Below are positions 1 to 64,000 of a stretch of 64,000 bases of DNA, one piece after another. The position numbers and the translations under genes are program-made. Numbering within the stretch: the stretch's first letter is position 1; every line of letters begins with the position of its first letter. The notes under the pieces are model-generated. The model was given only the letters and a program-made list of their open reading frames with translations. It made no database searches and was not told the origin of the DNA. The stretch is taken from positions 1 to 64,000 of the forward strand of contig CAXXUA010000004.1 in NCBI GenBank assembly GCA_963663765.2, written 5' to 3'. Source of the stretch: Candidatus Poribacteria bacterium (GTDB lineage Bacteria; Poribacteria; WGA-4E; WGA-3G).

Positions 1-2
1 CA

Positions 3-1556
3 GACAATGCAACATACTGGCTATTAGTTGACACAACACCAGAAGCACGAGCACACAACCAAATGAATAAACTAAGTGGGGTAATAGCAAAAACAGGAAA
101 AGTCTCCAAAAAAAATATACAACACCTTGAAAATGACCAAGCAACAAAAGAAGAAATACAAGCTATACTCAACGAAATCGGTAACAAATCTGACACGATA
201 AACACAATCATTTTTCTCTTTCACGGAATAGTGTCAATATCAGAGACCGGTAAAGCAATGCATCTCGCAACACAATCCGATGATATAATTGAAGATACCG
301 TTCTAAACAAATGGTTCAAATCAACTGGAATTGAGCGCGCAATTGTGATCTTGGATGGATATGCACTTGAAGAAAACCTGGGAAAATACTATGCAAATAG
401 AGAAACACTCGGAAATGCCGCATTAAATCTTATACAACCCTTCAATGCTGCCGAACCAACAGGAAAAGACGCTTTTATACAAATCCTAACTGAGACTCTG
501 TCCGAAGAAACAACAGATACAGATGAAAATAGAAACATTAGTGTGCAAGAAATTGACCAGCAGATACAAAATAAAATTACCTTTGAAAACTCAGTTCTCG
601 TACCAACAGGAAATGTCAATGAAACAGTTCTAAAACTCACGCCAGCAATCAAAGTCACTTCTATACCAGACAGCGCACAAATTCTTATCAATGATGTTGA
701 GAGTGGTTTAACGCCAAAACGTTTTACTGAAAACTTAACAACTGGCACTACTAAAGTTGAAATCAAAAAAGACGGATTTATGAAACCAGAAGCAAAAACA
801 GCAGAATTGAAACTCACTCAAGGTGAGTTCGTAAATCTATCATGGAAACTAACACCCATCTCAATTATCGGTACTGTTACTGCCCCCGAAAAGATTTCTG
901 TAACTGGCGCAAGCATCTCTATTAACAATACGGACTATGTTCAACTCGTTGCAGAGGATGGCACTTATGCATTCCAAGACTGGAATCCAGCAGCAATGCT
1001 TATTCCGGGAACTGAATACACGCTTTATGCAATGCAAGGCGAATTCTATCAAGGTTCCGCTACTTTTACCTACAACGGCTACACCGCGATTGAACGAAAT
1101 ATTGAATTAGCCAAAATGACATGGTTTGAAATTACCGAACTGGAGTTCAAACGAAATGACCATCAAAAAGCCGTAGATGCATTCAAAAATGGGATACAGC
1201 AAACAACTGATTTTCCTCAGTTGTCACCCGATTTAACGGTGATGTTATACTCTCACTTTGCTGATGCTGTTGACCGTTCCGAAATACAAGACGCCAATTT
1301 TATTGTCGCAACAGCAAAATTAGCCGAAGCATATCAACAACCCAAACTCGCGAAAAAATACTGGAACCTCGTAAAAAATACTGCCGAAAAAGGAACTGAC
1401 GCAAACAAATTAGCGCGAAAACATCTGTGGCAACTCAACAAAACACGCAATATCATAAATATCTGTGTTATCTCACTGTTGATCATCGTCGCAGCTTCAG
1501 CAACATACACATTCTATAGATACAGAAAAGCAAAACAAATACAAACATACGAATAA
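3..1556 (+). CDS. PEGA-domain membrane-anchored protein with a possible caspase-like N-terminal region (5' partial)
   Basis: Frame is open from the window start; PEGA-like segment VTSIPDSAQILIND...GLTP...KKDGF; helical TPR-like region; C-terminal TM helix followed by a basic tail. Confidence 0.6.
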   Translation, partial: DNATYWLLVDTTPEARAHNQMNKLSGVIAKTGKVSKKNIQHLENDQATKEEIQAILNEIGNKSDTINTIIFLFHGIVSISETGKAMHLATQSDDIIEDTVLNKWFKSTGIERAIVILDGYALEENLGKYYANRETLGNAALNLIQPFNAAEPTGKDAFIQILTETLSEETTDTDENRNISVQEIDQQIQNKITFENSVLVPTGNVNETVLKLTPAIKVTSIPDSAQILINDVESGLTPKRFTENLTTGTTKVEIKKDGFMKPEAKTAELKLTQGEFVNLSWKLTPISIIGTVTAPEKISVTGASISINNTDYVQLVAEDGTYAFQDWNPAAMLIPGTEYTLYAMQGEFYQGSATFTYNGYTAIERNIELAKMTWFEITELEFKRNDHQKAVDAFKNGIQQTTDFPQLSPDLTVMLYSHFADAVDRSEIQDANFIVATAKLAEAYQQPKLAKKYWNLVKNTAEKGTDANKLARKHLWQLNKTRNIINICVISLLIIVAASATYTFYRYRKAKQIQTYE

Positions 1557-1686
1557 ATAAATCATTAGAATATCTTGATTAATTATGACATTTTGTATAA
1601 AATCCTTCAATGAATGAAAAAATATTTGTATTTAAAAAACAATAACTTAATATAAAAACAATTTCACACACAAGGAGATAATCTTA

Positions 1687-2474
1687 ATGAAAACCGTTAT
1701 TTATGTGTTTGTTACATGTCTTATACTTTCTTTTGGTAGTGTGTTGTCATCACCTGCGGCAGTCAACGATGATGGATTGATCCTCTACTTTGGCTTTGAA
1801 AAAAAAATAATGAAATGGTTACCGATGAAACTGGTGGCGGCAATGACGGAGTACTTTCTGATGGAGCAACATTATCAGCCGAAGAATAAGCATTAGGTTC
1901 AAGATCATTGAAAATCCTCGATCAGAACGCGAGTTTTCAAGTCAACTCTTTCACAGAGTTAGCAGCATATCAAGATAATAGTTTCCTCTTTTGGGTCTAC
2001 TTCATTCAAGGTAGTAATGGTGATTGGAGTCAAATTATTGCAAAATATGCACCAGGTGTCAACCGCGCTCCCGGTATTTGGGTGCGACCTAACGAATTAG
2101 CAATCCACTACCGCTTTGAACCAGGAAATGTTGGACCTGAGCATGTCGGTCCAAATGGAAACAATACACAGTTTGAAACACAAAAATGGTACCACATAGC
2201 TGGTGTGAAAGAGGGCGCACAATTGACCTTTTATGTTGATTGCGTTTCAAAAGGACAATATAATGTCCCAGTTTCTCATACACAAGGTGCTGACAAACTG
2301 TATGTCGGAAAAAGTCCTAACTATAGAGCAGCCACCTTCTATTTTGATGAGTTATACATTTACAACAGATCACTCAGTGCAAATGAAGTCACACAAATTA
2401 AGGAAGGGCAGCTACTCCCAGTTGAACCGAAAGATAAGCTAACAACCACATGGGGAAAACTCAAGACAAGATAA
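1687..2474 (+). pseudogene. LamG-like jellyroll secreted protein, disrupted by a frameshift and a nonsense codon
   Basis: Signal peptide and DDGLILYFGFE in one frame; after the A9 run (1799-1807) the other frame reads NNEMVTDETGGGNDG, then TAA at 1887-1889, then LamG motifs KWYHIAGV and FDELYIYNRSLS and the tail VEPKDKLTTTWGKLK; RBS AGGAG upstream. Confidence 0.8.
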
Positions 2475-2559
2475 ATTTCAAAACCATACTGTATCTCATA
2501 AACCATCGTAGTGTAGGATCTCTGTAAACCACCGCGCATCGGAAAGAGGAAAAATTAGA

Positions 2560-3348
2560 ATGAAAAAAGGAATATGTATTGGGTCCATACCCGGTAACTC
2601 AACTGAAGCACGTTTCAAAAACGCAAAAAATGCTGGTTTTGATGGCGTTGAAATCGGTCCATTAAATACCGAACAAGAACGCATTGATATAAGAAAACTT
2701 GCATCTGAAAACGGAATTGAACTCTGTAGCGTGATGAACGGTAAACACTGGTCGCATCCCCTATCAGACGCAGACCCAGCAGTCCGAGAAATATCACATC
2801 ACGCAATGCTAAATTCTCTGGCAACCGCAGAAACAATCGGTGCTGACACAGTACTACTCGTTTCAGCTGTCGTCAATAACAAAACAACCTATGAACAAGC
2901 ATATCAACGCTCTCAAGAAGAAATAAAGAAACTTATTCCAACTGCAAAAGAGAAAAACCTTACTATAGCAATAGAAAATGTTTGGAATAAGTTCTTATTA
3001 AGTCCAATTGAATTTGCACAATACATTGATGAATTTCAAAGTGACGCAGTTACTGCATATTTTGATGTAGGAAATATAGTCGCTTACGGATTCCCACAAC
3101 ATTGGATACGATCCCTCGGTCACAGAATCGCAAAGGTGCATGTAAAAGGCTTCAACGCAAACGAACACCGCTTCACCTATCTCATTGAAGATTGCACTAT
3201 CAATTGGAACGAAGTCATGACCGCACTTAACGATGTCGGATATGACGACTATATGACCGCCGAACTTCCTGTAGGAAAAGGTGACCCAGAAGGCACATTA
3301 CACCAAATTAGCGAAGATATGAGTAATATAATCGCTGGAAAGGTCTAA
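2560..3348 (+). CDS. sugar phosphate isomerase/epimerase (xylose-isomerase-like TIM barrel)
   Basis: AGFDGVE, IAIENVWNKFLLSP, YFDVGN, HVK and AE metal-binding motifs. Confidence 0.85.
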   Translation: MKKGICIGSIPGNSTEARFKNAKNAGFDGVEIGPLNTEQERIDIRKLASENGIELCSVMNGKHWSHPLSDADPAVREISHHAMLNSLATAETIGADTVLLVSAVVNNKTTYEQAYQRSQEEIKKLIPTAKEKNLTIAIENVWNKFLLSPIEFAQYIDEFQSDAVTAYFDVGNIVAYGFPQHWIRSLGHRIAKVHVKGFNANEHRFTYLIEDCTINWNEVMTALNDVGYDDYMTAELPVGKGDPEGTLHQISEDMSNIIAGKV

Positions 3349-3362
3349 AGTTCTGTATATCA

Positions 3363-4145
3363 ATGGAAATAATTATCCAAAATCCTCATCAACTTGCTAT
3401 TATCGCAGCAGGAATTATCAAAGATGCATTACTGAAAAAACCTAATCTCGTTTTAGGTTTAGCGACTGGTAGTTCACCAATAGGTTTGTATAAACACCTT
3501 ACACAGATGCACAAAATTGAAGGACTTGATTTTTCAAAAGTCACATCCTTCAATTTGGATGAATACGTAGGAATCCCCTGTGACCATCCACAGAGCTATC
3601 ACTCCTTCATGGCGAAACATTTTTTCAGCAAAGTCAACATTCCAAAAAAGAATCAACATATCCCACAGAACACTGTGATCAATCATGAATCTTTCTGTGC
3701 AATATATGAGGAGGAGATTAAAAAGGCTGGTGGGATAGATATACAAGTGCTCGGAATCGGCACTGACGGGCATATCGCATTTAATGAAGCAGGATCATCG
3801 CTTGCTTCAAGAACACGAACCGTTACGCTATCTGAAAGCACTCTTGACGCAAATGCTATCTATTTTGGCGGGGATTCCAACGCTGTTCCAGAAATGGCTA
3901 TTACGATGGGTATTGGAACAATCATGGAAGCGAAACAGTGTCTACTTTTAGCAACCGGGGCAGCAAAAGCAGACGCAATCGCAAAATCAATTGAAGGTCC
4001 ATTAACAGCATCGGTACCTGCATCTATTCTACAAATGCATCCAAATACAACATTCCTGATTGATGATACCGCATCTTCAAAACTGAAGGAGAGTGATTAC
4101 TACAAACGTTCCTATACAAACAAACAAAAACTAAATGCTCTATAA
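3363..4145 (+). CDS. nagB: glucosamine-6-phosphate deaminase
   Basis: LGLATGSSP, FNLDEYVG, GGIDIQVLGIGTDGHIAFNE, AITMGIGTI, PASILQMH. Confidence 0.95.
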   Translation: MEIIIQNPHQLAIIAAGIIKDALLKKPNLVLGLATGSSPIGLYKHLTQMHKIEGLDFSKVTSFNLDEYVGIPCDHPQSYHSFMAKHFFSKVNIPKKNQHIPQNTVINHESFCAIYEEEIKKAGGIDIQVLGIGTDGHIAFNEAGSSLASRTRTVTLSESTLDANAIYFGGDSNAVPEMAITMGIGTIMEAKQCLLLATGAAKADAIAKSIEGPLTASVPASILQMHPNTTFLIDDTASSKLKESDYYKRSYTNKQKLNAL

Positions 4146-4150
4146 TGCAC

Positions 4151-5578
4151 TTAATCCTCACACAGTCCGAATTCTTTTGCTTTACGCTGGATTGTACGAC
4201 GACTTAAACCAAGAATCTTCGCAGCTTTCGCTTTGTTATTCTCCGTATATTCCAAAGTAGCACGCAATACTTCTCGGCTAATCTCGTCAAACGTCATACC
4301 GACTTCAACATTAAGCTGCGTTCCATGATTATACGGATAATCGGGGTTGTGGAGGGTGGGCACTGAAGAAATCGTATTCTCCATACCATCAGTTATCTTT
4401 AAAATACGTTCGGGAAGGTCAGTGAGTTGTATCGTTTCTTGTGTTGACATAACGACAAGACCCTCAATGCAGTTTTTCAACTCACGCACATTACCAGGCC
4501 AGTTATATTTCATCAAAACGCGTACTGTTTCAGGTGTCAGAGTTCTTAAGGTTTTGCCGTTTTCTCTGCTAAATTCTTCAAGAAAATCTTTTACAAGGAG
4601 TGGAATATCTTCAACACGTTCTTTGAGTGTTGGTAAGTTGATAGAAACTACATTAAGCCTATCATATAAATCGGGAAGGAATTCGCCTTTACTGCACGCA
4701 GATTCTAAGTCATGGTTGGTAGCACAGATAATCCTTACCTTGACCTGAATTGTCTTACTTCCACCCACACGTTCAAATTCACGTTCTTCAAGCACTCGCA
4801 ATAAACGCGCTTGATTGGAAAGACTGAGTTGGGAAACTTCATCAAGAAACAACGTACCACCATGCGCAAGTTCAAATCTGCCTTTACGTTGATAATATGC
4901 ACCGCTGAAAGCACCCCGTTCATGACCAAACAACTCAGACTCCGCCAAATTCTCGTTAATCGCAGCACAATTGAACGCAATCAGATCACCTTGACGCAAA
5001 CTCCTATGATGAATAGCACGCGCAACAAGTTCTTTACCCGTACCACGAGCACCATAGATCATCACTGTCGCCTTTGTCGGAGCAACTTGAGTGATCATCT
5101 CACGAATCTGCATCATCTGACGGGATTTACCTGTCAACCTGCAGAGACCTTCTTTCTCATCTATTTGCGATCTCAGCTGCTTGTTCTCAAACGCCAATTG
5201 CTGATGCTGAAGTGTCTTTTGTAACAGCGCCTTCAGGTGGACAGGATTGACAGGTCTATATAGAAAATATGTGCCTTCATGAGCCAACATCGCTTTGATG
5301 CCAATATCAGTCTCTAAGACATTCGGGGCAGTGATAAAGATAACACCAACATCGGGGTTCTGACGACTTGCAGCCTTTAACAGCGCTAAACCATCAATAC
5401 GTTCCGCCTTTAATGGTGCAATCAATATATCCATCGGGAGATGCTCTATCCGATGAAAAGCCTGATACATATTCTCTGTAACAATAAGATTGAGTCCACC
5501 ACCATCAAGAGCTTGACAGATAATTTCCCGTTGTCGCGAATCTGTATCAACTATCAACACATTTTTTTGGATATTCAT
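4151..5578 (-). CDS. sigma-54-dependent Fis-family regulator (NtrC/AtoC-like) with an atypical receiver domain
   Basis: Receiver-like N-terminus, Walker A GARGTGKE, ESELFGHERGAFSGA, GGTLFLDEV, WPGNVREL, C-terminal Fis HTH. Confidence 0.9.
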   Translation of the reverse strand: MNIQKNVLIVDTDSRQREIICQALDGGGLNLIVTENMYQAFHRIEHLPMDILIAPLKAERIDGLALLKAASRQNPDVGVIFITAPNVLETDIGIKAMLAHEGTYFLYRPVNPVHLKALLQKTLQHQQLAFENKQLRSQIDEKEGLCRLTGKSRQMMQIREMITQVAPTKATVMIYGARGTGKELVARAIHHRSLRQGDLIAFNCAAINENLAESELFGHERGAFSGAYYQRKGRFELAHGGTLFLDEVSQLSLSNQARLLRVLEEREFERVGGSKTIQVKVRIICATNHDLESACSKGEFLPDLYDRLNVVSINLPTLKERVEDIPLLVKDFLEEFSRENGKTLRTLTPETVRVLMKYNWPGNVRELKNCIEGLVVMSTQETIQLTDLPERILKITDGMENTISSVPTLHNPDYPYNHGTQLNVEVGMTFDEISREVLRATLEYTENNKAKAAKILGLSRRTIQRKAKEFGLCED

Positions 5579-5741
5579 TTACTACTCGTTTTTTAATTGA
5601 ACTTATTCCTCATCTCAAAACACGAATTTTGTTTCGTCTATTTCGTTTTTTAAATTTACTTATACGATTATATCTAATGCAACCATCAATCGTCAACAAC
5701 AATATCAGTTTCAAGTTTGAATTAATTATACACTTAAGCAG

Positions 5742-5765
5742 GTAGGAGCGACCTCCCAGTCGCGA
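5742..5765 (+). repeat. solo GTAG-type REP (GTAGGAGCGACCTC family)
   Basis: GTAGGAGCGACCTCCCAGTCGCGA; same family at about 26068-26090, 28048-28089 and 48639-48713. Confidence 0.75.
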
Positions 5766-5863
5766 TTTTCTCAGGAAATAAGTAACATGTGTAAAACAAA
5801 ATAACCTTGAATTACCCAGTTTTTTATTGACTCAGAATCTCTCCTTGAGTATACTTATAGAAG

Positions 5864-5985
5864 CAGGACTTACGCAATAACGGTAGTCGTGCTTTGTAAG
5901 CGCGCTGGAAACCTATTAATATGCTGATAATTACATCATTTCCATCATAATTCTTGATTAAATCAAGAAAACTGCGTTAGTCCTG
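5864..5985 (+). mobile_element. MITE family A (TIR CAGGACTTACGCA, 5-bp TSD) carrying one REP
   Basis: Ends CAGGACTTACGCA ... TGCGTTAGTCCTG; flanking direct repeat AGAAG (5859-5863 and 5986-5990); reverse-complement homolog at 55260-55382. Confidence 0.9.
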
Positions 5986-6160
5986 AGAAGGTTTTTAGTT
6001 AGATACTACATGGTCTTATTATATCTCTGTTAGAATTGAATTGTTAATTTTCAACGTCTCCACATATTTATGGAAACCATGTTTTGAATAATTTTATTCT
6101 CACCACTGACATATTTACACATTCATCACACTACATAAAGGGACTATACCAAAGGGGGTA

Positions 6161-6787
6161 ATGTATATGAATGATGATTCAAAAACCTTGTATTTAATTG
6201 GTGGAGCAACTGCTATTCTTAGCGGACTCCTAATAGTCTTTTCATTTTTTTGGTTTAGACTAAGACCTGTGGATAACCATGCTGCTGTTCACGGAATCAG
6301 TGTGGTCATGCTAATTCTCTTAATACCAACGGTCCTTGCAACGACTTTACTACTTATAAAAGAACAGAAAACAGGCGCACTCTTAGGTGTAGGGTTTGCT
6401 ACACTTTGGATCGTTGTAGAACTCATCTCACATATATCACAAACAGCACCACTGAAAACTGTCTTGATGCTTATACAAGATGCTGCAACAAAGGAATTCG
6501 GTGACGGATTCAATCAGGTTTGGAAAGAATGGATTACTGCTTGTAAACTTCTTGGTGCATTCCTATTTTCTATTTCAGCACTATGTTACGGATTAACTTT
6601 ACGAAAATGGGGGAATTCAGCTTCCGCTTATCTTCTGATATTTGCTGGAATTGTTTTTGCGTTAACCTTCATACCATACGTAGATTTCAATTGGCATATT
6701 TTAGTTCGTGGACTTGCGTTCCTATTCTTAGGTGGCGTTCTTTTGAATGCCCCCACTGGGATCGCAGATGAGCAATGGGACGCATAA
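6161..6787 (+). CDS. hypothetical integral membrane protein
   Basis: 208-aa ORF with about six hydrophobic helices and an upstream G-rich RBS. Confidence 0.7.
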   Translation: MYMNDDSKTLYLIGGATAILSGLLIVFSFFWFRLRPVDNHAAVHGISVVMLILLIPTVLATTLLLIKEQKTGALLGVGFATLWIVVELISHISQTAPLKTVLMLIQDAATKEFGDGFNQVWKEWITACKLLGAFLFSISALCYGLTLRKWGNSASAYLLIFAGIVFALTFIPYVDFNWHILVRGLAFLFLGGVLLNAPTGIADEQWDA

Positions 6788-6795
6788 CTTTAAAC

Positions 6796-6828
6796 TGAGT
6801 AGACGCGAATAAAACCAGCGTCTACTCA
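6796..6828. terminator. hairpin between convergent genes, probable bidirectional terminator
   Basis: TGAGTAGACGC-11 nt-GCGTCTACTCA, perfect 11-bp stem. Confidence 0.6.
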
Positions 6829-6867
6829 ATCATCTTAATCTATATGCATTCAATCATAGTACATACG

Positions 6868-7671
6868 CTATTCTCTATTGTTTTCTGGTGTGTCAACCTC
6901 GTTCAATAGACGTTCTAACTCCTCTAAGAGATCAGTGTCCTCTTGTTCATTATCTATCTCGTCTACAGCTTCGCTGTCTTCTGTACCGAGTGCTTGCAAA
7001 TCAGACCGAAACTCAATCAGGTTGCTTAGGTAGCGTTCTCGAGTGATATTTTCTGCTTCACCGTGTTCTTCGCGTAAACATTCACCACAGAATTCTCCGA
7101 TGTGTTGAATGCCTTTGTCAACATGCTGTATAGCCGCATCAGGATCGTCCTCCTGTAGACAAAGTTCGGCTTTTGCAATGCTATTCATCATCAGCATGTA
7201 TCCTTTATATTGATAGCTTCTCCAAGCGATTTCGGACGGTGCGTATTCGCGTGCCATATTGGTAACCGTCAGGTTGATGTCTGTATCACGACGTACGTCT
7301 TCCCATCGCTTAATACCAGCAAATAGGAGGTATCTCGAATACCGATGGAAAGACTCCTCAAACAAGGTGTCCCACTCCTCTTCGGTCAATTCAAAACCAT
7401 CAAGCGTACCGTTGTCTTTTGCATGTTCTTCATACTTACCACGAATATAATCGTAGTAAGAATCCAGACCGTGTGGACGCGCACCATCCGGGCGACCTGT
7501 AGCATAGATGCGGGAGACAGTGAATGCATTCGGTTGAACTACAACAACTTCTCTACCGTCTTCAATCGTCAATATACGCACAGGATGGTCCTCATCAAGG
7601 TTTATGACTTGGAGTATCCTATCAAGGGCTTGAACCCAACGTGTATTTCTTTGTATTGTATCGTTGGACAT
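6868..7671 (-). CDS. conserved hypothetical protein resembling the N-terminal part of planctomycete UvrB/UvrC-motif proteins
   Basis: VRILTIEDGRE, GRPDGARPHG and VRRDT motifs recognised from recall; acidic C-terminus without an obvious UVR motif; directly downstream of carB. Confidence 0.5.
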   Translation of the reverse strand: MSNDTIQRNTRWVQALDRILQVINLDEDHPVRILTIEDGREVVVVQPNAFTVSRIYATGRPDGARPHGLDSYYDYIRGKYEEHAKDNGTLDGFELTEEEWDTLFEESFHRYSRYLLFAGIKRWEDVRRDTDINLTVTNMAREYAPSEIAWRSYQYKGYMLMMNSIAKAELCLQEDDPDAAIQHVDKGIQHIGEFCGECLREEHGEAENITRERYLSNLIEFRSDLQALGTEDSEAVDEIDNEQEDTDLLEELERLLNEVDTPENNRE

Positions 7672-7683
7672 GGTTTTTTACCT

Positions 7684-10917
<3,234 letters not shown>

Positions 10918-10975
10918 TTTATTTTTTCTGTTTTGCGAGTGTTAGAAAAAAGTAATGATTTTTGATTCCTATCAA

Positions 10976-12115
10976 TTATTGGTGTTCGTCCATAAGTTTA
11001 ATAAATCTTGAAAAAAGGTAGCTTGCGTCATGCGGTCCGGGTGATGCTTCTGGATGATACTGGACAGAAAAAGCAGGATACTCTCGGTGCTGTATGCCTT
11101 CAAGTGTGTCGTCATTCAAATTAATATGGGTAATGTCAACGGAGTTCGGGAGTGAATCGATATCAACACAGAAACCGTGATTCTGAGCTGTAATTTCTAC
11201 TTGGTCGTTTTCTAATTGTTTTACCGGTTGGTTTGCACCACGATGTCCAAACTTCAGTTTATATGTTTTTCCACCGAGTGCGAGACCGAAAAGCTGATGT
11301 CCCAAACAGATACCGAAAAGTGGTTTTTTTCCTAATAACTTCTGTATTGTAGTAATTGCATATTCAAGTGGTTCTGGGTCACCAGGTCCGTTGGATAGGA
11401 AAACACCGTCAGGTTCGGCAGCAAGTATCTCTTCAGCAGTGGTTGTTGCTGGAACAACTTGAACATCACAACCGTGTTCAGTTAGTTGACGCAAAATGTT
11501 AAACTTGATACCGAAATCCATCGCTATGACACGGTATTTTTTGTTCACTGGTTTAGTAGTAATGTCAGACTCCATCGTAGTAGAACTTGATGGGTGTTGA
11601 TTCCAAGCATACGGGTCAGGACATGTGACACGTTGAACCAAATCCCAACCGATTAAACCGTGCCATGATTTTGCTTTCTCAACGAGAGTTGCAGCATCCA
11701 GATTGCCATCAGTGTCTTCTGTTGCAAGGCATCCGTTCATCACTCCGTGAACGCGGAGTCGACGGGTTAGAGCACGCGTATCAATGTTCTGAATACCGAT
11801 GATGTTGTTTTCTGCTAAATAGGTGTCCAAACTCCATTTTGATCGCCAATTGCTATGATATGCGCTGTATTCACGTACAACAAAACCCTCTACCTGAGGG
11901 CCGATAGATTCAATGTCAATCTCGTTGCAGCCGTAATTACCGATTAAGGGATAGGTCATTGTTACAATCTGACCTTTATATGATGGGTCTGTGAGGACCT
12001 CCTGATACCCTGTCATGCTTGTATTAAAGACGACTTCACCGACATTTACACCTGTCGCTCCAAATTGTTGTCCTTCAAAAACGGTTCCGTCAGATAATGC
12101 AAGAATTGCTTTCAT
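10976..12115 (-). CDS. carA: carbamoyl-phosphate synthase small subunit
   Basis: GEVVFNTSMTGYQE, SNGPGDP, GICLGHQ, QYHPEASPGPHD. Confidence 0.99.
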   Translation of the reverse strand: MKAILALSDGTVFEGQQFGATGVNVGEVVFNTSMTGYQEVLTDPSYKGQIVTMTYPLIGNYGCNEIDIESIGPQVEGFVVREYSAYHSNWRSKWSLDTYLAENNIIGIQNIDTRALTRRLRVHGVMNGCLATEDTDGNLDAATLVEKAKSWHGLIGWDLVQRVTCPDPYAWNQHPSSSTTMESDITTKPVNKKYRVIAMDFGIKFNILRQLTEHGCDVQVVPATTTAEEILAAEPDGVFLSNGPGDPEPLEYAITTIQKLLGKKPLFGICLGHQLFGLALGGKTYKLKFGHRGANQPVKQLENDQVEITAQNHGFCVDIDSLPNSVDITHINLNDDTLEGIQHREYPAFSVQYHPEASPGPHDASYLFSRFIKLMDEHQ

Positions 12116-12143
12116 ATCAACCTTTGAGTAAGGGGTAATCTAA

Positions 12144-12429
12144 TACCATTTCTATAATTTGTTGTTACATTGGTCTGTTATCATGATAGTCGTTCTTTAG
12201 GACACAAACTGAAAGAAGATTAAAAATTGCTTTGGGTAATTCCCCTAATCCAGCCACGGCAGGCGTGCTTTGTAAGCGCGCTGTGTGTGGGGTTGACATA
12301 CCAGCGCGCTTACAAAGCACCAAATCAAGAAATCAACGGTATGAATGCCTTTAGGCATTCCCCTGGTATGAATGCTGTTTAGGCATTCCCCGCCTACCGT
12401 TGGGTGCGTAAGTCCTGTTAGAAATGGTA
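12144..12429. mobile_element. MITE family C (TIR TACC..., TAA TSD), composite, inserted in the pyrC stop codon
   Basis: Perfect 11-bp TIR TACCATTTCTA/TAGAAATGGTA; TAA at 12141-12143 and 12430-12432; contains a REP doublet, a hairpin insert and a family-A end (TGCGTAAGTCCTG). Confidence 0.85.
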
Positions 12430-13715
12430 TAACATGTAATACCATCTTTTATAGTCATTACTGGCCAACCTTTTAATTGCCAATCAGCAAAAGGAGAATT
12501 TCGACTTTTTGAAAACGATTTTTCCACATCATACTTTGCTGTCATTTTTGTATCAATCAATGTGACGTCTGCTACTGCGCCGATAGAAAGTGTCCCGCGA
12601 TCAATACCGGTAATTTCCGCTGGGATGCATGTCAATTTTGCTATTGCTTCTTTCAACGTTAGATGTCCAGCATCAACCAGGTGTGTGAGGACAAGAGGCA
12701 GACAAGTTTCAAGTCCGATAATCCCATTTGGTGCGTCCTTCAAACCGAGAGCTTTTTCTGATGGGGTATGCGGTGCATGGTCTGTTGCAATAGCATCTAT
12801 TGTACCGTCTTTCAGTCCTTCCAAGATAGCATCAATGTCTCGTTGAGTACGTAAAGGTGGATGCATTTTTGCATTTGTTCCCTGTTTTTCTACCTCTTCG
12901 TCTGTCAGGATCCAATGATGTGGACACACTTCTGCGGTGACGTTTACCCCTCGTTGTTTTCCAGATCGCACTAGATCAACTGCACCTGCTGTGCTGACAT
13001 GTAGAATATGTATGTGTCCTCCAGTCATTTCAGCGAGCATGATGTCGCGTGCGACAATGATGTCCTCAGCAGCATTTGGACTGCCAATGAGATTTAGTTT
13101 TCTTGATGTTTCACCGAGATTCATCACTGCTCCAGCGTTCAGGTTGTGTTCTTCACAATGAACCATTACTGGAAAATCGAGTTCTGCGCTTAATGTGAGT
13201 GCATCCCGCATGAGTGCTGAATTCATGACGGTTACACCATCGTCACTCACCCCGATAGCATTAGCATTGAGCATACCTTGAATATTTGTTAGTTCCTCAC
13301 CGGCGAGGTTTTTTGTAATACTGCCAACTGGATAGACATTCGTTTTAGGAGCAGCATGCTTTTCGGAATTACCTTTTGCTATGTTACATAAGTTTTTGAC
13401 ATTCTCAGGTGAGTCTGTTACCGGTGATGTATTTGCCATACAGACTACTGATGTGAAACCTCCAGCTGCTGCAGCTGCTGTTCCTGTTGCAATTGTCTCC
13501 TTATGTTCAAAACCGGGTTCCCTTAGATGGACATGTATGTCTATTAGTCCGGGGGTAACCGCCAAACTTGTAGCATCAATCTTGTTGCTAACATCAGTCG
13601 TCAAGTTTCTTCCGATCTGAGCGATTTTACCATCAATGATTAGAAGGTCGCCTACTTCGTCAACACTGTTAGCGGGATCAATGATATGTCCATTTTGGAT
13701 TAACACACTGTCCAT
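12351..13715 (-). CDS. pyrC: dihydroorotase (last 26 aa contributed by the inserted MITE)
   Basis: PGLIDIHVHLREPG, EVCPHH, IATDHAPH; position in the pyr operon. Confidence 0.95.
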   Translation of the reverse strand: MDSVLIQNGHIIDPANSVDEVGDLLIIDGKIAQIGRNLTTDVSNKIDATSLAVTPGLIDIHVHLREPGFEHKETIATGTAAAAAGGFTSVVCMANTSPVTDSPENVKNLCNIAKGNSEKHAAPKTNVYPVGSITKNLAGEELTNIQGMLNANAIGVSDDGVTVMNSALMRDALTLSAELDFPVMVHCEEHNLNAGAVMNLGETSRKLNLIGSPNAAEDIIVARDIMLAEMTGGHIHILHVSTAGAVDLVRSGKQRGVNVTAEVCPHHWILTDEEVEKQGTNAKMHPPLRTQRDIDAILEGLKDGTIDAIATDHAPHTPSEKALGLKDAPNGIIGLETCLPLVLTHLVDAGHLTLKEAIAKLTCIPAEITGIDRGTLSIGAVADVTLIDTKMTAKYDVEKSFSKSRNSPFADWQLKGWPVMTIKDGITCYTISNRTYAPNGRRGMPKQHSYQGNA

Positions 13716-13740
13716 TTTATTGACACTTTCCTATTAGGTG

Positions 13741-14295
13741 TTACTCTGAATCCGTTTCACATATAATTGCGGAATCGACACCGTGTTCCTCTTCTAATTG
13801 TACTTTAACGAATTCTTTTCGTGAAGTGGGTACATTTTTTCCGATATAATCAGCAGAAATAGGTAATTCACGGTGTCCTCTATCAATTAGAGCGGCCAAT
13901 TGTATTGCAGCGGGTCTCCCGAAATCAATGATAGCATCCATTGCGGCGCGAATTGTGCGACCAGTGTATAGTACCTCATCAACTAAGATAACCCACTTTC
14001 CGGTAACATCAAAAGGGATTTCAGTGCTGTTAACCTGTATTTGCGTTTCATGTAGGTTGATGTCGTCACGGTAGAGTGTGACATCTATTGCTCCGACAGG
14101 TACAGTGATGCTTTCAATCCGACCTAAGTTTGCAGCGATGCGGTGTGCGATAGTATCTCCACGGCTTTTGACACCGACCAATACCAGATTGTCAATATGT
14201 TTGTGATTTCGTTCCAAAATCTCGTGTGCGATTCTGATGAGTGCGCGGCGAATATCCTCCGCGTTCATGACTTGTGCTTTTTCATGCATTTTCAT
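13741..14295 (-). CDS. pyrR: pyrimidine operon attenuation protein / uracil phosphoribosyltransferase
   Basis: [47 protein letters not shown]; start placed at 14295 (14289 possible) rather than 14367. Confidence 0.95.
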
Positions 14296-14351
14296 GATTC
14301 TTATCCAATGATATAACTTAGATTCATGCTTAAGAATTCTATAGACAACAT

Positions 14352-14382
14352 AAAAAAACCTCCTCACTTAATGGTGAGAAGG
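14352..14382 (-). terminator. attenuator terminator in the pyrR leader
   Basis: Minus strand CCTTCTCAC-CATTAA-GTGAGGAGG followed by T7, upstream of pyrR. Confidence 0.8.
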
Positions 14383-14531
14383 ATCGGTTTTGCTAAAACT
14401 CTTGTATAACAGATATGATTTAAAAACAGAATTGATTTCGCAATAATGCCTGAGAAATCTTGCATAAATTGCAATTGTTTATATATAGTCAGTTTTCTGT
14501 GTAGACATTCTAACTTTTTGAAGTATAACAT

Positions 14532-14565
14532 CCTTTTTCCACCTCTCGGGATGGGATTAAAAAGA
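14532..14565 (-). promoter_or_regulatory. PyrR binding loop (anti-antiterminator)
   Basis: Minus strand CTTTTTAATCCCA-TCCCGAGAGG-TGGAAAAAG fits the PyrR site pattern UUUAA...UCCnGnGAGG...AAAG. Confidence 0.8.
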
Positions 14566-14601
14566 CATTCTGAACATGAGTCATTTAATTTCAATATAAT
14601 T

Positions 14602-14630
14602 ATTATATCATTATTAGAAAATAATTGCAA
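14602..14630 (-). promoter_or_regulatory. sigma-70 promoter of the pyr operon
   Basis: TTGCAA-17 nt-TATAAT with extended -10 TG, just upstream of the PyrR loop. Confidence 0.65.
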
Positions 14631-14664
14631 GTTTATTTTTTTAATGGAGTGTGTTATGTCTTAG

Positions 14665-14722
14665 GTGACAGAATCGCTGATTTCACGGATTCGCGGAGTG
14701 TGTACGGAATCGCGGATTTCGC
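14665..14722 (+). repeat. degenerate copy of the GGATT(A/T)C short-period repeat element
   Basis: Shares TGTACGGAATCGCGGATT and GCGGAGTG with the element at 37767-37934 (reverse complement). Confidence 0.55.
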
Positions 14723-14884
14723 AGCAAAGATTTCTACATTTGCATTTATTGCTTAGGATGTGGGTTTTCTGTTTCTATCGCGGTTTACATGGATTGCGAG
14801 GATAAGACTACTGCGATTGGATGTATTGCATGTAATTTGGGTTTGTTGTTAAGATGTAATCAACCCTCTGTAGCTGCGATATTC

Positions 14885-16750
14885 TTATATACGGAAGATT
14901 TCACCTAATTTTCCACCTAATACTCGTCCTGCAGCAAGTAGACATACTATTAGGATAAACATGCCAATCACACCAAGTGCACTTGCGATGTAGTCACCTT
15001 CTCCAAGCCGTTGTGATAGCACATAAATTGCTTTTGTGATGGGATAAAACTTTTTTTCTTGTGCTAAGATGAGACTGTCACTTACCTCAAGCATTGAAAA
15101 TGAAAATACAAGAATTGCTCCAGCAAGTATATTGGCAAAAACTAATGGCAAAGTGATTTTATAGAGTGTACGCAGCGGTGTTGCTCCCATGTTCTGTGAT
15201 GCTTCTTCATAAGTGATACTTGTCTGTTGGAAACCTGCATAAATGGATCGCAGCATATAGGGTAACCTACGCACTGAATAACTGACTATTAACAAGAAAG
15301 TTGGGTTTTTTCTGGGATCAATCAAGTTGATAAAGCTATCTGGAAAATATTTTAAGATTATTGCCGTAGATGAAAAACTGCCCATGTATCCGAAGGCGAT
15401 TGCAACACCTGGAAGTGCTAATGGTAACATTGCAATTGCATCTAACAGGTTTTGAAATGGAAGTCGTTTTCGTGTTAGTAGGTATGCTATTGCAACCCCG
15501 ATAATTAATGCCAGAATAGTGCTGAAAATACTATATTTTAGACTGTTGAGAATGCTTGGGAATGTAATATCATGGCTGAAAACATCAATATAGTGCTGAA
15601 AAGTTAAGGATTTTGGTAGTATGGTCAAATTCCATTCACTTGCATTTGGTGTTAGAGAATACAATATTACACTGATGTGCGGGAGGATAGCCATGAACGT
15701 CAATCCACAGATAAACAGATATATTACTGAACGCATTCCCCATTTTGTGTTCACTTCGCGCGAGGTGACATGTCCTCTTCCCAACATTTCATAGTGTTTG
15801 CCACCTGTCCATCGTTTTGATACATAAAATGCAAATGCTGTGAGAACGATGACAAGCACAACAAGTGCATATCCCATAGGATTCAAGCTGGAAGCAACAA
15901 CAAGGTTAAAGATTTCAACAGCAATTACCTGATTGTAGTTAAAAATTAGAGGCGTTCCAAGGTCAGTGAATGCCCAAATAAAAACGAGAATTGCTCCTGC
16001 GAAATATCCTGGCATCATTAGTGGTAGTGTAATTTTTCTGAATATTTGGAAGCGGGAAGCACCCAAGTTTTCTGCTGCTTCCTCTAAACTTGGATCAACA
16101 TTTGCTATCGCAGCGACAATGTTTAGATACATTATTGGGTATAGGTGCAAAGTTGACAGCATTACCACACCCCAAAATCCACCACCAAACCAGTCGATTG
16201 TATCGTTAATATCCATCAGATTGAGTTTTACCAGTAACATGTTGATACTTCCAAACTTTCCAAAGAACTTTGCCATACCCAATGCGCCAACGAAAGGTGG
16301 CATTATCATTGGTATCAGGATTATTGATCTAAACAGATTGCGTCCGGGGAAACGGTAACGTGTTAGGAAAAATGCAAGTGGTAGACTCACAATGCTTGTG
16401 AGAATAGTAACCATCGCACCGATTTTGAAACTATTGACGACCAATACTCGCTTATTTGGATCGGTCACCATAAGTTTAAAAAACGATAGGTCAAACTTAT
16501 TTTTTATCCAGAAAGCTTCTTTGAAAACATATAGGAGGGGATAGATGAGGAAAATGAGGAAGAAAAGAGCGATAACTCCGAGGATTAAAGTAGTAGCAGG
16601 TGTTAGATCATATTTTCGTCTGATTTTTTTGGTGAAGTTATACGATGAGTATTTCAACTTCGCCAAAGTTAAATCGTATTTTTGTCTAATTTTATCCAGT
16701 AGAGTTAGGTTATTTCGTGAAGTTTCCTCTTCCTCATGACGGTTGAACAT
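14885..16750 (-). CDS. iron(III)/thiamine-type ABC transporter permease (FbpB/ThiP-like)
   Basis: Two permease halves with EAA loops LEEAAENLGA and YEEASQNMGA. Confidence 0.9.
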   Translation of the reverse strand: MFNRHEEEETSRNNLTLLDKIRQKYDLTLAKLKYSSYNFTKKIRRKYDLTPATTLILGVIALFFLIFLIYPLLYVFKEAFWIKNKFDLSFFKLMVTDPNKRVLVVNSFKIGAMVTILTSIVSLPLAFFLTRYRFPGRNLFRSIILIPMIMPPFVGALGMAKFFGKFGSINMLLVKLNLMDINDTIDWFGGGFWGVVMLSTLHLYPIMYLNIVAAIANVDPSLEEAAENLGASRFQIFRKITLPLMMPGYFAGAILVFIWAFTDLGTPLIFNYNQVIAVEIFNLVVASSLNPMGYALVVLVIVLTAFAFYVSKRWTGGKHYEMLGRGHVTSREVNTKWGMRSVIYLFICGLTFMAILPHISVILYSLTPNASEWNLTILPKSLTFQHYIDVFSHDITFPSILNSLKYSIFSTILALIIGVAIAYLLTRKRLPFQNLLDAIAMLPLALPGVAIAFGYMGSFSSTAIILKYFPDSFINLIDPRKNPTFLLIVSYSVRRLPYMLRSIYAGFQQTSITYEEASQNMGATPLRTLYKITLPLVFANILAGAILVFSFSMLEVSDSLILAQEKKFYPITKAIYVLSQRLGEGDYIASALGVIGMFILIVCLLAAGRVLGGKLGEIFRI

Positions 16751-16779
16751 TTAATACTCCAAAGTAACCTGTGTATTCT

Positions 16780-16820
16780 GCGCGCTTACAGAGCGCGCCT
16801 ACCTTTTGTGCATAGTTCCT
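16780..16820 (-). repeat. solo REP (GCGCGCTTAC family) with a decayed family-A MITE end
   Basis: GCGCGCTTACAGAGCGCGCCTAC followed by CTTTTGTGCATAGTTCCT, resembling CGTTGTGTGCGTAAGTCCT. Confidence 0.6.
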
Positions 16821-16853
16821 AAACGTGCTGAAATCCTAAGTTGGGTTGTAAGA

Positions 16854-18095
16854 TCAGTCATTGGTGAGGTTAATAACGAAATAGGTAACAGCAATGGCAG
16901 TAGAAGAGATCGTGCTGATTAATCCCCATGGGATTTCAAATCGTTTGTGAGTCTCTAAAATGTCACCGGGATAAAGTAATGTTGTATCAGTGCCAGGTTT
17001 ATAGTGATGTATTGATGTTGTTCCATCTGTACGATGTAAATGAAATTTCTCACGGTTTGCTTCTTCTACAAAACCGCCTGCTATTGCTATTGCTTTCTGT
17101 AATGTTATGGGACCACGGACTTTATGTGCACCTGGTGTTTGAACATATCCCGTGACATATACTGGTTCAACTTTGAGAGCGTTTGGGACAAATAGTACAT
17201 CTCCATCAGATAATGTGTTTTTGTCGTCAGAGTTTTCATCAGATTTCCAAAATTGTTCAGTTACACTCAATTCAATTAGTGTACCGTCTCTGTCAACCTT
17301 TATTAATGAACTTAGGTTTGCTTCATCATTAGATCCGCCTGCTCTTGCCAATGCGTTTGCGATGCTTATATTATTCATGACAAAAAACTTTCCTGGATTC
17401 TTGACTTCACCTTGGATTTCAATGGTAGCCAAAGGTTGTACGTATACAAGGTCTCTTACATTTACTCTGATGTTATGATAGTGCTGGTCTATTGAAAGAT
17501 TATAGGTTTCATATAGGACAGGTCGTCTTTTTTCTTTAGGTAAATTTGGACCAGTAGATTCTGAGATTAATTTTGGGGTGTTAACTCGTATCAACTGAAC
17601 TTGTTGTGCATTTGCTTTCTCTGTCATCCCGCCAGCAAGGGCAATGGCGCGATATAGGTCAATGTCGGATTCTGGTGATATGATATAACGTCCGGGATTG
17701 TTAACTGCACCTGCAATATAAACAGAATGCTCTTGTGAAGCGACAGATACCAATACGATGGGATTATTTACAAGTTTCTGGTTCAACAAGTAATCACGAA
17801 TAATTTTATTTACATCTTCGGTGTTCTTTCCAGCAACTTGAAGGTCGCCTCCAAAATAACTAATTCTACCATCATTGCGTACTTGTACAGTGTGTGTATA
17901 TTCTGGTTGACCAATTACTGCTATGAGCAGCATGTCTCCTTGTCTGATACGGTAAACCGAATTTAATTCTCCCCAAACAGAATAAGTGCCACCAAAGAGT
18001 GTAGTACTGAAAATCAGCAATAGTAGCACAGTTAAAACTTGCAAGCGACACGAGGTTGTGTTTAAGTCTTGCAAGTTCCGTTTAATATAAAGCAT
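16854..18095 (-). CDS. polysaccharide export protein (Wza-like, Poly_export plus SLBB repeats)
   Basis: YRIRQGD...VRNDGRIS, three SLBB repeats (V.G.V..PG ... AIA.AGG), C-terminal helix. Confidence 0.85.
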   Translation of the reverse strand: MLYIKRNLQDLNTTSCRLQVLTVLLLLIFSTTLFGGTYSVWGELNSVYRIRQGDMLLIAVIGQPEYTHTVQVRNDGRISYFGGDLQVAGKNTEDVNKIIRDYLLNQKLVNNPIVLVSVASQEHSVYIAGAVNNPGRYIISPESDIDLYRAIALAGGMTEKANAQQVQLIRVNTPKLISESTGPNLPKEKRRPVLYETYNLSIDQHYHNIRVNVRDLVYVQPLATIEIQGEVKNPGKFFVMNNISIANALARAGGSNDEANLSSLIKVDRDGTLIELSVTEQFWKSDENSDDKNTLSDGDVLFVPNALKVEPVYVTGYVQTPGAHKVRGPITLQKAIAIAGGFVEEANREKFHLHRTDGTTSIHHYKPGTDTTLLYPGDILETHKRFEIPWGLISTISSTAIAVTYFVINLTND

Positions 18096-18124
18096 AATAT
18101 ATTTCTAATCAAGAATATAGCAAA

Positions 18125-18325
18125 CTATTGATGGTTGAAGAGCAGGAGTTGCTCCTTAAATAGAGTTGCATGTTTTTGTGTCCCAAACTGACTTCCCGGA
18201 TGCTTACGCCAATAGGGTTTGACGTAAGTACCATTCCTGCGTCGGTAGCCATGTACATAAATTTTTCCACTTGTATCGGTATGGGGTTTCATTTCATTGA
18301 ATAGGTAGAGTTGTGTCGCCTTCAT
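18125..18325 (-). CDS. small basic hypothetical protein
   Basis: YVHGYRRRNGTYVKPYWR motif; AAAGG RBS; fills the gap between co-oriented genes. Confidence 0.55.
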   Translation of the reverse strand: MKATQLYLFNEMKPHTDTSGKIYVHGYRRRNGTYVKPYWRKHPGSQFGTQKHATLFKEQLLLFNHQ

Positions 18326-18344
18326 GGCAGTCTACCTTTAGATC

Positions 18345-18692
18345 TTATTCTTCTTTAATTGAATCGTAATATACCTTGATGCTCTCTAAAGCTTGATTCA
18401 CACTATGTGTTGGTACTAGGAGGTCACCCCATTCAGATTTTCCTACGTTTCCCTTGACACCAGCAAATCCTTGCATTTCATTGGTACGTAAATAAACCAC
18501 AATTCCTTCATCCTCTAACACATTCTTGAGGATAAGTCCTGCGATTTCATTTGGGACAGATTCCACGACGAACCAGTCAACCTTATCTGGAACTTGTGCT
18601 GGGGTCAAACCTGGAAGAAGATCTTCATTACATTTTGAACATGTAAAGACATTTTCTTTGTAATCTGTGTTGCATTCTGGACAGAATGGCAT
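18345..18692 (-). CDS. DUF2007-like protein with N-terminal zinc ribbon
   Basis: MPFCPEC...CSKC, then NEIAGLILKNVLEDEGI; RBS GAGGAGG before the ATG at 18692. Confidence 0.7.
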   Translation of the reverse strand: MPFCPECNTDYKENVFTCSKCNEDLLPGLTPAQVPDKVDWFVVESVPNEIAGLILKNVLEDEGIVVYLRTNEMQGFAGVKGNVGKSEWGDLLVPTHSVNQALESIKVYYDSIKEE

Positions 18693-18819
18693 AGTCTTTT
18701 TCCTCCTCATAGATTGTGTATTTTTGTCAATTATACCACATCAGAAAACATTATGCAAATGACGGTGTAACTGATGCGTTGACTTTTTTAGGAAGGTATT
18801 ATGGTATTCAATGTAAAAT

Positions 18820-19263
18820 CTAAGTTTGTTCAGAGGGTTGTTCAAAAAAGACAGCATCCGGTTTTACCCATTCTGCTTCACCGTCAGCCCATACTTCACG
18901 TTTCCAAATAGGTACAATCTGTTTTAGACGGTTCATAGCATATTTGCATGCCTTGAAACCGTCTTTTCGATGTGGAGAAGCAACAGCAACAGCAACACTG
19001 ACTTCTCCGATTTGCAACTTACCAACACGGTGCATCATTGCAATGTGATGTATTCCCCACTTGTTGGTTATTTCTTTAGCGATTTCAGCCATTTTTTTTT
19101 CTGCCATGGGTGGATATGCTTCATATTCAAGGTGTTGAACAGGTCTGCCGTCAGTATTATTCCTAACGGTGCCAAGAAACAGTACGATTGCACCTGCATC
19201 TGGTGCTTCAACTGCCTGTTGCACCTCTGCGCCAGTTATTATCTGTTCGGTGATTTTAAACAT
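18820..19263 (-). CDS. moaE: molybdopterin synthase catalytic subunit
   Basis: GAIVLFLGTVRN, LEYEAYPPMA, HRVGKL, SPHR, VPIWKRE. Confidence 0.97.
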   Translation of the reverse strand: MFKITEQIITGAEVQQAVEAPDAGAIVLFLGTVRNNTDGRPVQHLEYEAYPPMAEKKMAEIAKEITNKWGIHHIAMMHRVGKLQIGEVSVAVAVASPHRKDGFKACKYAMNRLKQIVPIWKREVWADGEAEWVKPDAVFFEQPSEQT

Positions 19264-19510
19264 CTGTTCCTCCAGTAACGGGTGGAATTAACGCCACTTC
19301 GTCACCTTCAGTAAGTTCTGTGTTTTCAGTAGCATATTCCCAATTTACAGACATTTGCATGACTTCGTAGAATTCTGCGATTTCTGGCCATTCTTCTTCA
19401 AGTCGTTTTAAAATGGTTATGACGGTAGAACCTTCAGGTAGTTGCATCTCTTCTTCTGACCGATTTAACATTTCATGGCAGACTGCAAAGTATTTGACTG
19501 TAACCTTCAT
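19256..19510 (-). CDS. moaD: molybdopterin synthase sulfur carrier subunit
   Basis: MKVTVKYFA...VNWEY...GDEVALIPPVTGG followed by TDV; overlaps moaE by 8 nt. Confidence 0.93.
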   Translation of the reverse strand: MKVTVKYFAVCHEMLNRSEEEMQLPEGSTVITILKRLEEEWPEIAEFYEVMQMSVNWEYATENTELTEGDEVALIPPVTGGTDV

Positions 19511-19554
19511 TGATACCCCTTCACTTTTGCATATTTCAAAATAGTGTATTTATG

Positions 19555-19621
19555 AGTATATCATAAAAGAAGAACACAGTCAAACTTTAACATTGAAATC
19601 ATATCAGAGATTTGATAAAAT
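19555..19621. promoter_or_regulatory. divergent sigma-70 promoters (moaD on minus, folB operon on plus)
   Basis: Minus: TTGACT-17-TATACT (19555-19583); plus: TTGAAA-17-TAAAAT (19593-19621); both with TG extension. Confidence 0.5.
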
Positions 19622-19649
19622 ATAATAAGATATGTGCAGTAAAAATGAA

Positions 19650-20102
19650 GGGAATTATCTGACAATCCCAAGTCTTTAGGCTTGGGTCGAATAATGTAAA
19701 CTCGTGCGGGTGTATTTTAATTATTTGAGACAAGCAAGGCTCTGTAGTGTAATGCGAAATAACGTAGGTCGAACCGAAGTCCACACTGCGAACAAGAAGG
19801 CAGTCCACTGGCACCGTAGTTATGGGAAGTGTGCCTATAGTAAAACTTGGCGGATCCCCAGAGGGACAAGTTGCGGTAGACATCATCGCCCAAGACGCTA
19901 TATTATCAAGGAAATTAAGATACAGAGTGCGAATCAATCTTTTACCTCGCGGTAGGATATACCGAGAGCATAAACGCTTGTGGAGTCCGAGTAAGACCTC
20001 GCGCAGTTCAGGATAGAGGCACGAGAGACGGAAGCAGGAATCACACAGAGGAAAGTTATGTGTTTCAAAGAAGCACACGACTTTAGTCGTCGTGAGTATC
20101 AC
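19650..20102 (+). mobile_element. non-autonomous IS200/IS605 derivative (left end + omegaRNA scaffold + right end, no tnpA/tnpB ORF)
   Basis: Left-end hairpin CCCAAG...CTTGGG; last ~150 nt nearly identical to 53418-53565 (reverse complement); right-end hairpin CACGACTTTAGTCGTCGTG ending in TCAC; preceded by ATGAA. Confidence 0.85.
19950..20102 (+). ncRNA. TnpB omegaRNA (reRNA) scaffold, copy 1
   Basis: AACGCTTGTGGAG...GAAGCAGGAA...right-end hairpin, typical of tnpB 3' ends; 5' boundary approximate. Confidence 0.65.
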
Positions 20103-20111
20103 AAAGATAAC

Positions 20112-20471
20112 ATGGACAATATCATAATTCAAGGCATTAGGTTTCATGGCAATCATGGTGTGTCTGAGGAGGAACGTCAGGTCGGTGGACATTATGAAGT
20201 TGATGTAACTTTGGGATGTTCACTTGTAGATGCGGGTAAGTCAGACGCACTTGAGGACACAATTGATTATGCGAGTGTGATTGAGTTGATTGTTAATATT
20301 GGGACAAATCAATCATTTCAACTAATTGAAGCACTTGCAGAAACGATGGTATCGGAAATATTAGAAAAGTTTGCTGTTGAAAGCGTCCATCTTACTGTGA
20401 AGAAACTTCATCCCCCTATTGAACAACCGATAACCTATTTTGCAGTTGAGATTTGTCGTCATAAGGTGTAA
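20112..20471 (+). CDS. folB: dihydroneopterin aldolase
   Basis: MDNIIIQGIRFHGNHGVSEEER, SDALEDTIDY, LIEALAE, VKKLHPP. Confidence 0.95.
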   Translation: MDNIIIQGIRFHGNHGVSEEERQVGGHYEVDVTLGCSLVDAGKSDALEDTIDYASVIELIVNIGTNQSFQLIEALAETMVSEILEKFAVESVHLTVKKLHPPIEQPITYFAVEICRHKV

Positions 20472-20473
20472 GC

Positions 20474-21682
20474 ATGCAGCTAAAACAGTGGCTATGTATC
20501 GCTTTAGTATTACTATGTCATTTTCCCATTGGTGCAGATTCAGGTGGAAAAAAGACACAGCTTTTTACTGATTTGACTCCTGGACTCAATGTTTACCGTT
20601 ATGATTGGGATGCTGAAACATGTGCTATCTATGTCACTGAGATTTCACGTAACGACCCAACACTTAAGTTTGAAGTTGCACTTGCTAACGCTCAAGTGCT
20701 TGGTAAAGAGACTGTGCGATCTATAGCAAAACGGAGATCTGAACGTGGTGACCGTAGCGTTGTTGTAGCGGTCAACGGTGGCTTCGGAGTACTCGGGGAT
20801 ATGCGTGGTTATGGCGGTGTATTGGAAAGTTTGCATATCCAAGATGGTGAACTCATCACACAACCGACAGATTCCGATGCATGTTTTGGTGTTACTGAAT
20901 CTGGTGAATACCTGAGCAGTCCTGTACAAATGCAAGCTAACATCCAGATAGGAACGGACACTTTAGATATCGGTAGTATCAATCAACGTAGGCTGGATGG
21001 ATTTAAGGTTATTCTTTACACGCCAAGACTGGGTGAAAGCACACGGACGAATCGTCGTAGAGGTAAAGAAGTGTTGCTGAATGGTATTTCACTACCATTG
21101 ACCCCGGATTCTACTCACGACTTTAAGGTAGAAACTGTTTCAACAAATGGTAATAGCAAAATACCGAAGAACGGTGCAGTTTTGTGGATTAGTACTCAAG
21201 TTAAAGATCCAAGTGTGTCTCAACTGAAACCAGGTGCAAGCGGTAAACTCAAAGTAACACTATCACCACCAGAATGGAGTCAAGTAAAGCATGCAATTGG
21301 GGGTAGATTGAGGTTACTTAAAGACGGAAAAATCAATCAGATGCTTGTGGAAAAGCAGCAACAGGAGAAAAAACATGTTCCGGGTAAACGCAGCCAGGAG
21401 CTACATCTTAGCCATGAACCCCGTACTGCTCTTGGTTACAATGACGACACGCTCTTTTTAGTTGTTGCTGATGGTAGGCAGCCTAAGTATAGCACGGGAT
21501 TGACCCTCTACGAACTCTCCAGTATCCTGATTGAACTTGGGGCCACCGAAGCGATAAATCTTGATGGTGGTTCATCAAGCACTTTTGTCGTTAATGGAGA
21601 AGTTATCAACAAACCTTCTGGACGAAGTGAACGGGAAGTATTGAATGCGGTATTAATTACGAAGGAAATGATTCAAAACTGA
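20474..21682 (+). CDS. phosphodiester glycosidase family protein (NAGPA/DUF2233)
   Basis: Signal peptide, AVNGGF, HEPRTALG, VADGRQ, AINLDGGSSS. Confidence 0.88.
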   Translation: MQLKQWLCIALVLLCHFPIGADSGGKKTQLFTDLTPGLNVYRYDWDAETCAIYVTEISRNDPTLKFEVALANAQVLGKETVRSIAKRRSERGDRSVVVAVNGGFGVLGDMRGYGGVLESLHIQDGELITQPTDSDACFGVTESGEYLSSPVQMQANIQIGTDTLDIGSINQRRLDGFKVILYTPRLGESTRTNRRRGKEVLLNGISLPLTPDSTHDFKVETVSTNGNSKIPKNGAVLWISTQVKDPSVSQLKPGASGKLKVTLSPPEWSQVKHAIGGRLRLLKDGKINQMLVEKQQQEKKHVPGKRSQELHLSHEPRTALGYNDDTLFLVVADGRQPKYSTGLTLYELSSILIELGATEAINLDGGSSSTFVVNGEVINKPSGRSEREVLNAVLITKEMIQN

Positions 21683-21696
21683 TTTGGAGATTTAAT

Positions 21697-22740
21697 GTGA
21701 AGTATTTTAGGACAATTGGATGTCTTCTCTGTTTTTTGTTTTTGGTTCATATTAGTCATTCGGATGACAAACAACCAAAACTCTTAAAGGTAGTACCGCT
21801 GTCACAAACCGCAATACAACTCCAATTTGATAGTGAATTGGACCAGGAAGAAGCAGAAAATCTTGAACACTACACCATTACACCGAAGACCTCAATTGAA
21901 TTTGCATTCCTTGATGATCGTCCGAATCGTGTTTTGTTGATTACTTCAAAAATGGAGATCGGAAAAACTTACACGGTCACACATAAGAACCTGCAATCTG
22001 AGGTAGAATTTAAGCTGACTGCAGAAAACGAAATCACCTTTGGCTTTGGAAATTTAGTGACATTCTCTGGTGGTTTACAGGATACCAGTTTGATTGTCAA
22101 TAAGGACCGAAAAACCCACAACAATAACTATGGAGCTGAACCGAAATTGTTATGTAACCCGACAGGTACAGTCTTTTTCGTTGCTTTTGACTTATTTGAT
22201 GCGTTTGAAGATATTGGAATCCGTGATCCGAAGCAGGTATTAGATGCAACAATCAGTCTCCATGCACATAAATCTGACACAGGAGTTGCTCAATCAGTGA
22301 TACTCAGGCGCGTATTACAGCCGTGGCGTGAAGGCAGAGGTAAATCTGAGCGTGCAGAAGAGAACGAACTCACCTATAACAGTTCTCTACATCGAAATCT
22401 ACCTTGGAATAAACCGCCTGCACAAGCGATGTTGCGAGGCATTGATGGTGACAGGGCAAGCGATTACAATGGTTCTGAGGATGTAGCTCATCGAATTGAC
22501 GGTGTTTTTGAGATTAAGCCTGATGGTAAACGACATACTTTCAAGAGTGAGTTAATCACTGATGCAGTGCGTTATTGGGTTGCAAACCCGGATTATAATC
22601 ATGGTTATCTTTTTGCACTTCGCGATGGTACTGTACCCCTCGTATTCTCATCAAAAGAGAGTGTTGAAGAAAAACTGCGTCCGATGTTAACAATCCGATA
22701 CAAGACTCAATCTGGTACTGAAACTGATGTGTCTGAATAA
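21697..22740 (+). CDS. secreted DNRLRE-like domain protein with Ig-like N-terminus
   Basis: Signal peptide; QDT...NNYGA, VLQPWREG, ITDAVRYWVANPDYNHG, FSSKE...RPMLTIRY. Confidence 0.65.
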   Translation: MKYFRTIGCLLCFLFLVHISHSDDKQPKLLKVVPLSQTAIQLQFDSELDQEEAENLEHYTITPKTSIEFAFLDDRPNRVLLITSKMEIGKTYTVTHKNLQSEVEFKLTAENEITFGFGNLVTFSGGLQDTSLIVNKDRKTHNNNYGAEPKLLCNPTGTVFFVAFDLFDAFEDIGIRDPKQVLDATISLHAHKSDTGVAQSVILRRVLQPWREGRGKSERAEENELTYNSSLHRNLPWNKPPAQAMLRGIDGDRASDYNGSEDVAHRIDGVFEIKPDGKRHTFKSELITDAVRYWVANPDYNHGYLFALRDGTVPLVFSSKESVEEKLRPMLTIRYKTQSGTETDVSE

Positions 22741-22759
22741 GTCTTCGTCAAGTGTCGAC

Positions 22760-23881
22760 TTAACTTTTCTCAAGCAGAAATAGGAATTCACGGTTCGGTT
22801 TTTCTGCTGCTTTCACCCATTCATGTGTCCATCTCATACCTGCCATAACGTTTCGTTTGTAGTTCATTTCAACAACTGCAAGCAAGTTTCCGTTTTTTTC
22901 CAATACTTCATTTAGTTCTTCCGCAGTTGCGCGTCCACCTGAACTGTAAGACAGGATGATCCAACGCGCTTGTGTCATCTTTACCAACTTCTCTATAGCC
23001 TCAACTGCGATGAAACGTCCGTTTTTGTTATGTCGAAACTCCTCAAATACGGATGCAGCGTGTTGATCAGAAGAATCGACCCGTCGCTTTGCTTTGCCAA
23101 ACAAAACAGGTTTGTCATACAGGATAATGCTTTTCCAGAGATGGTAATAAGCTGCGTATCTCACACGAGATGGCGGCATCTTCTCATTGTTTGAACCGTA
23201 GGGGGGATCGAAATATGCAAGGTCTACAGAAATACGCGAGACAAGATCAAAGATGTCGGTTTGATATACCTCATGGTTGCCATCAGAAGTAAAGACTTCT
23301 GGCACTTCAAGGATGAGTTCTTTATAGGAACGCGGCGACCAGTCTTTGAGGTAAGCGGAAAAATGACCTAAGGTACTGTCCACCTTATCCAGTGCCAAAA
23401 TCAGACTTGTCAATGCCACTGCTTTCTCAACTGTATTTAGTTTTAGGTTCTCTATTTCCTCTCGTATTGCGTCTAATTTACGGGTATTGTGTAGCTGCCA
23501 TGGTTTTTTGAGACCATCTGCTTGGATAGCGTTGCCATCATTTGCAAGTCCACCATAGTGTTCTGTGAACCAACCATCTATCGGTGCTAAAACGTTTAAG
23601 TGGTCAATCAGGGGTTGATATTCAGATTGTGGTTTTGTGTTGAGAAGGTAGCAAGTTCCTAAAACTTCTGACCATGGGGCTATGTCATTGCATATAACGT
23701 TATACCCGAGTTTAGCGAATGATTGTGATACACGGGTTGAACCTGAGAAACCATCTAAAATTGTTTTTGCATCAACTTTTTTGGTGAGTTGGAGGATTTG
23801 TGGTATGAGTTTTAGTTTGGATCCGGCGTATTTTATGCCTTGTGTAGCAGGGATGTTGAGCCATGGAATCTTTTGTTGCAT
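22760..23881 (-). CDS. DNA adenine methyltransferase (D12 class)
   Basis: IKYAGSKLKL, LDGFSGS (motif I), YFDPPY (motif IV), ILSYS. Confidence 0.9.
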   Translation of the reverse strand: MQQKIPWLNIPATQGIKYAGSKLKLIPQILQLTKKVDAKTILDGFSGSTRVSQSFAKLGYNVICNDIAPWSEVLGTCYLLNTKPQSEYQPLIDHLNVLAPIDGWFTEHYGGLANDGNAIQADGLKKPWQLHNTRKLDAIREEIENLKLNTVEKAVALTSLILALDKVDSTLGHFSAYLKDWSPRSYKELILEVPEVFTSDGNHEVYQTDIFDLVSRISVDLAYFDPPYGSNNEKMPPSRVRYAAYYHLWKSIILYDKPVLFGKAKRRVDSSDQHAASVFEEFRHNKNGRFIAVEAIEKLVKMTQARWIILSYSSGGRATAEELNEVLEKNGNLLAVVEMNYKRNVMAGMRWTHEWVKAAEKPNREFLFLLEKS

Positions 23882-23885
23882 GGAT

Positions 23886-24851
23886 TTATGTGGGGTTTTC
23901 AGTCAATAGTTGCGATTGACTGACATCACCATTTCCATCCATTATGTCCTTTTCTGGATCATACAGACGGTATTCATTCTTTTTTATCCAAAAGTATCTA
24001 TCCTCACCTCTAGGATAGCTATGCCGAGAAGGGAAATCAACACAGCAACTTCTTAACCAATATCTTACTCTTTTCTTATCGTAACCAGGAAACATTACGG
24101 AAACGACCTGTTCAATGTCTTTGAGTTTAAACCTGACATTAATATCTCCCTTTGTAAATTCTTGTACTGCTTCCCATACCATTTGATGTGTCAGTTTTTC
24201 ACTCGACTTTCTTTTAGTTTTGATGGTAGCAACATTTTCATCACCAACTAATGTTTCCATACTGACAAGTCTTTCTCCTGCTTCCGTTTGGAAGGTTGAA
24301 ACATCTATACAACGAATGTCCATACTATGTGAAGTTCTGAGGTAACGACAAACACGTGCTACTCTTGCAGGTATATCTCCTGCTACAATATACAACCTTA
24401 AGTTCCGATTTAAAGGCGGTACCTCGTCAACTTCCAGAATCTCAAACACGTCCATGAAAACATCATTAAAAGTATTACCTTGGAATTCATCGCGGGTCTC
24501 AAAGTAAGCTTCGGCTATTTCATGAATTTGTTGCTCTGAGAGTTCATTTGCCCACGCGGCATACTCAAGTAGTTGTGCCACTACATCCCGCGGGGCGCGA
24601 TCCCTTTTCAGTTCGACGATAATGAGATTTCCTTCTGCATCAACACCGAGTAGATCTGGAAAGACAGTCCCTTCTTCATCTCTTGCACTCGGTTGTCTAT
24701 CAATCCAAAGGATGAGTTCGTCTTGAATGAGTGCCCAAGGACTGTTTTCAAGCCAGTCCTCCAGATAACTTTCAAGTTCCAGATCGGTTTCTTGAGCGAT
24801 GATAAGTTCTGCTTTGGATATGTCGTCGCCTTCTAATCTAAAAATAGGCAT
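23886..24851 (-). CDS. NucS/DUF91-like PD-(D/E)XK endonuclease domain protein
   Basis: LESYLEDWLENSP, PDLLGVDAEGNLIIVELKR, VVAQLLEYA; start placed at MPIFRL with RBS GGAG. Confidence 0.75.
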   Translation of the reverse strand: MPIFRLEGDDISKAELIIAQETDLELESYLEDWLENSPWALIQDELILWIDRQPSARDEEGTVFPDLLGVDAEGNLIIVELKRDRAPRDVVAQLLEYAAWANELSEQQIHEIAEAYFETRDEFQGNTFNDVFMDVFEILEVDEVPPLNRNLRLYIVAGDIPARVARVCRYLRTSHSMDIRCIDVSTFQTEAGERLVSMETLVGDENVATIKTKRKSSEKLTHQMVWEAVQEFTKGDINVRFKLKDIEQVVSVMFPGYDKKRVRYWLRSCCVDFPSRHSYPRGEDRYFWIKKNEYRLYDPEKDIMDGNGDVSQSQLLTENPT

Positions 24852-24855
24852 TGGT

Positions 24856-25125
24856 TTACACTTGTATCTCCAATAGGTCTGGAACGTGCTTATCTTCATA
24901 ATTCTCAACAAGGATACTGATGAATTCCATCACTGTTGCTAATAGGTGGTTCTCATTCTCCCCAACCACATCAATCAGGTCATCTAAGATTTTCAAAAGT
25001 TCTTGGTAATCACGTTCTGTCAGTGAGGCAAAGAGATGCATGTCATTTTCTCCGATTGCTTCAATCAGATTTTTCACGACAGTTGTTATGGACAGAGGGA
25101 TAGGCACAGTATTATGGTTAACCAT
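24856..25125 (-). CDS. HigA-like antitoxin N-terminal domain protein lacking the HTH
   Basis: ERDYQELLKILDDLIDVVGENENHLLA...LVENYEDKH resembles the HigA N-terminus. Confidence 0.55.
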   Translation of the reverse strand: MVNHNTVPIPLSITTVVKNLIEAIGENDMHLFASLTERDYQELLKILDDLIDVVGENENHLLATVMEFISILVENYEDKHVPDLLEIQV

Positions 25126-25152
25126 AGTCTTAATGAATTGTCTATTTCAGAT

Positions 25153-26016
25153 TTACCGTACGAAACAGGAAAGGAATTCGTGAGAACGTAATAGTCCTTG
25201 TGCTTCTGCTTCCCATGTTCGCCAATATCGGTAATCTTCTAACTCAACGCTGATAATACCGTCAAATCCTTCGTCTTCAAGCCGTTGGACTACCTTTAGC
25301 CAGTCTACAACGCCATCGCCGGGAATTGTGTAACGCCACCAATCTTCACCAAAACCGCGTGGACTGTGAAAACTCGGTCCCAAATTGCCGTGTAGATATA
25401 GTGCTTCCTCGTCAATAGCGGTATCTTTTCCGTGGACATGTTTAACGTAAGATGCAAATTCATTGAGTGCACGAATAGGGTCAATGCCGATTCTGACAAG
25501 GTGTGACGGGTCATAGTTGAGACCTAAGCCAGGGGATGTACATTCTTCAAACATTGCACGCCACATTTCAGGTGTGCATCCGAGTGCTGGGTATGTCGGC
25601 GCGCCGCCGGGCCAACCCTCTATTGCGATTGTGACGCCTTTGGAATCGGCGAATTCTGCAATGGGTGGTACGGTGTCTTTCCATATATCAAAGTTTTTTG
25701 CGCGTCCGAGGCCTGCATCTTCAGGGACAAAGACACAGAACATGATGTGAACATCGTTATCAGCTGCTGCTTGTATTGCTGCTTTTGCTTTCTCTGCACC
25801 TGATTTTTGTGTAGATTTTTTCGCGCTGAGGAGTTCGGTGGTACCGGGTAAATCTGCTGACCCGATTTCTAAACCAGCATCACGTGCAGTTTTTACAACT
25901 TCAGGGGTTGCTGCACCGATGTCAATTGCTTCAAATCCGTTATCAGCACACCATTTACAGAAATCTGCGAAAGGCATTTGACGTGCTGTGCCGGGTATAC
26001 GTAAACCTATTTTCAT
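25153..26016 (-). CDS. sugar phosphate isomerase/epimerase (TIM barrel)
   Basis: IAIEGWP, GLNYDPSH, HVHGKD, PGDGVVDW, ISVELED. Confidence 0.88.
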   Translation of the reverse strand: MKIGLRIPGTARQMPFADFCKWCADNGFEAIDIGAATPEVVKTARDAGLEIGSADLPGTTELLSAKKSTQKSGAEKAKAAIQAAADNDVHIMFCVFVPEDAGLGRAKNFDIWKDTVPPIAEFADSKGVTIAIEGWPGGAPTYPALGCTPEMWRAMFEECTSPGLGLNYDPSHLVRIGIDPIRALNEFASYVKHVHGKDTAIDEEALYLHGNLGPSFHSPRGFGEDWWRYTIPGDGVVDWLKVVQRLEDEGFDGIISVELEDYRYWRTWEAEAQGLLRSHEFLSCFVR

Positions 26017-26117
26017 ATATATTTTTCCTAATATTTGAACAGAGTAATTTCGTTTTCGCTATAAAATCGTGACCAGGAGGTCGCTCCTATTAATAGAAGG
26101 ATAAATTACAAATTTAA

Positions 26118-27338
26118 TTAATATCCCATAAGACCACAACAGCGGCGGCATACTGGCATCGGTCCGTCGGTGCTAATGGACTGACGGAATTTCACTGCTT
26201 TTTGATTGTTCCACATATCAACGACCTTATCCTCTTTAATATTTCCGATGATGTAGTCGTGGTAATCTCTGCATAGACTGACGTCGCCATTGCTATCAAT
26301 TTCCATAGTCATGAAGATACTGACACATTGGTTGTAACCGAAAGTCTGTTCATGGTCGGTATAGTATGTCTGGATTTCACCTTTTGAGTTTAGTCTTGGC
26401 ATCATAACAGGCGGGCATCGCTTGTGTTTTTCAGAGAGATTTTCCATTTCTTCAAACCTATCTAAAATAGCCCCGTGGTCAAAGTCATGCCATGTGCCAA
26501 TCCACCCATAATGTGTTTGTGGTTTGAATCCGAAGCGTCTCTCAAAGTCTTCTGTGTGTTCTTGGGCAGAATCAGCATCTATCCACCAAGTCAGATAGAA
26601 GATTTGCGCGTCTGCAAACTGGCTGGTGAACTTGTAAAGGTCTACGACAACATCAATGTTATACATTGTCACACAACTAAGTGGAATAATGTAAGGAAAC
26701 GACTGATTTCTGCGTTCTTTCTCAGCACTGAGAGTTTCCAATGCAGCTTTGACATCTTTGAAGTTGTCGTAGTTTTGAGAAACGCCTGGACGTTGCGTAT
26801 TGTGGATTTCTTCATTTGGACCGTCCACGCTTAGATAAATAATTTTACAAGTTTCCAGGATGTCGTCTGCCCATCTTGCTATGTTGGTGGCATTACTAAC
26901 AAGAGAGATAGGCATGCCTTTCTCTTTTATATAGTGCATTAACTCTATGATACCAGGGTAAAGCATAGGTTCACCACCCCAGATGTACCATACAGGTGAC
27001 CATCCTTCATCAACAATTTGGTCAACGAGGTTTTTATAGATTTCCACAGGTACTTCGCGCTGTTTTAGTTCTTTTAGCGATTGTCCGATAAGATACCCGT
27101 TGTCACCCCATTGTCCACAAGAATGGCAACGCAAATTACACATATCCGTAATACGCAGGCTTACTAACTGAATAGCATCACCTTTACCATGCTTTGCACC
27201 AAAAGGGTGTCGTAGATTAAATGATTCCTTTGCGAGTTGATAGCGCATGAATTTTCGCGATGTTCTCCAATCCTCCGACATTGCAGTCGCAAGTTGATTA
27301 ACAAGGAATCTTGATGAGATTCGACTTCTTAGTGCCAT
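26118..27338 (-). CDS. radical SAM protein with SPASM/twitch domain
   Basis: CNLRCHSC, WGGEP, C-terminal CVSIF...GDVSLC...IGN...CRRCC. Confidence 0.9.
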   Translation of the reverse strand: MALRSRISSRFLVNQLATAMSEDWRTSRKFMRYQLAKESFNLRHPFGAKHGKGDAIQLVSLRITDMCNLRCHSCGQWGDNGYLIGQSLKELKQREVPVEIYKNLVDQIVDEGWSPVWYIWGGEPMLYPGIIELMHYIKEKGMPISLVSNATNIARWADDILETCKIIYLSVDGPNEEIHNTQRPGVSQNYDNFKDVKAALETLSAEKERRNQSFPYIIPLSCVTMYNIDVVVDLYKFTSQFADAQIFYLTWWIDADSAQEHTEDFERRFGFKPQTHYGWIGTWHDFDHGAILDRFEEMENLSEKHKRCPPVMMPRLNSKGEIQTYYTDHEQTFGYNQCVSIFMTMEIDSNGDVSLCRDYHDYIIGNIKEDKVVDMWNNQKAVKFRQSISTDGPMPVCRRCCGLMGY

Positions 27339-27420
27339 TAATACTCCTTTTTCTTTCAGTAATATATTAGCTCATTTTCATCAAATGTATTTTGTATTTT
27401 CTGAACTCATTATGTTTTCA

Positions 27421-27834
27421 TTATGTTCCGTCATCAGGTTTCATGAGTGTAAGTGCAGCTGAATTGAGACAGTATCGTTTGCCTGTTGGTTCTGGTCCGT
27501 CATTAAAGACATGTCCGAGGTGTGCGTCACATTGACTACAAACGACTTCTGTTCGTGGCATGAAAAAGATGTTGAAATCTGCTTTTGACTCAATGCTTTC
27601 AGTTGAAATAGGATCCCAAAAACTTGGCCAACCTGTTCCTGAGTCAAATTTCGTGTCAGAGGTAAAAAGTGGATTTCCACAGCAAATGCAATGATAAGTG
27701 CCTTCTTCTTTGCAGTCGTGATATTTACCTGTAAATGCGCGTTCAGTACCTTTTTTTCGAGTTACTTTATACTCTTCAGGCGAAAGCTGTTCCTTCCACT
27801 CTTTTTCTGATTTCTTAATTTTTTCTACACCCAT
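27421..27834 (-). CDS. msrB: peptide methionine (R)-sulfoxide reductase
   Basis: [38 protein letters not shown]; start at MGVEK. Confidence 0.97.
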
Positions 27835-28004
27835 ATTTTCACTCCCAATTTTCTTGCTTTGTACTATCACATATTTTATCAAAAATTGCAAGGATGTTTA
27901 TATCTACTTATCTACTCATTAACATCAAGCACACATATACAGTCATAAATATACCTACTGAATGTGTGCAATAATGTCATTAGCTGGAATAATATTCCTG
28001 ATTA

Positions 28005-28164
28005 TACCATTTTCATGTGATAATGTCTCATTAGCAGCGGAAATCTGGTAGGAGCGACCTCACGGTCGCGACCGTGAGGTCGCTCCTACCGAAGAGAGTA
28101 ACCCCCTGCCAGTAAACATTAGAATTCCTTAATGAGACAAGATTTATTTGAATTTGAATTGGTA
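28005..28164. mobile_element. MITE family C (TACC...GGTA, TTA TSD) containing a perfect REP palindrome
   Basis: TTA at 28002-28004 and 28165-28167; GGTAGGAGCGACCTCACGGTCGCGACCGTGAGGTCGCTCCTACC at 28047-28090; about 90 bp shared in reverse with 48570-48650. Confidence 0.75.
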
Positions 28165-28168
28165 TTAC

Positions 28169-29395
28169 TTAATTCTTATCCTTTACTCTACCTAAGACCT
28201 TACATGTTGTTGCGGATAGGATTTCATATTGGACCCCACCCCACACGATTTTCCGTTGGAACATTGCATAGAATGCGTTTATCCCTGCTAAAAAGATGGA
28301 AAACGGTGCTGCGTATTTACTGATACGTAGTGTGTCGCGCACTTTCGGTGTATCTTGAAGCCACTGTGGAAGGTTTCGGCAACAGAGTCTATAACTAATC
28401 ACCTCAAAAAATGGGATGAAAACGACTGGTAGGAGTGCTGGTTTAGGACCGAGAAAAGGTAGTACAAACGGAATTGTGCCGATAACCAAAACGGCTTTGG
28501 GTAAAAATAGGATCAAGCTTCCAAACCACTGTGCCCACAACCCCATATGTTTTGTCATGATCATTTGGCGATTTGTGAATTCAAAGATTTGTCCCCAAGT
28601 TCGGTTTGAAGTCTGCGTGACTGCTACACAATCAGGAACGAAATGGATTTTACGTTTTGTATCTCTGACAGCGCGAGTTGTGTTTAGGTCTTCAATCGTT
28701 GCCTGTTCCCATCGTTTTAGTATCTGTCCTTTTTCAAGGAATTCGCGACGGAATGCGTTAGAACCACCCCAGACCATTGTAAGCCAATGATCTCCTTGTA
28801 ATGACATTTGAAAGTTGACCCATGTGGCTTCAATTAGTGATGGAAAGTTCCAAGTTTGAGGGAAATAGAATCGACCCCCAACAGTAGCACCTATTTTATT
28901 ATCCTGAAGTGGTGTAACAAGCAACCTTAACCAATCGTCCCGTATCTTTACATCAGCATCTACAAATGCGATTACTTCTACATCCGTTGGTAAGTTTTCT
29001 ATCACGGTCATAAGGTTCTGTACTTTTTGTGAACGTGGTAGGTTGTTATCAACGATATTCGGTGCTAATAGAACATCTGCATGAGGTAAATTCTTAGCTA
29101 ACGTTTGTAGATGTGGGTAGGATACATCGTGCCCCGTATCTGCTTTTTCGTGTGTGACGAAGTAGACGTGATATTCACCTTCATAATCCTGTTGTAGCAG
29201 ACTTTCAGCATGCTCAACAGTGTCGTCGTCCCAACCGTAGTGGGGTGCAACGATTGCGACTTTTGGTGTATAATTTGGTCTTGCAGTCTTCCGTTCCTTA
29301 CGTGTATAGAAAAAGGATTGCCCAATAAGTAATATCTCAAGGATGAAAAAAAAGTATGTTGTTACAATAATAATGGATGTATTCATGACGTTCAA
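28169..29395 (-). CDS. GT2/GT21 glycosyltransferase (ceramide glucosyltransferase/HpnI-like)
   Basis: N-terminal TM, SQKVQNL, FVDAD, WGGS, IEDL, NRQ, C-terminal IVWGGVQY. Confidence 0.8.
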   Translation of the reverse strand: MNVMNTSIIIVTTYFFFILEILLIGQSFFYTRKERKTARPNYTPKVAIVAPHYGWDDDTVEHAESLLQQDYEGEYHVYFVTHEKADTGHDVSYPHLQTLAKNLPHADVLLAPNIVDNNLPRSQKVQNLMTVIENLPTDVEVIAFVDADVKIRDDWLRLLVTPLQDNKIGATVGGRFYFPQTWNFPSLIEATWVNFQMSLQGDHWLTMVWGGSNAFRREFLEKGQILKRWEQATIEDLNTTRAVRDTKRKIHFVPDCVAVTQTSNRTWGQIFEFTNRQMIMTKHMGLWAQWFGSLILFLPKAVLVIGTIPFVLPFLGPKPALLPVVFIPFFEVISYRLCCRNLPQWLQDTPKVRDTLRISKYAAPFSIFLAGINAFYAMFQRKIVWGGVQYEILSATTCKVLGRVKDKN

Positions 29396-29498
29396 TGTAA
29401 AACCGAAATAATGACTTGGAGATATATTGAAATATCATTAGTCGTTGGCTTTTCTTTCCTCCTGTTAATTTGAAGTGCAGATATTATAATGTATCCTT

Positions 29499-31328
29499 TT
29501 ATTCTAAATCTGTAACCCGTAGCCATTCAAGTTTTGTCTTCAGTTTTGGTATATGCTCTTCATTTATCAAGAATATCCAATCAGGTTGATTCTTCAGTCT
29601 TGCATAATAGTTGCTTGAAGACTCTATATTTCCAATTTGTAAAGTGTAGACCTTCTTTGTACGTAATTCAACATTTATTTGTATCTGAGGTGAATTGAAT
29701 CCCATTGTTGTGTCAGGGGGAACACTATAACTGTTCTCAAAGCTACTACCAACAAATTCATCTGCTCTTAAATCAATCAGTCCATATAGAACTTTATTCA
29801 CTTCTACATTGTTTGCATCTTCTTTTATTGGAGTAGTCAATCGCCAATTATTTGCAAGACGTTGACATGTTAGATTTACATCTTCATTTGTGGTATCACT
29901 ATATTTTACAGTAACTCGAATGGGTTCATCAATACTAAAATTAAATATCTGTTTATTTCTTAACCAAGATTCACCTTTTGCAATGTTATCAATGAGTTGT
30001 CGCTTAACCTGCGAAACCTGATCCGAAGTGTTTGATTTGACATAGACCGTATCGTCTTCTGTAAAGTTTCCTATCAGTAGTTCAGCGGGTTGTTCAACGT
30101 CTTGTATAGTGAATTTGACTCGTAATGTAGGAAGATCTAAACCAAACTGATCCAGTTTCTTATCAGAATTGGTTATAAATTTAACTGCTTCCAACGAGTC
30201 TACACCAAAAAGCAGATCGCTTACAACTTGAGAATCTGCGAGAGTTTTTACCTTACCTTGAAGTTCCCATACATCATCCAGTTTTATACCAACTACTTTT
30301 TGAGTGCCTTTTTGTATTTCAAATTGAACCGTATCCCCACGTTGAAAATCTAACACTCTTTTATCTCGCAAGTCAAATACGGTTTTATTTAGAAGTCGGA
30401 CGATTTTCTCTGTAACGGTATATATCCCATCTTGATGTATTGCATGGACATATACGTATTGCTTGTCAGCACTTTCAGTATCTGTAGTAGTTTGGACATC
30501 AGCCCCTATTGCAAGTTTATATGTTGAGTTGCTATCGTTAAGAGAAAGTTCAATTCGTGGTTCATCCAATCCGTATTTTTGTAGTAGTGTTGTAACATTT
30601 TCACCGTCTGCTTCAAAGGTAGTTACCTTATATGACTGCAATTCTGAAAGGAGGTAACTAATTTCATTTGAATCAGCATTAACAGATAGGGGATGTATCA
30701 TTTTCCATCTGTCTCCATCTTTCTTACAAGTCAACTTCTCAGGTTTCTGATACTGTAATTCTACGATAGAATTTGGATTGAATTTAATCACCGATTTGTC
30801 ACGAATATCTGCAGGTGCTATTGTTAATTGATCAAGTATACTGGATTCAATCAAGAAAATATGTGCTTCTGACTGCTCTTTGATATAAACAGAATAGTTT
30901 ACTCCCTTTTTACCAATAAGGAAGGTTGTTGATGTATCTTTAGGGTTTTTCCATAATTCTACTTTTATTGTGGGTTGTTCCAATCCGTATTGTTTATATT
31001 CTGAAACTTCAAGGTTCTGTTTAATTTTCTTGTTGAGCAAATCATCTAACAACAACAATATTTTCTCAGTGTTTGCGTGCGCTATGAAGGGTTTAGTTAT
31101 TTGCCATGTGTTGACCGGTTTCCTCTGTAATTCTAATCTCTGATATGCATTATCGGAATACACGATTTTTACTTGATTGATGTTATCATGTGACAAGTTG
31201 TAAGTATCAGAAATAGTTTTATTACTGTCCTGCGATATGTTCTTAGCGGGTTCATTAAAAAAGATATAATACGTTGTTGCAATACCCACTAGAAGTATAA
31301 ATATGATGAGTGTTGATCGGAAACTCAT
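29499..31328 (-). CDS. DUF4340-domain protein
   Basis: N-terminal anchor; repeated W....P...A / YGL..P / L.IG / DLRDK modules; follows a GldG-like gene. Confidence 0.8.
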   Translation of the reverse strand: MSFRSTLIIFILLVGIATTYYIFFNEPAKNISQDSNKTISDTYNLSHDNINQVKIVYSDNAYQRLELQRKPVNTWQITKPFIAHANTEKILLLLDDLLNKKIKQNLEVSEYKQYGLEQPTIKVELWKNPKDTSTTFLIGKKGVNYSVYIKEQSEAHIFLIESSILDQLTIAPADIRDKSVIKFNPNSIVELQYQKPEKLTCKKDGDRWKMIHPLSVNADSNEISYLLSELQSYKVTTFEADGENVTTLLQKYGLDEPRIELSLNDSNSTYKLAIGADVQTTTDTESADKQYVYVHAIHQDGIYTVTEKIVRLLNKTVFDLRDKRVLDFQRGDTVQFEIQKGTQKVVGIKLDDVWELQGKVKTLADSQVVSDLLFGVDSLEAVKFITNSDKKLDQFGLDLPTLRVKFTIQDVEQPAELLIGNFTEDDTVYVKSNTSDQVSQVKRQLIDNIAKGESWLRNKQIFNFSIDEPIRVTVKYSDTTNEDVNLTCQRLANNWRLTTPIKEDANNVEVNKVLYGLIDLRADEFVGSSFENSYSVPPDTTMGFNSPQIQINVELRTKKVYTLQIGNIESSSNYYARLKNQPDWIFLINEEHIPKLKTKLEWLRVTDLE

Positions 31329-32947
31329 GCAGTCTCTCCTTCACGTCTCCGCCACCACACAACCATTCCTGTGATAAAGACGATTAGTGGTATAAGAAAC
31401 ACAGATGTCAACTGAACAAGTCGTACTTGATGAACATTCATCTTGCGCAAGACTTCATTACTTAAATCAGGTGGAACAATTGTGATTAGGTCTTCATCTA
31501 ATGTAAGCCAATTGAGAATGGAAGGAAAAAGGGGTTTATACACGGGTATATCTGGCAATTCAGGATTATTTGTTGCAAAGTAGGTATCCGTGGCAAAATC
31601 TGAATCACCAAAGACAACTATCCTTGTAGGTGTTATGGTTTTTCTGTTATCAGTGTTAACTTTCGTATTTTCTTCAACTGCTACAGCGATAGATACAGGA
31701 CCTGGAATGTCAACACCGTTTGTATATCCGTTGGAACTGAACTTTCCATCTGCTTCTCGTGTTGTTTCTGCCCAACTGATCCCCTTAGGACTCTTGGTTT
31801 TTGCTATGGACTTTACGGTAAGGTTATTTGGTATATCCGATAACGGCATTACAGACCTACAGAAAACGTATGGAATCTGTTCTTGAAAAAAATAGCGAGT
31901 AATCTCATGTGGTTCAAACTGTAAATCCAATGCAGCAAAACCTCCTAACCATGCAAAAAAATGCTGTTGATCTATAACCAAATCATTCCCAATTTGAATA
32001 CCCCATTTTTTCATGAGTTGAACAAGTCCGAGATTTACATCTTGTGTTGAATTTCGCGATGGGTCCAGCAGCAAAAGTAGTTTTCCACTTTTTGCTAAAT
32101 ACTCTTCAATGATTTCAATACCTTGTACGTTTATAGGTTTAGTTGGACCTGCTATAACAAGAACGTCACAGTCTTTTGGAATACGTGGTTCCTTCAACAG
32201 TGAGTGTGATAGTACTTCATAGTTTTGTTTTTCTAACTCTATGCGAACCTGACGGTATCTGTAATTTGTTGTATCATCAATACCGTGTTCCCCATGCCCA
32301 CTTAGAAAATATACCCTTTTTGTTCTATTTTGAATCGTTCTTAATATGGCACTTGTAAATTTCTGTTCATCAACAATGGTTATTTTCTCTACACGATCCT
32401 TACTCTCAAAGACAATAGTTCCATCATACTCAATCCCATATTTTCCAATAAGCGCGGGGTCTACATTTGGATTTTTGATTGAGAGGGTAATCTCTTTTGA
32501 TTCACGTGAGTACAATTCTAAAATGTCCTTAGCGTGTAGTGCCAATAATGAATTATCATCTGTAAAAAACGCTATAATACTTACTTTCTTATCAAGCTTT
32601 TTGAGTATCTGTTTTGTTTGTTCAGAAAGTGAATACCGTTTCAAATCAGTTAAATCTGCTCTCTTGTCAAACCTTTGCATAACGATGACATTGACAAAAA
32701 CTGCAATTCCGATCACTCCCACTATGCTTAGTGCAACATTTGCACCGTATCGTAGTTGTCTACTTTTAGAAAAGTTGACAATTTCACTAAAACGCAAACT
32801 GATAAAAGTAATAAGTGTTGATATTAATAGGACAAAAAATATCCAAAACGCTGTCCATGCTATTAGAAATAAACATGCAACAGAGATAAAGCTGAATATT
32901 AAGGTAAGAAAACCAAAAAGTGGTGCAATTGCGTTTTTCTTTTTCAT
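31325..32947 (-). CDS. GldG-family ABC-associated auxiliary protein
   Basis: DLTDLKRYSLSEQT, VYFLSGHGE, LVIAGP, RIVVFGDSDF, C-terminal TM and WWRRR. Confidence 0.85.
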   Translation of the reverse strand: MKKKNAIAPLFGFLTLIFSFISVACLFLIAWTAFWIFFVLLISTLITFISLRFSEIVNFSKSRQLRYGANVALSIVGVIGIAVFVNVIVMQRFDKRADLTDLKRYSLSEQTKQILKKLDKKVSIIAFFTDDNSLLALHAKDILELYSRESKEITLSIKNPNVDPALIGKYGIEYDGTIVFESKDRVEKITIVDEQKFTSAILRTIQNRTKRVYFLSGHGEHGIDDTTNYRYRQVRIELEKQNYEVLSHSLLKEPRIPKDCDVLVIAGPTKPINVQGIEIIEEYLAKSGKLLLLLDPSRNSTQDVNLGLVQLMKKWGIQIGNDLVIDQQHFFAWLGGFAALDLQFEPHEITRYFFQEQIPYVFCRSVMPLSDIPNNLTVKSIAKTKSPKGISWAETTREADGKFSSNGYTNGVDIPGPVSIAVAVEENTKVNTDNRKTITPTRIVVFGDSDFATDTYFATNNPELPDIPVYKPLFPSILNWLTLDEDLITIVPPDLSNEVLRKMNVHQVRLVQLTSVFLIPLIVFITGMVVWWRRREGETA

Positions 32948-32950
32948 ACC

Positions 32951-33676
32951 TTATCTCCATTTTGAGGACTCAATTGATTTTAGCGATGCAAATAGACATA
33001 CACAAGTAAAACTGACGTAATAGATAACATCCTTTAGGTTGATGACTCCACGGGAAAAATCACTATAGTGTTCTTGAAATGATAGGTAACCCAAGTATTT
33101 ACCGATTGTTCCTGATCGGGAAGATAATGCCCCGATTAACCAAAGAATTAGGAAGAAACCAAAACTTGTAAGAGCAGCGACAATCTGATTCTTACTCATT
33201 GAAGACATCAATATACCAAAAGAAAGAAAGCATGAACTGATGAGGATAAGTCCAAAATAACCGCTTATTAATATACCGGTATCTAAATGTCCAAAACGTT
33301 GTGTGAGAAATGGAAACAGGAGCGTTAACCCAAGCATGATAAGGACAAGAATCCAACTTGATAAGAATTTTCCGAGGACTACTTGCATATCAGTAATCGG
33401 GGAGGTGAGTAGGAGTTCAATGGTACCAGATTTGCGTTCTTCTGCGAATAGTTTCATCGTCAACACTGGTGTAAAAAAGAGTAGAATGATAGCGATATTT
33501 CCAAAGAGTGTTTGCATTACACCAGCCCCGATACCGTCATTTATACTGGCATATATTAGGGCAAGAGAAAAAAGAAAACCCGTTATCGATGAGAAAACAA
33601 TACATACAAAATATGCAATTGGAGTAACAAAATATGTATAGAGTTCTTTAGTGCAAACTGCAAGTATATTTCTCAT
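32951..33676 (-). CDS. ABC-2 permease (GldF-like)
   Basis: KELYTYFVTPIAY, TMKLFAEERKSGTIELLLTSP, VLGKF; start at MRNILA. Confidence 0.9.
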   Translation of the reverse strand: MRNILAVCTKELYTYFVTPIAYFVCIVFSSITGFLFSLALIYASINDGIGAGVMQTLFGNIAIILLFFTPVLTMKLFAEERKSGTIELLLTSPITDMQVVLGKFLSSWILVLIMLGLTLLFPFLTQRFGHLDTGILISGYFGLILISSCFLSFGILMSSMSKNQIVAALTSFGFFLILWLIGALSSRSGTIGKYLGYLSFQEHYSDFSRGVINLKDVIYYVSFTCVCLFASLKSIESSKWR

Positions 33677-33719
33677 TTTTTGATTGTGTGTGAGGATAAA
33701 TGTTTGATTGTAGATTAGG

Positions 33720-34454
33720 TTAGCCAAACCGCTTTCTGACCTTACCGACAAAGAACGGACCAAGGGAATCAATATATTTGGTTGTCTGTTCTGTTTTTCG
33801 CATATCCTGAATTAGTCGTGATAAGGGATATAAGTCAGGACCGACTAAACCGATAAGGAATTCATTGTCATTTGTATCTAACCCGAAACAAGCTAAACGT
33901 ATATCGCTTGCATATCCGCCAGCAGCGTAACTGCGTCCGAGCATTGCATGTTCACCTAATATTCTACCTTGTTCACGTCTTTCAAGTTGATAGAATTCAG
34001 ATTTTCGTCGTAGAGGGTACCAAATTGCCCAAGGCAAGTTTGGATTCAGGACATTATTGCGTGGTTTGTTGATAAGCCATTGCTCTAAATCCGGTTCTCT
34101 TCCACTTGAATAGGTACGACCAATCATCGTCATTTCTGGACGATACACAAGATTATAGGTTTTCTGAGCAGTTAATAAAATGTCTCGTGAATTTTCTATT
34201 AACTTCTCTGGTTCTTCAGAGAAAAATAGCACACCAATACCCGTTGGATGGTTTATATCGTCGTATAAAACTGCATTCAAACTACTTCTGTTGAGTGTGT
34301 CAATTATCGATTCTGTTTCATATACCTTTTCAAATGCGTGTAATTGGAAGTATAACCGTCTATCGGTATATTGCGGTTCACCATCTATTGGCGTTCCAGA
34401 CTCGCGTATATCTAACTTTTCTGGACGTGTTCGTTTCTCTGCTTCGGTTTGCAT
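33720..34454 (-). CDS. chlorite dismutase family protein (coproheme decarboxylase ChdC/HemQ-like)
   Basis: YPLRR...FYQL..EQGRILGEH...GRSY, GLDTNDNEF, PFFVG. Confidence 0.8.
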   Translation of the reverse strand: MQTEAEKRTRPEKLDIRESGTPIDGEPQYTDRRLYFQLHAFEKVYETESIIDTLNRSSLNAVLYDDINHPTGIGVLFFSEEPEKLIENSRDILLTAQKTYNLVYRPEMTMIGRTYSSGREPDLEQWLINKPRNNVLNPNLPWAIWYPLRRKSEFYQLERREQGRILGEHAMLGRSYAAGGYASDIRLACFGLDTNDNEFLIGLVGPDLYPLSRLIQDMRKTEQTTKYIDSLGPFFVGKVRKRFG

Positions 34455-34487
34455 GTTGCTATTCTTTCGTTTTCGGTTTGTTTATGG

Positions 34488-36056
34488 TTATGTTGTGTAT
34501 GACTCACGTATCCATTCTTCAAGTACAGGATCTGGATCATCAACAACTTCTTTTGGAAAAGTAAATGAGGTTTGACCAGTATTCTGTTTTATCAGGTTCA
34601 ATCCGTGTTGATAACTGCTCAGGATTTCATTGCAGATTTGTGTAATAGATGTTTCTTTTGCAACTGCTTTCTCACAGATTGCTTCAGTAGCTTTTTCATC
34701 AAAAGTAATATTCAGGTCATGTTTTGCATAAAATTGTGCTTCATATCTTCGAATTTGTTCATGCATGACTGTAGTGCGATTATAATCTGTATCTTCAATA
34801 ATTCTTTTTAGTTCGTTTTCAGGTTTATCAACAACTTCTTCAGTGGCAACAAACTCAACAACACCTGTAGAAGGAAGTTCATACTTATAGTTGCGTAATG
34901 CTTTTTCACACACTGTCATCAAAGCGCGAGCCCCTGTTTTTTGCTCAATGGCATTTTCAGCAATGCGGTGTAACCCAGAGTTAGAAAAAAGGACGTTAAT
35001 GCCGTAAGCTTTGAAAGCATTTTCATACTGTCTGACGATTGATCCTTCAGAATGTTTCAATATATAGTATAGGTCATCCACATCCAATTCTGTGCAGATT
35101 ACGTGTACAGGTAATCTACCAATAAACTCTGGTTCAAAGCCGAAGTCTATAAAGTCTCTTGGTGTAACATTATCTAAATATTCTGTGGTATTGTCTTTCT
35201 GAGTAGCGACTTCAGCGTTGAAGCCGATGCGACTTTGATGCATACGTTTTTTGATAATCTTTTCCATTCCAGTGAACGCGCCACTGATTATGAACAGGAT
35301 ATGTCGGGTGTTAATTACCTCTTTTTCCACTTTACCACTTTTCTGAAATTCCATGACAGCACGCATTTGTGAAGCGACATCGTTTCCCCCTCTCAGGTCA
35401 ACTTCTGTTTCTTCCATTAATTTTAGAAGACCGATCTGTACGCCACGTCCACTGACATCGCGTCCGAGGATGTTCGGTGGTGTTGCGATTTTGTCTGCTT
35501 CATCAAGATAGATTATACCGTATTGAGCTAATTCAAGATTACCTTCTGCCTGCGCAACAAGTTCACGTATTAAGTCATCTACATTCGCGCCGACATAACC
35601 TGTTTCACTAAAACGTGTAGCATCTGCTTTAACAAATGGTACACCGATTAGTTTTGCGATGTGTCTGATGAGATAAGTCTTACCGACACCTGTTGGACCG
35701 AGCATGACAATGTTTTGCTTTGAATAGTCGGTATCCGCAGCATCAGGATTTTCGTGGCATTCCCGTACGTGGTTGTAATGGTCACAGACAGCGATTGCAA
35801 GTGCTTTTTTTGCATCATCTTGTTTGATGACATATCTGTCTAAATACTTTTTTATATCTTTAGGTTTCAGGTCAAACTTAAGATCGAAGGTCTTTTGGGG
35901 TTCAGGTACTTCTTCCGCGGTCTGTTGGGGTGAACCTTGTGCTCCACCGACGTATCCTAAACGAACACTTACACCATCGCCATATTTCTTTTGTAAGAAC
36001 TCTTGAAATTCCTTTTGAAGTTCTTCCTGTGAAGGAATCTTATTTTCATTTTCCAT
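34488..36056 (-). CDS. ClpX-like AAA+ ATPase without N-terminal zinc-binding domain
   Basis: LDRYVIKQDDAKKALA, GPTGVGKT, ADATRFSETGYVG, RDVSGRGVQ, IGF loop, PEFIGRLPV, TGARAL. Confidence 0.85.
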   Translation of the reverse strand: MENENKIPSQEELQKEFQEFLQKKYGDGVSVRLGYVGGAQGSPQQTAEEVPEPQKTFDLKFDLKPKDIKKYLDRYVIKQDDAKKALAIAVCDHYNHVRECHENPDAADTDYSKQNIVMLGPTGVGKTYLIRHIAKLIGVPFVKADATRFSETGYVGANVDDLIRELVAQAEGNLELAQYGIIYLDEADKIATPPNILGRDVSGRGVQIGLLKLMEETEVDLRGGNDVASQMRAVMEFQKSGKVEKEVINTRHILFIISGAFTGMEKIIKKRMHQSRIGFNAEVATQKDNTTEYLDNVTPRDFIDFGFEPEFIGRLPVHVICTELDVDDLYYILKHSEGSIVRQYENAFKAYGINVLFSNSGLHRIAENAIEQKTGARALMTVCEKALRNYKYELPSTGVVEFVATEEVVDKPENELKRIIEDTDYNRTTVMHEQIRRYEAQFYAKHDLNITFDEKATEAICEKAVAKETSITQICNEILSSYQHGLNLIKQNTGQTSFTFPKEVVDDPDPVLEEWIRESYTT

Positions 36057-36090
36057 AATATTTTCAAAATTTAGCTTTAAATTTTCTTTG

Positions 36091-37641
36091 CTAATCTCCA
36101 ACATTTGCATAGAAAAATGGTGGCATCGTCAATGCTACTACATCATCTTCACCAGAGACTTCGCGTGCCATTGCAAGTGCATCGTCTAAGTTCTTTGCCC
36201 ACTCTACTCCTAACCTTTGTGCCACCTGCGGTTCTTTGGGACCAACCAAAATAACCTTTGATAAATACTTCAGCGGATAAGTCGCCCAATACCATACTGT
36301 AAATGGGTGAAAACCGTGATGTGCATATTTGTTCCTATAACAGTCAATCAAATATTCATCCTTTGCGTATTTTTCTTGATACTTCTGTTGCATCTCAAAT
36401 GGTTCGGTTGTATCTGCAAGCACTTCATCATAGAACATTCTGTATGCAACGTGATATTCCTCGTGAAATATCTCGTAAGTCGGATTCATGATGATGACAA
36501 CACCGTTCTCTTTGATGATCGGTTTATTGTAGAACCAGTTGAAAACATAACCCAAGATGTCGCTCACAACCAATACAGGATTGATGCGCGCATCAACAGC
36601 ATAAGGACTCATATCTGGCAGTCCAAACACTAAGGTACTATACTGACGCGGTATGTCAATTGCCAATTGATCTTTCATCATTGTAAGAGTTTTTGCATGA
36701 ACAGCATCAATATCACCTGCGTTTACTGCCATCGGTTCATAGTCCGTTTGCACACTTTTGAGAATCTTATATCGGACAGATTCAGGTAAGATCGATAAAG
36801 TTGCAGGTGTAAAGGTTTTGATAATCTTCTCAGCAATGTTACAGTCTTTGTTTGGTTTTCCAACATAACGAAGATGAAATGGATATATTGCCCCATTCAT
36901 TGCTGCTTCAAGAACGAATATCGGAGTTTCTTTTTGAATGAGTCTACTCATCCGTTCAATACAAGCATGCATGTGTGAACCATCTGGCTGCATCACATGC
37001 GGAGAATCCGATGTCATGTGTGGTGAGTGGTGCGGTGCGATAGAGTTATATGTACCGAGACCAACAGCAACAGATTTATGTCCACCATTGAGTGGAATCT
37101 GAATCATGTCCACATATATTATCAGGTCAGCATCAAGTGCGGCTTTGTCAGTCTCAACGACTTCGTCATGGTCTGTTTTTCCAACTTCAACAATCTGGTC
37201 ATTATCTTCAGCATCAAAATTGCGGAGTTGATGGGGATAGAACTCACTCATAATATCTTTACCCAACATAAAAGCGAGTTCGTGTTGTTTCATTTTCCTG
37301 TGTAGTGCTACTGCACACATTAATTCAATGTTCTTTTTCTCAACACCATATTCATATAGCAATTTGAGCAATGTTTCAATCATAATCTGCCGCATATCCG
37401 GCTTTTTGGTTAATGGAAATGGTTGGCAGTTATCATCAAATAGAATGAGTATCTTTGAATTGCCATTAACAAGTTCCCATAATGGTGGCATTTCAAGCGG
37501 GTTTTCAAAGGCGTTCTTAGTATGTTCGCTGAGTTCAGCCCGTTTTATACCCGGAAGTGGAGGTTTGGCGTAGAACACCTCTGAATTGTCCGGAAGTTTT
37601 GCATTGACCAGGTGATTTCCGAAGTAGGTAAAGTATTTCAT
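36091..37641 (-). CDS. lactate-racemase-domain (LarA/DUF2088-like) protein
   Basis: ENPLEMPPL, ILFDD, AVALHRKM, NFDAED, GGHKS. Confidence 0.75.
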   Translation of the reverse strand: MKYFTYFGNHLVNAKLPDNSEVFYAKPPLPGIKRAELSEHTKNAFENPLEMPPLWELVNGNSKILILFDDNCQPFPLTKKPDMRQIMIETLLKLLYEYGVEKKNIELMCAVALHRKMKQHELAFMLGKDIMSEFYPHQLRNFDAEDNDQIVEVGKTDHDEVVETDKAALDADLIIYVDMIQIPLNGGHKSVAVGLGTYNSIAPHHSPHMTSDSPHVMQPDGSHMHACIERMSRLIQKETPIFVLEAAMNGAIYPFHLRYVGKPNKDCNIAEKIIKTFTPATLSILPESVRYKILKSVQTDYEPMAVNAGDIDAVHAKTLTMMKDQLAIDIPRQYSTLVFGLPDMSPYAVDARINPVLVVSDILGYVFNWFYNKPIIKENGVVIIMNPTYEIFHEEYHVAYRMFYDEVLADTTEPFEMQQKYQEKYAKDEYLIDCYRNKYAHHGFHPFTVWYWATYPLKYLSKVILVGPKEPQVAQRLGVEWAKNLDDALAMAREVSGEDDVVALTMPPFFYANVGD

Positions 37642-37766
37642 AAACTGAAAAACCAATCTAATATGTATGTCTTTTAACGTTCAATTTTGTTCTTATTTTA
37701 GCATAGTTTGGAGATGAATGCAAGTATATAATATGATAAGGGGTGTGTAAATATTTTTAACCCTTT

Positions 37767-37934
37767 TGTCAGAATCACGGATTACGTAGATTAGGTGGAT
37801 TACGGGGATTTCACGGAAAAGACCTCTGCATATAATTGTATTGCTTAGAAAAGACTTATCCGCTGCCATACGTTCTCAGTCCGGTATCTTATCCGCGCAC
37901 TCCGCGCACTCCACGTAATCCGCGATTCCGTACA
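37767..37934. repeat. long imperfect inverted repeat made of ~9-bp GGATTAC sub-repeats
   Basis: Left arm TGTCAGAATCACGGATTACGT..., right arm ...ACGTAATCCGCGATTCCGTACA. Confidence 0.65.
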
Positions 37935-38319
37935 GGGTGTGTAAAGTTTTTGCACAGAGGTACAAACTTTTGTTCTCTTTAGTCCCGTAGGGACGCAATG
38001 TTTATAGATAGGTGTAATCACCCTCTCTTGAGTTCCGTAGGAACGACATAGAAGAATAAACATATCGTCCCTACGGGACTAAAGAACTGGGAAGGGTACT
38101 TGTTTTCTATAAACATATCGTCCCTACGGGACTGAAGAGTATGGTTGATATTAACAATATTTCCTTATATTGACACCTATGGGTCTCTGTGCCCGCAATC
38201 TCTCATTTAATCAGTTGCGGCGGGGTACAGAGACCCGGGGAATGCCTAAATGGCATTCATACCGTTGATTCCGCTCTACAATGGAGAATGTGCAGTTTGT
38301 GCAAAAACTTTACACACCC
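37935..38319. mobile_element. MITE family B (TIR GGGTGTGTAAAGTTTTTGCACA, 9-bp TSD)
   Basis: 22-bp perfect TIR; TSD TTCCGTACA at 37926-37934 and 38320-38328; interior holds REP clusters. Confidence 0.92.
37981..38133. repeat. cluster of four AGTCCCGTAGGGACG-type palindromic repeats (two forward, two reverse)
   Basis: Copies near 37981, 38030, 38066 and 38119. Confidence 0.8.
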
Positions 38320-38377
38320 TTCCGTACACAAAGGAATTATGAAAATCCTATATTGACACTTATAGAGACAAAAACTT

Positions 38378-39604
38378 TTATTCTATCTGTAAGTCAAAAA
38401 TAGTTTTTACGGTTGCAGTTTTTCCGGTGTTAAGGGCGGTTTGTATTGCGATCTTATAGTCGCGTAGGGAAAATGGTTTGCCAACCAATGGCAGCAATTG
38501 CTCGCCATGATCTTGCAACAGACGGAGACCGAGTTGAAAAGTATGTATCTGTTCACCGTTGTATGTTTCAAGTCTGTATGTATATGCCCCTTTCACCTGT
38601 AGTTGTTTATACCAAATAGATGTCCAGTCAATGTTATTCGGAATTCCTGGCATTCCGAGTAAGATGACTTCTCCACCTGCTCGCGTAAAACGTAGTGCAT
38701 CATCTATTGTAACACTGGAACCGACGCAGTCAAAGGTTAAATCCACCCCGCCAAGTAGCACTTGTTGACCGAGTTCCGGTTGGTAAGATTCTGCATTCGT
38801 TAACTCACAGAAAGCATCATAACGATTTATTCGAACAGGAATCACCACATCTGCTCCTAGATCGCGTGCTAACGTCTGTTGGTGGGGATGTTTTGCAAAG
38901 ATAAGGATTCTGTTTTTAAATTCAAGCATTCTTAGAGCTGCTACGGTGAGTAATCCGATGGTACCTCCGCCAATTATACATATATCCGTTTTGTCGTGGA
39001 ATTCAGCTTGCAGAACACCATGAATTGCGCATGCAAACGGTTCAAGCAGCACCGCTAATTCATCTGATAGTTCATCTGGAACGCTATGAAGTTGTGACTG
39101 ATGTGCAAGGACGTATTGACTCCAACCCCCACCTGTATCCCGACAATAACCTGTTTGAATACCTGCAGAAATGCTACCATTTGTGATGTTTTCGCAGTTA
39201 GCAAAACTTAAATTTTGACACTGATGACAAGGTGGATTTATCTCGCGGACTGTACAGGAGAGTGCGGGTTCTATAACTACTCTTTCACCGATAGACCGCC
39301 CCTTAACTGCATTTCCGATCTCTGCAATTTCACCGACAATCTCATGTCCCAGTATAAAAGGTGTTGACGTGAAAGGTGAAAAATAGGGACTGCCCTTTGC
39401 TGTAATCGTTGCTAAATCGGAGCCGCAGATGCCACTGAGATGGGTTTTGATTTTGACCCATTGGGGAGTTGGCAGTTGTGGTTCTGGTATGTTAACGAGT
39501 GAAATGCAAGAGATAGGAGACGTATATAGGCTGCGCCACCTTTTTCCAAGGTAGCGCATTGCGAGATAACGGGGGATGCTTTTTGTGTATTGGATGGCTT
39601 GCAC
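38378..39604 (-). CDS. zinc-dependent alcohol dehydrogenase (MDR family)
   Basis: SGICGSD, LGHEIVG, structural-Zn cysteines, IIGGGTIG; GTG start. Confidence 0.9.
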   Translation of the reverse strand: MQAIQYTKSIPRYLAMRYLGKRWRSLYTSPISCISLVNIPEPQLPTPQWVKIKTHLSGICGSDLATITAKGSPYFSPFTSTPFILGHEIVGEIAEIGNAVKGRSIGERVVIEPALSCTVREINPPCHQCQNLSFANCENITNGSISAGIQTGYCRDTGGGWSQYVLAHQSQLHSVPDELSDELAVLLEPFACAIHGVLQAEFHDKTDICIIGGGTIGLLTVAALRMLEFKNRILIFAKHPHQQTLARDLGADVVIPVRINRYDAFCELTNAESYQPELGQQVLLGGVDLTFDCVGSSVTIDDALRFTRAGGEVILLGMPGIPNNIDWTSIWYKQLQVKGAYTYRLETYNGEQIHTFQLGLRLLQDHGEQLLPLVGKPFSLRDYKIAIQTALNTGKTATVKTIFDLQIE

Positions 39605-39613
39605 GGTAATTGA

Positions 39614-40807
39614 CTAATTTACCTCACTCTGATAATACTCCATCAAAATCTCAGCAACTTCGGGACGTGAGATCTCTTGTGGGAGCTGCTCTCCTGCAGC
39701 AAGCATTTCGCGCATTTTCGTACCAGAGATGGAAAAGTAATCTTCTTGTCCATGTGGACAGTCACCTAACATAATGATTTTGTTACATTTATTACACCAC
39801 ATTGTCCAGTTCCCTCGGAAAATTTCAATTTCTAATGCATCCTCAGGGATTTCATCAAAGATTGTTTGTGCATCAAAAGGTCCATAGAAATCACCAGCAC
39901 CAGCATGGTCGCGTCCAACGATAAAATGCGATGCACCACTGTTCTGGCGAAAAACTGCGTGTAGTAGTGCTTCACGCGGTCCTGCGTATAACATATCAAA
40001 TCCATAACCGGTGATAGAAACGGTGTTTTCAGGGAAGTAGTTATCAACCATAATGCGAATAGCTGCATCCCGAACAGCAGCGGGAATATCTCCAGGTTTT
40101 AATTTGCCAAGTAACATGTGGATAAGCACTCCGTCAGCATTGACTTCTTTTTGAGCGATTTTACAGAGTTCTTCGTGTGCGCGGTGCATCGGGTTGCGCG
40201 TCTGGAATGCGACAACTGTTTCCCAACCACGTTTAGCAATGTCCTCACGAATTTCAACAGCAGTCCGAAATGTGTCTGGGAAGTCTTCAGGGAAATAGGA
40301 GTAGTTTAGAACCTCAATAGCACCAGAGAGAACGTAGTCTCCGACATCTGCAAATGCGGGAACTCCTGGATGTTTAGGATCCGTTGAGCCAAATGTTTTT
40401 TCAATGATGAGATGTTTCTGTTCGGGTGTTAGTTTCTCAATAGCTGAAACGTTCATCACCGCTATGGGTGGATTGCCTTCAACGTTTGGATCCCGCAATG
40501 CAATTTGGTTTGAATTCTCCACAGAATCTGTGAGTTGATCTTCAGTGACAATGTTCATGATGGGTACTGGCCAAAATAGACCGTTAGACAACTTCATATC
40601 TGCAGCGACACTGATTGACTCAGCGATATTCATGTATCCTGCCAAGGGAGTAAAATATCCCGATGCAAGCATTACGGCTGATGCAGCTGCTCCTGATGTA
40701 AGCAGGACTGATGGAAGTTGTTCTGCTTGCTTGGTCAGTTCGGTGTGTTCTGCATCATCCGTGACATAAAGCGGTGTTAAGGTTTCTGCTCCATGTGGTT
40801 TAATCAT
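39614..40807 (-). CDS. sat: sulfate adenylyltransferase (ATP sulfurylase)
   Basis: VAFQTRNPMHRAHE, YAGPREALLHA, HFIVGRDHAG, ISGTKMREML; start at MIKPHG with RBS AGGAG. Confidence 0.97.
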   Translation of the reverse strand: MIKPHGAETLTPLYVTDDAEHTELTKQAEQLPSVLLTSGAAASAVMLASGYFTPLAGYMNIAESISVAADMKLSNGLFWPVPIMNIVTEDQLTDSVENSNQIALRDPNVEGNPPIAVMNVSAIEKLTPEQKHLIIEKTFGSTDPKHPGVPAFADVGDYVLSGAIEVLNYSYFPEDFPDTFRTAVEIREDIAKRGWETVVAFQTRNPMHRAHEELCKIAQKEVNADGVLIHMLLGKLKPGDIPAAVRDAAIRIMVDNYFPENTVSITGYGFDMLYAGPREALLHAVFRQNSGASHFIVGRDHAGAGDFYGPFDAQTIFDEIPEDALEIEIFRGNWTMWCNKCNKIIMLGDCPHGQEDYFSISGTKMREMLAAGEQLPQEISRPEVAEILMEYYQSEVN

Positions 40808-40858
40808 TAAAATTCTCCTTTTTATCTCAATTGTAGTGCAATACAAACGATCTTCCTG

Positions 40859-43093
40859 TTATTCTTTTTCAGCTGCTTCTATCTGTTCTACGATACATCC
40901 ATTCCAAACCCAATGTATATGTCTTTTATTGGTTTGATAACGCTTTTTTGGTGTGTAAATCACAAGAACAAGATACCCGTTTTCCACCTCAACCGTAGCA
41001 ACTTTTTCAACTAATTCGTTGAGTGGTGGTACTATAAGTTTTTTTATGATAGGTTTTCCGTTTGCTAACATATTGACTTCGTGTGTTGCATCTTCCGGTG
41101 TTTGAAAATAGTTGGTGATCTTATATGTGCCATTTGGTAGGTCAATTCTGAAACCTGCGTCTTCTGTACCATAGATAGCATCTCTTGTGAGTGAAGTGGA
41201 ACCTTCAGGTGGTCCGATAAATGCTGCACGAGGCGAGATTCTCCAGTTTGTGGTATTCAACTGATCTCTTGGATTCCATTCCGTATCCCATCCATATTTT
41301 CCACTTATATACATTGTTTTCGGTGCGACAATATAGTATCCTTCATCTATTACTGCATTATCAGGTTGCATATCAAAACGGATAATCAAGTTCCCATCTT
41401 CTGTTCTATCCCATAAGTTTAGTTGCGTTTCTTGTGTTTTTCTTCTGAATAGTTTTAATCGTTCAGTCTCATATATAATATCATAGTTAGGTGTAAGGTC
41501 GGCAAAAGTTTCTGTTTCAGGATAGTACCAAGCAACAACATAATCTGCCCGAATATAACTCAATGCTACACTATCTTTGTTGTTACGGTTAACAGGAAAA
41601 TAGTAATAGTTTGCCTCATAGTTTGCCATGTGGACAACATCATCCGCATAAGTACCATAAAATGCGGTTGAATGAACAAATGGTGTAACATACTTTATTG
41701 CATTCTCCTTTTTCATAGTTTTTTCTTCATAATTGTAATGTTCAAATTCAAACTTAGATTTGTTCCACCCACCTGTCCGATGCGTAAATGTTGTATGTGG
41801 TTCTATAAGCTTTACCCCCGATACAAGTTCAGTGATCTCTGTAGAGATGCGACCGTGGTCTAAAGCAGTCCTACCGAAATGGAGTAAGGTGAAAACAACA
41901 AGACATGTGGTTATAGAATATCGAATGAATGCATGTAAATTTGAGATTGTCCATAATGGTACCCCTTGTTGAGAAGTATCCGTATCCAATTCAGATGACT
42001 TTTTAACATCTGGAATAATCAACCATGGTGCCAACATCAGCAGAATGTAAATATGAATTCTGTCGTTGATCCATCCTCCCGGTCCATAACTCCACGGAGC
42101 TTTGAAATACATATAGGTGAACAGAATGGCTATGAGTAAGAATACATCGGTTTGTTTTAACCACTGCTTACGGACAATTCTGTATAATAAAGAGATAACA
42201 ATGGCAACACCTAAAACAACAAGCAGGAAGAAGTTTACTGATAGATGCCAATCCGTAAAATACACGATTGATTTAACACCCCAAAAGTAATCCATAAGCC
42301 ATTCAAAACCTCTATGACCACCTGTCGGATGTCGTTTAATACTCTGTAAATAGTATTCCATCAGAATAAAATAAATAGGCACCATATAAAGAAGGAATAT
42401 ATAAAAAGGTTTTAGGTTAAGAAAGAATTTTTTGAAAATTGCTGTAGCATTTTCTTTTCTTGCCTTCCATGCTTCTGATAACGCTTCACAACCCCATATA
42501 CACCCAGCTGCAACAGATATACCCAATACGACAAGTCCATAAGATGCGATATGGGACAGATAGGTTAGCAGCAGCAAGATGTAAAGGATACACAGATGTT
42601 TTATCTGTATATTATCCTTGTGCTTCCACCAGTAACCGAAACTGAAGAAGAAAAAGGACATGCTGAGTGTAAAGTTGTAAAATCCCATATAAAGAAGATA
42701 ATTGTATGCAAATGGAAATCCTAACCAAGCATACATATACTTCTCTTTATAATCTTTGTTAACCGCATGAAGGAAATAAAAGAATGAAATCGGAATCATG
42801 CCTATAGCGATCGTCAGTAAGATTTTTTCAGACACGACAGGAGGAAAAATATAGAGGAGTGCAGCAAGTACTATGTGAGATAACCAGTTTGGAAAGATGG
42901 TGATGTTGAGTTGCCATGCATCTCGGATCTTAAAATTTTCGTGTTTGGAATAGTCTTTTAGTACTAAAGCGTTGTAGACGTGACTTGCTCCATCTTGTGA
43001 AGGAAAATATGCAAATATCCAAAGCGGGAGAATATGAAGTATTAATAACACAACAAATAGGTGTTTCCATGATAAGTTTCTCCAATTAAACAT
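40859..43093 (-). CDS. large integral membrane protein (GT-C-like N-terminus, C-terminal beta-sandwich/carbohydrate-binding-like domain)
   Basis: PSQDGASH after TM1, multiple TM helices, MGFYNF; C-terminal FDMQP...YGW...FRIDLPNGTY. Confidence 0.55.
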   Translation of the reverse strand: MFNWRNLSWKHLFVVLLILHILPLWIFAYFPSQDGASHVYNALVLKDYSKHENFKIRDAWQLNITIFPNWLSHIVLAALLYIFPPVVSEKILLTIAIGMIPISFFYFLHAVNKDYKEKYMYAWLGFPFAYNYLLYMGFYNFTLSMSFFFFSFGYWWKHKDNIQIKHLCILYILLLLTYLSHIASYGLVVLGISVAAGCIWGCEALSEAWKARKENATAIFKKFFLNLKPFYIFLLYMVPIYFILMEYYLQSIKRHPTGGHRGFEWLMDYFWGVKSIVYFTDWHLSVNFFLLVVLGVAIVISLLYRIVRKQWLKQTDVFLLIAILFTYMYFKAPWSYGPGGWINDRIHIYILLMLAPWLIIPDVKKSSELDTDTSQQGVPLWTISNLHAFIRYSITTCLVVFTLLHFGRTALDHGRISTEITELVSGVKLIEPHTTFTHRTGGWNKSKFEFEHYNYEEKTMKKENAIKYVTPFVHSTAFYGTYADDVVHMANYEANYYYFPVNRNNKDSVALSYIRADYVVAWYYPETETFADLTPNYDIIYETERLKLFRRKTQETQLNLWDRTEDGNLIIRFDMQPDNAVIDEGYYIVAPKTMYISGKYGWDTEWNPRDQLNTTNWRISPRAAFIGPPEGSTSLTRDAIYGTEDAGFRIDLPNGTYKITNYFQTPEDATHEVNMLANGKPIIKKLIVPPLNELVEKVATVEVENGYLVLVIYTPKKRYQTNKRHIHWVWNGCIVEQIEAAEKE

Positions 43094-43102
43094 ATTTGTT
43101 AC

Positions 43103-43771
43103 CTATTCTTTCATATATTCTTCATAATAGATACAGTGCTGTGTCAAAGGACACTTTTCACACAAAGGTTTTCTTGCATTACATATTTGTCTGCCGAAAT
43201 AGATTAGGTTCATGTGGAACGGATATGATTTTCCTTTAGGTATAATCAGAGGTAGTTCGTGATGTGCCTTTTCTGCACTACAGTTAGACGAAATCAATTC
43301 AAGACGTTTAGAAATGCGCAGGATATGTGTATCAACAGGAAAAATCTCTCTACCACAAGCAAAGGAGAGTGTGACAGATGCGGTTTTGATTCCGATACCT
43401 TTGTGTTGACAGAGGAATTCTAATGCTTCCTCTGTCTTCATGTCATGAATAAACTCTAAGGACAACTCTCCGTACTCTGACTTCAACCAAGAGAGAAAGT
43501 TTTTGATAGTCTCAGTTTTCTGTTTTCCCAATCCGACAATTCTGATTGTTGCTTCTACAGCATCTACATCTGCTTGAAGTACATCTTCCCAAGTTGGAAA
43601 TATCTCTCTAAGTTTTGCGTAACCCTTATCTCGGCTTACATCCGTTGTGTTCTGTGATAAAATAGTTAAAATAAGACATTCCAAGACATCTTCTGTTCCG
43701 TCCCATTGAGGAATCCCCATTAAATCTTCAAGCGTATCTGATATGAATTGTGCTTTCTGTTGTAATTCCAA
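43103..43771 (-). CDS. endonuclease III family DNA glycosylase
   Basis: TILSQNTTD, HhH GIGIKTA, PVDTH, 4Fe-4S CNARKPLCEKCPLTQHC. Confidence 0.92.
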   Translation of the reverse strand: MELQQKAQFISDTLEDLMGIPQWDGTEDVLECLILTILSQNTTDVSRDKGYAKLREIFPTWEDVLQADVDAVEATIRIVGLGKQKTETIKNFLSWLKSEYGELSLEFIHDMKTEEALEFLCQHKGIGIKTASVTLSFACGREIFPVDTHILRISKRLELISSNCSAEKAHHELPLIIPKGKSYPFHMNLIYFGRQICNARKPLCEKCPLTQHCIYYEEYMKE

Positions 43772-43987
43772 TTGACTTTTTCCAGCATCCTTAGTTTTTA
43801 ATATTATAACACATTCAGGAAAAATAACAATTCTTTTTATGTGAATAGATTGTGCTGATTGTTTTGAATCTCGGATTGCACCAAATCATAGGTAATAATA
43901 ATGGAGTATGCCACACGTGCATGCTTCTTTAGGAGTTTTGATCCTTTTTTTCATAAGGTGCATCCGTAATGTTGTTAATAATGAAAA

Positions 43988-45346
43988 CTGACATTTATCA
44001 CAAGGTTGTTTATACTGCTAACAATCAATGTATAGAAGGGATAGTGTTATGAAAATGCGATTTGATTTTATAGATTTTTCTTGACTTTTAGCACATGAGA
44101 TATCATCCTAATTTAAAAAACTTATGACATATTCATAAAATAGGAGGCTATCTCATGCAAAATCATATTATCACTTCTGTAAAGTTTTTTCAAACACTTC
44201 TCTACTCTAATTTTCGAAAAATGACATCGGAACTTGAAGAAACCTTGCTTTTACTTTCAACCGGTCATCTATTTGGACTTTACAATTTGAATCAAATAGC
44301 AGACGCATTGTCTGAACCGAAAGTGAAACTCTATCGGTGTCTAAAAAGTTTCAGCCTTTATCAGTGGCGGTGTTTATTAGTGCGTATCGGGTGTTCCATT
44401 GCAATCCAAGAGATACGTGATACCGAATCTAAAAGTGCTTCTACACAATCCCGTCGTCGCATTACAATCAGTGTAGATGATACAAATGAGCAGAGATATG
44501 GCAAACTGTTGTCATACTGCTTCAGTTGGTGGTCAAAAAAAGATAATAGAGCGGTGCGATGCCGAAATATATTAGGGATCACCATCAAGATTGGAGATAT
44601 GATCATACCGCTCAACCTTCGTATTGTCAGCAAACAAGGGCGTGGCAACACAGATAAACCGAGCCTTTTTGTGGCTATGCTCAAAGAAGTTCTAAGTTTC
44701 TTTGATGCTGAAGGTATTGATCTGAGAAAATATCCTATCACTTTTGATTCGTGGTATGGCAGTAAAAAACTTACCGACATTCTGTCTGAAATGGGATTTG
44801 ATAGCATACTCATTCACGGGAAAAACAACTATGTGATGGACATTGATAACAAGTCCAAAAAACTTTCGGAACACAAAAAGGAAGTAGAACTGAACACAGA
44901 AAAATGGGGGTGTGACAAACCTCACTATCGCACCCAAGCGATAAGCCGAACATTCGGTCCTCTTGTGATACTCTTTTTTTCAGATATGGGCAAAATCCGA
45001 ACAATGCTGGTATTCGGTAAATCCTTACGATCTTGTGAGATACTCAGGAATTGGTCACAACACCACGGTATAGAACAATTTTGGCGATGCCTAAAATCAG
45101 ATTTGAAACTTTCAAAAATGAGTTTACGGAAACAGCAAGGAGCGTATGCTACTTTAGGTATAAAAGTGATGAGTTATCTCCTATTACAAGATTTGAGCCG
45201 TTTGCAACACAAAACATTTCATCAAATACAACTTGAACTTACAGGATAAAGAAAGATACTGCTAAAACTAAAAAAGCATTTTCATGAATGAATACCAACT
45301 AAACACTGATAAACATTGAAATCTCAAGAACTTTGAGAAATATCAG
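43988..45346 (+). mobile_element. insertion sequence, DDE type (IS4/IS701-like)
   Basis: Imperfect TIRs CTGACATTTATCA.../...TGAGAAATATCAG; 6-bp TSD TGAAAA (43982-43987 and 45347-45352); single transposase ORF. Confidence 0.88.
44155..45249 (+). CDS. DDE transposase
   Basis: ISVDDT, ITFDSWY, HHGIEQFWRCLK; RBS AGGAGG. Confidence 0.88.
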   Translation: MQNHIITSVKFFQTLLYSNFRKMTSELEETLLLLSTGHLFGLYNLNQIADALSEPKVKLYRCLKSFSLYQWRCLLVRIGCSIAIQEIRDTESKSASTQSRRRITISVDDTNEQRYGKLLSYCFSWWSKKDNRAVRCRNILGITIKIGDMIIPLNLRIVSKQGRGNTDKPSLFVAMLKEVLSFFDAEGIDLRKYPITFDSWYGSKKLTDILSEMGFDSILIHGKNNYVMDIDNKSKKLSEHKKEVELNTEKWGCDKPHYRTQAISRTFGPLVILFFSDMGKIRTMLVFGKSLRSCEILRNWSQHHGIEQFWRCLKSDLKLSKMSLRKQQGAYATLGIKVMSYLLLQDLSRLQHKTFHQIQLELTG

Positions 45347-45376
45347 TGAAAATATATTGCAGATTAAAGGAGATAC

Positions 45377-46291
45377 ATGGCAAATACATTGACTTTTAGA
45401 CATTGGCAACCCGGAGATGATGATGCTATTTTAGAACTGTTGGTCCCCGCAGAACAAGTCTACGAAGACTCTTATCAAACGAAGTTTGAGGATTGGCATG
45501 TTGAAATTGAGGCAGAAGCAATTCGTTTAGCACTTGTTAACAAAAGGGTTGTAGGGCACGTTCTCGGTGAACCTATTCTTTTGCACATTGAGGATAAAAT
45601 TCAGAAATTCGGATGGGTATCACATGTCTTTGTTGATCCAGACATGCGTCGGCAAGGTATCGCAACCCGCTTGATGAGTGAATTGCATTCCTACTTTCAG
45701 CGAAATGGATATCGTGGTAGTATTCTTGATACGGATGAAGAAGCAGCCATACGATTGTATCAGAAGATTGGATATAAGATGTTTACAAGAGAATTAGTAA
45801 CACAACTTTCCCCAAACCGAAATTCAACACGGCTCAAATGGACTAAAGTTAATTTAAATGACTTAAGTACCTTACCTCAATTGGATGAAAGATGGGCAAA
45901 ACAGAATTTTCCAGTTGAGTGTGTTCGGCAAGATATTGTCAAAAAACGTAGATTCATAAAAGTGCTTGAGTACAACATGAGCGGTTACCGAATTTTACGT
46001 CATGGTCAAAATATTGTCGGTTATTCGAGATGGGATGAACCCTCAGAACATCACCCACACGGATTAATTCGTGACCCTATCGTGCCGGATGAAGATTCGA
46101 TGGATGTTATTGCATCAGTCCAGGCAAGGATACTGGCACCTCGCGCTTGGCAAACAGCAGAGGGTGGAAAGTATGAAGAAACTCTTGTTTCATGCGGTTG
46201 TGTATTTAAACCCACAACATGGATTATAATGCATTTATCCTTTGGCGAAGAATTTGATTTGACAGGATACTACAAGACAGCTTGGTTGTAA
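45377..46291 (+). CDS. GNAT acetyltransferase (Eis-like N-terminus), paralog 1
   Basis: VFVDPDMRRQGIATRLM, AIRLYQKIGY. Confidence 0.85.
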   Translation: MANTLTFRHWQPGDDDAILELLVPAEQVYEDSYQTKFEDWHVEIEAEAIRLALVNKRVVGHVLGEPILLHIEDKIQKFGWVSHVFVDPDMRRQGIATRLMSELHSYFQRNGYRGSILDTDEEAAIRLYQKIGYKMFTRELVTQLSPNRNSTRLKWTKVNLNDLSTLPQLDERWAKQNFPVECVRQDIVKKRRFIKVLEYNMSGYRILRHGQNIVGYSRWDEPSEHHPHGLIRDPIVPDEDSMDVIASVQARILAPRAWQTAEGGKYEETLVSCGCVFKPTTWIIMHLSFGEEFDLTGYYKTAWL

Positions 46292-46414
46292 ATTGCTATT
46301 TGCCTATGGATATAAAGCGTTATGTATTATTCATAGAAATTTGATTCCTTTTTTCATAAGGTGCATCCGTAATGGTGTTAATAGTGAAAATGCTTTGCAG
46401 ATAAAAGGAGATAC

Positions 46415-47299
46415 ATGGCAAACACATTGACTTTCAGACATTGGCAGCCTGGTGATGACGACGCAATTCTGAAATTGTTAGTTCCTGCTGAACAATGCAA
46501 TGAGTACCACTATAGAAGAAAGTTTAACAGGCCCAACCTTGAACCTGAAGATATTCGTATAGCATTAGACGGTGAGAGAGTTGTGGGACATGTTTTTGGT
46601 ACTCAAGCAACCTTATTCATTGAAGGTAAGGTACAAGATTTTGGTATTGTGTCGCTTGTATATGTTGCTACAGATATGCGGCGTCAAGGAATTGCAACCA
46701 GATTAATGGAAGACTTAAATGCTCACTTTCTTAGGAAAGGGTATAGAGGCAGTATTCTTTATGTAGAGACAACAGAAGCATTTCAACTATATCGTAAAGT
46801 AGGATATCAAGAACTCACCAAGGAATTAAGAACTATACTAAAACCGTGTACAATTACATCACCACTCAAATGGTCTGATGTAAAACCTGATGATTATGAT
46901 GACTTGAAACAGGTTAAGGAAAGATGGACAAAGATGAATTTCCCAGTTTTTTGGAGTCCGAATACATTGGAGATTCATCAACGTAATATGAATCAGTATC
47001 GCGCATTACGTCGGGGGACAAATATCATCGGTTATGCGAAATGGGATGAGCCTTCAGAACACCGACCAAATGGTTTAATATGTGACCCAGTAGTCCCAGA
47101 TGAAGACCCAATTGAAATAATTACATCAGTACAGTCTGTGGTTCCAACACAGCGCGAATGGAAAACTGTTGAAGTGAGTCTATACGAAGATACACTCATT
47201 TCCATAGGCTGCAAATTGCAGAAGGAAAAGAATATTGATATGTTGTTATCTTATGGTCAGGAAATAGATTTGACAGGTATTCATCGAACTTGGTGGTGA
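46415..47299 (+). CDS. GNAT acetyltransferase, paralog 2
   Basis: VYVATDMRRQGIATRLM, LYRKVGY; first 19 residues MANTLTFRHWQPGDDDAIL identical to paralog 1. Confidence 0.85.
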   Translation: MANTLTFRHWQPGDDDAILKLLVPAEQCNEYHYRRKFNRPNLEPEDIRIALDGERVVGHVFGTQATLFIEGKVQDFGIVSLVYVATDMRRQGIATRLMEDLNAHFLRKGYRGSILYVETTEAFQLYRKVGYQELTKELRTILKPCTITSPLKWSDVKPDDYDDLKQVKERWTKMNFPVFWSPNTLEIHQRNMNQYRALRRGTNIIGYAKWDEPSEHRPNGLICDPVVPDEDPIEIITSVQSVVPTQREWKTVEVSLYEDTLISIGCKLQKEKNIDMLLSYGQEIDLTGIHRTWW

Positions 47300-47342
47300 A
47301 ACTATCAAACATAGAACAGAAAGCAACTCATCAAGCGATCTG

Positions 47343-48113
47343 CTAATCTTCATTGAAATAGTTCAAGACTTTGGAGTGCAAAACACCATTTGTTGCGATC
47401 AGCGAATCAGTATCTTTCGTGATAGATTGTCCTTGTATATCTGTCACCGTTCCGCTTGCTTCTCGGACAATAACTGTAATTGCAGCGATGTCCCAAATGC
47501 TTATTGCTGCTTCAACCACTGCGTCCACTCTACCATTAGCTAGTAGATGATACATATAGAAATCACCAAAACCCCTGGAACGTGCTGCGTCGTTGATAAG
47601 ATAGTAAATCCCGGGGAATGTATCATTTTCTACAAACCATTTTAACCCACCGTGACAGATCATGGTGTCTGAAACTTGTGAGACATCGGATACCTGAATT
47701 GGTTCTCTGTTTAGGAATGCGCCATTGCCTTGTTCTGCATAGAGAAGTTCATTTAACAACGGTGCGTTTGATACACCAAGGATAAGTTCGTCATCTTTCA
47801 TCAAGGCAATCTGCGTGCCAAAAAATGGAATTTTGCGTATGTAATTTTTCGTTGCATCGATGGGATCAATAATCCAAGTATAGGGTGATGTTCCTTCCTG
47901 CATGCCGAATTCTTCTCCCATGAATCCGTGCTCTGGAAATACTTGTTTAATAGTTTCTCGTATTGCTTTTTCTGCATCGGTATCCGCGCGAGTGACTGGG
48001 GTTTCATCATCTTTTAGTTCAACTGTGATAGTATCAGTTGTATAGTATGAAGTAATAATATCTTCTGCATTTTTCGCTGCATCTAACGCGACGTTCAAGA
48101 AATCACTGGGCAT
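47343..48113 (-). CDS. inositol monophosphatase family protein (histidinol-phosphatase HisN-like)
   Basis: TPVTRAD, GEE, WIIDPIDATKNY, RSRGFGDF, WDIAA. Confidence 0.88.
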   Translation of the reverse strand: MPSDFLNVALDAAKNAEDIITSYYTTDTITVELKDDETPVTRADTDAEKAIRETIKQVFPEHGFMGEEFGMQEGTSPYTWIIDPIDATKNYIRKIPFFGTQIALMKDDELILGVSNAPLLNELLYAEQGNGAFLNREPIQVSDVSQVSDTMICHGGLKWFVENDTFPGIYYLINDAARSRGFGDFYMYHLLANGRVDAVVEAAISIWDIAAITVIVREASGTVTDIQGQSITKDTDSLIATNGVLHSKVLNYFNED

Positions 48114-48172
48114 AAATTCACCTCACAAAATAGATGGCCTGGATTTTTGTTCATATTTTAGCCTAAATACAT

Positions 48173-48532
48173 TCAACGTAACCAGCGAGTCACAGTTGTA
48201 AAGAATGATCTATGTTTAGCAACAAAACGGTAGATAAATTCAGACAACGGAGCATATCCAGGAAAGTTGTAGTAACACCATAGTACCAACCGATTATTCA
48301 GGACATAAAAAACAGCCTCTGCTCCAGACAGGACTTTCCCGTTTACTAAAACTAACTTCACTGAATTTTGGAACTCTGAGATTGATATATCTGGAAAATT
48401 AGACGCTACCTCTTGATATGGGGCATAGTCAACTCGATCTGCAGTCAAATGTTGCATTCGATTAACCCAATATCTACAAAATTCACAGTCTGAATCGTAG
48501 ACAAGAAGAGGTTTATTTAGTTGTGATTGCAT
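48173..48532 (-). CDS. DCC1-like thiol-disulfide oxidoreductase (DUF393)
   Basis: LVYDSDCEFC, YRFVAKHR. Confidence 0.85.
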   Translation of the reverse strand: MQSQLNKPLLVYDSDCEFCRYWVNRMQHLTADRVDYAPYQEVASNFPDISISEFQNSVKLVLVNGKVLSGAEAVFYVLNNRLVLWCYYNFPGYAPLSEFIYRFVAKHRSFFTTVTRWLR

Positions 48533-48638
48533 CAGTTCTATCTTCTGAATTTGCTTGATTCCCTTATAATTCCAATTTAAATAAATCTTGTCTCATTAAG
48601 GAATTCTACTGTTTACTGGCAGGGGTTTACTCTCTTCG

Positions 48639-48774
48639 GTAGGAGCGACCTCCTGGTCGCGACAGTTTTGATACATGGTCTCTATACGGTCGCGACCAGG
48701 AGGTCGCTCCTACCAACGCATAGAGAGGTCGCTCCTACCAACGCATAGAGAGGTCGCTCCTACCAACGCATAGA
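48639..48774. repeat. REP doublet followed by a 3 x 25-bp tandem amplification of the REP 3' half
   Basis: GTAGGAGCGACCTCCTGGTCGCGAC...GTCGCGACCAGGAGGTCGCTCCTAC; unit GAGGTCGCTCCTACCAACGCATAGA at 48700, 48725 and 48750. Confidence 0.88.
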
Positions 48775-48831
48775 GGTGTCACTCCAAACAGTCCAAGTGT
48801 GTAATTAATTCCATAGTTTACCATAGTATAA

Positions 48832-48919
48832 TACCAAATTAACGTAATTTATCTTTTTTCAACGGTAGGTGCGGTTTCCTAACCGCACACTTAGCAAGAC
48901 GACTCACGTTAATTGGGTA
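48832..48919. mobile_element. MITE family C (TACC...GGTA, TAA TSD) carrying one REP
   Basis: TACCAAATTAACGT/ACGTTAATTGGGTA; TAA at 48829-48831 and 48920-48922; REP GTAGGTGCGGTTTCCTAACCGCAC at 48865. Confidence 0.8.
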
Positions 48920-48926
48920 TAACAGA

Positions 48927-50156
48927 TTATTTCCATGCACACTTTATTTTAGCAATTGCTTCAACGACTTGGTCCATATCAGATTGAGTGCCAAGAAGTA
49001 GATTTTGGAATAACCAAACACTTTCCTTACAAACTAATTCTACATTTGGACATGGTAATGTACGAATAAGGTGTGGGTATTTTTCTGCGACATGTGCCAT
49101 TCCAGGTTCTTGCGATAGTGGAGAACGATAGCCGATTGAACAAGGTATACCTTCCGCAGACAATGCTTTAACAAAATCGTCTCGCGATTTACCACTGAAG
49201 CCATCTGAATTATACTTCATGCAGTAGAGGTGGTAGCCATGTTTTGTAACCCATGATGCTTGAATAGGTGGTGTTATCCCCGATATGTCGGTTAACGCAT
49301 TTGAGAGATATTTTGCATTTTGGTTTCGTTGGTCTGTTTGTGTCTCAAGGAGTTCTAACCGAACTGACAGCAGTGCTGCGAGGTATTCAGATGGTCGGTA
49401 GTTCCATCCTAAACGAGGATATTCCCACCTTGCACCGCCAGGTGCGCGTCCAACATTCATAAAAGCACAAACGCGATCATGTATGTCTTTATCATCTGTA
49501 GTAACCATTCCGCCTTCACCCGAAGTTAGATTCTTGGAGGATTGAAAACTGAAAGCACCGACATCTCCAAGTCCACCTACCTTTTTAGTATGATATTCTG
49601 CTCCATGTGCCTGTGCGCAATCTTCAACAATCTTGAGTTGATGTCGTTGTGCAATATCTTGTAATGCGCCCATTTCTGCTGGATGACCTCCAAGATGAAC
49701 AGGTAAAATTGCACGTGTTTCTGGTCGAATTGCTGCCTCAACTGCTTTGGGATCAATCGTGGATGTATCAGGACAAATATCAACAAATGCTACAGTGCAT
49801 CGTCGTTCTAAAACAGCACTTGCAGTCGCAACAAATGTATAATTTGGGACGATAACTTCCCCACCATGACTGAATCCATCAAGGTCGAGTGCACTTGCTA
49901 ATGCAGCACTAATTGCATCAGTTCCGTGTGGCATGAATAACGCGTAATTAGTTCTAGTGTATTTGGCATACTTTTCACAAAAATGCGGTATCATCTGTCC
50001 ACTGCTACCTTCGTTGCCACTCATATAGACATCGCGAAGAAGGGGTTCAATTATTGTATTCCATTCTTCAGATGAACGTAACGGCCAAGATAGCCACGGA
50101 TGGGTTTTTGTGTCCCGTACGGGTGTGCCACCCATTATTGCCAATTCGTTTGACAT
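48927..50156 (-). CDS. DegT/DnrJ/EryC1/StrS family PLP aminotransferase
   Basis: EVIVPNYTFVATA, ILPVHLGG, VEDCAQAHGA, FSFQSSKNLTSGEGG. Confidence 0.93.
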   Translation of the reverse strand: MSNELAIMGGTPVRDTKTHPWLSWPLRSSEEWNTIIEPLLRDVYMSGNEGSSGQMIPHFCEKYAKYTRTNYALFMPHGTDAISAALASALDLDGFSHGGEVIVPNYTFVATASAVLERRCTVAFVDICPDTSTIDPKAVEAAIRPETRAILPVHLGGHPAEMGALQDIAQRHQLKIVEDCAQAHGAEYHTKKVGGLGDVGAFSFQSSKNLTSGEGGMVTTDDKDIHDRVCAFMNVGRAPGGARWEYPRLGWNYRPSEYLAALLSVRLELLETQTDQRNQNAKYLSNALTDISGITPPIQASWVTKHGYHLYCMKYNSDGFSGKSRDDFVKALSAEGIPCSIGYRSPLSQEPGMAHVAEKYPHLIRTLPCPNVELVCKESVWLFQNLLLGTQSDMDQVVEAIAKIKCAWK

Positions 50157-50453
50157 ACAAAACTCCGAATATAAGATTAAATTCTTACCTTATACCTACC
50201 TTATACAAAATATAGCGTATCCTAATAGATGAATATTTGCAAGAATAAAAATAATTTTGATATATGTGAAAATTGATACTATAATTAAGAGATTGTAGAA
50301 CAAGCAGAATAGAGGCATTGATTTTAAAAATCATGTTTGTAGAAATTTCTACAATTGAATGTCTCTATAATCACTCAAGATATTTTTGGTATATTTGTCC
50401 AGACTTGAGTACCACTAATATGATACAGCGAAAATAATAATAGGAGATGAATT

Positions 50454-50981
50454 TTGAAAAAAACTTTTTTGATGCTGCTATTGATAGGATGTGCAGTAAT
50501 CCATTTTACAAGTTGTGAGAAGTCAGTGAGAGATTCTATGAATGATATTGTTGATTCATCAGAAACACCGACAAAGGACGACCCTGAAGCGTATACTGTA
50601 GCACTTGTGCAGTCTGCGATTGATCTTTTCAAAACGGAAGGTCGCGAAGTCGTTATAGCTTACCACAATGATCCAACCAATATTGATGGACAATGGTATG
50701 TGTTTATTACTGATGAAAACGATATTTTTCTTGCACATGCGCAGAATCTACAATTAGTCGGTACGGATCTTAAGGATGTCATTGGACTTGATGGATCCGC
50801 CCTTGGCGTAGAAATTGCGATGGCAACTGATGAAGGAAAGTGGATTGAGTATTTGTGGCCTAACCCAGAGAGCGGAAATGATGAAATGAAACGGACCTGG
50901 GCAATTAGGTATGATGGTTATTTATTCGGTTCGGGATATTACTCTCCAGTAAGTGATGATTCCGAATCTAAAGATAATTAG
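50454..50981 (+). CDS. stand-alone Cache-domain lipoprotein
   Basis: Lipobox FTSC; WYVFITD...LAH...LVG, GKWIEYLWPNP, YLFGSGYY. Confidence 0.75.
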   Translation: MKKTFLMLLLIGCAVIHFTSCEKSVRDSMNDIVDSSETPTKDDPEAYTVALVQSAIDLFKTEGREVVIAYHNDPTNIDGQWYVFITDENDIFLAHAQNLQLVGTDLKDVIGLDGSALGVEIAMATDEGKWIEYLWPNPESGNDEMKRTWAIRYDGYLFGSGYYSPVSDDSESKDN

Positions 50982-51003
50982 TTAGAAAAGTCATTTATAC
51001 ACA

Positions 51004-51049
51004 GATAGGAACAATAGCAAGGTACAAGTACCTTGCTATTGTTCCTATC
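51004..51049. terminator. perfect long palindrome between convergent genes
   Basis: GATAGGAACAATAGCAAGGTAC-AA-GTACCTTGCTATTGTTCCTATC (22-bp arms). Confidence 0.65.
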
Positions 51050-51080
51050 GTGATTTCACCTTCAAGAATTATTCAGAAGG

Positions 51081-52193
51081 TTATTTACTAAGTTTTTCAA
51101 TTAGAGCATCAATTTTCTTCTCTAATTTTTCAACTTTTTTCGTCAGTTTATCAATTGCATCAGAGGCATTAGACTTATTTGAAGACACGATCGAACCTCT
51201 TTTCAAGACCTTTATGTCTGCTTTATCCCCTAAATCTATAATAGGAATCAACGCAGAAGGATTTTCCTTGACAATTTCTTTTATCTTCTCAGCCAATTGA
51301 TCTACGTCGAGGTCTTCATCCTTGGCAAGTTCTGCAATATCCTTCGCGAATTCTGTAAGTCCTTTGGTTTTCTTGACATCACTTGCGACAATCACTGTAA
51401 CATTGTCGTCGTCAGAAACGATGACGTTTTCTAATTTACTATCTTTCAACAACTTCTTCAATTTCTCAGTTAACTGATCTTCAACAAGGTTTTCCTCCTT
51501 AGTGAGTTCAGTAATTTTCTTCATTAACCCCGTTAGATCTTTCTCATTTTTGATGACTTTGGTGACAACGATTGGTTCAGATGTAATGACTTTTACATTA
51601 TCATTGTCAATATCAAAGATTGAATGTAAATCAAGATTCTTCACCAATTCCTTTATCTTTTTTTCCAAAGATGCATCATCAAGACTTTCATCCTTGATGA
51701 GATCCTTGATTTTTTCCACGAATTCCTGCAATTTCTCTGGATTTGTAAGAACTTTAGATACATCAGTTGAAGTTTTTACTTCAACTTTTACATCTTCAAT
51801 GTTCTCTAAGTTCTTTAACATCTTAGAAAGTTTTTCTTTAAGCTTTTTTTCGTCAAGTAACTCATCTTCTGAAAGCTCTTTAAGTCCTTCCATAGACTCT
51901 GTTAACTTGTCCAAGACTTTTTGAACATTTTTATCAACCTCTTTCTTTTCTTCATCAGTAAGGTCTTCATAGGATTTAGTTTCTTTCTTTTCTGGAGTGG
52001 TTTTAGTATCAGCATTTGCTTCAGTGTCAGCATTTGCTTCAGTGTCAGCATTTGCTTCAGTGTCAGCATTTGCTTCAGTGTCAGCATTTGCTTCAGTGTC
52101 AGCATTTGCTTCAGTGTCAGCATTTACTACTAACAAAGCCATTCCAAACGATAAGAAAAATGTGAGAATAAAAACTAAGCATTTAACATTCAT
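51081..52193 (-). CDS. secreted Lys/Glu/Asp-rich repeat protein
   Basis: Signal peptide, ADTEAN repeats, about four helical repeats of the L.KDE.L....L.EKIK type, C-terminal coiled coil; RBS AGGAG. Confidence 0.7.
   Translation of the reverse strand: MNVKCLVFILTFFLSFGMALLVVNADTEANADTEANADTEANADTEANADTEANADTEANADTKTTPEKKETKSYEDLTDEEKKEVDKNVQKVLDKLTESMEGLKELSEDELLDEKKLKEKLSKMLKNLENIEDVKVEVKTSTDVSKVLTNPEKLQEFVEKIKDLIKDESLDDASLEKKIKELVKNLDLHSIFDIDNDNVKVITSEPIVVTKVIKNEKDLTGLMKKITELTKEENLVEDQLTEKLKKLLKDSKLENVIVSDDDNVTVIVASDVKKTKGLTEFAKDIAELAKDEDLDVDQLAEKIKEIVKENPSALIPIIDLGDKADIKVLKRGSIVSSNKSNASDAIDKLTKKVEKLEKKIDALIEKLSK
52009..52125. repeat. in-frame 18-bp VNTR (6.5 copies, ADTEAN)
   Basis: TCAGCATTTGCTTCAGTG x6 plus a half copy, all identical. 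Confidence 0.97.
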
Positions 52194-52348
52194 TTTAATC
52201 TCCTAATCTATTACATGAAAAATATATTTAATACATAACTTTCCAATAGTTGGTCCGATTAAGAACATTTTATAAGAAAATTATTCTAATGAATATCTAT
52301 ATCTTGTTTTATACACCAAATAGTGTAAAAAGTTCCATTAATTAATTA

Positions 52349-53428
52349 TTATTTAAATTTGTTGTCAAAAACTAATTCTTGAATCTTATCTACAGCTTTT
52401 TCTGTATCTTGAAGTTGGTTATTCGGCGTTTTGCAGTTTAGTTCTTTGATTATTCGTTTTTCTAATTCCATAAGTTTGCACTGGTTTACAATTGAATGAT
52501 TTTCCATATATTCATAGATGCTATACCTTTTTGGTAGTTTCTTTCTTTTTTGAGTAAGCGATAGAACGATCACTTTCCTGCCACTACTTGCTGCTTCACA
52601 TACCATAGAAAAACTATCCGCACTGACAATCAGTAGTTCACTCATAGCAAGTATTGCTTGATATGGATCGTCAAGTTCAGAAGGTGTGTCAGGTTCAACA
52701 AAGAGCGGACACCACTCAGCATCTTCTAATTTTGACTTCAAGTAAGAATTTACTACTAAAGGAGTTCTGCGGGAGGTGGTCATCAAAAAATGAATTTGCA
52801 TTTTTTCAGCAACCGTTTTGCAAATATTCCACAGTGGTTCCGCATCTTCAATTGTAATAGTTTCGTGTTTGTCAGTTCCCCCAATTAATACACCTATACA
52901 TTTGTCCTTATGCAGATTCAAAGTTTGTAGAAGATCGTCTTTTACAGTATCAAGTGCATCCGGTGAAATTGGGTTTGGAACACCAATTGTTTGAATAATA
53001 TTTTCTCGTGTATATGCTTTATCGGAATAGAGTTTTGGTATGATAGCAAGGTCAAAATGTCGTATACCGATTGGTGATGGTCTTAGACAGGTGACCGATT
53101 TGGCATTAAGGGTTTTGCACAGAAGTAAGTTAATTGCTCCTAATGATGATCCTGTTGATAGAATTATGTCGATCCCTTTGACTTTTAATAATGTGTTGTA
53201 TGAATGGGGAGTCAGGCACCACTTAAACAATTTGTGGATAAAGCCGGAAGAAAATGATATTCCTTGAAAAACAGACATGAATAATCGTAATAAATTATCG
53301 CGCCATTTTGCTCGAAATTCAATATCAACCCATTCCACACTACAATCAGGTATTTTTTGTAGTATACCTAACGATTGTTTATAATGACCAGGTTTTTTGT
53401 CACTTAAGACAAGTATTGTGATACTCAC
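52349..53428 (-). CDS. ELM1/GtrOC1-family putative nucleoside-diphosphate-sugar protein, 5' end interrupted by an IS605 element
   Basis: ILVLSDKKPGHYKQS, FDLAIIP, GVLIGG, TTSRRTP, VSADSFSMVCEAASSG; native ATG appears to lie at 55193-55195. Confidence 0.8.
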   Translation of the reverse strand: MSITILVLSDKKPGHYKQSLGILQKIPDCSVEWVDIEFRAKWRDNLLRLFMSVFQGISFSSGFIHKLFKWCLTPHSYNTLLKVKGIDIILSTGSSLGAINLLLCKTLNAKSVTCLRPSPIGIRHFDLAIIPKLYSDKAYTRENIIQTIGVPNPISPDALDTVKDDLLQTLNLHKDKCIGVLIGGTDKHETITIEDAEPLWNICKTVAEKMQIHFLMTTSRRTPLVVNSYLKSKLEDAEWCPLFVEPDTPSELDDPYQAILAMSELLIVSADSFSMVCEAASSGRKVIVLSLTQKRKKLPKRYSIYEYMENHSIVNQCKLMELEKRIIKELNCKTPNNQLQDTEKAVDKIQELVFDNKFK

Positions 53429-53565
53429 GACGACTAAAGTTATGTGCTTCTTTGAAACTCATAACTCTCCTCTGTGTGATTCCTGCTTCCGTCTCTCGTG
53501 CCTCTATCCTGAACTGCGTGAGGTCTTATTCGGACTCCACAAGCGTTTATGCTCTCTGTCTATCC
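53418..53565 (-). ncRNA. TnpB omegaRNA scaffold, copy 2
   Basis: Runs from the tnpB stop to the right end; near-identical to 19950-20102. Confidence 0.7.
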
Positions 53566-54635
53566 GAAAGCGAGGGTTCTTAGGTTGATTGCAGCATTTA
53601 TGTCTCTATCTATTTGATAGTCGCATTGACTGCAATGATACGTTCTCTCTGATAGCGTCAAATCATCTTTCTTGTGTCTACAACGACTACAAGTTTTACT
53701 TGAAGCATAGAATTGCGGTGCTTGTAATACAGGTATTCCGAAAGCATCTGCTTTCGTTTTTAGCTTATTGAGAAACCCACCTAACGCTGAATCCGATAAT
53801 GCCTTCGCGAGTTTTCTATTCTTTAGCATGTTCGTTATTTTTAGTGTCTCAATGCTGATAGTAGATGCAAGGTTGACGATCTCTGTAGTTGCTTTGTGGT
53901 GTGCATCATTTCGGATACAAGCGATACGATAGTGGATACGTTCTAACTTGTGTTTCTGCTTGAACCAGTTTTTTGACTTGAAAACACGCCGACTCAACTT
54001 GCGTTGTTCCCTCTTTAGTTTTCTCTCATAGCGTTTCAGAGGTCTTGGATTCTCATATTTCGTGCCATTACTCAAGGTGGCAAGTGTGTTGATGCCTAGA
54101 TCTATACCGATAACAGGGTGCGTTGAATTGTCAACGACTTCGGTGTCCTCTGTTTCTACAGTGATAGATATAAACCAACGATGTGCTGTCCTTGAAATCG
54201 TCACGCTGGTAATCTTCCCTACAAAACGCAATGCTTGACGCATTTTGACCCAACCAACCTTAGGCAACCGGACCTTCTTGCCTTCAACTTTCACAGATTG
54301 TACGTCTGTTGTCCATGTGTCCCGAATCCCACGCTTTTTGAATCGAGGAAACCTCGCACGTTTGCTAACCCAATTCGTAATCGCTTGACCCAAATTCTTG
54401 ATCGCATACAACGCAGCTCTTTGGTCTTGTGAACGTGTCCACTCATAACGCTTTTTCGCTTTGTTGAAGTTGTTATTAAGGGTGCGCCACGACTGGAAGT
54501 TATCATTATCTAATCCTACATTAAATCTGACAACGGTTGATTATACGCAAAACGAGCATAACCACATTGTTGGGAAAACCATGTGCGTTGTTTGTTGTTC
54601 GGATTCAATGTAATCTTGTGTGTTTTGTAGGGCAT
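53560..54635 (-). pseudogene. tnpB: RNA-guided endonuclease TnpB with one frameshift near 54523
   Basis: MPYKTHKITLNPNNKQ...ARFAYN; one base missing in GAT-TT-AAT; then RuvC GIDLG, SIETL and DRDINAAINL plus zinc finger CSRC/CSQC. Confidence 0.9.
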
Positions 54636-54716
54636 ACCTGACTCCTGATAAGATGCTGACCCCCTCGTCAAAGGTGTGGCAGGTGTTGACGCACCTACCA
54701 CAGAGTCAGTCTTATT

Positions 54717-54746
54717 ATTATACCACAACTTTAGGGAAAATATCAA
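54717..54746 (-). promoter_or_regulatory. sigma-70 promoter for tnpB
   Basis: TTGATA-18 nt-TATAAT with TG extension. Confidence 0.6.
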
Positions 54747-54795
54747 GCGTTTTTTGACCCGAGGGTGGGTAAAGTTTTTGTAGAAACCCTATTAT

Positions 54796-55001
54796 TATAG
54801 TGGATTTTAGAATTATTTTTTGCACTATCAGGTGTAGGAGGGAACTCCGATTCCCGACTATCAAGGCGTTCAGTCGCGATTCGGAGATCGAAATCAAGTA
54901 ATCAACGGTATGAATACCTTATGGTATTCCCCGGGTATGAATGCCTATTGGCATTCCCCGCCTACAGAAAAAGTGTAAACTTAATTGTATATTTCACTAT
55001 A
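54796..55001. mobile_element. MITE family D (TATAGTG... ends, TA-flanked), nested in the family-B copy
   Basis: TATAGTGGATTTTAGAATTA ... TAATTGTATATTTCACTATA; contains a REP doublet at 54834-54965. Confidence 0.65.
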
Positions 55002-55059
55002 AAAGAAGTATCTAAAGTTTCTATCAAAGTTTGCTTCACGTAAGGGAACTGTGGACATC

Positions 55060-55122
55060 GTAGGGGCGAGGTTTCCTCGCCTGCGTAATACCTTTGCTCG
55101 GGCAGGGAGTCCCCGCCCCTAC
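55060..55122. repeat. REP doublet (GTAGGGGCG family)
   Basis: GTAGGGGCGAGGTTTCCTCGCC ... GGGCAGGGAGTCCCCGCCCCTAC. Confidence 0.75.
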
Positions 55123-55259
55123 ACACAGTAACCAAAACTTTACACACCCTTGACCCGAAGCTAAAGGCTTGGGATTGTCATTTAATTCCCTTCATCTGTT
55201 TTTTCGGACTAATATGGATATTGATTACTACATATCTTGAATTGAGGGTTGCAAATTAT

Positions 55260-55382
55260 CAGGACTTACGCAGTTTTCTTGATTTAATCATAAATTATGA
55301 CGAAAATGATGCCGTTATCAGCGTTTTTATGGGTTTCCGGCGCGCTTACAAAGCACGCCTACCGTTGTGTGCGTAAGTCCTG
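55260..55382 (-). mobile_element. MITE family A, second copy
   Basis: Perfect 13-bp TIR CAGGACTTACGCA; TSD ATTAT at 55255-55259 and 55383-55387. Confidence 0.93.
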
Positions 55383-56126
55383 ATTATATTCGATCAGTTC
55401 TGTAATACCTTCATCATCTTCTATTCTTACAATGCCAATATTTGGAACAAACCAAATCAACTTAGTATCAATAACTGTTTCCTCATTTGATAAAACTAAA
55501 TGAGTTATATCTGTTTCATATTGTATCTGAAATGCATTCTCAAATGTTCCTGCAGATGTATGAATAACATTTTGATCAAGCACTTTACAATGAACGTTAA
55601 TATGGACATCAAACGCAAACTGAAGAAGAACAAGGTCCTGCAAAATGAGGTTACCGGTGATATTAGTATTTAATGCATCCCATTGAGAATTCAGTGTTAA
55701 AGGAGTATGCAAAAAAAGGAGTTCAGGGTACAACTCTGTATCAGAATTCACACTTATTTCTAATCCTGTGAATTCATCCTCAACAACTTTTGGCAGTCCA
55801 TTTTGAAGATAATTATTAATTCTTTCATCTACTCTGAAAAAAACCTGATTCTGAGTAACACGAAAAGAGGAAGGGATAAGAATATCCAATTCGTTACCAG
55901 TCATTTCTGGTATAAAATCAATTTTCTGAAATAAGATGTTGTTTGTAGTTATATCATCTGCGACTGACCACGTCCATAGCAACTCATCAGGAGTTTGATA
56001 GACCCATCTCGTTCCAACTGCATCGGGGAAGTAGTTTGGTTTAAATTCAGTAGGTTCAGGATCCTTATCAGAACTGCATGCAACAAACATTGTAATGCAG
56101 TATATCGTTAAAAGAAAAAACCTCAT
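55359..56126 (-). CDS. hypothetical lipoprotein
   Basis: Lipobox FVAC; YFP..VGTRWVY and T.AGTF...WFVPNIGIV motifs; last 7 aa come from the MITE. Confidence 0.75.
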   Translation of the reverse strand: MRFFLLTIYCITMFVACSSDKDPEPTEFKPNYFPDAVGTRWVYQTPDELLWTWSVADDITTNNILFQKIDFIPEMTGNELDILIPSSFRVTQNQVFFRVDERINNYLQNGLPKVVEDEFTGLEISVNSDTELYPELLFLHTPLTLNSQWDALNTNITGNLILQDLVLLQFAFDVHINVHCKVLDQNVIHTSAGTFENAFQIQYETDITHLVLSNEETVIDTKLIWFVPNIGIVRIEDDEGITELIEYNQDLRTQR

Positions 56127-56182
56127 TTTATGCCTTGATGAATTGAGATTATTATAGGAATGCTATGACGGTGAACAAGTGA

Positions 56183-56213
56183 TTATAGGCGCGGGTTGAG
56201 ACGCGCCTATAAT
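56183..56213. terminator. intergenic hairpin
   Basis: ATTATAGGCGCG-GGTTGAGA-CGCGCCTATAAT just downstream of the redoxin gene. Confidence 0.55.
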
Positions 56214-56223
56214 TGGCAATATA

Positions 56224-57549
56224 CTATTCTGCTGATTCTTCCTTCAAAGCTTCAGCAACCAATTTCTCTAAATTACTCCTTGCATTATTTGAGATCAGTT
56301 TACCCTCTTTGTCTATGAGCCACACTGTCGGAATCCCAAAAATACCATACTTTCGTGATACAGGACTATTCCAACCTTTACCGCTATAGACTTGTCTCCA
56401 AGCAATATCGTTCTTTTTGAGATATTCCCTGAGTTTAGTTTCATCAGAATCAAGACTAATACCAACGATATCAAACCCTTTGTCTTTGTAGGTATCATAT
56501 ACCTTTTTAACTTTAGGCATGTCTGCGATGCAGGGACCACACCAAGTCGCCCAGAAATCAACTAAGAGAACTTTACCGCGATATGCTTCAATGGATATCG
56601 GTTTTCCTTCAAGATCTGTTGCTTCAAAATCGGGAACCATTTTGCCAAGAAACGCCAACCCAGGAACATACTTTTTACGGTATTCTAAAGCCAATTCATC
56701 GTTACCACGTTGCTTATGAATACTCTCAAGCCTTTGTAGGACAAAACGATTTTGGGGTTCATGTTTTTCAAGTTCTTGAAATAGTTGTAGTTCTTCATCA
56801 AACCGATTCAATGCTTTAAGCATATCTCCTAACACGGCACCATGATAATAGTTCTTAGGATCCATCTGTGATTTGAATCGCTTCATCAAGTTCTCAGCAT
56901 CTTCCATGCGTTCTGCTTTCATATAGAGTTGATGAAGCGTAGCATAGAGTCTATAAACCCGTTGAATATCGGTCTTTTTCTTTAATACCTTATCCAATGC
57001 TTGAATTGCAGGTTCAACACCACCATATACTTTTTCAAGTGAATTCTGCCATGAATATGGTGCGCGATACACTTTGTTTTCAAAACTCAGACTTAACATT
57101 GAATAAGAGGGGTTATTATTTTCATTATGATGTATACAACGTACAAGAGGCGTTACATCACCTAACAAATCACGTGCACTCATGACTGAATTCCGCAATT
57201 GTGGTGCTAACTGATAGTCATAACTCACAGGTTTATTTGGATCTTTTGTGAGTGGATGTAAGGTTTTTCCTCCATTCTTGTCTGCAGGACACAACAGAAC
57301 TTTCTCGTCTGCTAAGTATTTTGGAACAAGGTCTGATAACCATTTAGGATAATCACCATGTTCCTTATGGTAGGCTTGAATTGCTTTGCCTACTGTTTCC
57401 AGATTGTGTGTACAAATCTCTATGTTCTTCTTTTTCATGTTCTTTTTTTCTACTGGATCAACGTCTGAACTTTTATCAGAATCGTCTTCCGCATATACAG
57501 AAGGAATCATCAAACACAACAGAATTCCAATGGTTAGAATGACTTTCAT
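56224..57549 (-). CDS. secreted TlpA-family redoxin with TPR-like and extra N-terminal domains
   Basis: Signal peptide; PDFEATDLEG, VDFWATWCGPC, GIPTVWLIDKEG. Confidence 0.85.
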   Translation of the reverse strand: MKVILTIGILLCLMIPSVYAEDDSDKSSDVDPVEKKNMKKKNIEICTHNLETVGKAIQAYHKEHGDYPKWLSDLVPKYLADEKVLLCPADKNGGKTLHPLTKDPNKPVSYDYQLAPQLRNSVMSARDLLGDVTPLVRCIHHNENNNPSYSMLSLSFENKVYRAPYSWQNSLEKVYGGVEPAIQALDKVLKKKTDIQRVYRLYATLHQLYMKAERMEDAENLMKRFKSQMDPKNYYHGAVLGDMLKALNRFDEELQLFQELEKHEPQNRFVLQRLESIHKQRGNDELALEYRKKYVPGLAFLGKMVPDFEATDLEGKPISIEAYRGKVLLVDFWATWCGPCIADMPKVKKVYDTYKDKGFDIVGISLDSDETKLREYLKKNDIAWRQVYSGKGWNSPVSRKYGIFGIPTVWLIDKEGKLISNNARSNLEKLVAEALKEESAE

Positions 57550-57660
57550 TTTTATCTCCTTGTTGAGTTAATTGAATATTTTATTGTTAACGTTAGTTTT
57601 TTATAGTCAAATTTATATAATTATGTTCGGTGATGAAAACGCACCTACCAGAGTTTTTGG

Positions 57661-59004
57661 TTATAGTAATAGTTCACGAACATAAACTGCGATAAAGAAT
57701 ACTGCGAAATAGTGGACGAGAGGATTCACCTCTTTCCTACGTCCAGTGACAAGCTTTAAAAATGACATAGAAATAAAACCGAATGCGATTCCTTCTGTAA
57801 TACTGAAAGCAAGAGGCATCATTAATACAGTCAAAGCAGCGGGTATTGCTTCAGTGAAATCTTCCCAATTTATGTTGATAAGGTCTTTAAGCATCAACCC
57901 ACCCACAACAACTAATGCGGGACCAATTATAGGATAAAGTGGAATTGGACTTCCTTGTTGTATAAATCCACCCCCAACAATTTTTGCTAAAGGTGTAAAA
58001 AACATTGCACACAACATGAGCAGACCTGTAACAATTGCAGTCAATCCTGTTCGTCCCCCCTCAGCAATGCCAGAAGCACTTTCAATATAACACGTAACTG
58101 TTGAGGTGCCAAGACATGCCCCACCTACGGAACCAACTGCATCTGACAAAAGTGCTTGTCTGCCTTTTGATAATTTTCCATCCTCCATCAAGTCTGCCTC
58201 ATAACCAGTAGCAGTTAGTGTGCCGATGCTATCAAACATATCCACTGCAAAGAAGAAAAATATATAAGGTATAAGTTCCATCAACTTTGAAGGACTTGGG
58301 AACCGTAATTTTAGAAAAGTAGGTTCGATTGAGGAAGGCATAGAAACAATACCCTCAAATTTTGCAATTCCAAAAATAAGTGCGACAATTCCAGTTGCAA
58401 GTATCCCCATCAACATAGCACCCTTCACCCGGTGTGCCATCAATGTAATTATTACTAACAATCCGAAAATTGAGACCAAGACAGGTTTAGATTGGATATT
58501 TCCAAGTTTTACAAATGTATCCGGATCTGCAGTGATAATCCCACACATCCGTAAACCGATAAACGCGATAAAAACGCCAATTCCTACAGCAATAGCGTTT
58601 TGGAGTGAAGATGGCAGTGCATTCATAACTGCAGCACGTAAACCGACGAAGGAAAGAATGACAAACAGCATTCCCGATATGAAAACAATACCTAAAGCGA
58701 ATTGCCAGTCAAGACCAAGTCCACGTTCTTTTGATACAATCTCATAAACAAAATATGTATTTATTCCCATACCCGGTGCAAGTGCAACCGGATAGTTCGC
58801 AAGAAATGCCATCAAAAAAGTTGCAAAAGCACTTGAGACACATGTTGCAACCAATACAGCATCTGGATCCATACCTGCTTGACCCAGAAAATAAGGTTGT
58901 ACAAAGATAATATATGAAAGTGTCATAAAGGTTGTACAACCTGCGACAATCTCTCTTCGTATACTTGTCCCGTGTTCTTTTAAACGAAATAATTTTTCTA
59001 ACAC
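57661..59004 (-). CDS. NCS2/AzgA-family purine permease
   Basis: EIVAGCTTFMTLSYI, ALAPGMG, DMFDSIGT, YIESASGIAEGGRTGLTA. Confidence 0.93.
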   Translation of the reverse strand: MLEKLFRLKEHGTSIRREIVAGCTTFMTLSYIIFVQPYFLGQAGMDPDAVLVATCVSSAFATFLMAFLANYPVALAPGMGINTYFVYEIVSKERGLGLDWQFALGIVFISGMLFVILSFVGLRAAVMNALPSSLQNAIAVGIGVFIAFIGLRMCGIITADPDTFVKLGNIQSKPVLVSIFGLLVIITLMAHRVKGAMLMGILATGIVALIFGIAKFEGIVSMPSSIEPTFLKLRFPSPSKLMELIPYIFFFFAVDMFDSIGTLTATGYEADLMEDGKLSKGRQALLSDAVGSVGGACLGTSTVTCYIESASGIAEGGRTGLTAIVTGLLMLCAMFFTPLAKIVGGGFIQQGSPIPLYPIIGPALVVVGGLMLKDLININWEDFTEAIPAALTVLMMPLAFSITEGIAFGFISMSFLKLVTGRRKEVNPLVHYFAVFFIAVYVRELLL

Positions 59005-59166
59005 AATTCCCCCTAAAATATGAATCGCTAATTACAATTAACAATCAATCATGTCTTGAAAATACACATATTATCCAAATACTCTATCAAGTAACTAGGA
59101 ATTTAAAACCTACATTAGTATATTTCTATTCATAGATATAACCCAGATTAGCATGCTTGTCAAGTA

Positions 59167-60795
59167 CTACTTGTCTAAAACAATATGTACTTCCGCATTC
59201 GCACCCTCTTCACCAACAAATAGATTTGCGGTTATCGGTCCAAGTGACTCCAATGGAAATAGATTATCTTGGATTTGCTGCATTAATTGAGCATCCAGTT
59301 TTATACCAGAAAATGATGCAAGAATCGTAACTAATGGGATGAACCTTTTTATTTCAGGTACTAACAGTTGCGGTTGAACATAAGTCTGAATACCATTAGA
59401 CGCAAATGTTATGTCTTCTAAATTAGGAGAGTCTCCAGAATTCGTATCAAGTACAGTTTTTAACCCATCCAATGTCGTACTTAAAAATAGATCGTTATTC
59501 ACAATTGCATAAGCACCAGTATACGACATTAGGATATTTAAACGCATTCGAAGAGGATGTAAAGAAATTCCTTTATAGTTTTGCACTTCAAGGAACTCAA
59601 TAGGCCTTCCCGCAACAGAAAATTTTGTGTTATTAAGTTTTTTTATGTTTTCATCAAGAGATTTTATGTTTTGAATTGGGGTATGTATCACTAACGAAGG
59701 TAATTTTGACATTTCACCTTCATTACGAGAAACTATAGCAGCAGTCATTTCGGGTTTAAAAATGTCATAAAAACTTACATCATCTGATTCAATTTCAATT
59801 GTTAATAGAGAAGTTAATACTTGCCAAAACTGAGTCCAATTATGCTGTGGATAGAATGCAACTAAAGCGGTATGTTTAGGAATAAATGTTGGTGTGGTTC
59901 GCGGTTTTGAATGTGGGTTTTTTGGTGATTCGTGATTTCCAAACTGATATTTTGAAACTACCGCACCTTCTTCATACCGATTCTCAAATGTCCAAAACTT
60001 TCCTTCGTTAATCATAGAAGATAAATGACCAGAAATATTATCATTTTCATCTGCTAGATGTTTTAACAACACAGAAAAGCGTGGAAGGTCCACATATCCA
60101 GTGTTTGTATTGTCATTATAACTTTTCTGTATATGTTTTTTAATGGAATGTTTAGTAAGAAAACCTTCATTTTTATCATTATATATGTCTATTACTTCTG
60201 CTAAAAGCAAGGGATTAAGGGTTAACACTCCTATTTTTCCGATAAAGGTATAACTAAAATCAAGTGGATATCCAATTATGGTATTGATAGTTAGACCGTT
60301 GTGTTCTGTCTTAATTCGTTTATAGTTAGGGTTTATTAGATCTGTCGCTGTGATTGCTTCAATGGCAAGCTTTTCTGGTCCACCTACTTCTGTAATAAGT
60401 AGAAATGAGAACTCATTTTCACGTTGATAGAGTGCAAGAATTACTTCCTTACCAAAATGACCTTTAACTGCTCGCATATCAAATCTTCCACCCATTTCGT
60501 ATTCCCAGAGCATTTTCTGATATACAATCTGACGCCACCAAAGTTTAGATCCTATTTGCTTGAATATAGGCATCTGTTTGACCTGCTTACCAAATTCACT
60601 CTCATTAAATGCCTTAACAAGTCCATCCAAATCCTTCAATGTCAAATAACATATTGGAGATTCTGGGAGTAATGTGATAAGACTATGTTCAGGTTTCCAA
60701 AGTGAAGTTTGATGATAAACAACAGTTAACAATAGAATGATACCAACCAATACAATTAGTAGGGTGAAGATGAATCTTTTCTTTGACTTTTGCAT
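59167..60795 (-). CDS. membrane-anchored hypothetical protein (DUF3352-like)
   Basis: N-terminal TM followed by LLPE; beta-rich repeats; family call tentative. Confidence 0.5.
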   Translation of the reverse strand: MQKSKKRFIFTLLIVLVGIILLLTVVYHQTSLWKPEHSLITLLPESPICYLTLKDLDGLVKAFNESEFGKQVKQMPIFKQIGSKLWWRQIVYQKMLWEYEMGGRFDMRAVKGHFGKEVILALYQRENEFSFLLITEVGGPEKLAIEAITATDLINPNYKRIKTEHNGLTINTIIGYPLDFSYTFIGKIGVLTLNPLLLAEVIDIYNDKNEGFLTKHSIKKHIQKSYNDNTNTGYVDLPRFSVLLKHLADENDNISGHLSSMINEGKFWTFENRYEEGAVVSKYQFGNHESPKNPHSKPRTTPTFIPKHTALVAFYPQHNWTQFWQVLTSLLTIEIESDDVSFYDIFKPEMTAAIVSRNEGEMSKLPSLVIHTPIQNIKSLDENIKKLNNTKFSVAGRPIEFLEVQNYKGISLHPLRMRLNILMSYTGAYAIVNNDLFLSTTLDGLKTVLDTNSGDSPNLEDITFASNGIQTYVQPQLLVPEIKRFIPLVTILASFSGIKLDAQLMQQIQDNLFPLESLGPITANLFVGEEGANAEVHIVLDK

Positions 60796-61020
60796 AATGG
60801 TAGAAAACAGCTTTTGTGCGTCAATTTGCTATCATCGTTTAGTATAACATTATTATGGATATAATACAATAGGACTTATTTTAAGGCCAGGGTTATTTAG
60901 ATTTCAATTTATTGATATTATTTTGCTGTTTCGTTAATTTTATGGGATACCATCTTGTCTAGTTCTTTAGTCCCGTATGAAGATTAATTTATGAATAGGG
61001 TAATAAATATTTTTCAGATG

Positions 61021-62163
61021 GTAGGTGTGCTTTGTAAGCGCGCTCTTGGGATTTGATGTGCCAGCGCGCTTACAATGCACGCCTGCGGTTGGGGGTCAGG
61101 TGGGTGGCGCGCCTACAAAGCACGGCTGCAGTTGGGTGGCAGTTGGGGGGCGCGCGGACAAAGCACGCCTGCAGTTGGGGGTAGTTGGCAGGCTCGCTTA
61201 CAAAGCACGCCTGCAGTTAGGGGCAGTTGGGGGGCGCGCTTACAAAGCACGCCTGCAGTTAGGGGGCAGTTGGGGGGCGCGCTTACAAAGCACGGCTGCG
61301 GTTGGGGGGCAGATGGGAGGCGCCGCTTACAAAGCACGCCTGCGGTTGGGGGGCAGTTGGCAGGCGCGCTTACAAAGCACGCCTGCGGTTGGGGGGCAGG
61401 TGGGTGGCGCGCCTACAAAGCACGCCTGCAGTTGGGGGGCGCGCGGACAAAGCACGCCTGCAGTTGGGGGGAGTTGGCAGGCGCGCTTACAAAGCACGCC
61501 TGCAGTTAGGGGGCAGTTGGGGGGCGCGCTTACAAAGCACGCCTGCGGTTGGGGGGCAGATGTGAGGCGCGCTTACAAAGCACGCCTGCGGTTGGGGGGC
61601 AGTTGGCAGGCGCACTTACAAAGCACGCCTGCAGTTGGGGGTAGTTGGCAGGCTCGCTTACAAAGCACGCCTGCAGTTAGGGGCAGTTGGGGGGCGCGCT
61701 TACAAAGCACGCCTGCAGTTAGGGGGCAGTTGGGGGGCGCGCTTACAAAGCACGGCTGCGGTTGGGGGGCAGATGGGAGGCGCCGCTTACAAAGCACGCC
61801 TGCGGTTGGGGGGCAGTTGGCAGGCGCGCTTACAAAGCACGCCTGCAGTTGGGGGCAGTTGGCAGGCGCGCTTACAAAGCACGCCTGCAGTTAGGGGGCA
61901 GTTGGGGGGCGCGCTTACAAAGCACGCCTGCAGTTGGGGGGAGTTGGGGGGCGCGCGGACAAAGCACGCCTGCAGTTGGGGGGAGTTGGGGGGCGCGCGG
62001 ACAAAGCACGCCTGCAGTTGGGGGGCAGATGGGAGGCGCGCTTACAAAGCACGCCTGCAGTTGGGGGAGTTGGGGGGCGCGCTTACAAAGCGGTAAATCA
62101 AGAAATCAACGGTATGAATGCCATTTAGGCATTCCCCGCCTACCGTTGGGTGCGCAAGTCCTG
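61021..62163 (+). repeat. REP-derived G-rich tandem array (24 full units plus 1 partial, mostly 42-44 bp) inside a REP/MITE composite
   Basis: Unit GCGCGCTTACAAAGCACGCCTGC(A/G)GTT plus G-rich linker from 61064 to 62091; inverted REP at 61021; hairpin insert at 62095-62137; family-A end at 62151-62163. Confidence 0.95.
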
Positions 62164-62253
62164 ATATAACAAAACATAAGCAAACAACAAGAACAGTATG
62201 CAAAACCAAATATTGCGAAGAAATTGCAATGTTTTTGCAACAAATAACTGGAA

Positions 62254-64000
62254 ATGAGGGTTACATATTTTATGCAGAAATTATGCTTTTTCTTACTTCT
62301 TTTGATGAGTCTTTCTTTTTTTCATGTGAACTTAATCACACATGCCTATGAACAGAAAGATAGATCAGAAGAATACTATTCACAACCTCAAAACCCATTA
62401 CATACACCATTCACGCCACGTGAGCTTATAGTCCGAATATCTCCTAATTCGACAATTGAACAACTTCGCGATTTTAGTCATAAATTCGGTGCTGAATCTG
62501 TTACATCAATCTTTTCCGTGAAAACTCCTGGAGGAAAAGATCTTGAGCTGCAACGTATCTTTCGGATCCAATTACCTAAAGGCACATCGTTAGAACGGTT
62601 ACTTGAGATATATGCAAAAAACAGTATGATTGAAGATGTTGAGATGAATAGGCTTAATCGTTTCTGTGCTGAGATAACACCGAGTGACCCACGATTTGAT
62701 GAACAGTGGAATTTACCAGCAATGAACATTCAAAAGGCATGGATCATTGAGCAAGGGAAATCCTCTGTTACAATAGCTGTTGTTGATAGCGGTATCATGA
62801 GCAACCATCCTGATTTGCAGAATAAAATTTGGCGTAATCCGGGTGAAATTGCAAATAACGGGATAGATGACGATACAAACGGTTATGTTGACGATGTCAT
62901 TGGTTGGGATTTTAGTGATGCACCAACTTTGCAAGGACTTGGTGATTGGAAAACACGAGATAATAGTCCTGATGACGAATCTGGACACGGAACCCAAGTG
63001 TCTGGGATTATCGCTGCTGAATCAAATAACAGTATAGGAATTGCGGGTATTGCTTGGGGATGTCGTATAATGCCGTTAAGAGCCGGATTTCGACTTGCTG
63101 GTGGCGGTTCATTCTTACAAAACGATGATATCGCTGCTGCAATAGTTTATGCTGCAGATAACGGTGCGGACATCATCAATCTTAGTCTTGGTGATACAGT
63201 GAATGCGTTTGTGATACAAGATGCTGTAGAATATGCTTATAGTCGTGGTTGTGTATTGGTTGCTGCAGCAGGAAATTCCTCAGAGTCAGGATCATATTAT
63301 CCCGCAGCACTTGAAAATGTCTTATCTGTTGCCAGTATTGATAATGACGGTCAATTGTCGGGTTCAAACTTCGGTGCATCCATTGCTATTGCTGCACCGG
63401 GTGAAGATATATTGACAACTGAACTTTTTATTCACAATTCTGCAGAGAGCGAACACTATGCATACAAATCCGGCACATCAATGGCAGCAGCACACATATC
63501 AGGAGTTGCTGCACTATTGGTCTCTGCGAATCCATCGTGTAGCAACTCACAAGTCTATCAGTGGATGACTGACACCGCACGGCAAACGACTGTGACCAAT
63601 CTTGTAGGCGCAGGGATTGTAGATGCTTATGCTGCTTTGGCTGCTCAGAGTAGTCTAATAGCAAATATCTATGTACAACATACTCCTGAAAATAAAGTAT
63701 CTGAGGTAAACACTCGCCTTTATATAAATGGTAGTGCAGGAGGTGCAGGATTTATGCAGTTCTGGCTTGAATACGGAATCTCTGAAACACCGGATCTCTG
63801 GTTTCCTATTGGTGTTCCACAGACAGAACCGAAGTACAACTCGCTTCTATACGAATGGAATACATCTGAATTAGACGAGGGGATTTATACGTTGCGACTG
63901 AGTGTTAGGGATGAAAATGAAAACACAATTAGGAAAAAGACTGTGGTGGAAATTCGTCATTCTCTTCCTCACATATCTAATCATGAAGCATCTATATGGC
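62254..64000 (+). CDS. S8 (subtilisin-family) serine peptidase, 3' partial
   Basis: Translated by hand (absent from the ORF track because it has no stop): signal peptide, IAVVDSG, SGHGTQVSGIIAA, AAAGN, SGTSMAAAH. Confidence 0.93.
   Translation, partial: MRVTYFMQKLCFFLLLLMSLSFFHVNLITHAYEQKDRSEEYYSQPQNPLHTPFTPRELIVRISPNSTIEQLRDFSHKFGAESVTSIFSVKTPGGKDLELQRIFRIQLPKGTSLERLLEIYAKNSMIEDVEMNRLNRFCAEITPSDPRFDEQWNLPAMNIQKAWIIEQGKSSVTIAVVDSGIMSNHPDLQNKIWRNPGEIANNGIDDDTNGYVDDVIGWDFSDAPTLQGLGDWKTRDNSPDDESGHGTQVSGIIAAESNNSIGIAGIAWGCRIMPLRAGFRLAGGGSFLQNDDIAAAIVYAADNGADIINLSLGDTVNAFVIQDAVEYAYSRGCVLVAAAGNSSESGSYYPAALENVLSVASIDNDGQLSGSNFGASIAIAAPGEDILTTELFIHNSAESEHYAYKSGTSMAAAHISGVAALLVSANPSCSNSQVYQWMTDTARQTTVTNLVGAGIVDAYAALAAQSSLIANIYVQHTPENKVSEVNTRLYINGSAGGAGFMQFWLEYGISETPDLWFPIGVPQTEPKYNSLLYEWNTSELDEGIYTLRLSVRDENENTIRKKTVVEIRHSLPHISNHEASIW

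Follow-up and report, generated by a model that had tools for sequence, protein, structure and literature searches.

Nested MITEs and tagged hairpin repeats in the intergenic DNA of a Poribacteria-like bacterium

The initial annotation of a 64-kb stretch of DNA (the window) described MITEs with inverted ends and target duplications that carry GTAG-type REP hairpins, and raised the question of whether the hairpins spread by a special coupling to the MITEs or whether known kinds of mobile DNA have been piled into each other. The window comes from the chromosome of a Poribacteria-like bacterium, probably a sponge symbiont. It was compared with 316 kb of loci of about 4 kb each (L-numbers; 380 kb in total), which come from other species and were selected by the ends of MITE family B, with the window's own genome outside the sample. 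No Rfam match at gathering thresholds and no tRNA or tmRNA were found in the window, and blastn searches of a plasmid collection with A and with B as queries gave no match. The intergenic DNA is indeed full of small transposon remnants that carry, and have been repeatedly invaded by, smaller hairpin repeats. The following features were distinguished in the window:

5741-5765, plus strand: R1, a GTAG-tagged hairpin standing alone in ordinary intergenic DNA
5864-5985, plus strand: MITE A1, with 13-bp inverted ends, 5-bp duplication AGAAG and a single R3 hairpin (5880-5907); DNA fold z -4.7
12144-12429, plus strand: MITE C1, with TAA duplication and a chimera (~12213 to 12417) within its hairpin loop
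16777-16803, minus strand: solo R3 hairpin between two genes
26063-26090, minus strand: solo R1 hairpin between two genes
28005-28164, plus strand: C2, candidate MITE with uncertain borders, TTA on both sides, imperfect ends and a perfect 44-nt R1 palindrome (28047-28090); z -9.8
37741 to ~38386, plus strand: B0, the outer of two nested B MITEs, belonging to the CGCGGAT-type sub-family; right end degenerate, own sequence free of GTAG hairpins
37935-38319, plus strand: B1, B MITE nested in B0, with 9-bp duplication TTCCGTACA
48568-48775, no strand assigned: the right half of C2 again, in inverted orientation (48568-48666), followed by an inverted pair of R1 and by three tandem R1 units of 25 nt
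48832-48919, plus strand: MITE C3, with 14-nt ends (13/14 matching), TAA duplication and a single R7 hairpin (48863-48888)
53560 to ~54640, minus strand: frameshifted IS200/IS605-family TnpB gene
54763-55149, plus strand: B2, B MITE, with 9-bp duplication TTGACCCGA and an R4 inverted doublet (55059-55124)
54796-55001, plus strand: D, MITE nested in B2, with TA on each side and an R5 inverted doublet as core
55260-55382, minus strand: MITE A2, with 5-bp duplication ATTAT
60961-62163, plus strand: half R6 hairpin (60961-60977), then a chimera with an E-type left end and an A right end

Family B consists of genuine DDE MITEs. Both copies first described, B1 and B2, were confirmed with their 9-bp duplications; B1 has perfect inverted ends of 23 nt and contains R6-type hairpins, a hairpin core named B-alpha (38181-38236) and one inserted R2 unit (38236-38270). 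B0, a third copy that had been overlooked, was recognised from the alignment of 37742-37809 and 38320-38378 to L032. A scan with the B end yielded at least 98 stretches, and among the 98 listed 67 have Poribacteria in the title. In the window and loci 37 paired B ends were found, two of which delimit elements of 1453 and 1457 bp (L002, L074); the 9-bp duplications of both are perfect, and both contain an ORF of 439 aa, which scores 239.1 and 242.6 bits against the NCBIfam ISKra4 model NF033572 (cut-off 205); Pfam gave no match for this transposase. The 25-nt ends of these elements match the B MITE ends over ~18-24 nt, and MITE and IS interiors have at most 5% in common, the ends alone being conserved. 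Non-coding copies of MITE size number 35 (131-854 bp; window and 32 loci). The assumption that MITEs of this kind are moved by DDE transposases thus holds for B, since an ISKra4-family transposase lies inside full-length copies with the same ends; this autonomous 1.45-kb IS was found in related Candidatus Poribacteria genomes, which hold 33 further MITE-size B copies besides it. The flanking duplications match at 9/9 positions in 12 of the 37 pairs and at 8/9 or more in 17 (shuffled flank pairs, 1.5%); in ISfinder the ISKra4 family presumably has a 9-bp repeat and GGG tips.

An outward sigma70-like site was detected in 27/74 B flanks compared to 0/69 control flanks, with the -35 box 14-17 nt from the B junction in 20 of the 27. 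The proposed insertion of B2 in an IS605 element is not supported: B2 sits 16 nt upstream of the promoter of the frameshifted TnpB gene, which forms its left flank, a distance counted from the junction to the -35 box. A hairpin upstream of the TnpB gene (54674-54699) contains a GGTAGG motif. In the ISKra4 group (prokaryotic Mutator-like, p-MULT 4), some members use insertion sites that lie upstream of sigmaA promoters at a short and constant distance (Guerillot et al. 2014, PMC3942029), and the placement of B, 14-17 bp upstream of sigma70-like promoters, matches this published transposase group. The B partner resembles the group in its transposase score above cut-off, its inverted ends and its promoter-upstream insertion (PMC3942029); it differs from the group as published there in that most copies are 131-854-bp non-coding derivatives sharing the ends alone, and the word MITE is absent from the main text of the paper.

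Families A and D are multi-copy families found across species. Both A copies were confirmed with their 5-bp duplications; they lie in opposite orientation with 87% identity over 123 nt, and A2 overlaps the final codons of ORF 55359-56126. Lone A right ends were seen at 12405-12417 and 62151-62163, and the A duplications vary (5, 5 and 7 bp, one unclear). D starts at 54796 between TA dinucleotides, as annotated, but ends at 55001 rather than ~54993. Its ends are short (~7-13 nt), TA flanks the element at either end in the window as well as in L061, and two R2 units (54891-54960) are inserted in the right arm of its R5 doublet. An autonomous IS with the same ends, which the initial annotation proposed to look for, was not encountered for A, C or D in the window and loci: there were no pairs of 0.6-3 kb with A tips, and no pair of this length with D-like ends in the loci, where a single TAGT pair (L051) has different ends. 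Pairs of 0.6-3 kb with C tips (in L016, and a window pair across genes) were rejected as C partners, the MITE ends not being shared. A DDE_Tnp_1 gene at 44155-45249 was likewise rejected as partner of A or B, with no matching ends and weak IS701/IS4 scores far under the cut-offs; its homologue in L025 is 67% identical, so it looks like a conserved gene.

The C elements had been described as one family, yet C1, C2 and C3 agree only in the first 4-6 nt of their ends, with TACC...GGTA tips and TAA/TTA duplications in common, and C1 and C3 have separate relatives of their own elsewhere; "C" is at least three separate families. The TAA/TTA duplication is present in five of six copies (C1, C2 and C3 in the window, L027 2233-2344 and L002 1217-1527) and absent in L027 261-372; we take elements with such duplications to be linked to IS5/Harbinger. 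The interior reported at two places in the window was recovered as 28062-28160 and 48666-48568, inverted, with 93% identity over 99 nt. An A end does lie inside C1, as annotated, but as part of a chimera with an E-type left end, where E is a 60-nt palindromic element that sits in hairpin loops. In C1 this left end is followed by an R3 inverted doublet (12256-12320), two R2 units (12321-12391) and the A right end. The chimera recurs at 60979-62163, to the right of the R6 half hairpin, which is cut at its loop; here an R3 doublet (61018-61084), a 43-bp array of 24.3 copies of the R3 unit (61064-62091) and an R2 unit (62095-62138) precede the A right end. Clean boundaries are absent from these chimeras. 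An ORF of 289 aa runs through the 43-bp array.

That elements nest was upheld, and the nesting is deeper than first reported, with B in B, D in B and the 60-nt palindromic element in hairpin loops. Filled and empty sites were found in related genomes for two of these insertions: L032 carries the uninterrupted site of B1 in B0, and the homologous B copy of L022 has the empty site of D (ATTAT-TA-AAGA). A syntenic GNAT spacer is longer in L061 (402 bp, D included) than in the window (123 bp), a comparison of length and gene order only. Small hairpins show the same pattern. D in L061 lacks the two R2 units of the window copy, an A copy in L022 has a tagged hairpin that the A copy in L075 lacks, and these otherwise collinear pairs differ only by a hairpin block of 40-70 nt; the R3 hairpin has an empty copy at 55340-55382 and filled copies at 12302-12417 and 62075-62163. 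These comparisons show that small hairpins came into the MITEs later. The recurrent R2-in-R3 junction (window, L009, L037) may go back to a single old insertion that was passed on, rather than to several insertions.

Two classes of hairpin were distinguished. Those of the first have cores found inside one MITE sub-family only, as B-alpha, with 13/15 arms inside paired B ends and the other two beside lone B ends at locus edges; cores confined in this way have spread by riding the MITE. Those of the second are promiscuous and head-tagged, with GTAG or a new set, AATCAACG; they also stand solo between genes and enter MITEs and each other. The GTAG tag is joined to a short G+C-rich palindrome in R1, R3, R4, R5 and R7, which are extragenic (1/54 core matches in a gene) and form inverted doublets of the REPIN type (28047-28090, 48638-48714, 12256-12320, 55059-55124). 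A hairpin follows AATCAACG at 18/33 sites, compared to 3/62 sites of six control words, and seven different compensated stems were seen behind this tag.

The view that the hairpins were never self-mobile, being built-in MITE cores whose solo copies are eroded MITEs without ends, draws on the confinement of B-alpha, on R4 (4/5 matches inside B), on the same R3 hairpin being common to A1 and A2, and on the R2-in-R3 junction, whose recurrence in two genomes could be inheritance. It is nevertheless unlikely, given the collinear D and A pairs that differ by a hairpin block alone, the solo R1 and R3 hairpins in gene spacers of 101-103 bp with no inverted-end trace, and the location outside B of most R1 matches (21/24). 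R7 (12/15) and R2 (14/22) are also mostly outside B. The proposal that REPs ride on DDE-type ends is supported for cores such as B-alpha, and is not supported as a special coupling by the commonest hairpins R1, R7 and R2 or by the solo copies in spacers.

A dedicated coupling, in which REPs nucleate MITEs by repeated acquisition of ends around REP doublets and need DDE ends to spread, is about equally improbable. TIR/TSD MITEs here do contain GTAG-type hairpins: many different GTAG...CTAC cores lie between the same B ends with arms of just 20-40 nt, inverted GTAG pairs reach 0.75 per kb in B (shuffled B copies, 0.004; edit-distance pair detector, tolerant of indels), and window core matches number 22 in 1.97 kb of MITE DNA (array excluded) compared to 8 in 5.86 kb of other spacers, a contrast that is partly circular since MITE borders were found through the repeats. 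The statement that every copy contains GTAG REPs, however, stands for the copies listed in the initial annotation and not for the sequence of B0 itself or family-wide, where 15/35 B copies carry the hairpin. REP-free copies are thus the majority in B (20/35), with the CGCGGAT-type and AT-rich sub-families lacking GTAG hairpins altogether, and one 112-bp C1 copy has no G+C-rich GTAG-tagged hairpin. The density of GTAG hairpins is 0.75 + 1.77 per kb in B and 0.35 + 1.09 in other non-ORF DNA of the same loci, about twofold rather than equal, the background being biased by loci that come from other species and were selected by B ends; empty sites do exist. With these counts, and with hairpins entering MITEs afterwards, a special REP-MITE coupling is not supported. 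That the pattern is due to chance similarity or to faulty assembly of a repeat-rich metagenome bin is scarcely credible: the related records are MAGs and the 43-bp array could be mis-assembled, but many independent assemblies, complete chromosomes among them, contain the families again with exact duplications and other flanking DNA, and inverted GTAG pairs far exceed the shuffled rate.

The absence of a RAYT gene from the window was corroborated, with none of 77 ORFs of at least 90 aa matching Y1_Tnp (Pfam, 51 + 26 ORFs). In the loci, the Pfam scan was limited to those 46 of 579 ORFs that were chosen for a HUH motif (533 left out) and again gave no Y1/RAYT, and phmmer with E. coli RayT over 2805 reading frames gave a best E-value of 0.48. 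No RAYT gene flanked by REPs was seen in the 64 kb and 316 kb searched. As no RAYT was found in these 380 kb, we infer the mover of the hairpins, which would be a single-strand HUH enzyme (RAYT or IS200-like).

Taken together, the window is probably best explained by three layers of non-autonomous elements, DDE MITEs, head-tagged hairpins and E, piled into each other. The partner of B, the duplications, the nesting, the targeting and the filled and empty copies of small hairpins are observed. In the first layer, B would be mobilised in trans by the ISKra4-family (Mutator-like) transposase, which would need only the ~20-25-bp ends, make 9-bp duplications and land 14-17 bp upstream of -35 boxes; A would be a classic DDE MITE with 13-bp ends, the TA duplication suggests that D is IS630/Tc1-like, and the TAA/TTA duplications suggest that the C families are IS5/Harbinger-like. 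The second layer would consist of REP/REPIN-type hairpins, GTAG- or AATCAACG-tagged, occurring singly between genes, in inverted doublets and in tandem arrays, and inserting into other hairpins and MITE interiors without visible duplication. The third would be E, in hairpin loops. MITE interiors, being neutral and hairpin-rich, would collect hairpin insertions, and a sub-family amplifying later would spread its hairpin core with it. Unrelated interiors between the same ends would result because the transposase selects the ends alone, while interiors would turn over through nested insertions, adjacent deletions and recombination among the repeated hairpins. The pile-up is thus assembled out of known kinds of mobile DNA, and a new coupling mechanism is not indicated. 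Only tentatively, and with more doubt than confidence, the stacks may form a hierarchy of structure-targeting mini-elements, in which AATCAACG hairpins and E use hairpin heads and loops as integration sites, a single-strand enzyme is the mover and ISKra4-type MITEs deliver stacks 15 bp upstream of promoters throughout the genome; a "Russian-doll" stack of L009 (B > R2 > E > R3 > R2) is an example.

The initial remark that no description of this coupling was known is fair for this phylum in the literature searched. In Nostoc punctiforme, Elhai et al. are said to have described in 2008, in Genome Res, small dispersed repeats (SDR) nested in other repeats including MITEs, with no obvious duplication. 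On that account these resemble the present case in that very small hairpin repeats lie inside larger repeats without visible duplication, and differ in phylum and sequences; here the units are 25-45 nt with a conserved head. Insertion sequences targeting REPs were reportedly described by Tobes and Pareja in 2006. ISPpu9 is an IS that targets REPs (PMC8450116, PMC12288879), and there too palindromic repeats are landing sites of mobile DNA, but a full IS enters the REP, whereas here non-coding units of 40-60 nt enter hairpin heads and loops. The REP/REPIN-RAYT systems share the GTAG tag by a G+C-rich hairpin, inverted doublets forming long hairpins, tandem arrangements and an extragenic location (PMC3116915, PMC3337134, PMC2817692); unlike them, the present set has no RAYT found in 380 kb, many doublets within DDE-type ends, several hairpin families unrelated to each other, and hairpins that have entered other hairpins (PMC3116915, PMC3337134). 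GTAG- and CGTC-tagged palindromic repeats likewise have a conserved tag, short and unpaired, next to a stem that varies with compensated changes, and the GTAG repeats are reported from Cyanobacteria and from the PVC group (Di Nocera et al. 2013, PMC3733652), but AATCAACG is not among the tags named, nor are Poribacteria mentioned, in the part of that paper referred to. A minisatellite within a MITE of Porphyromonas gingivalis (PMC4596501) is also a tandem array grown inside a miniature element; here the repeated unit is instead a REP-like hairpin, in 24.3 copies of 43 bp.

Within the literature searched, this is the first worked-out mobile-repeat inventory for an uncultivated sponge-symbiont phylum, and it connects a large MITE population with a family of Mutator-like transposases that target promoters. 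In these MAGs, nests of this sort will disrupt assemblies and misdirect gene prediction, as with the ORF through the 43-bp array. The natural filled/empty pairs offer a way to learn how hairpins of 25-60 nt move and why hairpins are chosen as targets. If the hierarchy is true, hairpin cargo near promoters could act on transcription, and if cargo 15 bp upstream of -35 boxes does affect it, the stacks would supply regulatory variation throughout the genome.

The window has about 40% G+C and is densely filled with housekeeping genes, including carA/carB, a dihydroorotase-like gene, ATP sulfurylase and transporters, and a sigma-54 activator gene is also encoded; it was searched for tRNA genes and Rfam matches, and none were found. 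Its repeats were not found in the plasmid collection and also occur in Candidatus Poribacteria assemblies. A genome scan with the end of the miniature element (MITE) family B as the pattern returned at least 98 matching stretches, and 67 among the matches listed were titled Poribacteria. The loci used for comparison (L numbers) were fetched as such matches from genomes other than the window's own, and match the window only over repeat-sized stretches. From these recurrences and a gene order shared with L061 (below), the window is probably Poribacteria-like. The following further features were recorded in the window.

43937–43987 and 46340–46390, conserved motif of ~50 nt (two copies, 92% identical) upstream of a DDE-like gene and of a GNAT gene, and likewise upstream of a GNAT gene in L061 (~2185–2235); it may be a common regulatory site or leader
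44155–45249 (+), DDE_Tnp_1/weak IS701-like ORF lacking recognisable ends, which may be a conserved, domesticated transposase; L025 has an ORF of 67% identity to it
45377–46291 and 46415–47299, GNAT gene pair, in a gene order shared with L061 (67–68% amino-acid identity)
51004–51049, perfect inverted repeat (22 + 22 nt, 2-nt gap) immediately downstream of ORF 50454–50981, resembling a terminator and outside all repeat families described here
51962–52141, in-frame 18-bp tandem repeat (~7–9 copies) within ORF 51081–52193, for which no family match was found
53560–54640 (−), TnpB gene without a TnpA gene, frameshifted near 54530, its N-terminal HTH encoded in a different frame; L039 has another such TnpB gene at 604–1719 (−)

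Both B copies proposed in the initial annotation were exact (B1, 37935–38319, and B2, 54763–55149, each with a 9-bp duplication). Allowing up to 3 mismatches per end, 37 end pairs were found in the window and in the loci among the matches listed. Two of these, of 1453 and 1457 bp (L002 and L074), have perfect duplications and identical 25-nt ends, and carry a 439-aa ORF that scored 239 and 243 bits against the NCBIfam ISKra4 model (cut-off 205); Pfam returned nothing for this ORF. The remaining 35 pairs measure 131–854 bp. Duplications matched at 9/9 positions in 12 of the 37 pairs and at 8/9 or better in 17, the latter level being reached by 1.5% of shuffled flank pairs. No more than 5% is shared between the interiors of the MITEs and that of the full-length insertion sequence (IS); the B MITEs are 'ends-only' derivatives and not simple internal deletions.

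ISKra4 is classed among the prokaryotic Mutator-like transposases, and members of this group are described as inserting upstream of sigmaA promoters, always at about the same short distance (Guerillot et al., PMC3942029). An outward-facing sigma70-like site was present within 70 nt in 27 of 74 B flanks from L002–L091 and the window, belonging to 24 of the 37 elements (IS and MITEs), compared with 0/69 control flanks taken 300–370 nt away; for 20 of these flanks, the distance from the junction to the start of the −35 box is 14–17 nt. The known promoter targeting of the group is extended here to its MITEs. In the window flank 54700–54762, the promoter that reads into the frameshifted TnpB gene is TTGATA-18-TATAAT, with its −35 box 16 nt from B2, and in L039, where the DNA is unrelated to that of the window, a B MITE is likewise placed just upstream of a TnpB promoter. 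An insertion of B inside an IS605 element, as first proposed, was not borne out; the appearance is explained by promoter targeting.

Nesting of MITEs was confirmed. Window stretches 37742–37809 and 38320–38378 align to a single B MITE in L032 (77% and 93% identity), so that B1 is nested inside an outer copy, B0 (37741 to ~38386), which had been overlooked; the uninterrupted target of B1 is present in L032 as an empty site. The proposed insertion of family D into B2 was supported by a homologous B copy in L022, which reads ATTAT-TA-AAGA at the point where D, with a TA on either side, stands in the window. L061 holds a second D copy, and L022 also has a rearranged one. The two window copies of family A are 87% identical; L046 and L075 hold additional full copies, and only single ends are present in L017, L022, L047/L048 and L084, with interiors in other species unlike those of the window. 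A duplications are of 5, 5 and 7 bp, with no clear one in L046, and no partner element was found for A in the loci or the window. The last codons and stop of ORF 55359–56126 (window 55359–55382) come from the second copy, A2. The single C family of the initial annotation did not hold together, C1 and C3 each having separate relatives. Those of C1 are two 112-bp elements in L027, one with TAA at both sides and no G+C-rich GTAG-tagged hairpin, the other without matching flanks; that of C3 is a 311-bp element in L002, with TTA. The borders of C2 are uncertain, since the 99 nt that it shares with 48568–48666 (93% identity) end short of the proposed GGTA tip.

The small hairpin (REP/REPIN-type) families R1, R3, R4, R5 and R7 are GTAG-tagged, and R6-type units have conserved flanks and variable stems. 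A further set is tagged AATCAACG, with a hairpin following in 18/33 tag sites, against 3/62 sites of six control words, and seven different compensated stems. In L017 (2164–2580), two runs of at least four tandem R2 units stand behind a single AATCAACG head, so the R2 unit is able to amplify in tandem without a head of its own. On the reverse strand at window 57630–57655 is a partial R7-like head, GGTAGGTGCG, with no matching stem, probably a decayed hairpin. In a 43-bp tandem array (61064–62091; 24.3 copies, 88% matches), each unit consists of an R3 hairpin and a G-rich spacer; the array gives rise to spurious ORFs, the longest of 289 aa (61025–61894). Most of the 32 window spacers of at least 40 bp contain no repeat; solo hairpins were found in gene spacers of 101–103 bp.

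Core matches in the window; the contrast between MITEs and spacers is partly circular, as repeats helped to set the MITE borders
MITE DNA outside the array (1.97 kb): 22
Array: 23
Other spacers (5.86 kb): 8
Genes (55.1 kb): 1

Small units also differ between copies of one element. Two R2 units in one core arm distinguish the D of the window from that of L061, and one tagged hairpin distinguishes the A of L022 from that of L075. The R3 hairpin beside the A end is intact at 55340–55382; at 12302–12417 and 62075–62163, R2 units (one or two) split it at an identical point. Because this junction is found again in L009 and L037, the composite may be inherited rather than recurrent. No target duplication was visible at small-unit insertion junctions. 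E, a palindromic element of ~60 nt, is located in hairpin loops, namely those of an R7-like hairpin (L002), an R2 hairpin (L009), R6 hairpins (L037; window 60977) and the C1 hairpin (window 12213). Nesting in L009 is five levels deep. An A end inside C (12213–12417) had been proposed; the A end is genuine, but the unit is an E-left/A-right chimera, the same as the entire 60979–62163. Both chimeras coincide with loss of adjoining host sequence, and we infer recombination between R3 copies as their origin.

As first noted, no Y1/RAYT gene, the candidate mover of the hairpins, was found in the window, and none was found in the sampled loci. IS200/IS605-family TnpB genes are present in the window and L039, and the hairpin upstream of the window TnpB, read by eye, has a GGTAGG motif like the R7 head, which may serve as a lead only.

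GTAG tags, REPINs and RAYTs are treated in PMC3733652, PMC3116915 and PMC3337134. A large MITE census (PMC11602168) gave 0 occurrences of 'Poribacteria', 'ISKra4' and 'nested'. 'Poribacteria' did not occur in the papers listed by a literature search; pairing that name with 'MITE' returned only papers unrelated by title, and pairing 'ISKra4' with 'MITE' returned, by title, resistance genomics or IS surveys. The nearest known precedent is that of Elhai et al. 2008, in which small repeats of Nostoc are reported to be nested in MITEs.

A special coupling of REPs to MITE ends had been proposed, every copy being said to contain REPs. The main B sub-family has as its core a long GTAG...CTAC hairpin, which does travel as part of the MITE: 13 of the 15 arm matches of this core lie within paired B ends and the other two adjoin lone B ends at locus edges. 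Matches lying outside B predominate for R1 (21/24), R7 (12/15), R2 (14/22) and the R6 flank motif (19/31). Only 15 of 35 B copies were scored by an automated detector as carrying GTAG hairpins, single or as inverted pairs (~18 by eye).

GTAG density per kb (inverted pairs + single hairpins)
B copies: 0.75 + 1.77
Other non-ORF DNA, same loci (20.2 kb): 0.35 + 1.09
ORFs: 0.02 + 0.18
Shuffled copies: 0.004 + 0.19

From these counts and densities, REP carriage is common, yet not universal and little above the non-coding background. The underlying observation was largely right, and in places the system is richer than stated; the special coupling proposed is better read as ordinary MITEs together with independently mobile, nesting hairpins that occasionally hitch-hike.

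Follow-up and report, generated by a model that had tools for sequence, protein, structure and literature searches.

Very small leader-hairpin modules inserted in REP-like repeats of a Candidatus Poribacteria relative

We wondered what a sequence of about 35 bases, in which a short invariant leader precedes a small hairpin, represents when it lies inside the REP repeats of a sponge-symbiont genome (a Candidatus Poribacteria relative), and how it came to be there. The window, which is the whole stretch of 64,000 nucleotides that was analysed, holds four such copies. A first-pass annotation had placed all four within REPs, near the terminal CTAC, and this was confirmed on re-reading the sequence, the reverse copy spanning 38237-38271. 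The copies, their hosts and the related empty sites are given below, with ^ marking the point of insertion.

12259-12397, both strands: host REPIN, an inverted REP-A pair (12259-12281 minus; 12304-12320 and 12392-12397 plus)
12321-12391, plus strand: module array of C, leader AAATCAAG-AAATCAAC (12322-12337) and two units (12338-12363 and 12365-12391)
37982-37994 (minus), 38067-38079 (plus) and 38120-38132 (plus): three empty targets of the type B sister module, GTCCCTAC^GGGAC
38219-38279, minus strand: host REP of the GTAG(A/G)GCG^GGGTCTCTGT...CCCCGCC family, split 8 nt after its GTAG start
38237-38271, minus strand: module of leader GAATCAAC (38264-38271) and one unit (38237-38263)
54834-54965, plus strand: host REP pair GTAGGAGGGAACTCCGATTCCCGAC ... 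GTCGCGATTCGGAGATCG^GCCTAC
54891-54959, plus strand: module array of leader AAATCAAG-TAATCAAC, a variant unit (54907-54932) and a standard unit (54934-54959)
55340-55362, plus strand: empty REP-A, GCGCGCTTACAAAGCAC^GCCTAC
61021-62093, plus strand: tandem REP-A array with a period of ~42 nt (23-mer matches: 24 on the plus strand, 1 on the minus strand)
62094-62137, plus strand: module of leader AAATCAAG-AAATCAAC (two octamers) and one unit (62111-62137)

CTAC ends 6 nt past three of the copies and 8 nt past the leader in the fourth. The hairpin duplication ascribed to two copies was likewise found (two units each at 12321-12391 and 54891-54959), as was the uninterrupted REP at 55340-55362. In the REPIN at 12259-12397, whose DNA fold reaches -40.7 kcal/mol (z = -7.2), the module splits the right arm between ...AAAGCAC and GCCTAC, and the same 71-nt array form recurs at the same REP-A site elsewhere in the genome. 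The REP family that hosts the minus-strand copy has 7 empty and 7 filled members genome-wide. The array at 54891 has two leader octamers, and its first unit is a compensated stem variant (GAATACC/GGTATTC). Its host pair lies inside a ~390-bp repeat (54763-55153) beside a TnpB IS (53418-54763) and belongs to the REP family that flanks the RAYT gene of the genome; empty members of this family read GGAGATCG^CTCCTAC. The copy at 62094-62137 occupies the last REP-A unit of the tandem array, where one more unit (62077-62093) was matched only by a 17-nt left-half probe. ORFs called in 61021-62093 run through the REP-A repeats. The bare 12-mer with two mismatches gave 7 matches in the window versus 4.4 expected, which is not significant.

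Across the genome, the complete module is much more frequent than chance would allow. The 518 arrays that we counted comprise 642 hairpin units, and the pattern read backwards as a control gave 0 matches in 151 of 151 genomes. The module opens with zero to five repeats of (C)AAATCAA[G], which are followed by AAATCAAC and a G-closed hairpin ending in C with a 7-bp stem and a loop of 4-6 nt; in the dominant form, type A, the arms are GGTATGAATGCC and GGCATTCCCC. An octamer resembling AAATCAAC directly precedes 484 of the 518 arrays, the last octamer being exactly AAATCAAC in 434. This octamer occurs 1279 times in the genome versus 272-748 times for shuffled octamers, and 466 of its occurrences run on into GGTATGAAT. 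The fold of the hairpin (-6.9 kcal/mol, z = -3.3) is more stable than that of shuffled sequence.

Comparison of filled with empty sites revealed a precise insertion of 34-36 nt at C^G that lacks the terminal inverted repeats and target-site duplication of classical MITEs. These data support the earlier proposal of a minimal non-coding, non-autonomous insert in REP-like repeats. At least six families of REP-like hairpins serve as hosts, the modules lying either within such a GC-rich hairpin or beside it. REP-A site 1 is empty 230 times genome-wide and carries the plain 36-nt insert in 36 filled copies; the type B loop provides 55 empty sites, and the GTAGGGCG host was found 7 times empty and 7 times filled. 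In paralogs with 97-100% identity over 680-800 bp, the insert is the sole difference; examples are C5:1790119 (filled) versus C13:76198 and C5:1097814 (empty; 98.5-100% identity over ~680 bp) and C3 580835 (filled) versus C3:42342 (empty; 97-99% identity over 800 bp). The flanks fall into 99 contexts, of which 74 occur once. On the left, the flank reads GCAC, GCGC, ATCG, CGGC, GGCG, TTTC or CTAC; the sites have only C^G in common and are located variously in the stem, the loop or the foot of the stem of differing GC-rich hairpins. The proposed proximity to CTAC or GTAG mostly held: 276 of the 518 arrays have CTAC downstream or GTAG upstream within 20 nt, versus 640 of 5000 random intergenic positions, and 242 have neither. 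In 191 arrays, the distance from the module to the end of CTAC is exactly 6 nt.

Could such inserts arise with no dedicated enzyme, as a by-product of replication errors? The cassette would then be copied by template switching, joining at microhomology and gene conversion, and slippage would give rise to the arrays. Several junctions are imperfect, the bases flanking the insert not being those of the empty site. GCT is replaced by GCC in 29 of 32 filled copies of REP-A site 2, CTCCTAC by GCCTAC and GGGAGGT by GGC..GGGT; donor-like bases accompany the insert, the right flank becoming GCCTAC or GGGT, the start of the next unit. Such changes are as compatible with exchange or lineage markers as with insertion. 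Replication errors would also account for chimeric contexts, in which the left half of one REP is joined to the right half of another, for tandem expansion at three periods (27, 36 and ~80 nt) and for an inverted pair in REP-A, where the CAACGGTA of the module repeats, in exact inverted form, the TACCGTTG that the host carries 6 nt past the insert, as fold-back copying would yield. The loop variant, moreover, goes with the host (REP-A has ATTTA, its site 2 TTTT, type B ATTAA and the RAYT-type REP TATT), so most copies probably descend within one host family. Against this explanation, the principal junctions are exact to the nucleotide and share no more than 1 nt of homology, and one site, CAC^GCC, holds both ATTTA- and CGTAT-loop variants. 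The 7-nt leader and the stems are furthermore exact across two genera, and sister arms change in a compensated way, which speaks for recognition by some factor and against accident. We regard an origin by replication error with no dedicated enzyme as unlikely.

The sister modules share the leader and carry other, mutually complementary arms. Type B has the structure GTCCCTAC[CAAATCAAC-GCCAAATGC..GGCATTTGTC]GGGAC with 602 empty sites genome-wide, and two further sister types are likewise inserted at C^G. A second class comprises seven distinct arm pairs, all of them complementary, and type A itself includes the compensated variants GAATACC/GGTATTC, GAATGCT/AGCATTC and GAACGCC/GGCGTTC. Modules also sit inside each other: one 'host' of the type A module is itself a sister module with the same leader, which argues for a family of leader-hairpin mini-elements.

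Of 151 genomes sampled from the phylum, 83 carry the exact module. Nearly all of these belong to two genera, in which 36 of 37 and 45 of 57 genomes, respectively, have the exact leader and stems. With 83 genomes carrying it, several of them single-contig chromosomes, an adapter or assembly artefact, the reservation voiced at the outset, does not explain the module. The listed genome records with the module are separately named MAGs. Loops vary between species while leader and stems stay exact, and in other species the same module occupies host repeats that are absent from the common contexts of the present genome. No gain or loss of a module at strain level could be shown in the genomes compared. 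In the one orthologous spacer that was compared, carA-pyrC, the matched relatives have a spacer too short to hold the ~320-bp repeat block of the present genome.

We also considered that the module might be a motif useful to its host, such as a nucleoid-protein site in the leader or a structural or RNA element, that is kept by selection and spreads only secondarily. Its sequence conservation across species and the compensated stem changes agree with this idea, as does the finding that 484 of the 518 arrays are intergenic under a crude ORF model that assigns ~22% of the genome to intergenic DNA. The repeated ATCAA of the leader may moreover correspond to the core of the IHF consensus, WATCAANNNNTTR. 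However, arrays show no preference for gene ends and their number is proportional to spacer length, nor is there a transcription bias (169 sense versus 143 antisense arrays). No Rfam family matches the module, related genomes range from 0 to 282 copies, and the short carA-pyrC spacers of the relatives lack room for the block. A host function as the primary cause thus appears quite improbable to us. A replication-strand bias, which transposition through single strands would lead one to expect, appears at most weak: 302 versus 209 arrays (59%) lie on the G-rich strand of the present genome, with the same ratio in empty REPs and a noisy skew, and the single-contig genome G039 has 58 forward and 56 reverse modules with no replichore pattern among the 100 sites listed.

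The first-pass annotation had further suggested an excision footprint and a link to IS110, HUH or other recombinase genes. A footprint or solo end of a REP-targeting IS of the IS110, IS3 or IS200/IS605 type could be imagined because a TnpB IS lies 130 bp from the copy at 54891 and because the left end of a 401-aa TnpB IS, which starts with TTATCAAGAATCA, resembles the leader, although this likeness extends over 8+3 nt only. However, the TnpB IS of the window stops at 54763, and a different repeat houses the module; the end hairpins of this IS, of the 401-aa TnpB IS and of IS605 (TnpA+TnpB) all differ from the module. The genome, which is 97.8% complete, gave 0 matches to the IS110 DEDD transposase (PF01548), whereas the control search was positive in 6 of 14 reference genomes. 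Neither a longer nor a split copy enclosing a gene was found, and imprecise excision would not leave as many as 518 almost identical footprints that are all matched by precise empty sites. The footprint reading is thus close to refuted, and we consider it highly improbable. The link to HUH/RAYT genes fared no better. In the present genome, the 5 Y1 genes examined (6 matches in total) have no module within 2.5 kb, and modules occur at only 1 of 30 RAYT loci across the family, though all 30 are dense in GTAGG/CCTAC. G031, G017 and G021 carry 74, 57 and 51 exact modules with no Y1_Tnp match in a Pfam search, two of these assemblies comprising 1 and 4 contigs, while genomes with 3-21 Y1 matches hold only 0-3 modules. 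Module number follows none of the transposases tested, a finding that the replication-error explanation can also claim. A parent element, a module-borne ORF or a phage copy was searched for and not found.

Taken together, we favour, with moderate confidence, the view that the modules form a family of tiny, non-coding leader-hairpin inserts that reach new sites through an activity supplied in trans and gain copies through their hosts. The failure of the Y1, IS605 and TnpB elements to match the module, the weak strand bias, the host-specific loops, the imperfect junctions and the absence of a demonstrable strain-level gain or loss weigh against this view. New module sites would arise rarely. The trans-supplied activity might read the constant single-stranded leader together with the shape of the hairpin, probably on single-stranded DNA, and most of the copy number would then come from multiplication of the composite host repeats, slippage and homologous exchange between host copies. 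Modules probably spread mostly with their hosts, by tandem slippage or exchange, and the module seems to spread without a gene of its own. A bolder version, which we put forward only tentatively and hold to be doubtful, takes the modules for hyperparasites of REPINs and the smallest transposable units yet seen: single-strand cassettes of 34-36 nt, with a 7-nt leader and a hairpin read by shape only, that a non-Y1 enzyme inserts without duplication at CG beside GTAG heads. As a hyperparasite, the module would replace the hairpin of the host repeat and may thereby also hijack the mobilisation of that repeat.

How repeats of tens of bases move has, to our knowledge, lacked an answer ever since the small dispersed repeats (SDRs) of cyanobacteria were described, and we know of no enzyme for it. 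The module provides a second case besides SDRs, with a clear grammar of constant leader, covarying arms and insertion at C^G. As copy number ranges from 0 to 282 among the sampled genomes of one bacterial family, the enzyme question becomes testable by phylogenetic profiling. There are practical consequences as well: together with the REP, REPIN and MITE layers, modules fill much of the intergenic DNA; module-bearing repeats break short-read contigs; and repeat arrays give false ORFs and have lengthened a real gene in at least one case.

Among known systems, IS1397 and the IS621/IS110 family share the insertion into REPs, but these are gene-bearing elements of at least 1 kb. IS200/IS605 elements and PATEs resemble the module in having hairpin-based ends and precise empty sites while lacking inverted ends and target duplication. 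Unlike both, the module has a single hairpin instead of a pair of left and right ends, and its replication-strand bias appears weak or absent. Unlike PATEs, it has no conserved 4-5-nt target 5' of the insert, and the module-rich G031, G017 and G021 lack a Y1 transposase by Pfam search.

The closest parallels are the SDRs of cyanobacteria and the extra motifs of BIME mosaics. SDRs show nesting and clade-restricted spread, and we know of no enzyme or transposase for them. BIMEs are mosaics of motifs, and BIME-1/RIP elements offer an analogue of a nucleoid-protein site. SDR4-6 of Nostocaceae were reportedly described by Elhai et al. in 2008 (Genome Res 18:1484). Like REP, BIME and REPIN sequences (REPINs being outlined in passages of PMC3116915), the module is extragenic, occurs in hundreds of copies (518 arrays) and belongs to mosaics of imperfect palindromes and additional motifs. 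On the complementary strand, 191 of the 518 arrays even read GTAGGC followed directly by the module hairpin, a mimic of REP head plus hairpin. Unlike a REP, however, the module is an insert within REPs without a GTAG or CTAC of its own, any GTAG being that of the host, and it does not flank RAYT genes or track Y1 genes in number. SDRs of Nostocaceae are mentioned in passages of PMC5861425, PMC4390886 and PMC3116915, and one passage of PMC4390886 places the SDR5 insertion between bases 3 and 4 of GCGATCGC (HIP1). HIP1 is rare in the present genome (29 copies). Compared with SDRs by description only, the module differs in its phylum, in its constant leader and structure-conserved hairpin and in its REP-like targets. 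Like SDRs, it is very short (tens of bases), dispersed, non-coding and high in copy number, and its insertion is precise, at one defined position of a short palindrome rich in GC.

The four copies of the hairpin element in the window agreed on re-reading with the coordinates and structure given by the first-pass annotation. We refer to the element as the module, which consists of one or more leader octamers followed by one or more small hairpin units. Adjoining units form an array, and the main hairpin type is called type A.

12322-12391, two hairpin units preceded by two leader octamers (AAATCAAG, AAATCAAC)
38237-38271, minus strand, one unit and leader GAATCAAC
54891-54959, two units preceded by two octamers
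62095-62137, one unit preceded by two octamers

The most frequent host repeat (REP-A) indeed occurs uninterrupted at 55340-55362, and the module lacks inverted ends, duplicated flank bases and an ORF, as had been described. The window corresponds to contig C4:1-64000 of the source genome G000 (6.35 Mb, 41% G+C, 15 contigs, 97.8% complete), and a genome-wide search with a tolerant pattern identified 642 hairpin units, grouped as 518 arrays. Arrays hold one unit in 416 cases, two in 88 and three in 10, with single arrays of up to seven units; their leaders comprise one to six octamers. In 484 of the 518 arrays a AAATCAAC-type octamer is the direct 5' neighbour (exact in 434), and the majority of the 34 leaderless arrays come after another hairpin. 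AAATCAAC occurs 1279 times in G000 versus 272-748 times for shuffled words and is followed by GGTATGAAT in 466 of these 1279 cases. The proposed proximity to REP ends extended beyond the window: a CTAC/GTAG head is found no more than 20 nt from 276 of the 518 arrays, compared to 640 of 5000 random intergenic positions. On balance, we favor the view that the modules are a family of non-autonomous leader-hairpin mini-elements, which a putative activity acting in trans would insert rarely and precisely at C|G within REP-like hairpins, and which would later be amplified mainly together with their hosts.

The host repeats are found with the module (filled) and without it (empty). REP-A reads GCGCGCTTACAAAGCAC|GCCTAC, the opposite strand being GTAGGC followed by a hairpin. 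Its site 1 is empty in 230 copies and filled with exactly CAAATCAAC plus one unit (36 nt) in 36 copies, and the remaining filled copies carry longer leaders or extra units at the identical point. Site 2 of REP-A (CCAGCGC|GCTTAC) is empty in 287 and filled in 32 copies, 29 of which have GCC instead of GCT after the insert. The GTAGGGCG|GGGTCTCTGT family, host of the 38237 copy, has seven empty and seven filled members. The family hosting the 54891 copy, which also flanks the one clear RAYT gene of G000, has 21 filled members (GGAGATCG[module]GCCTAC) and two empty ones (GGAGATCG|CTCCTAC). Empty copies of the long palindrome GTAGGAGCGACC...GGTCGCTCCTAC have the sequence GACCGGGAGGTCGC, and filled ones GACCGGC[module]GGGTCGC. 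Across the 272 arrays with an empty counterpart no bases are duplicated at the junctions; the insert starts with C after C and ends with C before G, and its placement is therefore ambiguous by one base. In 191 arrays the CTAC end lies exactly 6 nt 3' of the module, in 37 it lies 13 nt 3', and a GTAG start lies 8 nt 5' of the leader in 25 arrays. For 113 arrays, G000 contains a paralog in which both flanks (at least 80 nt each) are joined and the module is missing. The best pairs are 680-800-bp repeats of 97-100% identity whose sole difference is a 36-nt insert at GCGC|GTAT (C3, C5 and so on denote contigs of G000).

Filled C5:1790119, empty paralogs C13:76198 and C5:1097814
Filled C3:580835, empty paralog C3:42342

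Clustering of the flank contexts gave 99 groups, of which 74 contain a single copy, and some contexts are chimeras of two hosts, one contributing the left half and the other the right.

The leader is shared with further hairpins. A sister module, type B, is inserted as GTCCCTAC[CAAATCAAC GCCAAATGC GCGTAT GGCATTTGTC]GGGAC; we found 602 empty type B sites (GTCCCTACGGGAC), three of them in the window at 37982-38132, and about 126 filled copies, about half of which hold the main module in their loop. A third type has arms GTCAGAAGC / GGCTTCTGTC and the site AAATC|GGGG, and a fourth, with arms GCCGAATGC / GGCATTCGGC, occurs at CCCC|GGG between tandem main units. When all sequence 3' of AATCAAC in G000 and the fetched loci was checked for a 7-bp stem, seven distinct arm pairs besides the main type emerged, all of them complementary, and the main type itself has compensated variants (GAATACC/GGTATTC, GAATGCT/AGCATTC, GAACGCC/GGCGTTC). 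These data indicate that sequence is what is conserved in the leader, and shape in the hairpin; on its own, the hairpin folds with -6.9 kcal/mol (z = -3.3). The inserting activity would be one that reads the leader plus the shape of the hairpin. A separate small element, bounded by the inverted ends GAAGATTAAT...ATTAATCTTC, is lodged in the AT-rich loop of module hairpins with half-modules on either side (for example at scanned-strand offsets C4(-) 100767, C5(+) 1040674 and C11(-) 176982) and represents a further nesting level. A motif GGGGTTGAAAACCCC(TCCCACAAG), a GGGGTT/AACCCC hairpin, recurs beside one sister module and several REPs (for example C3 208-260 nt contexts; C8:17306; C5:547360). 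Under a crude ORF model, non-coding DNA makes up about 22% of G000, and layered repeats account for much of this share. Strong avoidance is seen for several short palindromes (GGCGCC 72, GCTAGC 37 and CGATCG 340 copies versus ~3100 expected; GCGATCGC 29 versus ~194), which suggests many restriction systems. GAATGC within the module stem is presumably a type IIS restriction site.

How were so many copies gained? The loop differs by host, being ATTTA at REP-A site 1, TTTT at site 2, ATTAA in type B and TATT in the RAYT-type REP, and the module copies at REP-A site 2 have flank markers in common. Tandem arrays occur with three periods, that of 27 nt comprising the unit alone.

C6:362511-362727 and C5:1377877-1378199, 36-nt period, leader plus unit
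C6:322738-323300, ~80-nt period, REP-A plus module

Host-tied loop variants, shared flank markers and tandem arrays together imply that most copies descend within a host family, where composite-repeat multiplication, slippage or exchange between copies may add to their number. Jumps between families are much rarer than such descent, and independent insertions in G000 likely number in the tens, not hundreds.

In REP-A, the module's CAACGGTA is an exact inverted copy of the host's TACCGTTG 6 nt past the insert, such that module and REP-A flank form a long quasi-palindrome whose opposite strand, GTAGGC plus hairpin, is REP-like. This is consistent with birth by fold-back copying in REP-A and also with a cassette that replaced the REP's own hairpin beside its head. 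To the alternative that template switching and conversion generated the filled sites without any enzyme, we give a clearly lower probability than to insertion in trans. In a comparison between species, carA of the nearest species is only 82-87% identical to that of G000, and their carA-pyrC spacer measures tens of bases versus ~320 in G000. The whole carA-pyrC repeat block is thus lineage-specific, a result that addresses the block and not the module alone. Six public sequencing runs carried matching sequence, all as contigs, and four of these runs were compared over 54770-64000. Their contigs end at repeats, one spanning 55354-60960 and the next beginning at 62125-62136. Joints such as 54897>54934 and 54890>54962 seen in them are not assignable to the locus because their depth is hundreds of times single-copy.

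Repeats also overlap predicted genes in the window. A dihydroorotase-like ORF (12351-13715, minus strand) continues ~25 codons beyond the stop seen in relatives (...WPVMTIREGIQS*). In the stretch 12351-12440 (minus strand), the added codons cross the module and the flank of REP-A and end with a stop codon within the loop of the first hairpin unit. The native end of this gene seems to have been replaced through repeat insertion. At 61021-62093, ~25 tandem REP-A units with a period of ~42 nt are spanned by the predicted ORFs 61025-61894 and 61635-62096, which are probably not genes.

The exact module was present in 83 of 151 sampled genomes of the phylum, which excludes an adapter or assembly artefact. 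By genus, it was found in 36 of 37 (g1), 45 of 57 (g2) and one of 20 genomes (g9, a single copy), and in none of the other genera of the sample. Counts ranged from 0 to 282 per genome, the maximum being G000, and the pattern read backwards gave no match in any of the 151 genomes. In other species, the module also lies within host repeats outside the common contexts of G000, for example CCCCCTAAA|..|CCCCTTATCAGGGGG. When one genome for each prokaryotic species was scanned with the exact pattern, at least 91 stretches matched; among the 80 matches listed, 79 have records named Candidatus or uncultured Poribacteria, and the record of the remaining one is named "uncultured bacterium". A scan of a viral collection for the module and a metagenome scan with the unique 26-mer adjoining the 12322 copy gave no matches. 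Rfam returned no match in the window at gathering scores and, at E ≤ 1 over 12200-12470, only weak microRNA-like matches on the REPIN hairpin. In the literature on Poribacteria repeats, REPs and palindromes we found no account of these elements.

Leader and stems are identical between species, and preferred loops vary. That the module is a host motif maintained by selection is nonetheless a reading we consider unlikely. The crude ORF model places 484 of the 518 arrays in intergenic DNA; those between co-directional genes are sense in 169 and antisense in 143 cases, and the split over tandem, divergent and convergent spacers tracks spacer length. This placement speaks against a function at the transcript level, terminator-like or other. 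Of 511 arrays scored in G000, where the skew is noisy, 302 have the module's top strand on the G-rich strand, and empty REP-A shows the same share of 58%. In the single-contig genome G039, 58 modules are forward and 56 reverse, and no replichore switch was seen among the 100 sites listed. On these counts a replication-strand bias is weak or absent, short of the strong lagging-strand preference that IS200/IS605 elements show.

The first-pass annotation had also suggested looking for longer copies enclosing an IS110, HUH or other recombinase gene. No such copy emerged: flank clustering and distant half-modules yielded no gene-bearing copy genome-wide, and no IS110-type gene was found in G000 with a search whose control worked. 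Distant half-modules were degenerate units, nested sister hairpins or the separate loop-lodged element, none with an ORF. G000 has 40 TnpB matches in several families and six Y1 matches, and the 2.5 kb on either side of five Y1 genes contain neither module nor REP-A. The end hairpins of the IS605 element, of an IS with a 401-aa TnpB and of the window's TnpB IS differ from that of the module; one left end in this set starts with TTATCAAGAATCA, in which 8+3 bases resemble the leader, a similarity we rate as weak. We therefore regard an IS footprint, the excision scar that had been suggested, as highly improbable. The window's TnpB-only IS (53418-54763, minus strand) has OrfB_IS605 and Cas12f1-like TNB domains; BLAST found four more G000 copies at 92-94% identity over ~1310-1350 bp and one at 84%, and a separate ~390-bp repeat (54763-55153) adjoins it.

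A RAYT-type Y1 transposase with an HUH motif in ...MPDHIHAV... is encoded at C4:621598-622074 (loci L097/L111) and enclosed by dense REP arrays of the GTAGGAGGGAACTCCGATTCCCGAC family, the classic arrangement of a REPtron. Of 101 genomes of the bacterial family, 84 have RAYT homologues; GTAGG/CCTAC is dense at all 30 of 30 RAYT loci, and modules are found at one of the 30. Within the genus, exact modules number 74, 57 and 51 in three genomes that have no Pfam Y1 match, two of these genomes being in 1 and 4 contigs, whereas a module-free genome has three Y1 matches and a genome with three modules has 21. Searches for IS91/Y2 (PF04986) and Rep_1 (PF01446) gave no matches, as did their control searches. 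The complementary leader (CTTGATTT repeats, GTTGATTT) may resemble the CTTG|ATA nick site used by Rep proteins of the pC194/phiX type, and the IS91 target as well. Integron attC sites carry an RYYYAAC box, with which the leader is at odds, and spacers, which CRISPR arrays would have, are absent from the arrays with 27- and 36-nt periods.

The known systems nearest to the modules are the cyanobacterial SDRs and BIME mosaics. SDR-like repeats were reported to be lacking in HIP1-enriched cyanobacterial genomes outside Nostocaceae (PMC4390886, PMC5861425). Among the SDRs, SDR5 is described as inserting precisely within GCGATCGC (PMC4390886).

Follow-up and report, generated by a model that had tools for sequence, protein, structure and literature searches.

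Two insertions in a 64,000-nucleotide stretch of a Candidatus Poribacteria contig (hereafter the window, meaning the whole of this stretch) lie directly 3' of the same pentamer, ATGAA. This raises the question of what the pentamer is: a transposase target, the TAM of a TnpB nuclease, part of the element or, given that it contains ATG, a host start codon. As was originally noted, and as can be read in the sequence, both copies begin GGGAATTA immediately after ATGAA and end in TCAC. Both very probably belong to one non-autonomous IS200/IS605 lineage, tnpB-only and IS1341-like, that also comprises gene-less derivatives.

Element boundaries and target motif

Copy 1, which carries no gene, comprises the following features, with the basis of each given in brackets.

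19645..19649, plus strand: target and predicted TAM, ATGAA (sequence; the G016 empty site ends in ATGAA)
19646-19649, plus strand: invariant core TGAA of this target (sequence)
19650..20102, plus strand: copy 1, a 453-bp non-autonomous derivative without tnpB (sequence comparison)
19667..19686, plus strand: left-end hairpin CCCAAGTC-TTTA-GGCTTGGG (alignment, covariation)
19945..20102, plus strand: omega-RNA-scaffold-like region (conserved and common to full-length copies; compensated pairs)
20074..20094, plus strand: right-end hairpin CAC-ACGAC-TTTA-GTCGT-(C)-GTG with a one-base bulge (covariation)
20099..20102, plus strand: element-internal end motif TCAC, the transposon-encoded motif (TCAC at 11 of 12 right ends in genome G000)
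20103..20118, plus strand: predicted 16-nt guide, AAAGATAACATGGACA (TnpB paradigm)

Copy 2 and the gene adjoining it are laid out on the opposite strand.

55191..55195, minus strand: target and predicted TAM, ATGAA (sequence; G016 empty site)
53418..55190, minus strand: copy 2, a decayed 1773-bp tnpB-only element (sequence comparison)
54761..55151, minus strand: nested unrelated short genomic repeats, about 390 bp, between left end and tnpB (BLAST-type matches elsewhere)
54717..54746, minus strand: promoter-like site TTGATA-18-TATAAT upstream of tnpB (consensus match only)
53560..54635, minus strand: tnpB pseudogene with a 1-nt deletion near 54525 (comparison with intact paralogs)
53418..53575, minus strand: omega-RNA-scaffold-like region and right end (alignment with the family)
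53402..53417, minus strand: predicted 16-nt guide, AATACTTGTCTTAAGT (putative guide role)
52349..53428, minus strand: Elm1-family ORF of 359 aa, opening with the GTG of the element (ORF list, Pfam)

In copy 1 the pentamer at 19645-19649 (+) is followed by GGGAATTATCTGACAATCCC, and in copy 2 the pentamer at 55195-55191 (-) is followed by GGGAATTAAATGACAATCCC. Both right ends read ...GTCGTCGTGAGTATCAC, with the last base at 20102 (+) and 53418 (-), respectively. The two copies have unrelated outer flanks, and neither is bordered by a target-site duplication, as is apparent from the sequence and from two empty sites in G016, a genome of the same genus. At these sites AAAACAGATGAA is joined directly to AATACTGGTC and GTGAAAATGAA to ATAAATGAAG; everything from GGGAATT to TCAC is absent and ATGAA is retained. 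ATGAA is therefore host target DNA outside the element, and the elements are polymorphic in presence and absence between species, G016 being empty at both window sites.

The 12 left ends of G000, the genome that holds the window, are all preceded by TGAA (8 ATGAA, 4 TTGAA); its 12 right ends comprise 11 TCAC and 1 TTAC, with flanks diverging from the next base on. The exact left-end pattern occurred 152 times in 40 genomes of the genus, compared with no occurrences of a reversed-pattern control, and TGAA preceded 149 of the 152; the three exceptions include one at a contig edge and one ATGGA. Position -5 across the 40 genomes was A in 61%, T in 19%, G in 14% and C in 5%, and the flanks of 155 fetched left ends read ATGAA (94), TTGAA (30), GTGAA (22), CTGAA (8) and ATGGA (1). 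Of the shared ATGAA motif first proposed, the TGAA core thus proved invariant, while the full pentamer varies between copies, A at -5 being only preferred. Insertion takes place 3' of TGAA, preferably with A at -5, and leaves no target duplication; a fixed 4-5-nt motif 5' of the insertion and the lack of a duplication are both characteristic of IS200/IS605 elements.

Element anatomy, TnpB and the transposase

A general member of the lineage would consist of a left end (GGGAATT..., then 17 nt of linker leading to an 8-bp hairpin whose loop is TTTA), an interior with a promoter-like site, a 358-aa TnpB and a putative omega-RNA scaffold of roughly 158 conserved nucleotides, and a right end made up of a bulged hairpin followed by AGTATCAC. 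Covariation was observed for both hairpins, with 12 cells altered on both sides in the left-end hairpin and 8 in the right-end hairpin, and in either case 0 of 500 shuffles scored as high. As in other IS200/IS605 elements the imperfect hairpins are subterminal at both ends and there are no terminal inverted repeats. The omega-RNA-like 158-nt region is 78-97% conserved across species and has a consensus fold with 6 compensated pairs. Rfam returned no matches for the whole window at gathering thresholds, and none in E-value mode on 19600-20150, including to group I introns. Contigs from RNA libraries (four runs, two studies) map to parts of tnpB and of the scaffold region and extend past the right end into other flanks; as they are strandless, lack RNA ends and may include DNA, they were not counted as evidence of expression, and the stretches they leave uncovered are uninformative.

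Between its left end and the omega-RNA scaffold, copy 1 has ~255 bp of diverged filler. A twin, also of 453 bp, is located at G000:C4:1134513-1134965, and relatives at 80-83% are present in G003 and G013. Both copy 1 and its twin have kept the two parental ends and lost the coding region, and gene-less elements of 254-465 bp are found in other genomes. Copy 1 looks mobilisable and could be a source of guides. The flanks past the two right ends carry the letters given for them in the original prediction, and their role as guides is likewise predicted here; the start of a folB-like ORF (20112) falls within that of copy 1.

Copy 2 looks dead, with its tnpB broken, its hairpins degenerate and repeats nested within it. 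Its element positions 40-430 match hundreds of other loci, and other full-length copies align only from 428. The right-end hairpin has two disrupting substitutions. The promoter-like site matches the consensus at 11 of 12 positions with a TG extension, and a 283-aa C-terminal frame still shows the RuvC and zinc-finger motifs. The description of the two as IS605-type copies was right as to family and as to TnpB, though neither is a complete IS605.

Four intact 358-aa TnpB ORFs exist elsewhere in G000, so the repair of the frameshift suggested at the outset is unnecessary; one such intact paralog is at G000:C4:532148-533523. These copies are only 92-94% alike, which does not speak for recent activity in G000. 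The protein matches ISDra2 TnpB (8bf8, 8exa, 8h1j; E 1.3e-45) and 8iaz (E 3.4e-48) and contains the Pfam domains OrfB_IS605, Cas12f1-like_TNB and HTH_OrfB_IS605; its motifs GIDVG, IETL and DRDINAA align with the D/E/D positions of RuvC. As RuvC, the zinc-ribbon TNB, the N-terminal HTH/WED and the D-E-D triad are all found in the four paralogs (the window copy being frameshifted), the protein is, judged by sequence, a true TnpB, and the core of the element is that of an ordinary family member. By analogy with other IS200/IS605 elements, in which TnpB reads the same motif, its predicted TAM is TGAA with A preferred at -5. A transfer of the TAM from ISDra2 through contact residues was dropped: Y52, S56, K76, F77 and Q80 correspond to W50, N54, Q72, R73 and L76 here, and T123 and N124 to a gap and E112. 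As these residues are not conserved, TAM reading is not transferable by homology.

In G000 the tnpA profile PF01797 gave only 4 strong and 2 weak matches. The strong ones sit in a different, 1.75-kb element with tnpA and tnpB that has CCCC...TTTA...GGG hairpins at its ends. No tnpA was found inside any copy of the TGAA family, so that the Y1 HUH TnpA encoded by complete elements is missing, as expected for the tnpB-only subgroup, and mobilisation must be in trans. A Y1 transposase, for which the 1.75-kb family with its hairpins of similar shape is the candidate source, would excise the top strand and insert it as single-stranded DNA 3' of TGAA without duplication, and excision would join TGAA back to the right flank. 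TnpB with an RNA ending in the first ~16 nt of the flank may then cleave this donor joint, with TGAA serving as TAM, after which recombination with a sister copy would restore the element. In G000 there are three IS200/IS605 families with target motifs TGAA, TTAT(C) and TTAA(C), together with gene-less derivatives; the junctions of family B were taken from a BLAST-anchored comparison. In IS608 the target pairs with four bases 5' of the left hairpin. By eye, families B and C fit this rule (TTAT/AAAA, TTAA/AAAT) but the TGAA family does not (CAAT), and the pairing was set aside as support for the latter. The arrangement in G000 mirrors that of one transposase with many passengers, which has been shown experimentally in Geobacillus.

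What TGAA signifies could be read in two other ways. Its invariance beside the left end is what would be expected if ATGAA, or at least TGAA, were the first bases of the element itself and so uninformative on target and TAM; this reading is hardly tenable, as two orthologous empty sites in G016 have ATGAA but no element, at 30 sites a conserved host gene starts with this ATG, and position -5 differs among copies (A, T, G, C). An unlikely but more serious alternative is that TGAA is the motif of the transposase and that TnpB either reads a different, longer or looser TAM or has lost its nuclease function. The unconserved ISDra2 contact residues are in line with this, as is an A at +2 in 65% of 82 non-start sites, which hints at specificity beyond the pentamer. 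On the other hand, four paralogs retain intact RuvC triad motifs and an intact zinc finger, compensatory changes accompany the conservation of the scaffold RNA region, and TnpA and TnpB motifs overlap in those IS200/IS605 elements for which tests are described in PMC10055086. With TGAA taken as both target and predicted TAM, the compact 358-aa TnpB, its roughly 158-nt scaffold and the short predicted TAM would make a candidate small genome editor.

Insertions at host start codons

That a motif containing ATG would bias insertions towards ATG-AAx starts was also part of the original prediction, and it is borne out. Of 79 distinct ATGAA sites, 30 have their ATG at the head of a long conserved ORF, compared with 5.2% of random ATGAA sites; as the favoured target contains ATG, 38% of ATGAA-flanked insertions lie exactly on a host start codon. 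Both null rates were derived from G000 alone. Without G000, 27 of 71 sites were start-like (P = 7e-17 with the 5.2% genome rate as null and 9e-4 with the 21% rate of tolerated sites), and the replication batch alone gave 19 of 50. Genes for MurB, RNase HII and a ThrC-like protein are among those hit. Elements of at least 700 bp were at starts in 17 of 28 cases and short ones in 10 of 43.

All start-codon insertions are co-oriented with the gene, and in every case the right-end tail GTG-AGT-ATC-AC keeps the reading frame of the gene, giving ORFs that begin MSIT and in which Pfam domains begin at residues 5-19. Copy 2 is an example. Its target supplied the ATG with which the Elm1-family gene (Mito_fiss_Elm1, E 3.6e-43) originally began: in G016 ATGAA runs directly into AATACTGG, which translates as MKILVLSDKKPGHY, while in the window the GTG of the element at 53428-53426 opens a frame that now reads MSIT-ILVLSD.... 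A locus in G003 (L089) was rejected as the same gene, since Pfam assigns it to Laminin_G_3.

The element thus seems to swap the host start codon for its own GTG, from which, judging by the frames, the gene may be translated. ATGAA would represent the start codon followed by two bases of a codon for Lys or Asn, hence the co-oriented insertion, and proteins would begin MSIT in place of MK or MN. The host promoter, a promoter in the element or both may drive tnpB, guide RNA and gene as one transcript. We tentatively propose, as a possibility about which we are ourselves rather doubtful, that the lineage is adapted to start codons through its ATGAA target, the in-frame start supplied by its tail and the shared transcript. 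If so, insertion would be nearly harmless, deletion would be hard where the gene is essential, and the element would be kept expressed.

The link to start codons may alternatively reflect survivorship only, with insertions within genes being purged, those at start codons persisting because the genes are either dispensable or translated from another codon, and the GTG having no role, an account to which we give limited credence. The excess is modest when set against the 21% tolerated-site rate, and the right-end GTG forms part of the lower hairpin stem at that end, with no Shine-Dalgarno-like sequence seen at the usual distance upstream in copy 2, unlike tnpB, which has AGGAG upstream. Dispensability sits poorly with the targets, however, which include other conserved enzymes with intact full-length frames as well as the only murB-like gene of G048, i.e. 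the sole MurB_C match in that genome is the gene bearing the element at its start. Neither is another codon easily found in this gene, where the right-end GTG is the first ATG/GTG/TTG of the open frame and there is no Met in the first 45 residues. The five start-codon insertions common to G003 and G049 gave dN/dS values of 0.15, 0.34, 0.26, 0.95 and 0.20; the 0.95 is what survivorship would allow, but the remaining four (0.15-0.34) speak against it, and pure purging does not predict the difference between long and short elements.

Adaptation to start codons, if the GTG is used, would give selfish elements a new means of offsetting insertion damage and borrowing host expression. Least expected were the overlap of the target motif with the start codon and the presence of housekeeping genes among the sites. 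The start-codon habit looks new: a literature search of titles and abstract openings retrieved no description of it for TnpB elements, and among the papers searched no TnpB paper, one survey paper included, was found to mention TGAA.

Comparison with known systems

IS608 of Helicobacter pylori, on which the model of the mechanism was founded, shares with the present family the subterminal hairpins and insertion 3' of a 4-nt motif without duplication; its target is TTAC and its end TCAA. In IStrons, an IS605/IS607 element is joined with a group I intron. The similarity is one of functional analogy only, in that these IS200/IS605-type elements reduce the harm done by insertion into a gene. IStrons, however, remove themselves from mRNA by splicing, in contrast to the replacement start codon proposed here, where no intron was detected (Rfam 0).

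ISDra2 of Deinococcus radiodurans has a TnpB homologous over the whole length, inserts without target duplication and takes its guide RNA from the 3' end of tnpB plus the right end, a role that is predicted here. It differs in having its own tnpA, a TnpB of 408 rather than 358 aa, TAM-contact residues that are not conserved here and T rather than A as the last TAM base. ISDra2 is not known to have a start-codon habit. Its TAM, TTGAT, which Nakagawa et al. report together with a 16-nt guide (PMC10097598), resembles the (A/T)TGAA of the present family.

The arrangement resembles that reported for ISGst elements of Geobacillus stearothermophilus by Meers et al. (PMC10055086), where a single TnpA serves several related IS families with differing TnpB or IscB as well as gene-less, palindrome-associated derivatives. 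According to that account, TnpA and TnpB have the TAM in common, the TAM and the transposon-encoded end motif are clade-specific (TTCAC there, ATCAC here), and the donor joint is cleaved by the nuclease, a function demonstrated there and proposed for the elements described here. The TAMs it describes are AT-rich, whereas the predicted TAM of the TGAA family has a G and overlaps ATG.

Window copies and the limits of the element

Inspection of the window sequence confirmed two members of one IS200/IS605-type lineage, here called family A, with the target pentamers, ends and following bases originally read, unrelated outer flanks and no duplication at either copy.

19645-19649 (+): target ATGAA of copy 1, followed by GGGAATTATCTGACAATCCC; element end ...GTCGTCGTGAGTATCAC at 20102; next bases AAAGATAACATGGACA
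55195-55191 (-): target ATGAA of copy 2, followed by GGGAATTAAATGACAATCCC; element end at 53418 with the tail as in copy 1; next bases AATACTTGTCTTAAGT

The assignment to the IS605 type stood while the forms were refined, in that copy 2 is tnpB-only, copy 1 is gene-less and tnpA is absent from every family-A copy in the genome under study (G000; 6.35 Mb, 15 contigs, of which C3, C4 and C5 are referred to here, the window being C4:1-64000). Copy 1 spans 453 bp without tnpB and consists of a left end, roughly 255 bp of filler, found elsewhere in G000 only in a twin at C4:1134513-1134965, and a 158-nt region common to full-length copies. An ORF that by eye resembles dihydroneopterin aldolase begins 9 nt downstream of copy 1 (window 20112 onward, +, MDNIIIQGIRFHG...) and is parted by the element from its upstream region. 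Copy 2 spans 1773 bp and looks dead: its tnpB is split by a 1-nt deletion near 54525, both hairpins carry disrupting substitutions and unrelated genomic repeats, approximately 390 bp in all, lie nested behind its left end (window 54761-55151, -). These repeats are short units (about 45-100 bp) present in hundreds throughout G000, partly as tandem arrays such as C4:1083000-1083530 and C5:723160-723850.

Both window sites are empty in G016, a genome of the same genus (a slash marks the insertion point).

Copy 1, empty site in G016: ...GTGAAAATGAA / ATAAATGAAGATGGAC
Copy 2, empty site in G016: ...AAAACAGATGAA / AATACTGGTCTTAAGTGAC

ATGAA is kept at both empty sites and is host DNA outside the element, which is exactly GGGAATT...TCAC. 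At the right boundary, the flanks of the 12 right ends in G000 part directly after TCAC, one of these ends reading TTAC.

Genome-wide, G000 holds 12 left and 12 right ends of family A, including those of four copies of 1376 bp in which a 358-aa ORF is intact, for example at C4:532305-533381. Judged from its sequence this protein is TnpB; it carries the Pfam domains OrfB_IS605, Cas12f1-like_TNB and HTH_OrfB_IS605, matches ISDra2 TnpB structures (E 1.3e-45; 3.4e-48 for 8iaz) and has GIDVG, IETL and DRDINAA aligned with the RuvC motifs. The ISDra2 residues that read its TAM, TTGAT, were not conserved in the same protein by alignment. Compensatory changes maintain pairing in the left hairpin (CCCAAGYN-TTTA-NRCTTGGG; 12 cells altered on both sides in 16 sequences) and in the right hairpin (CAC-ACGNN-TTTA-NNCGT-bulge-GTG; 8 such cells in 12 sequences), with 0/500 shuffles equally high for each.

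Target motif and insertion at start codons

The shared target was originally given as ATGAA, and the TAM of TnpB predicted as ATGAA or TGAA. Collection of flanks from genomic copies established the TGAA core, which precedes 12/12 left ends in G000 (8 ATGAA, 4 TTGAA) and 149 of the 152 occurrences of the exact left-end pattern GGGAATTNNNTRACAATCCC in 40 genomes of the genus. These occurrences fall in 17 genomes, mostly G003 (58) and G049 (51), and the reversed pattern gave 0 occurrences in the 40 genomes. Of the three left ends without TGAA, one abuts a contig edge, one belongs to G013 and the third, in G049, is flanked by ATGGA. When as many as two mismatches were allowed, the search gave 136 rows from genomes other than G000, 93 of them after TGAA by manual count; among the other 43, 42 had two mismatches and one had a single mismatch, and several were one host sequence recurring across genomes.

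The base before TGAA (position -5) was then counted in 155 left ends fetched from 11 genomes other than G000. The first 46 had been picked among TGAA-flanked rows and the remaining 109 came from G003 and G049, 14 being the first G003 rows and 95 all exact matches left over. A occurred 94 times, T 30, G 22 and C 8, and A still accounted for 61% at non-start-codon sites. These counts define the motif as TGAA, with A preferred but not fixed at position -5. The target preference possibly extends beyond the pentamer into the right flank; at 82 non-start sites of family A, A was found at the second base 3' of the right end in 65% and at the first in 45%, the background being about 30%.

A motif containing ATG had been expected to bias insertions toward ATG-AAx starts, and such a bias was found. 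With the flanks of copy 2 rejoined, the sequence reads ATG AAA ATA CTT... and opens an Elm1-family gene, which is intact in G016. A site was called start-like, by a criterion fixed beforehand, when the ATG of ATGAA after rejoining opened at least 150 codons with no more than 40 open codons upstream. This holds for 1218 of the 23380 ATGAA sites in G000 (5.2%), or for 21% when only start-like sites and sites outside any 120-codon open frame are considered. Left ends for which no right end could be recognised within 2.7 kb, 41 of the 155, were excluded.

Start-like sites among family-A insertions after ATGAA
G000: 3/8
First batch, nine other genomes: 9/24
Independent second batch (every exact left end in G049 and those left over in G003): 19/50
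All outside G000, nine sites common to G003 and G049 merged: 27/71
All including G000: 30/79

For the 27/71 outside G000, P is 7e-17 relative to the 5.2% rate and 9e-4 relative to the 21% rate, and 3/35 non-ATGAA flanks were start-like. By length, 17/28 elements of at least 700 bp and 10/43 shorter ones were at start-like sites (loci L036-L193); the long elements, with tnpB-sized inserts, lie on start codons far more often than the short derivatives. The ORFs concerned are real genes with true N-termini, among them genes for MurB, RNase HII, a TolC-like protein, a ThrC-like PALP enzyme, CtaA, TruD, LplA, the acetolactate synthase small subunit and, in G000, a kinase-phosphatase. Also among them are a short-chain dehydrogenase, with its domain beginning at residue 9, and a GFO/IDH/MocA oxidoreductase, with its domain beginning at residue 5; the one MurB_C match in the whole of genome G048 is a gene with the element at its start.

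An in-frame GTG at the right end

The right-end tail GTGAGTATCAC is invariant in 12 aligned right ends. Its length (11 bases) and that of ATGAA (5 bases) both exceed a multiple of three by 2, and the right-end GTG is therefore in frame with every start-hit gene; the present ORFs at these genes all open (M)SIT. Five start-codon insertions are common to G003 and G049, with flanks mostly 95-100% alike and elements 98-99% alike. The dN/dS values of the downstream genes (0.15, 0.34, 0.26, 0.95 and 0.20) are modest evidence that selection still acts on most of the five genes despite the insertion. Two points speak against use of the GTG: it sits in the hairpin foot, and no Shine-Dalgarno-like sequence was seen before it by eye. 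In copy 2 a strong promoter-like site precedes tnpB, and its strand carries nothing resembling a terminator ahead of the right end, so that read-through into the gene may be possible.

Systematic landing on start codons combined with a built-in in-frame start had no match in the limited collection of literature searched. Overall, the original interpretation was supported and refined, with TGAA as the core, tnpB-only and gene-less forms, a dead-looking copy 2 and a transposase that we infer to act in trans.

Proposed cycle and supply of transposase

As an IS200/IS605 element, family A is an ordinary new member. The 158 nt before its right end are 78-97% conserved across species, with 6 compensated pairs in RNAalifold and no Rfam match, and contigs from sponge-associated RNA libraries of two studies, which carry no strand or end information, span this region and continue past the right end. 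The following cycle is modelled on IS608, ISDra2 and ISGst. TnpA would cut directly behind the left-end TGAA and the right-end TCAC, join the donor flanks to each other and insert the single-stranded circle 3' of a further TGAA. RNA-loaded TnpB would then cut the restored donor site (the predicted TAM TGAA plus the flank matched by the guide), and the element would be reinstated by recombination. The two strings originally proposed for the window copies are the predicted guides.

The PF01797 matches in G000 lie in a tnpA+tnpB element of 1.75 kb (family C), whose four copies are listed below, with two weak matches elsewhere.

C5:687426-689178: family C
C5:549662-551411: family C
C3:286513-288266: family C
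C5:352867-355941: family C, interrupted by a 1316-bp IS

Family C holds the sole strong Y1 transposase genes of G000, has the flank motif TTAA(C) and ends ...GGGTACTATGAC. A Y1_Tnp match at C4:621661-621987 (+; locus L005), weak at 42 bits and lying in an open frame of 252 aa, adjoins long tandem repeat arrays at about 621070-621557 and 622111-623931 and may be a repeat-associated tyrosine transposase. A further tnpB-only family, family B, lies outside the window (e.g. right end C4:79010, -), ends ...GGGGAGTATGTCAG and has left ends preceded by TTATC in 19/20 and TTATA in 1/20. Its tnpB and the family-A tnpB share 74% identity, and its approximately 20 copies of 1426 bp in G000 are roughly 99% alike, so the family has probably been active recently. 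A hybrid at C3:94584-95972 (-) joins a family-A left end after TTGAA to a family-B right end (GTCAG), its tnpB being about 84% identical to that of family A.

For families A and B, the 152-aa TnpA of family C is a candidate transposase acting in trans. By eye, the ends of families B and C carry hairpins shaped like those of family A (3-bp foot, one-base bulge or mismatch, 5-bp top, TTTA loop), which makes mobilisation in trans by this TnpA plausible. Such sharing of TnpA between families has been demonstrated in Geobacillus, according to Meers et al. (PMC10055086).
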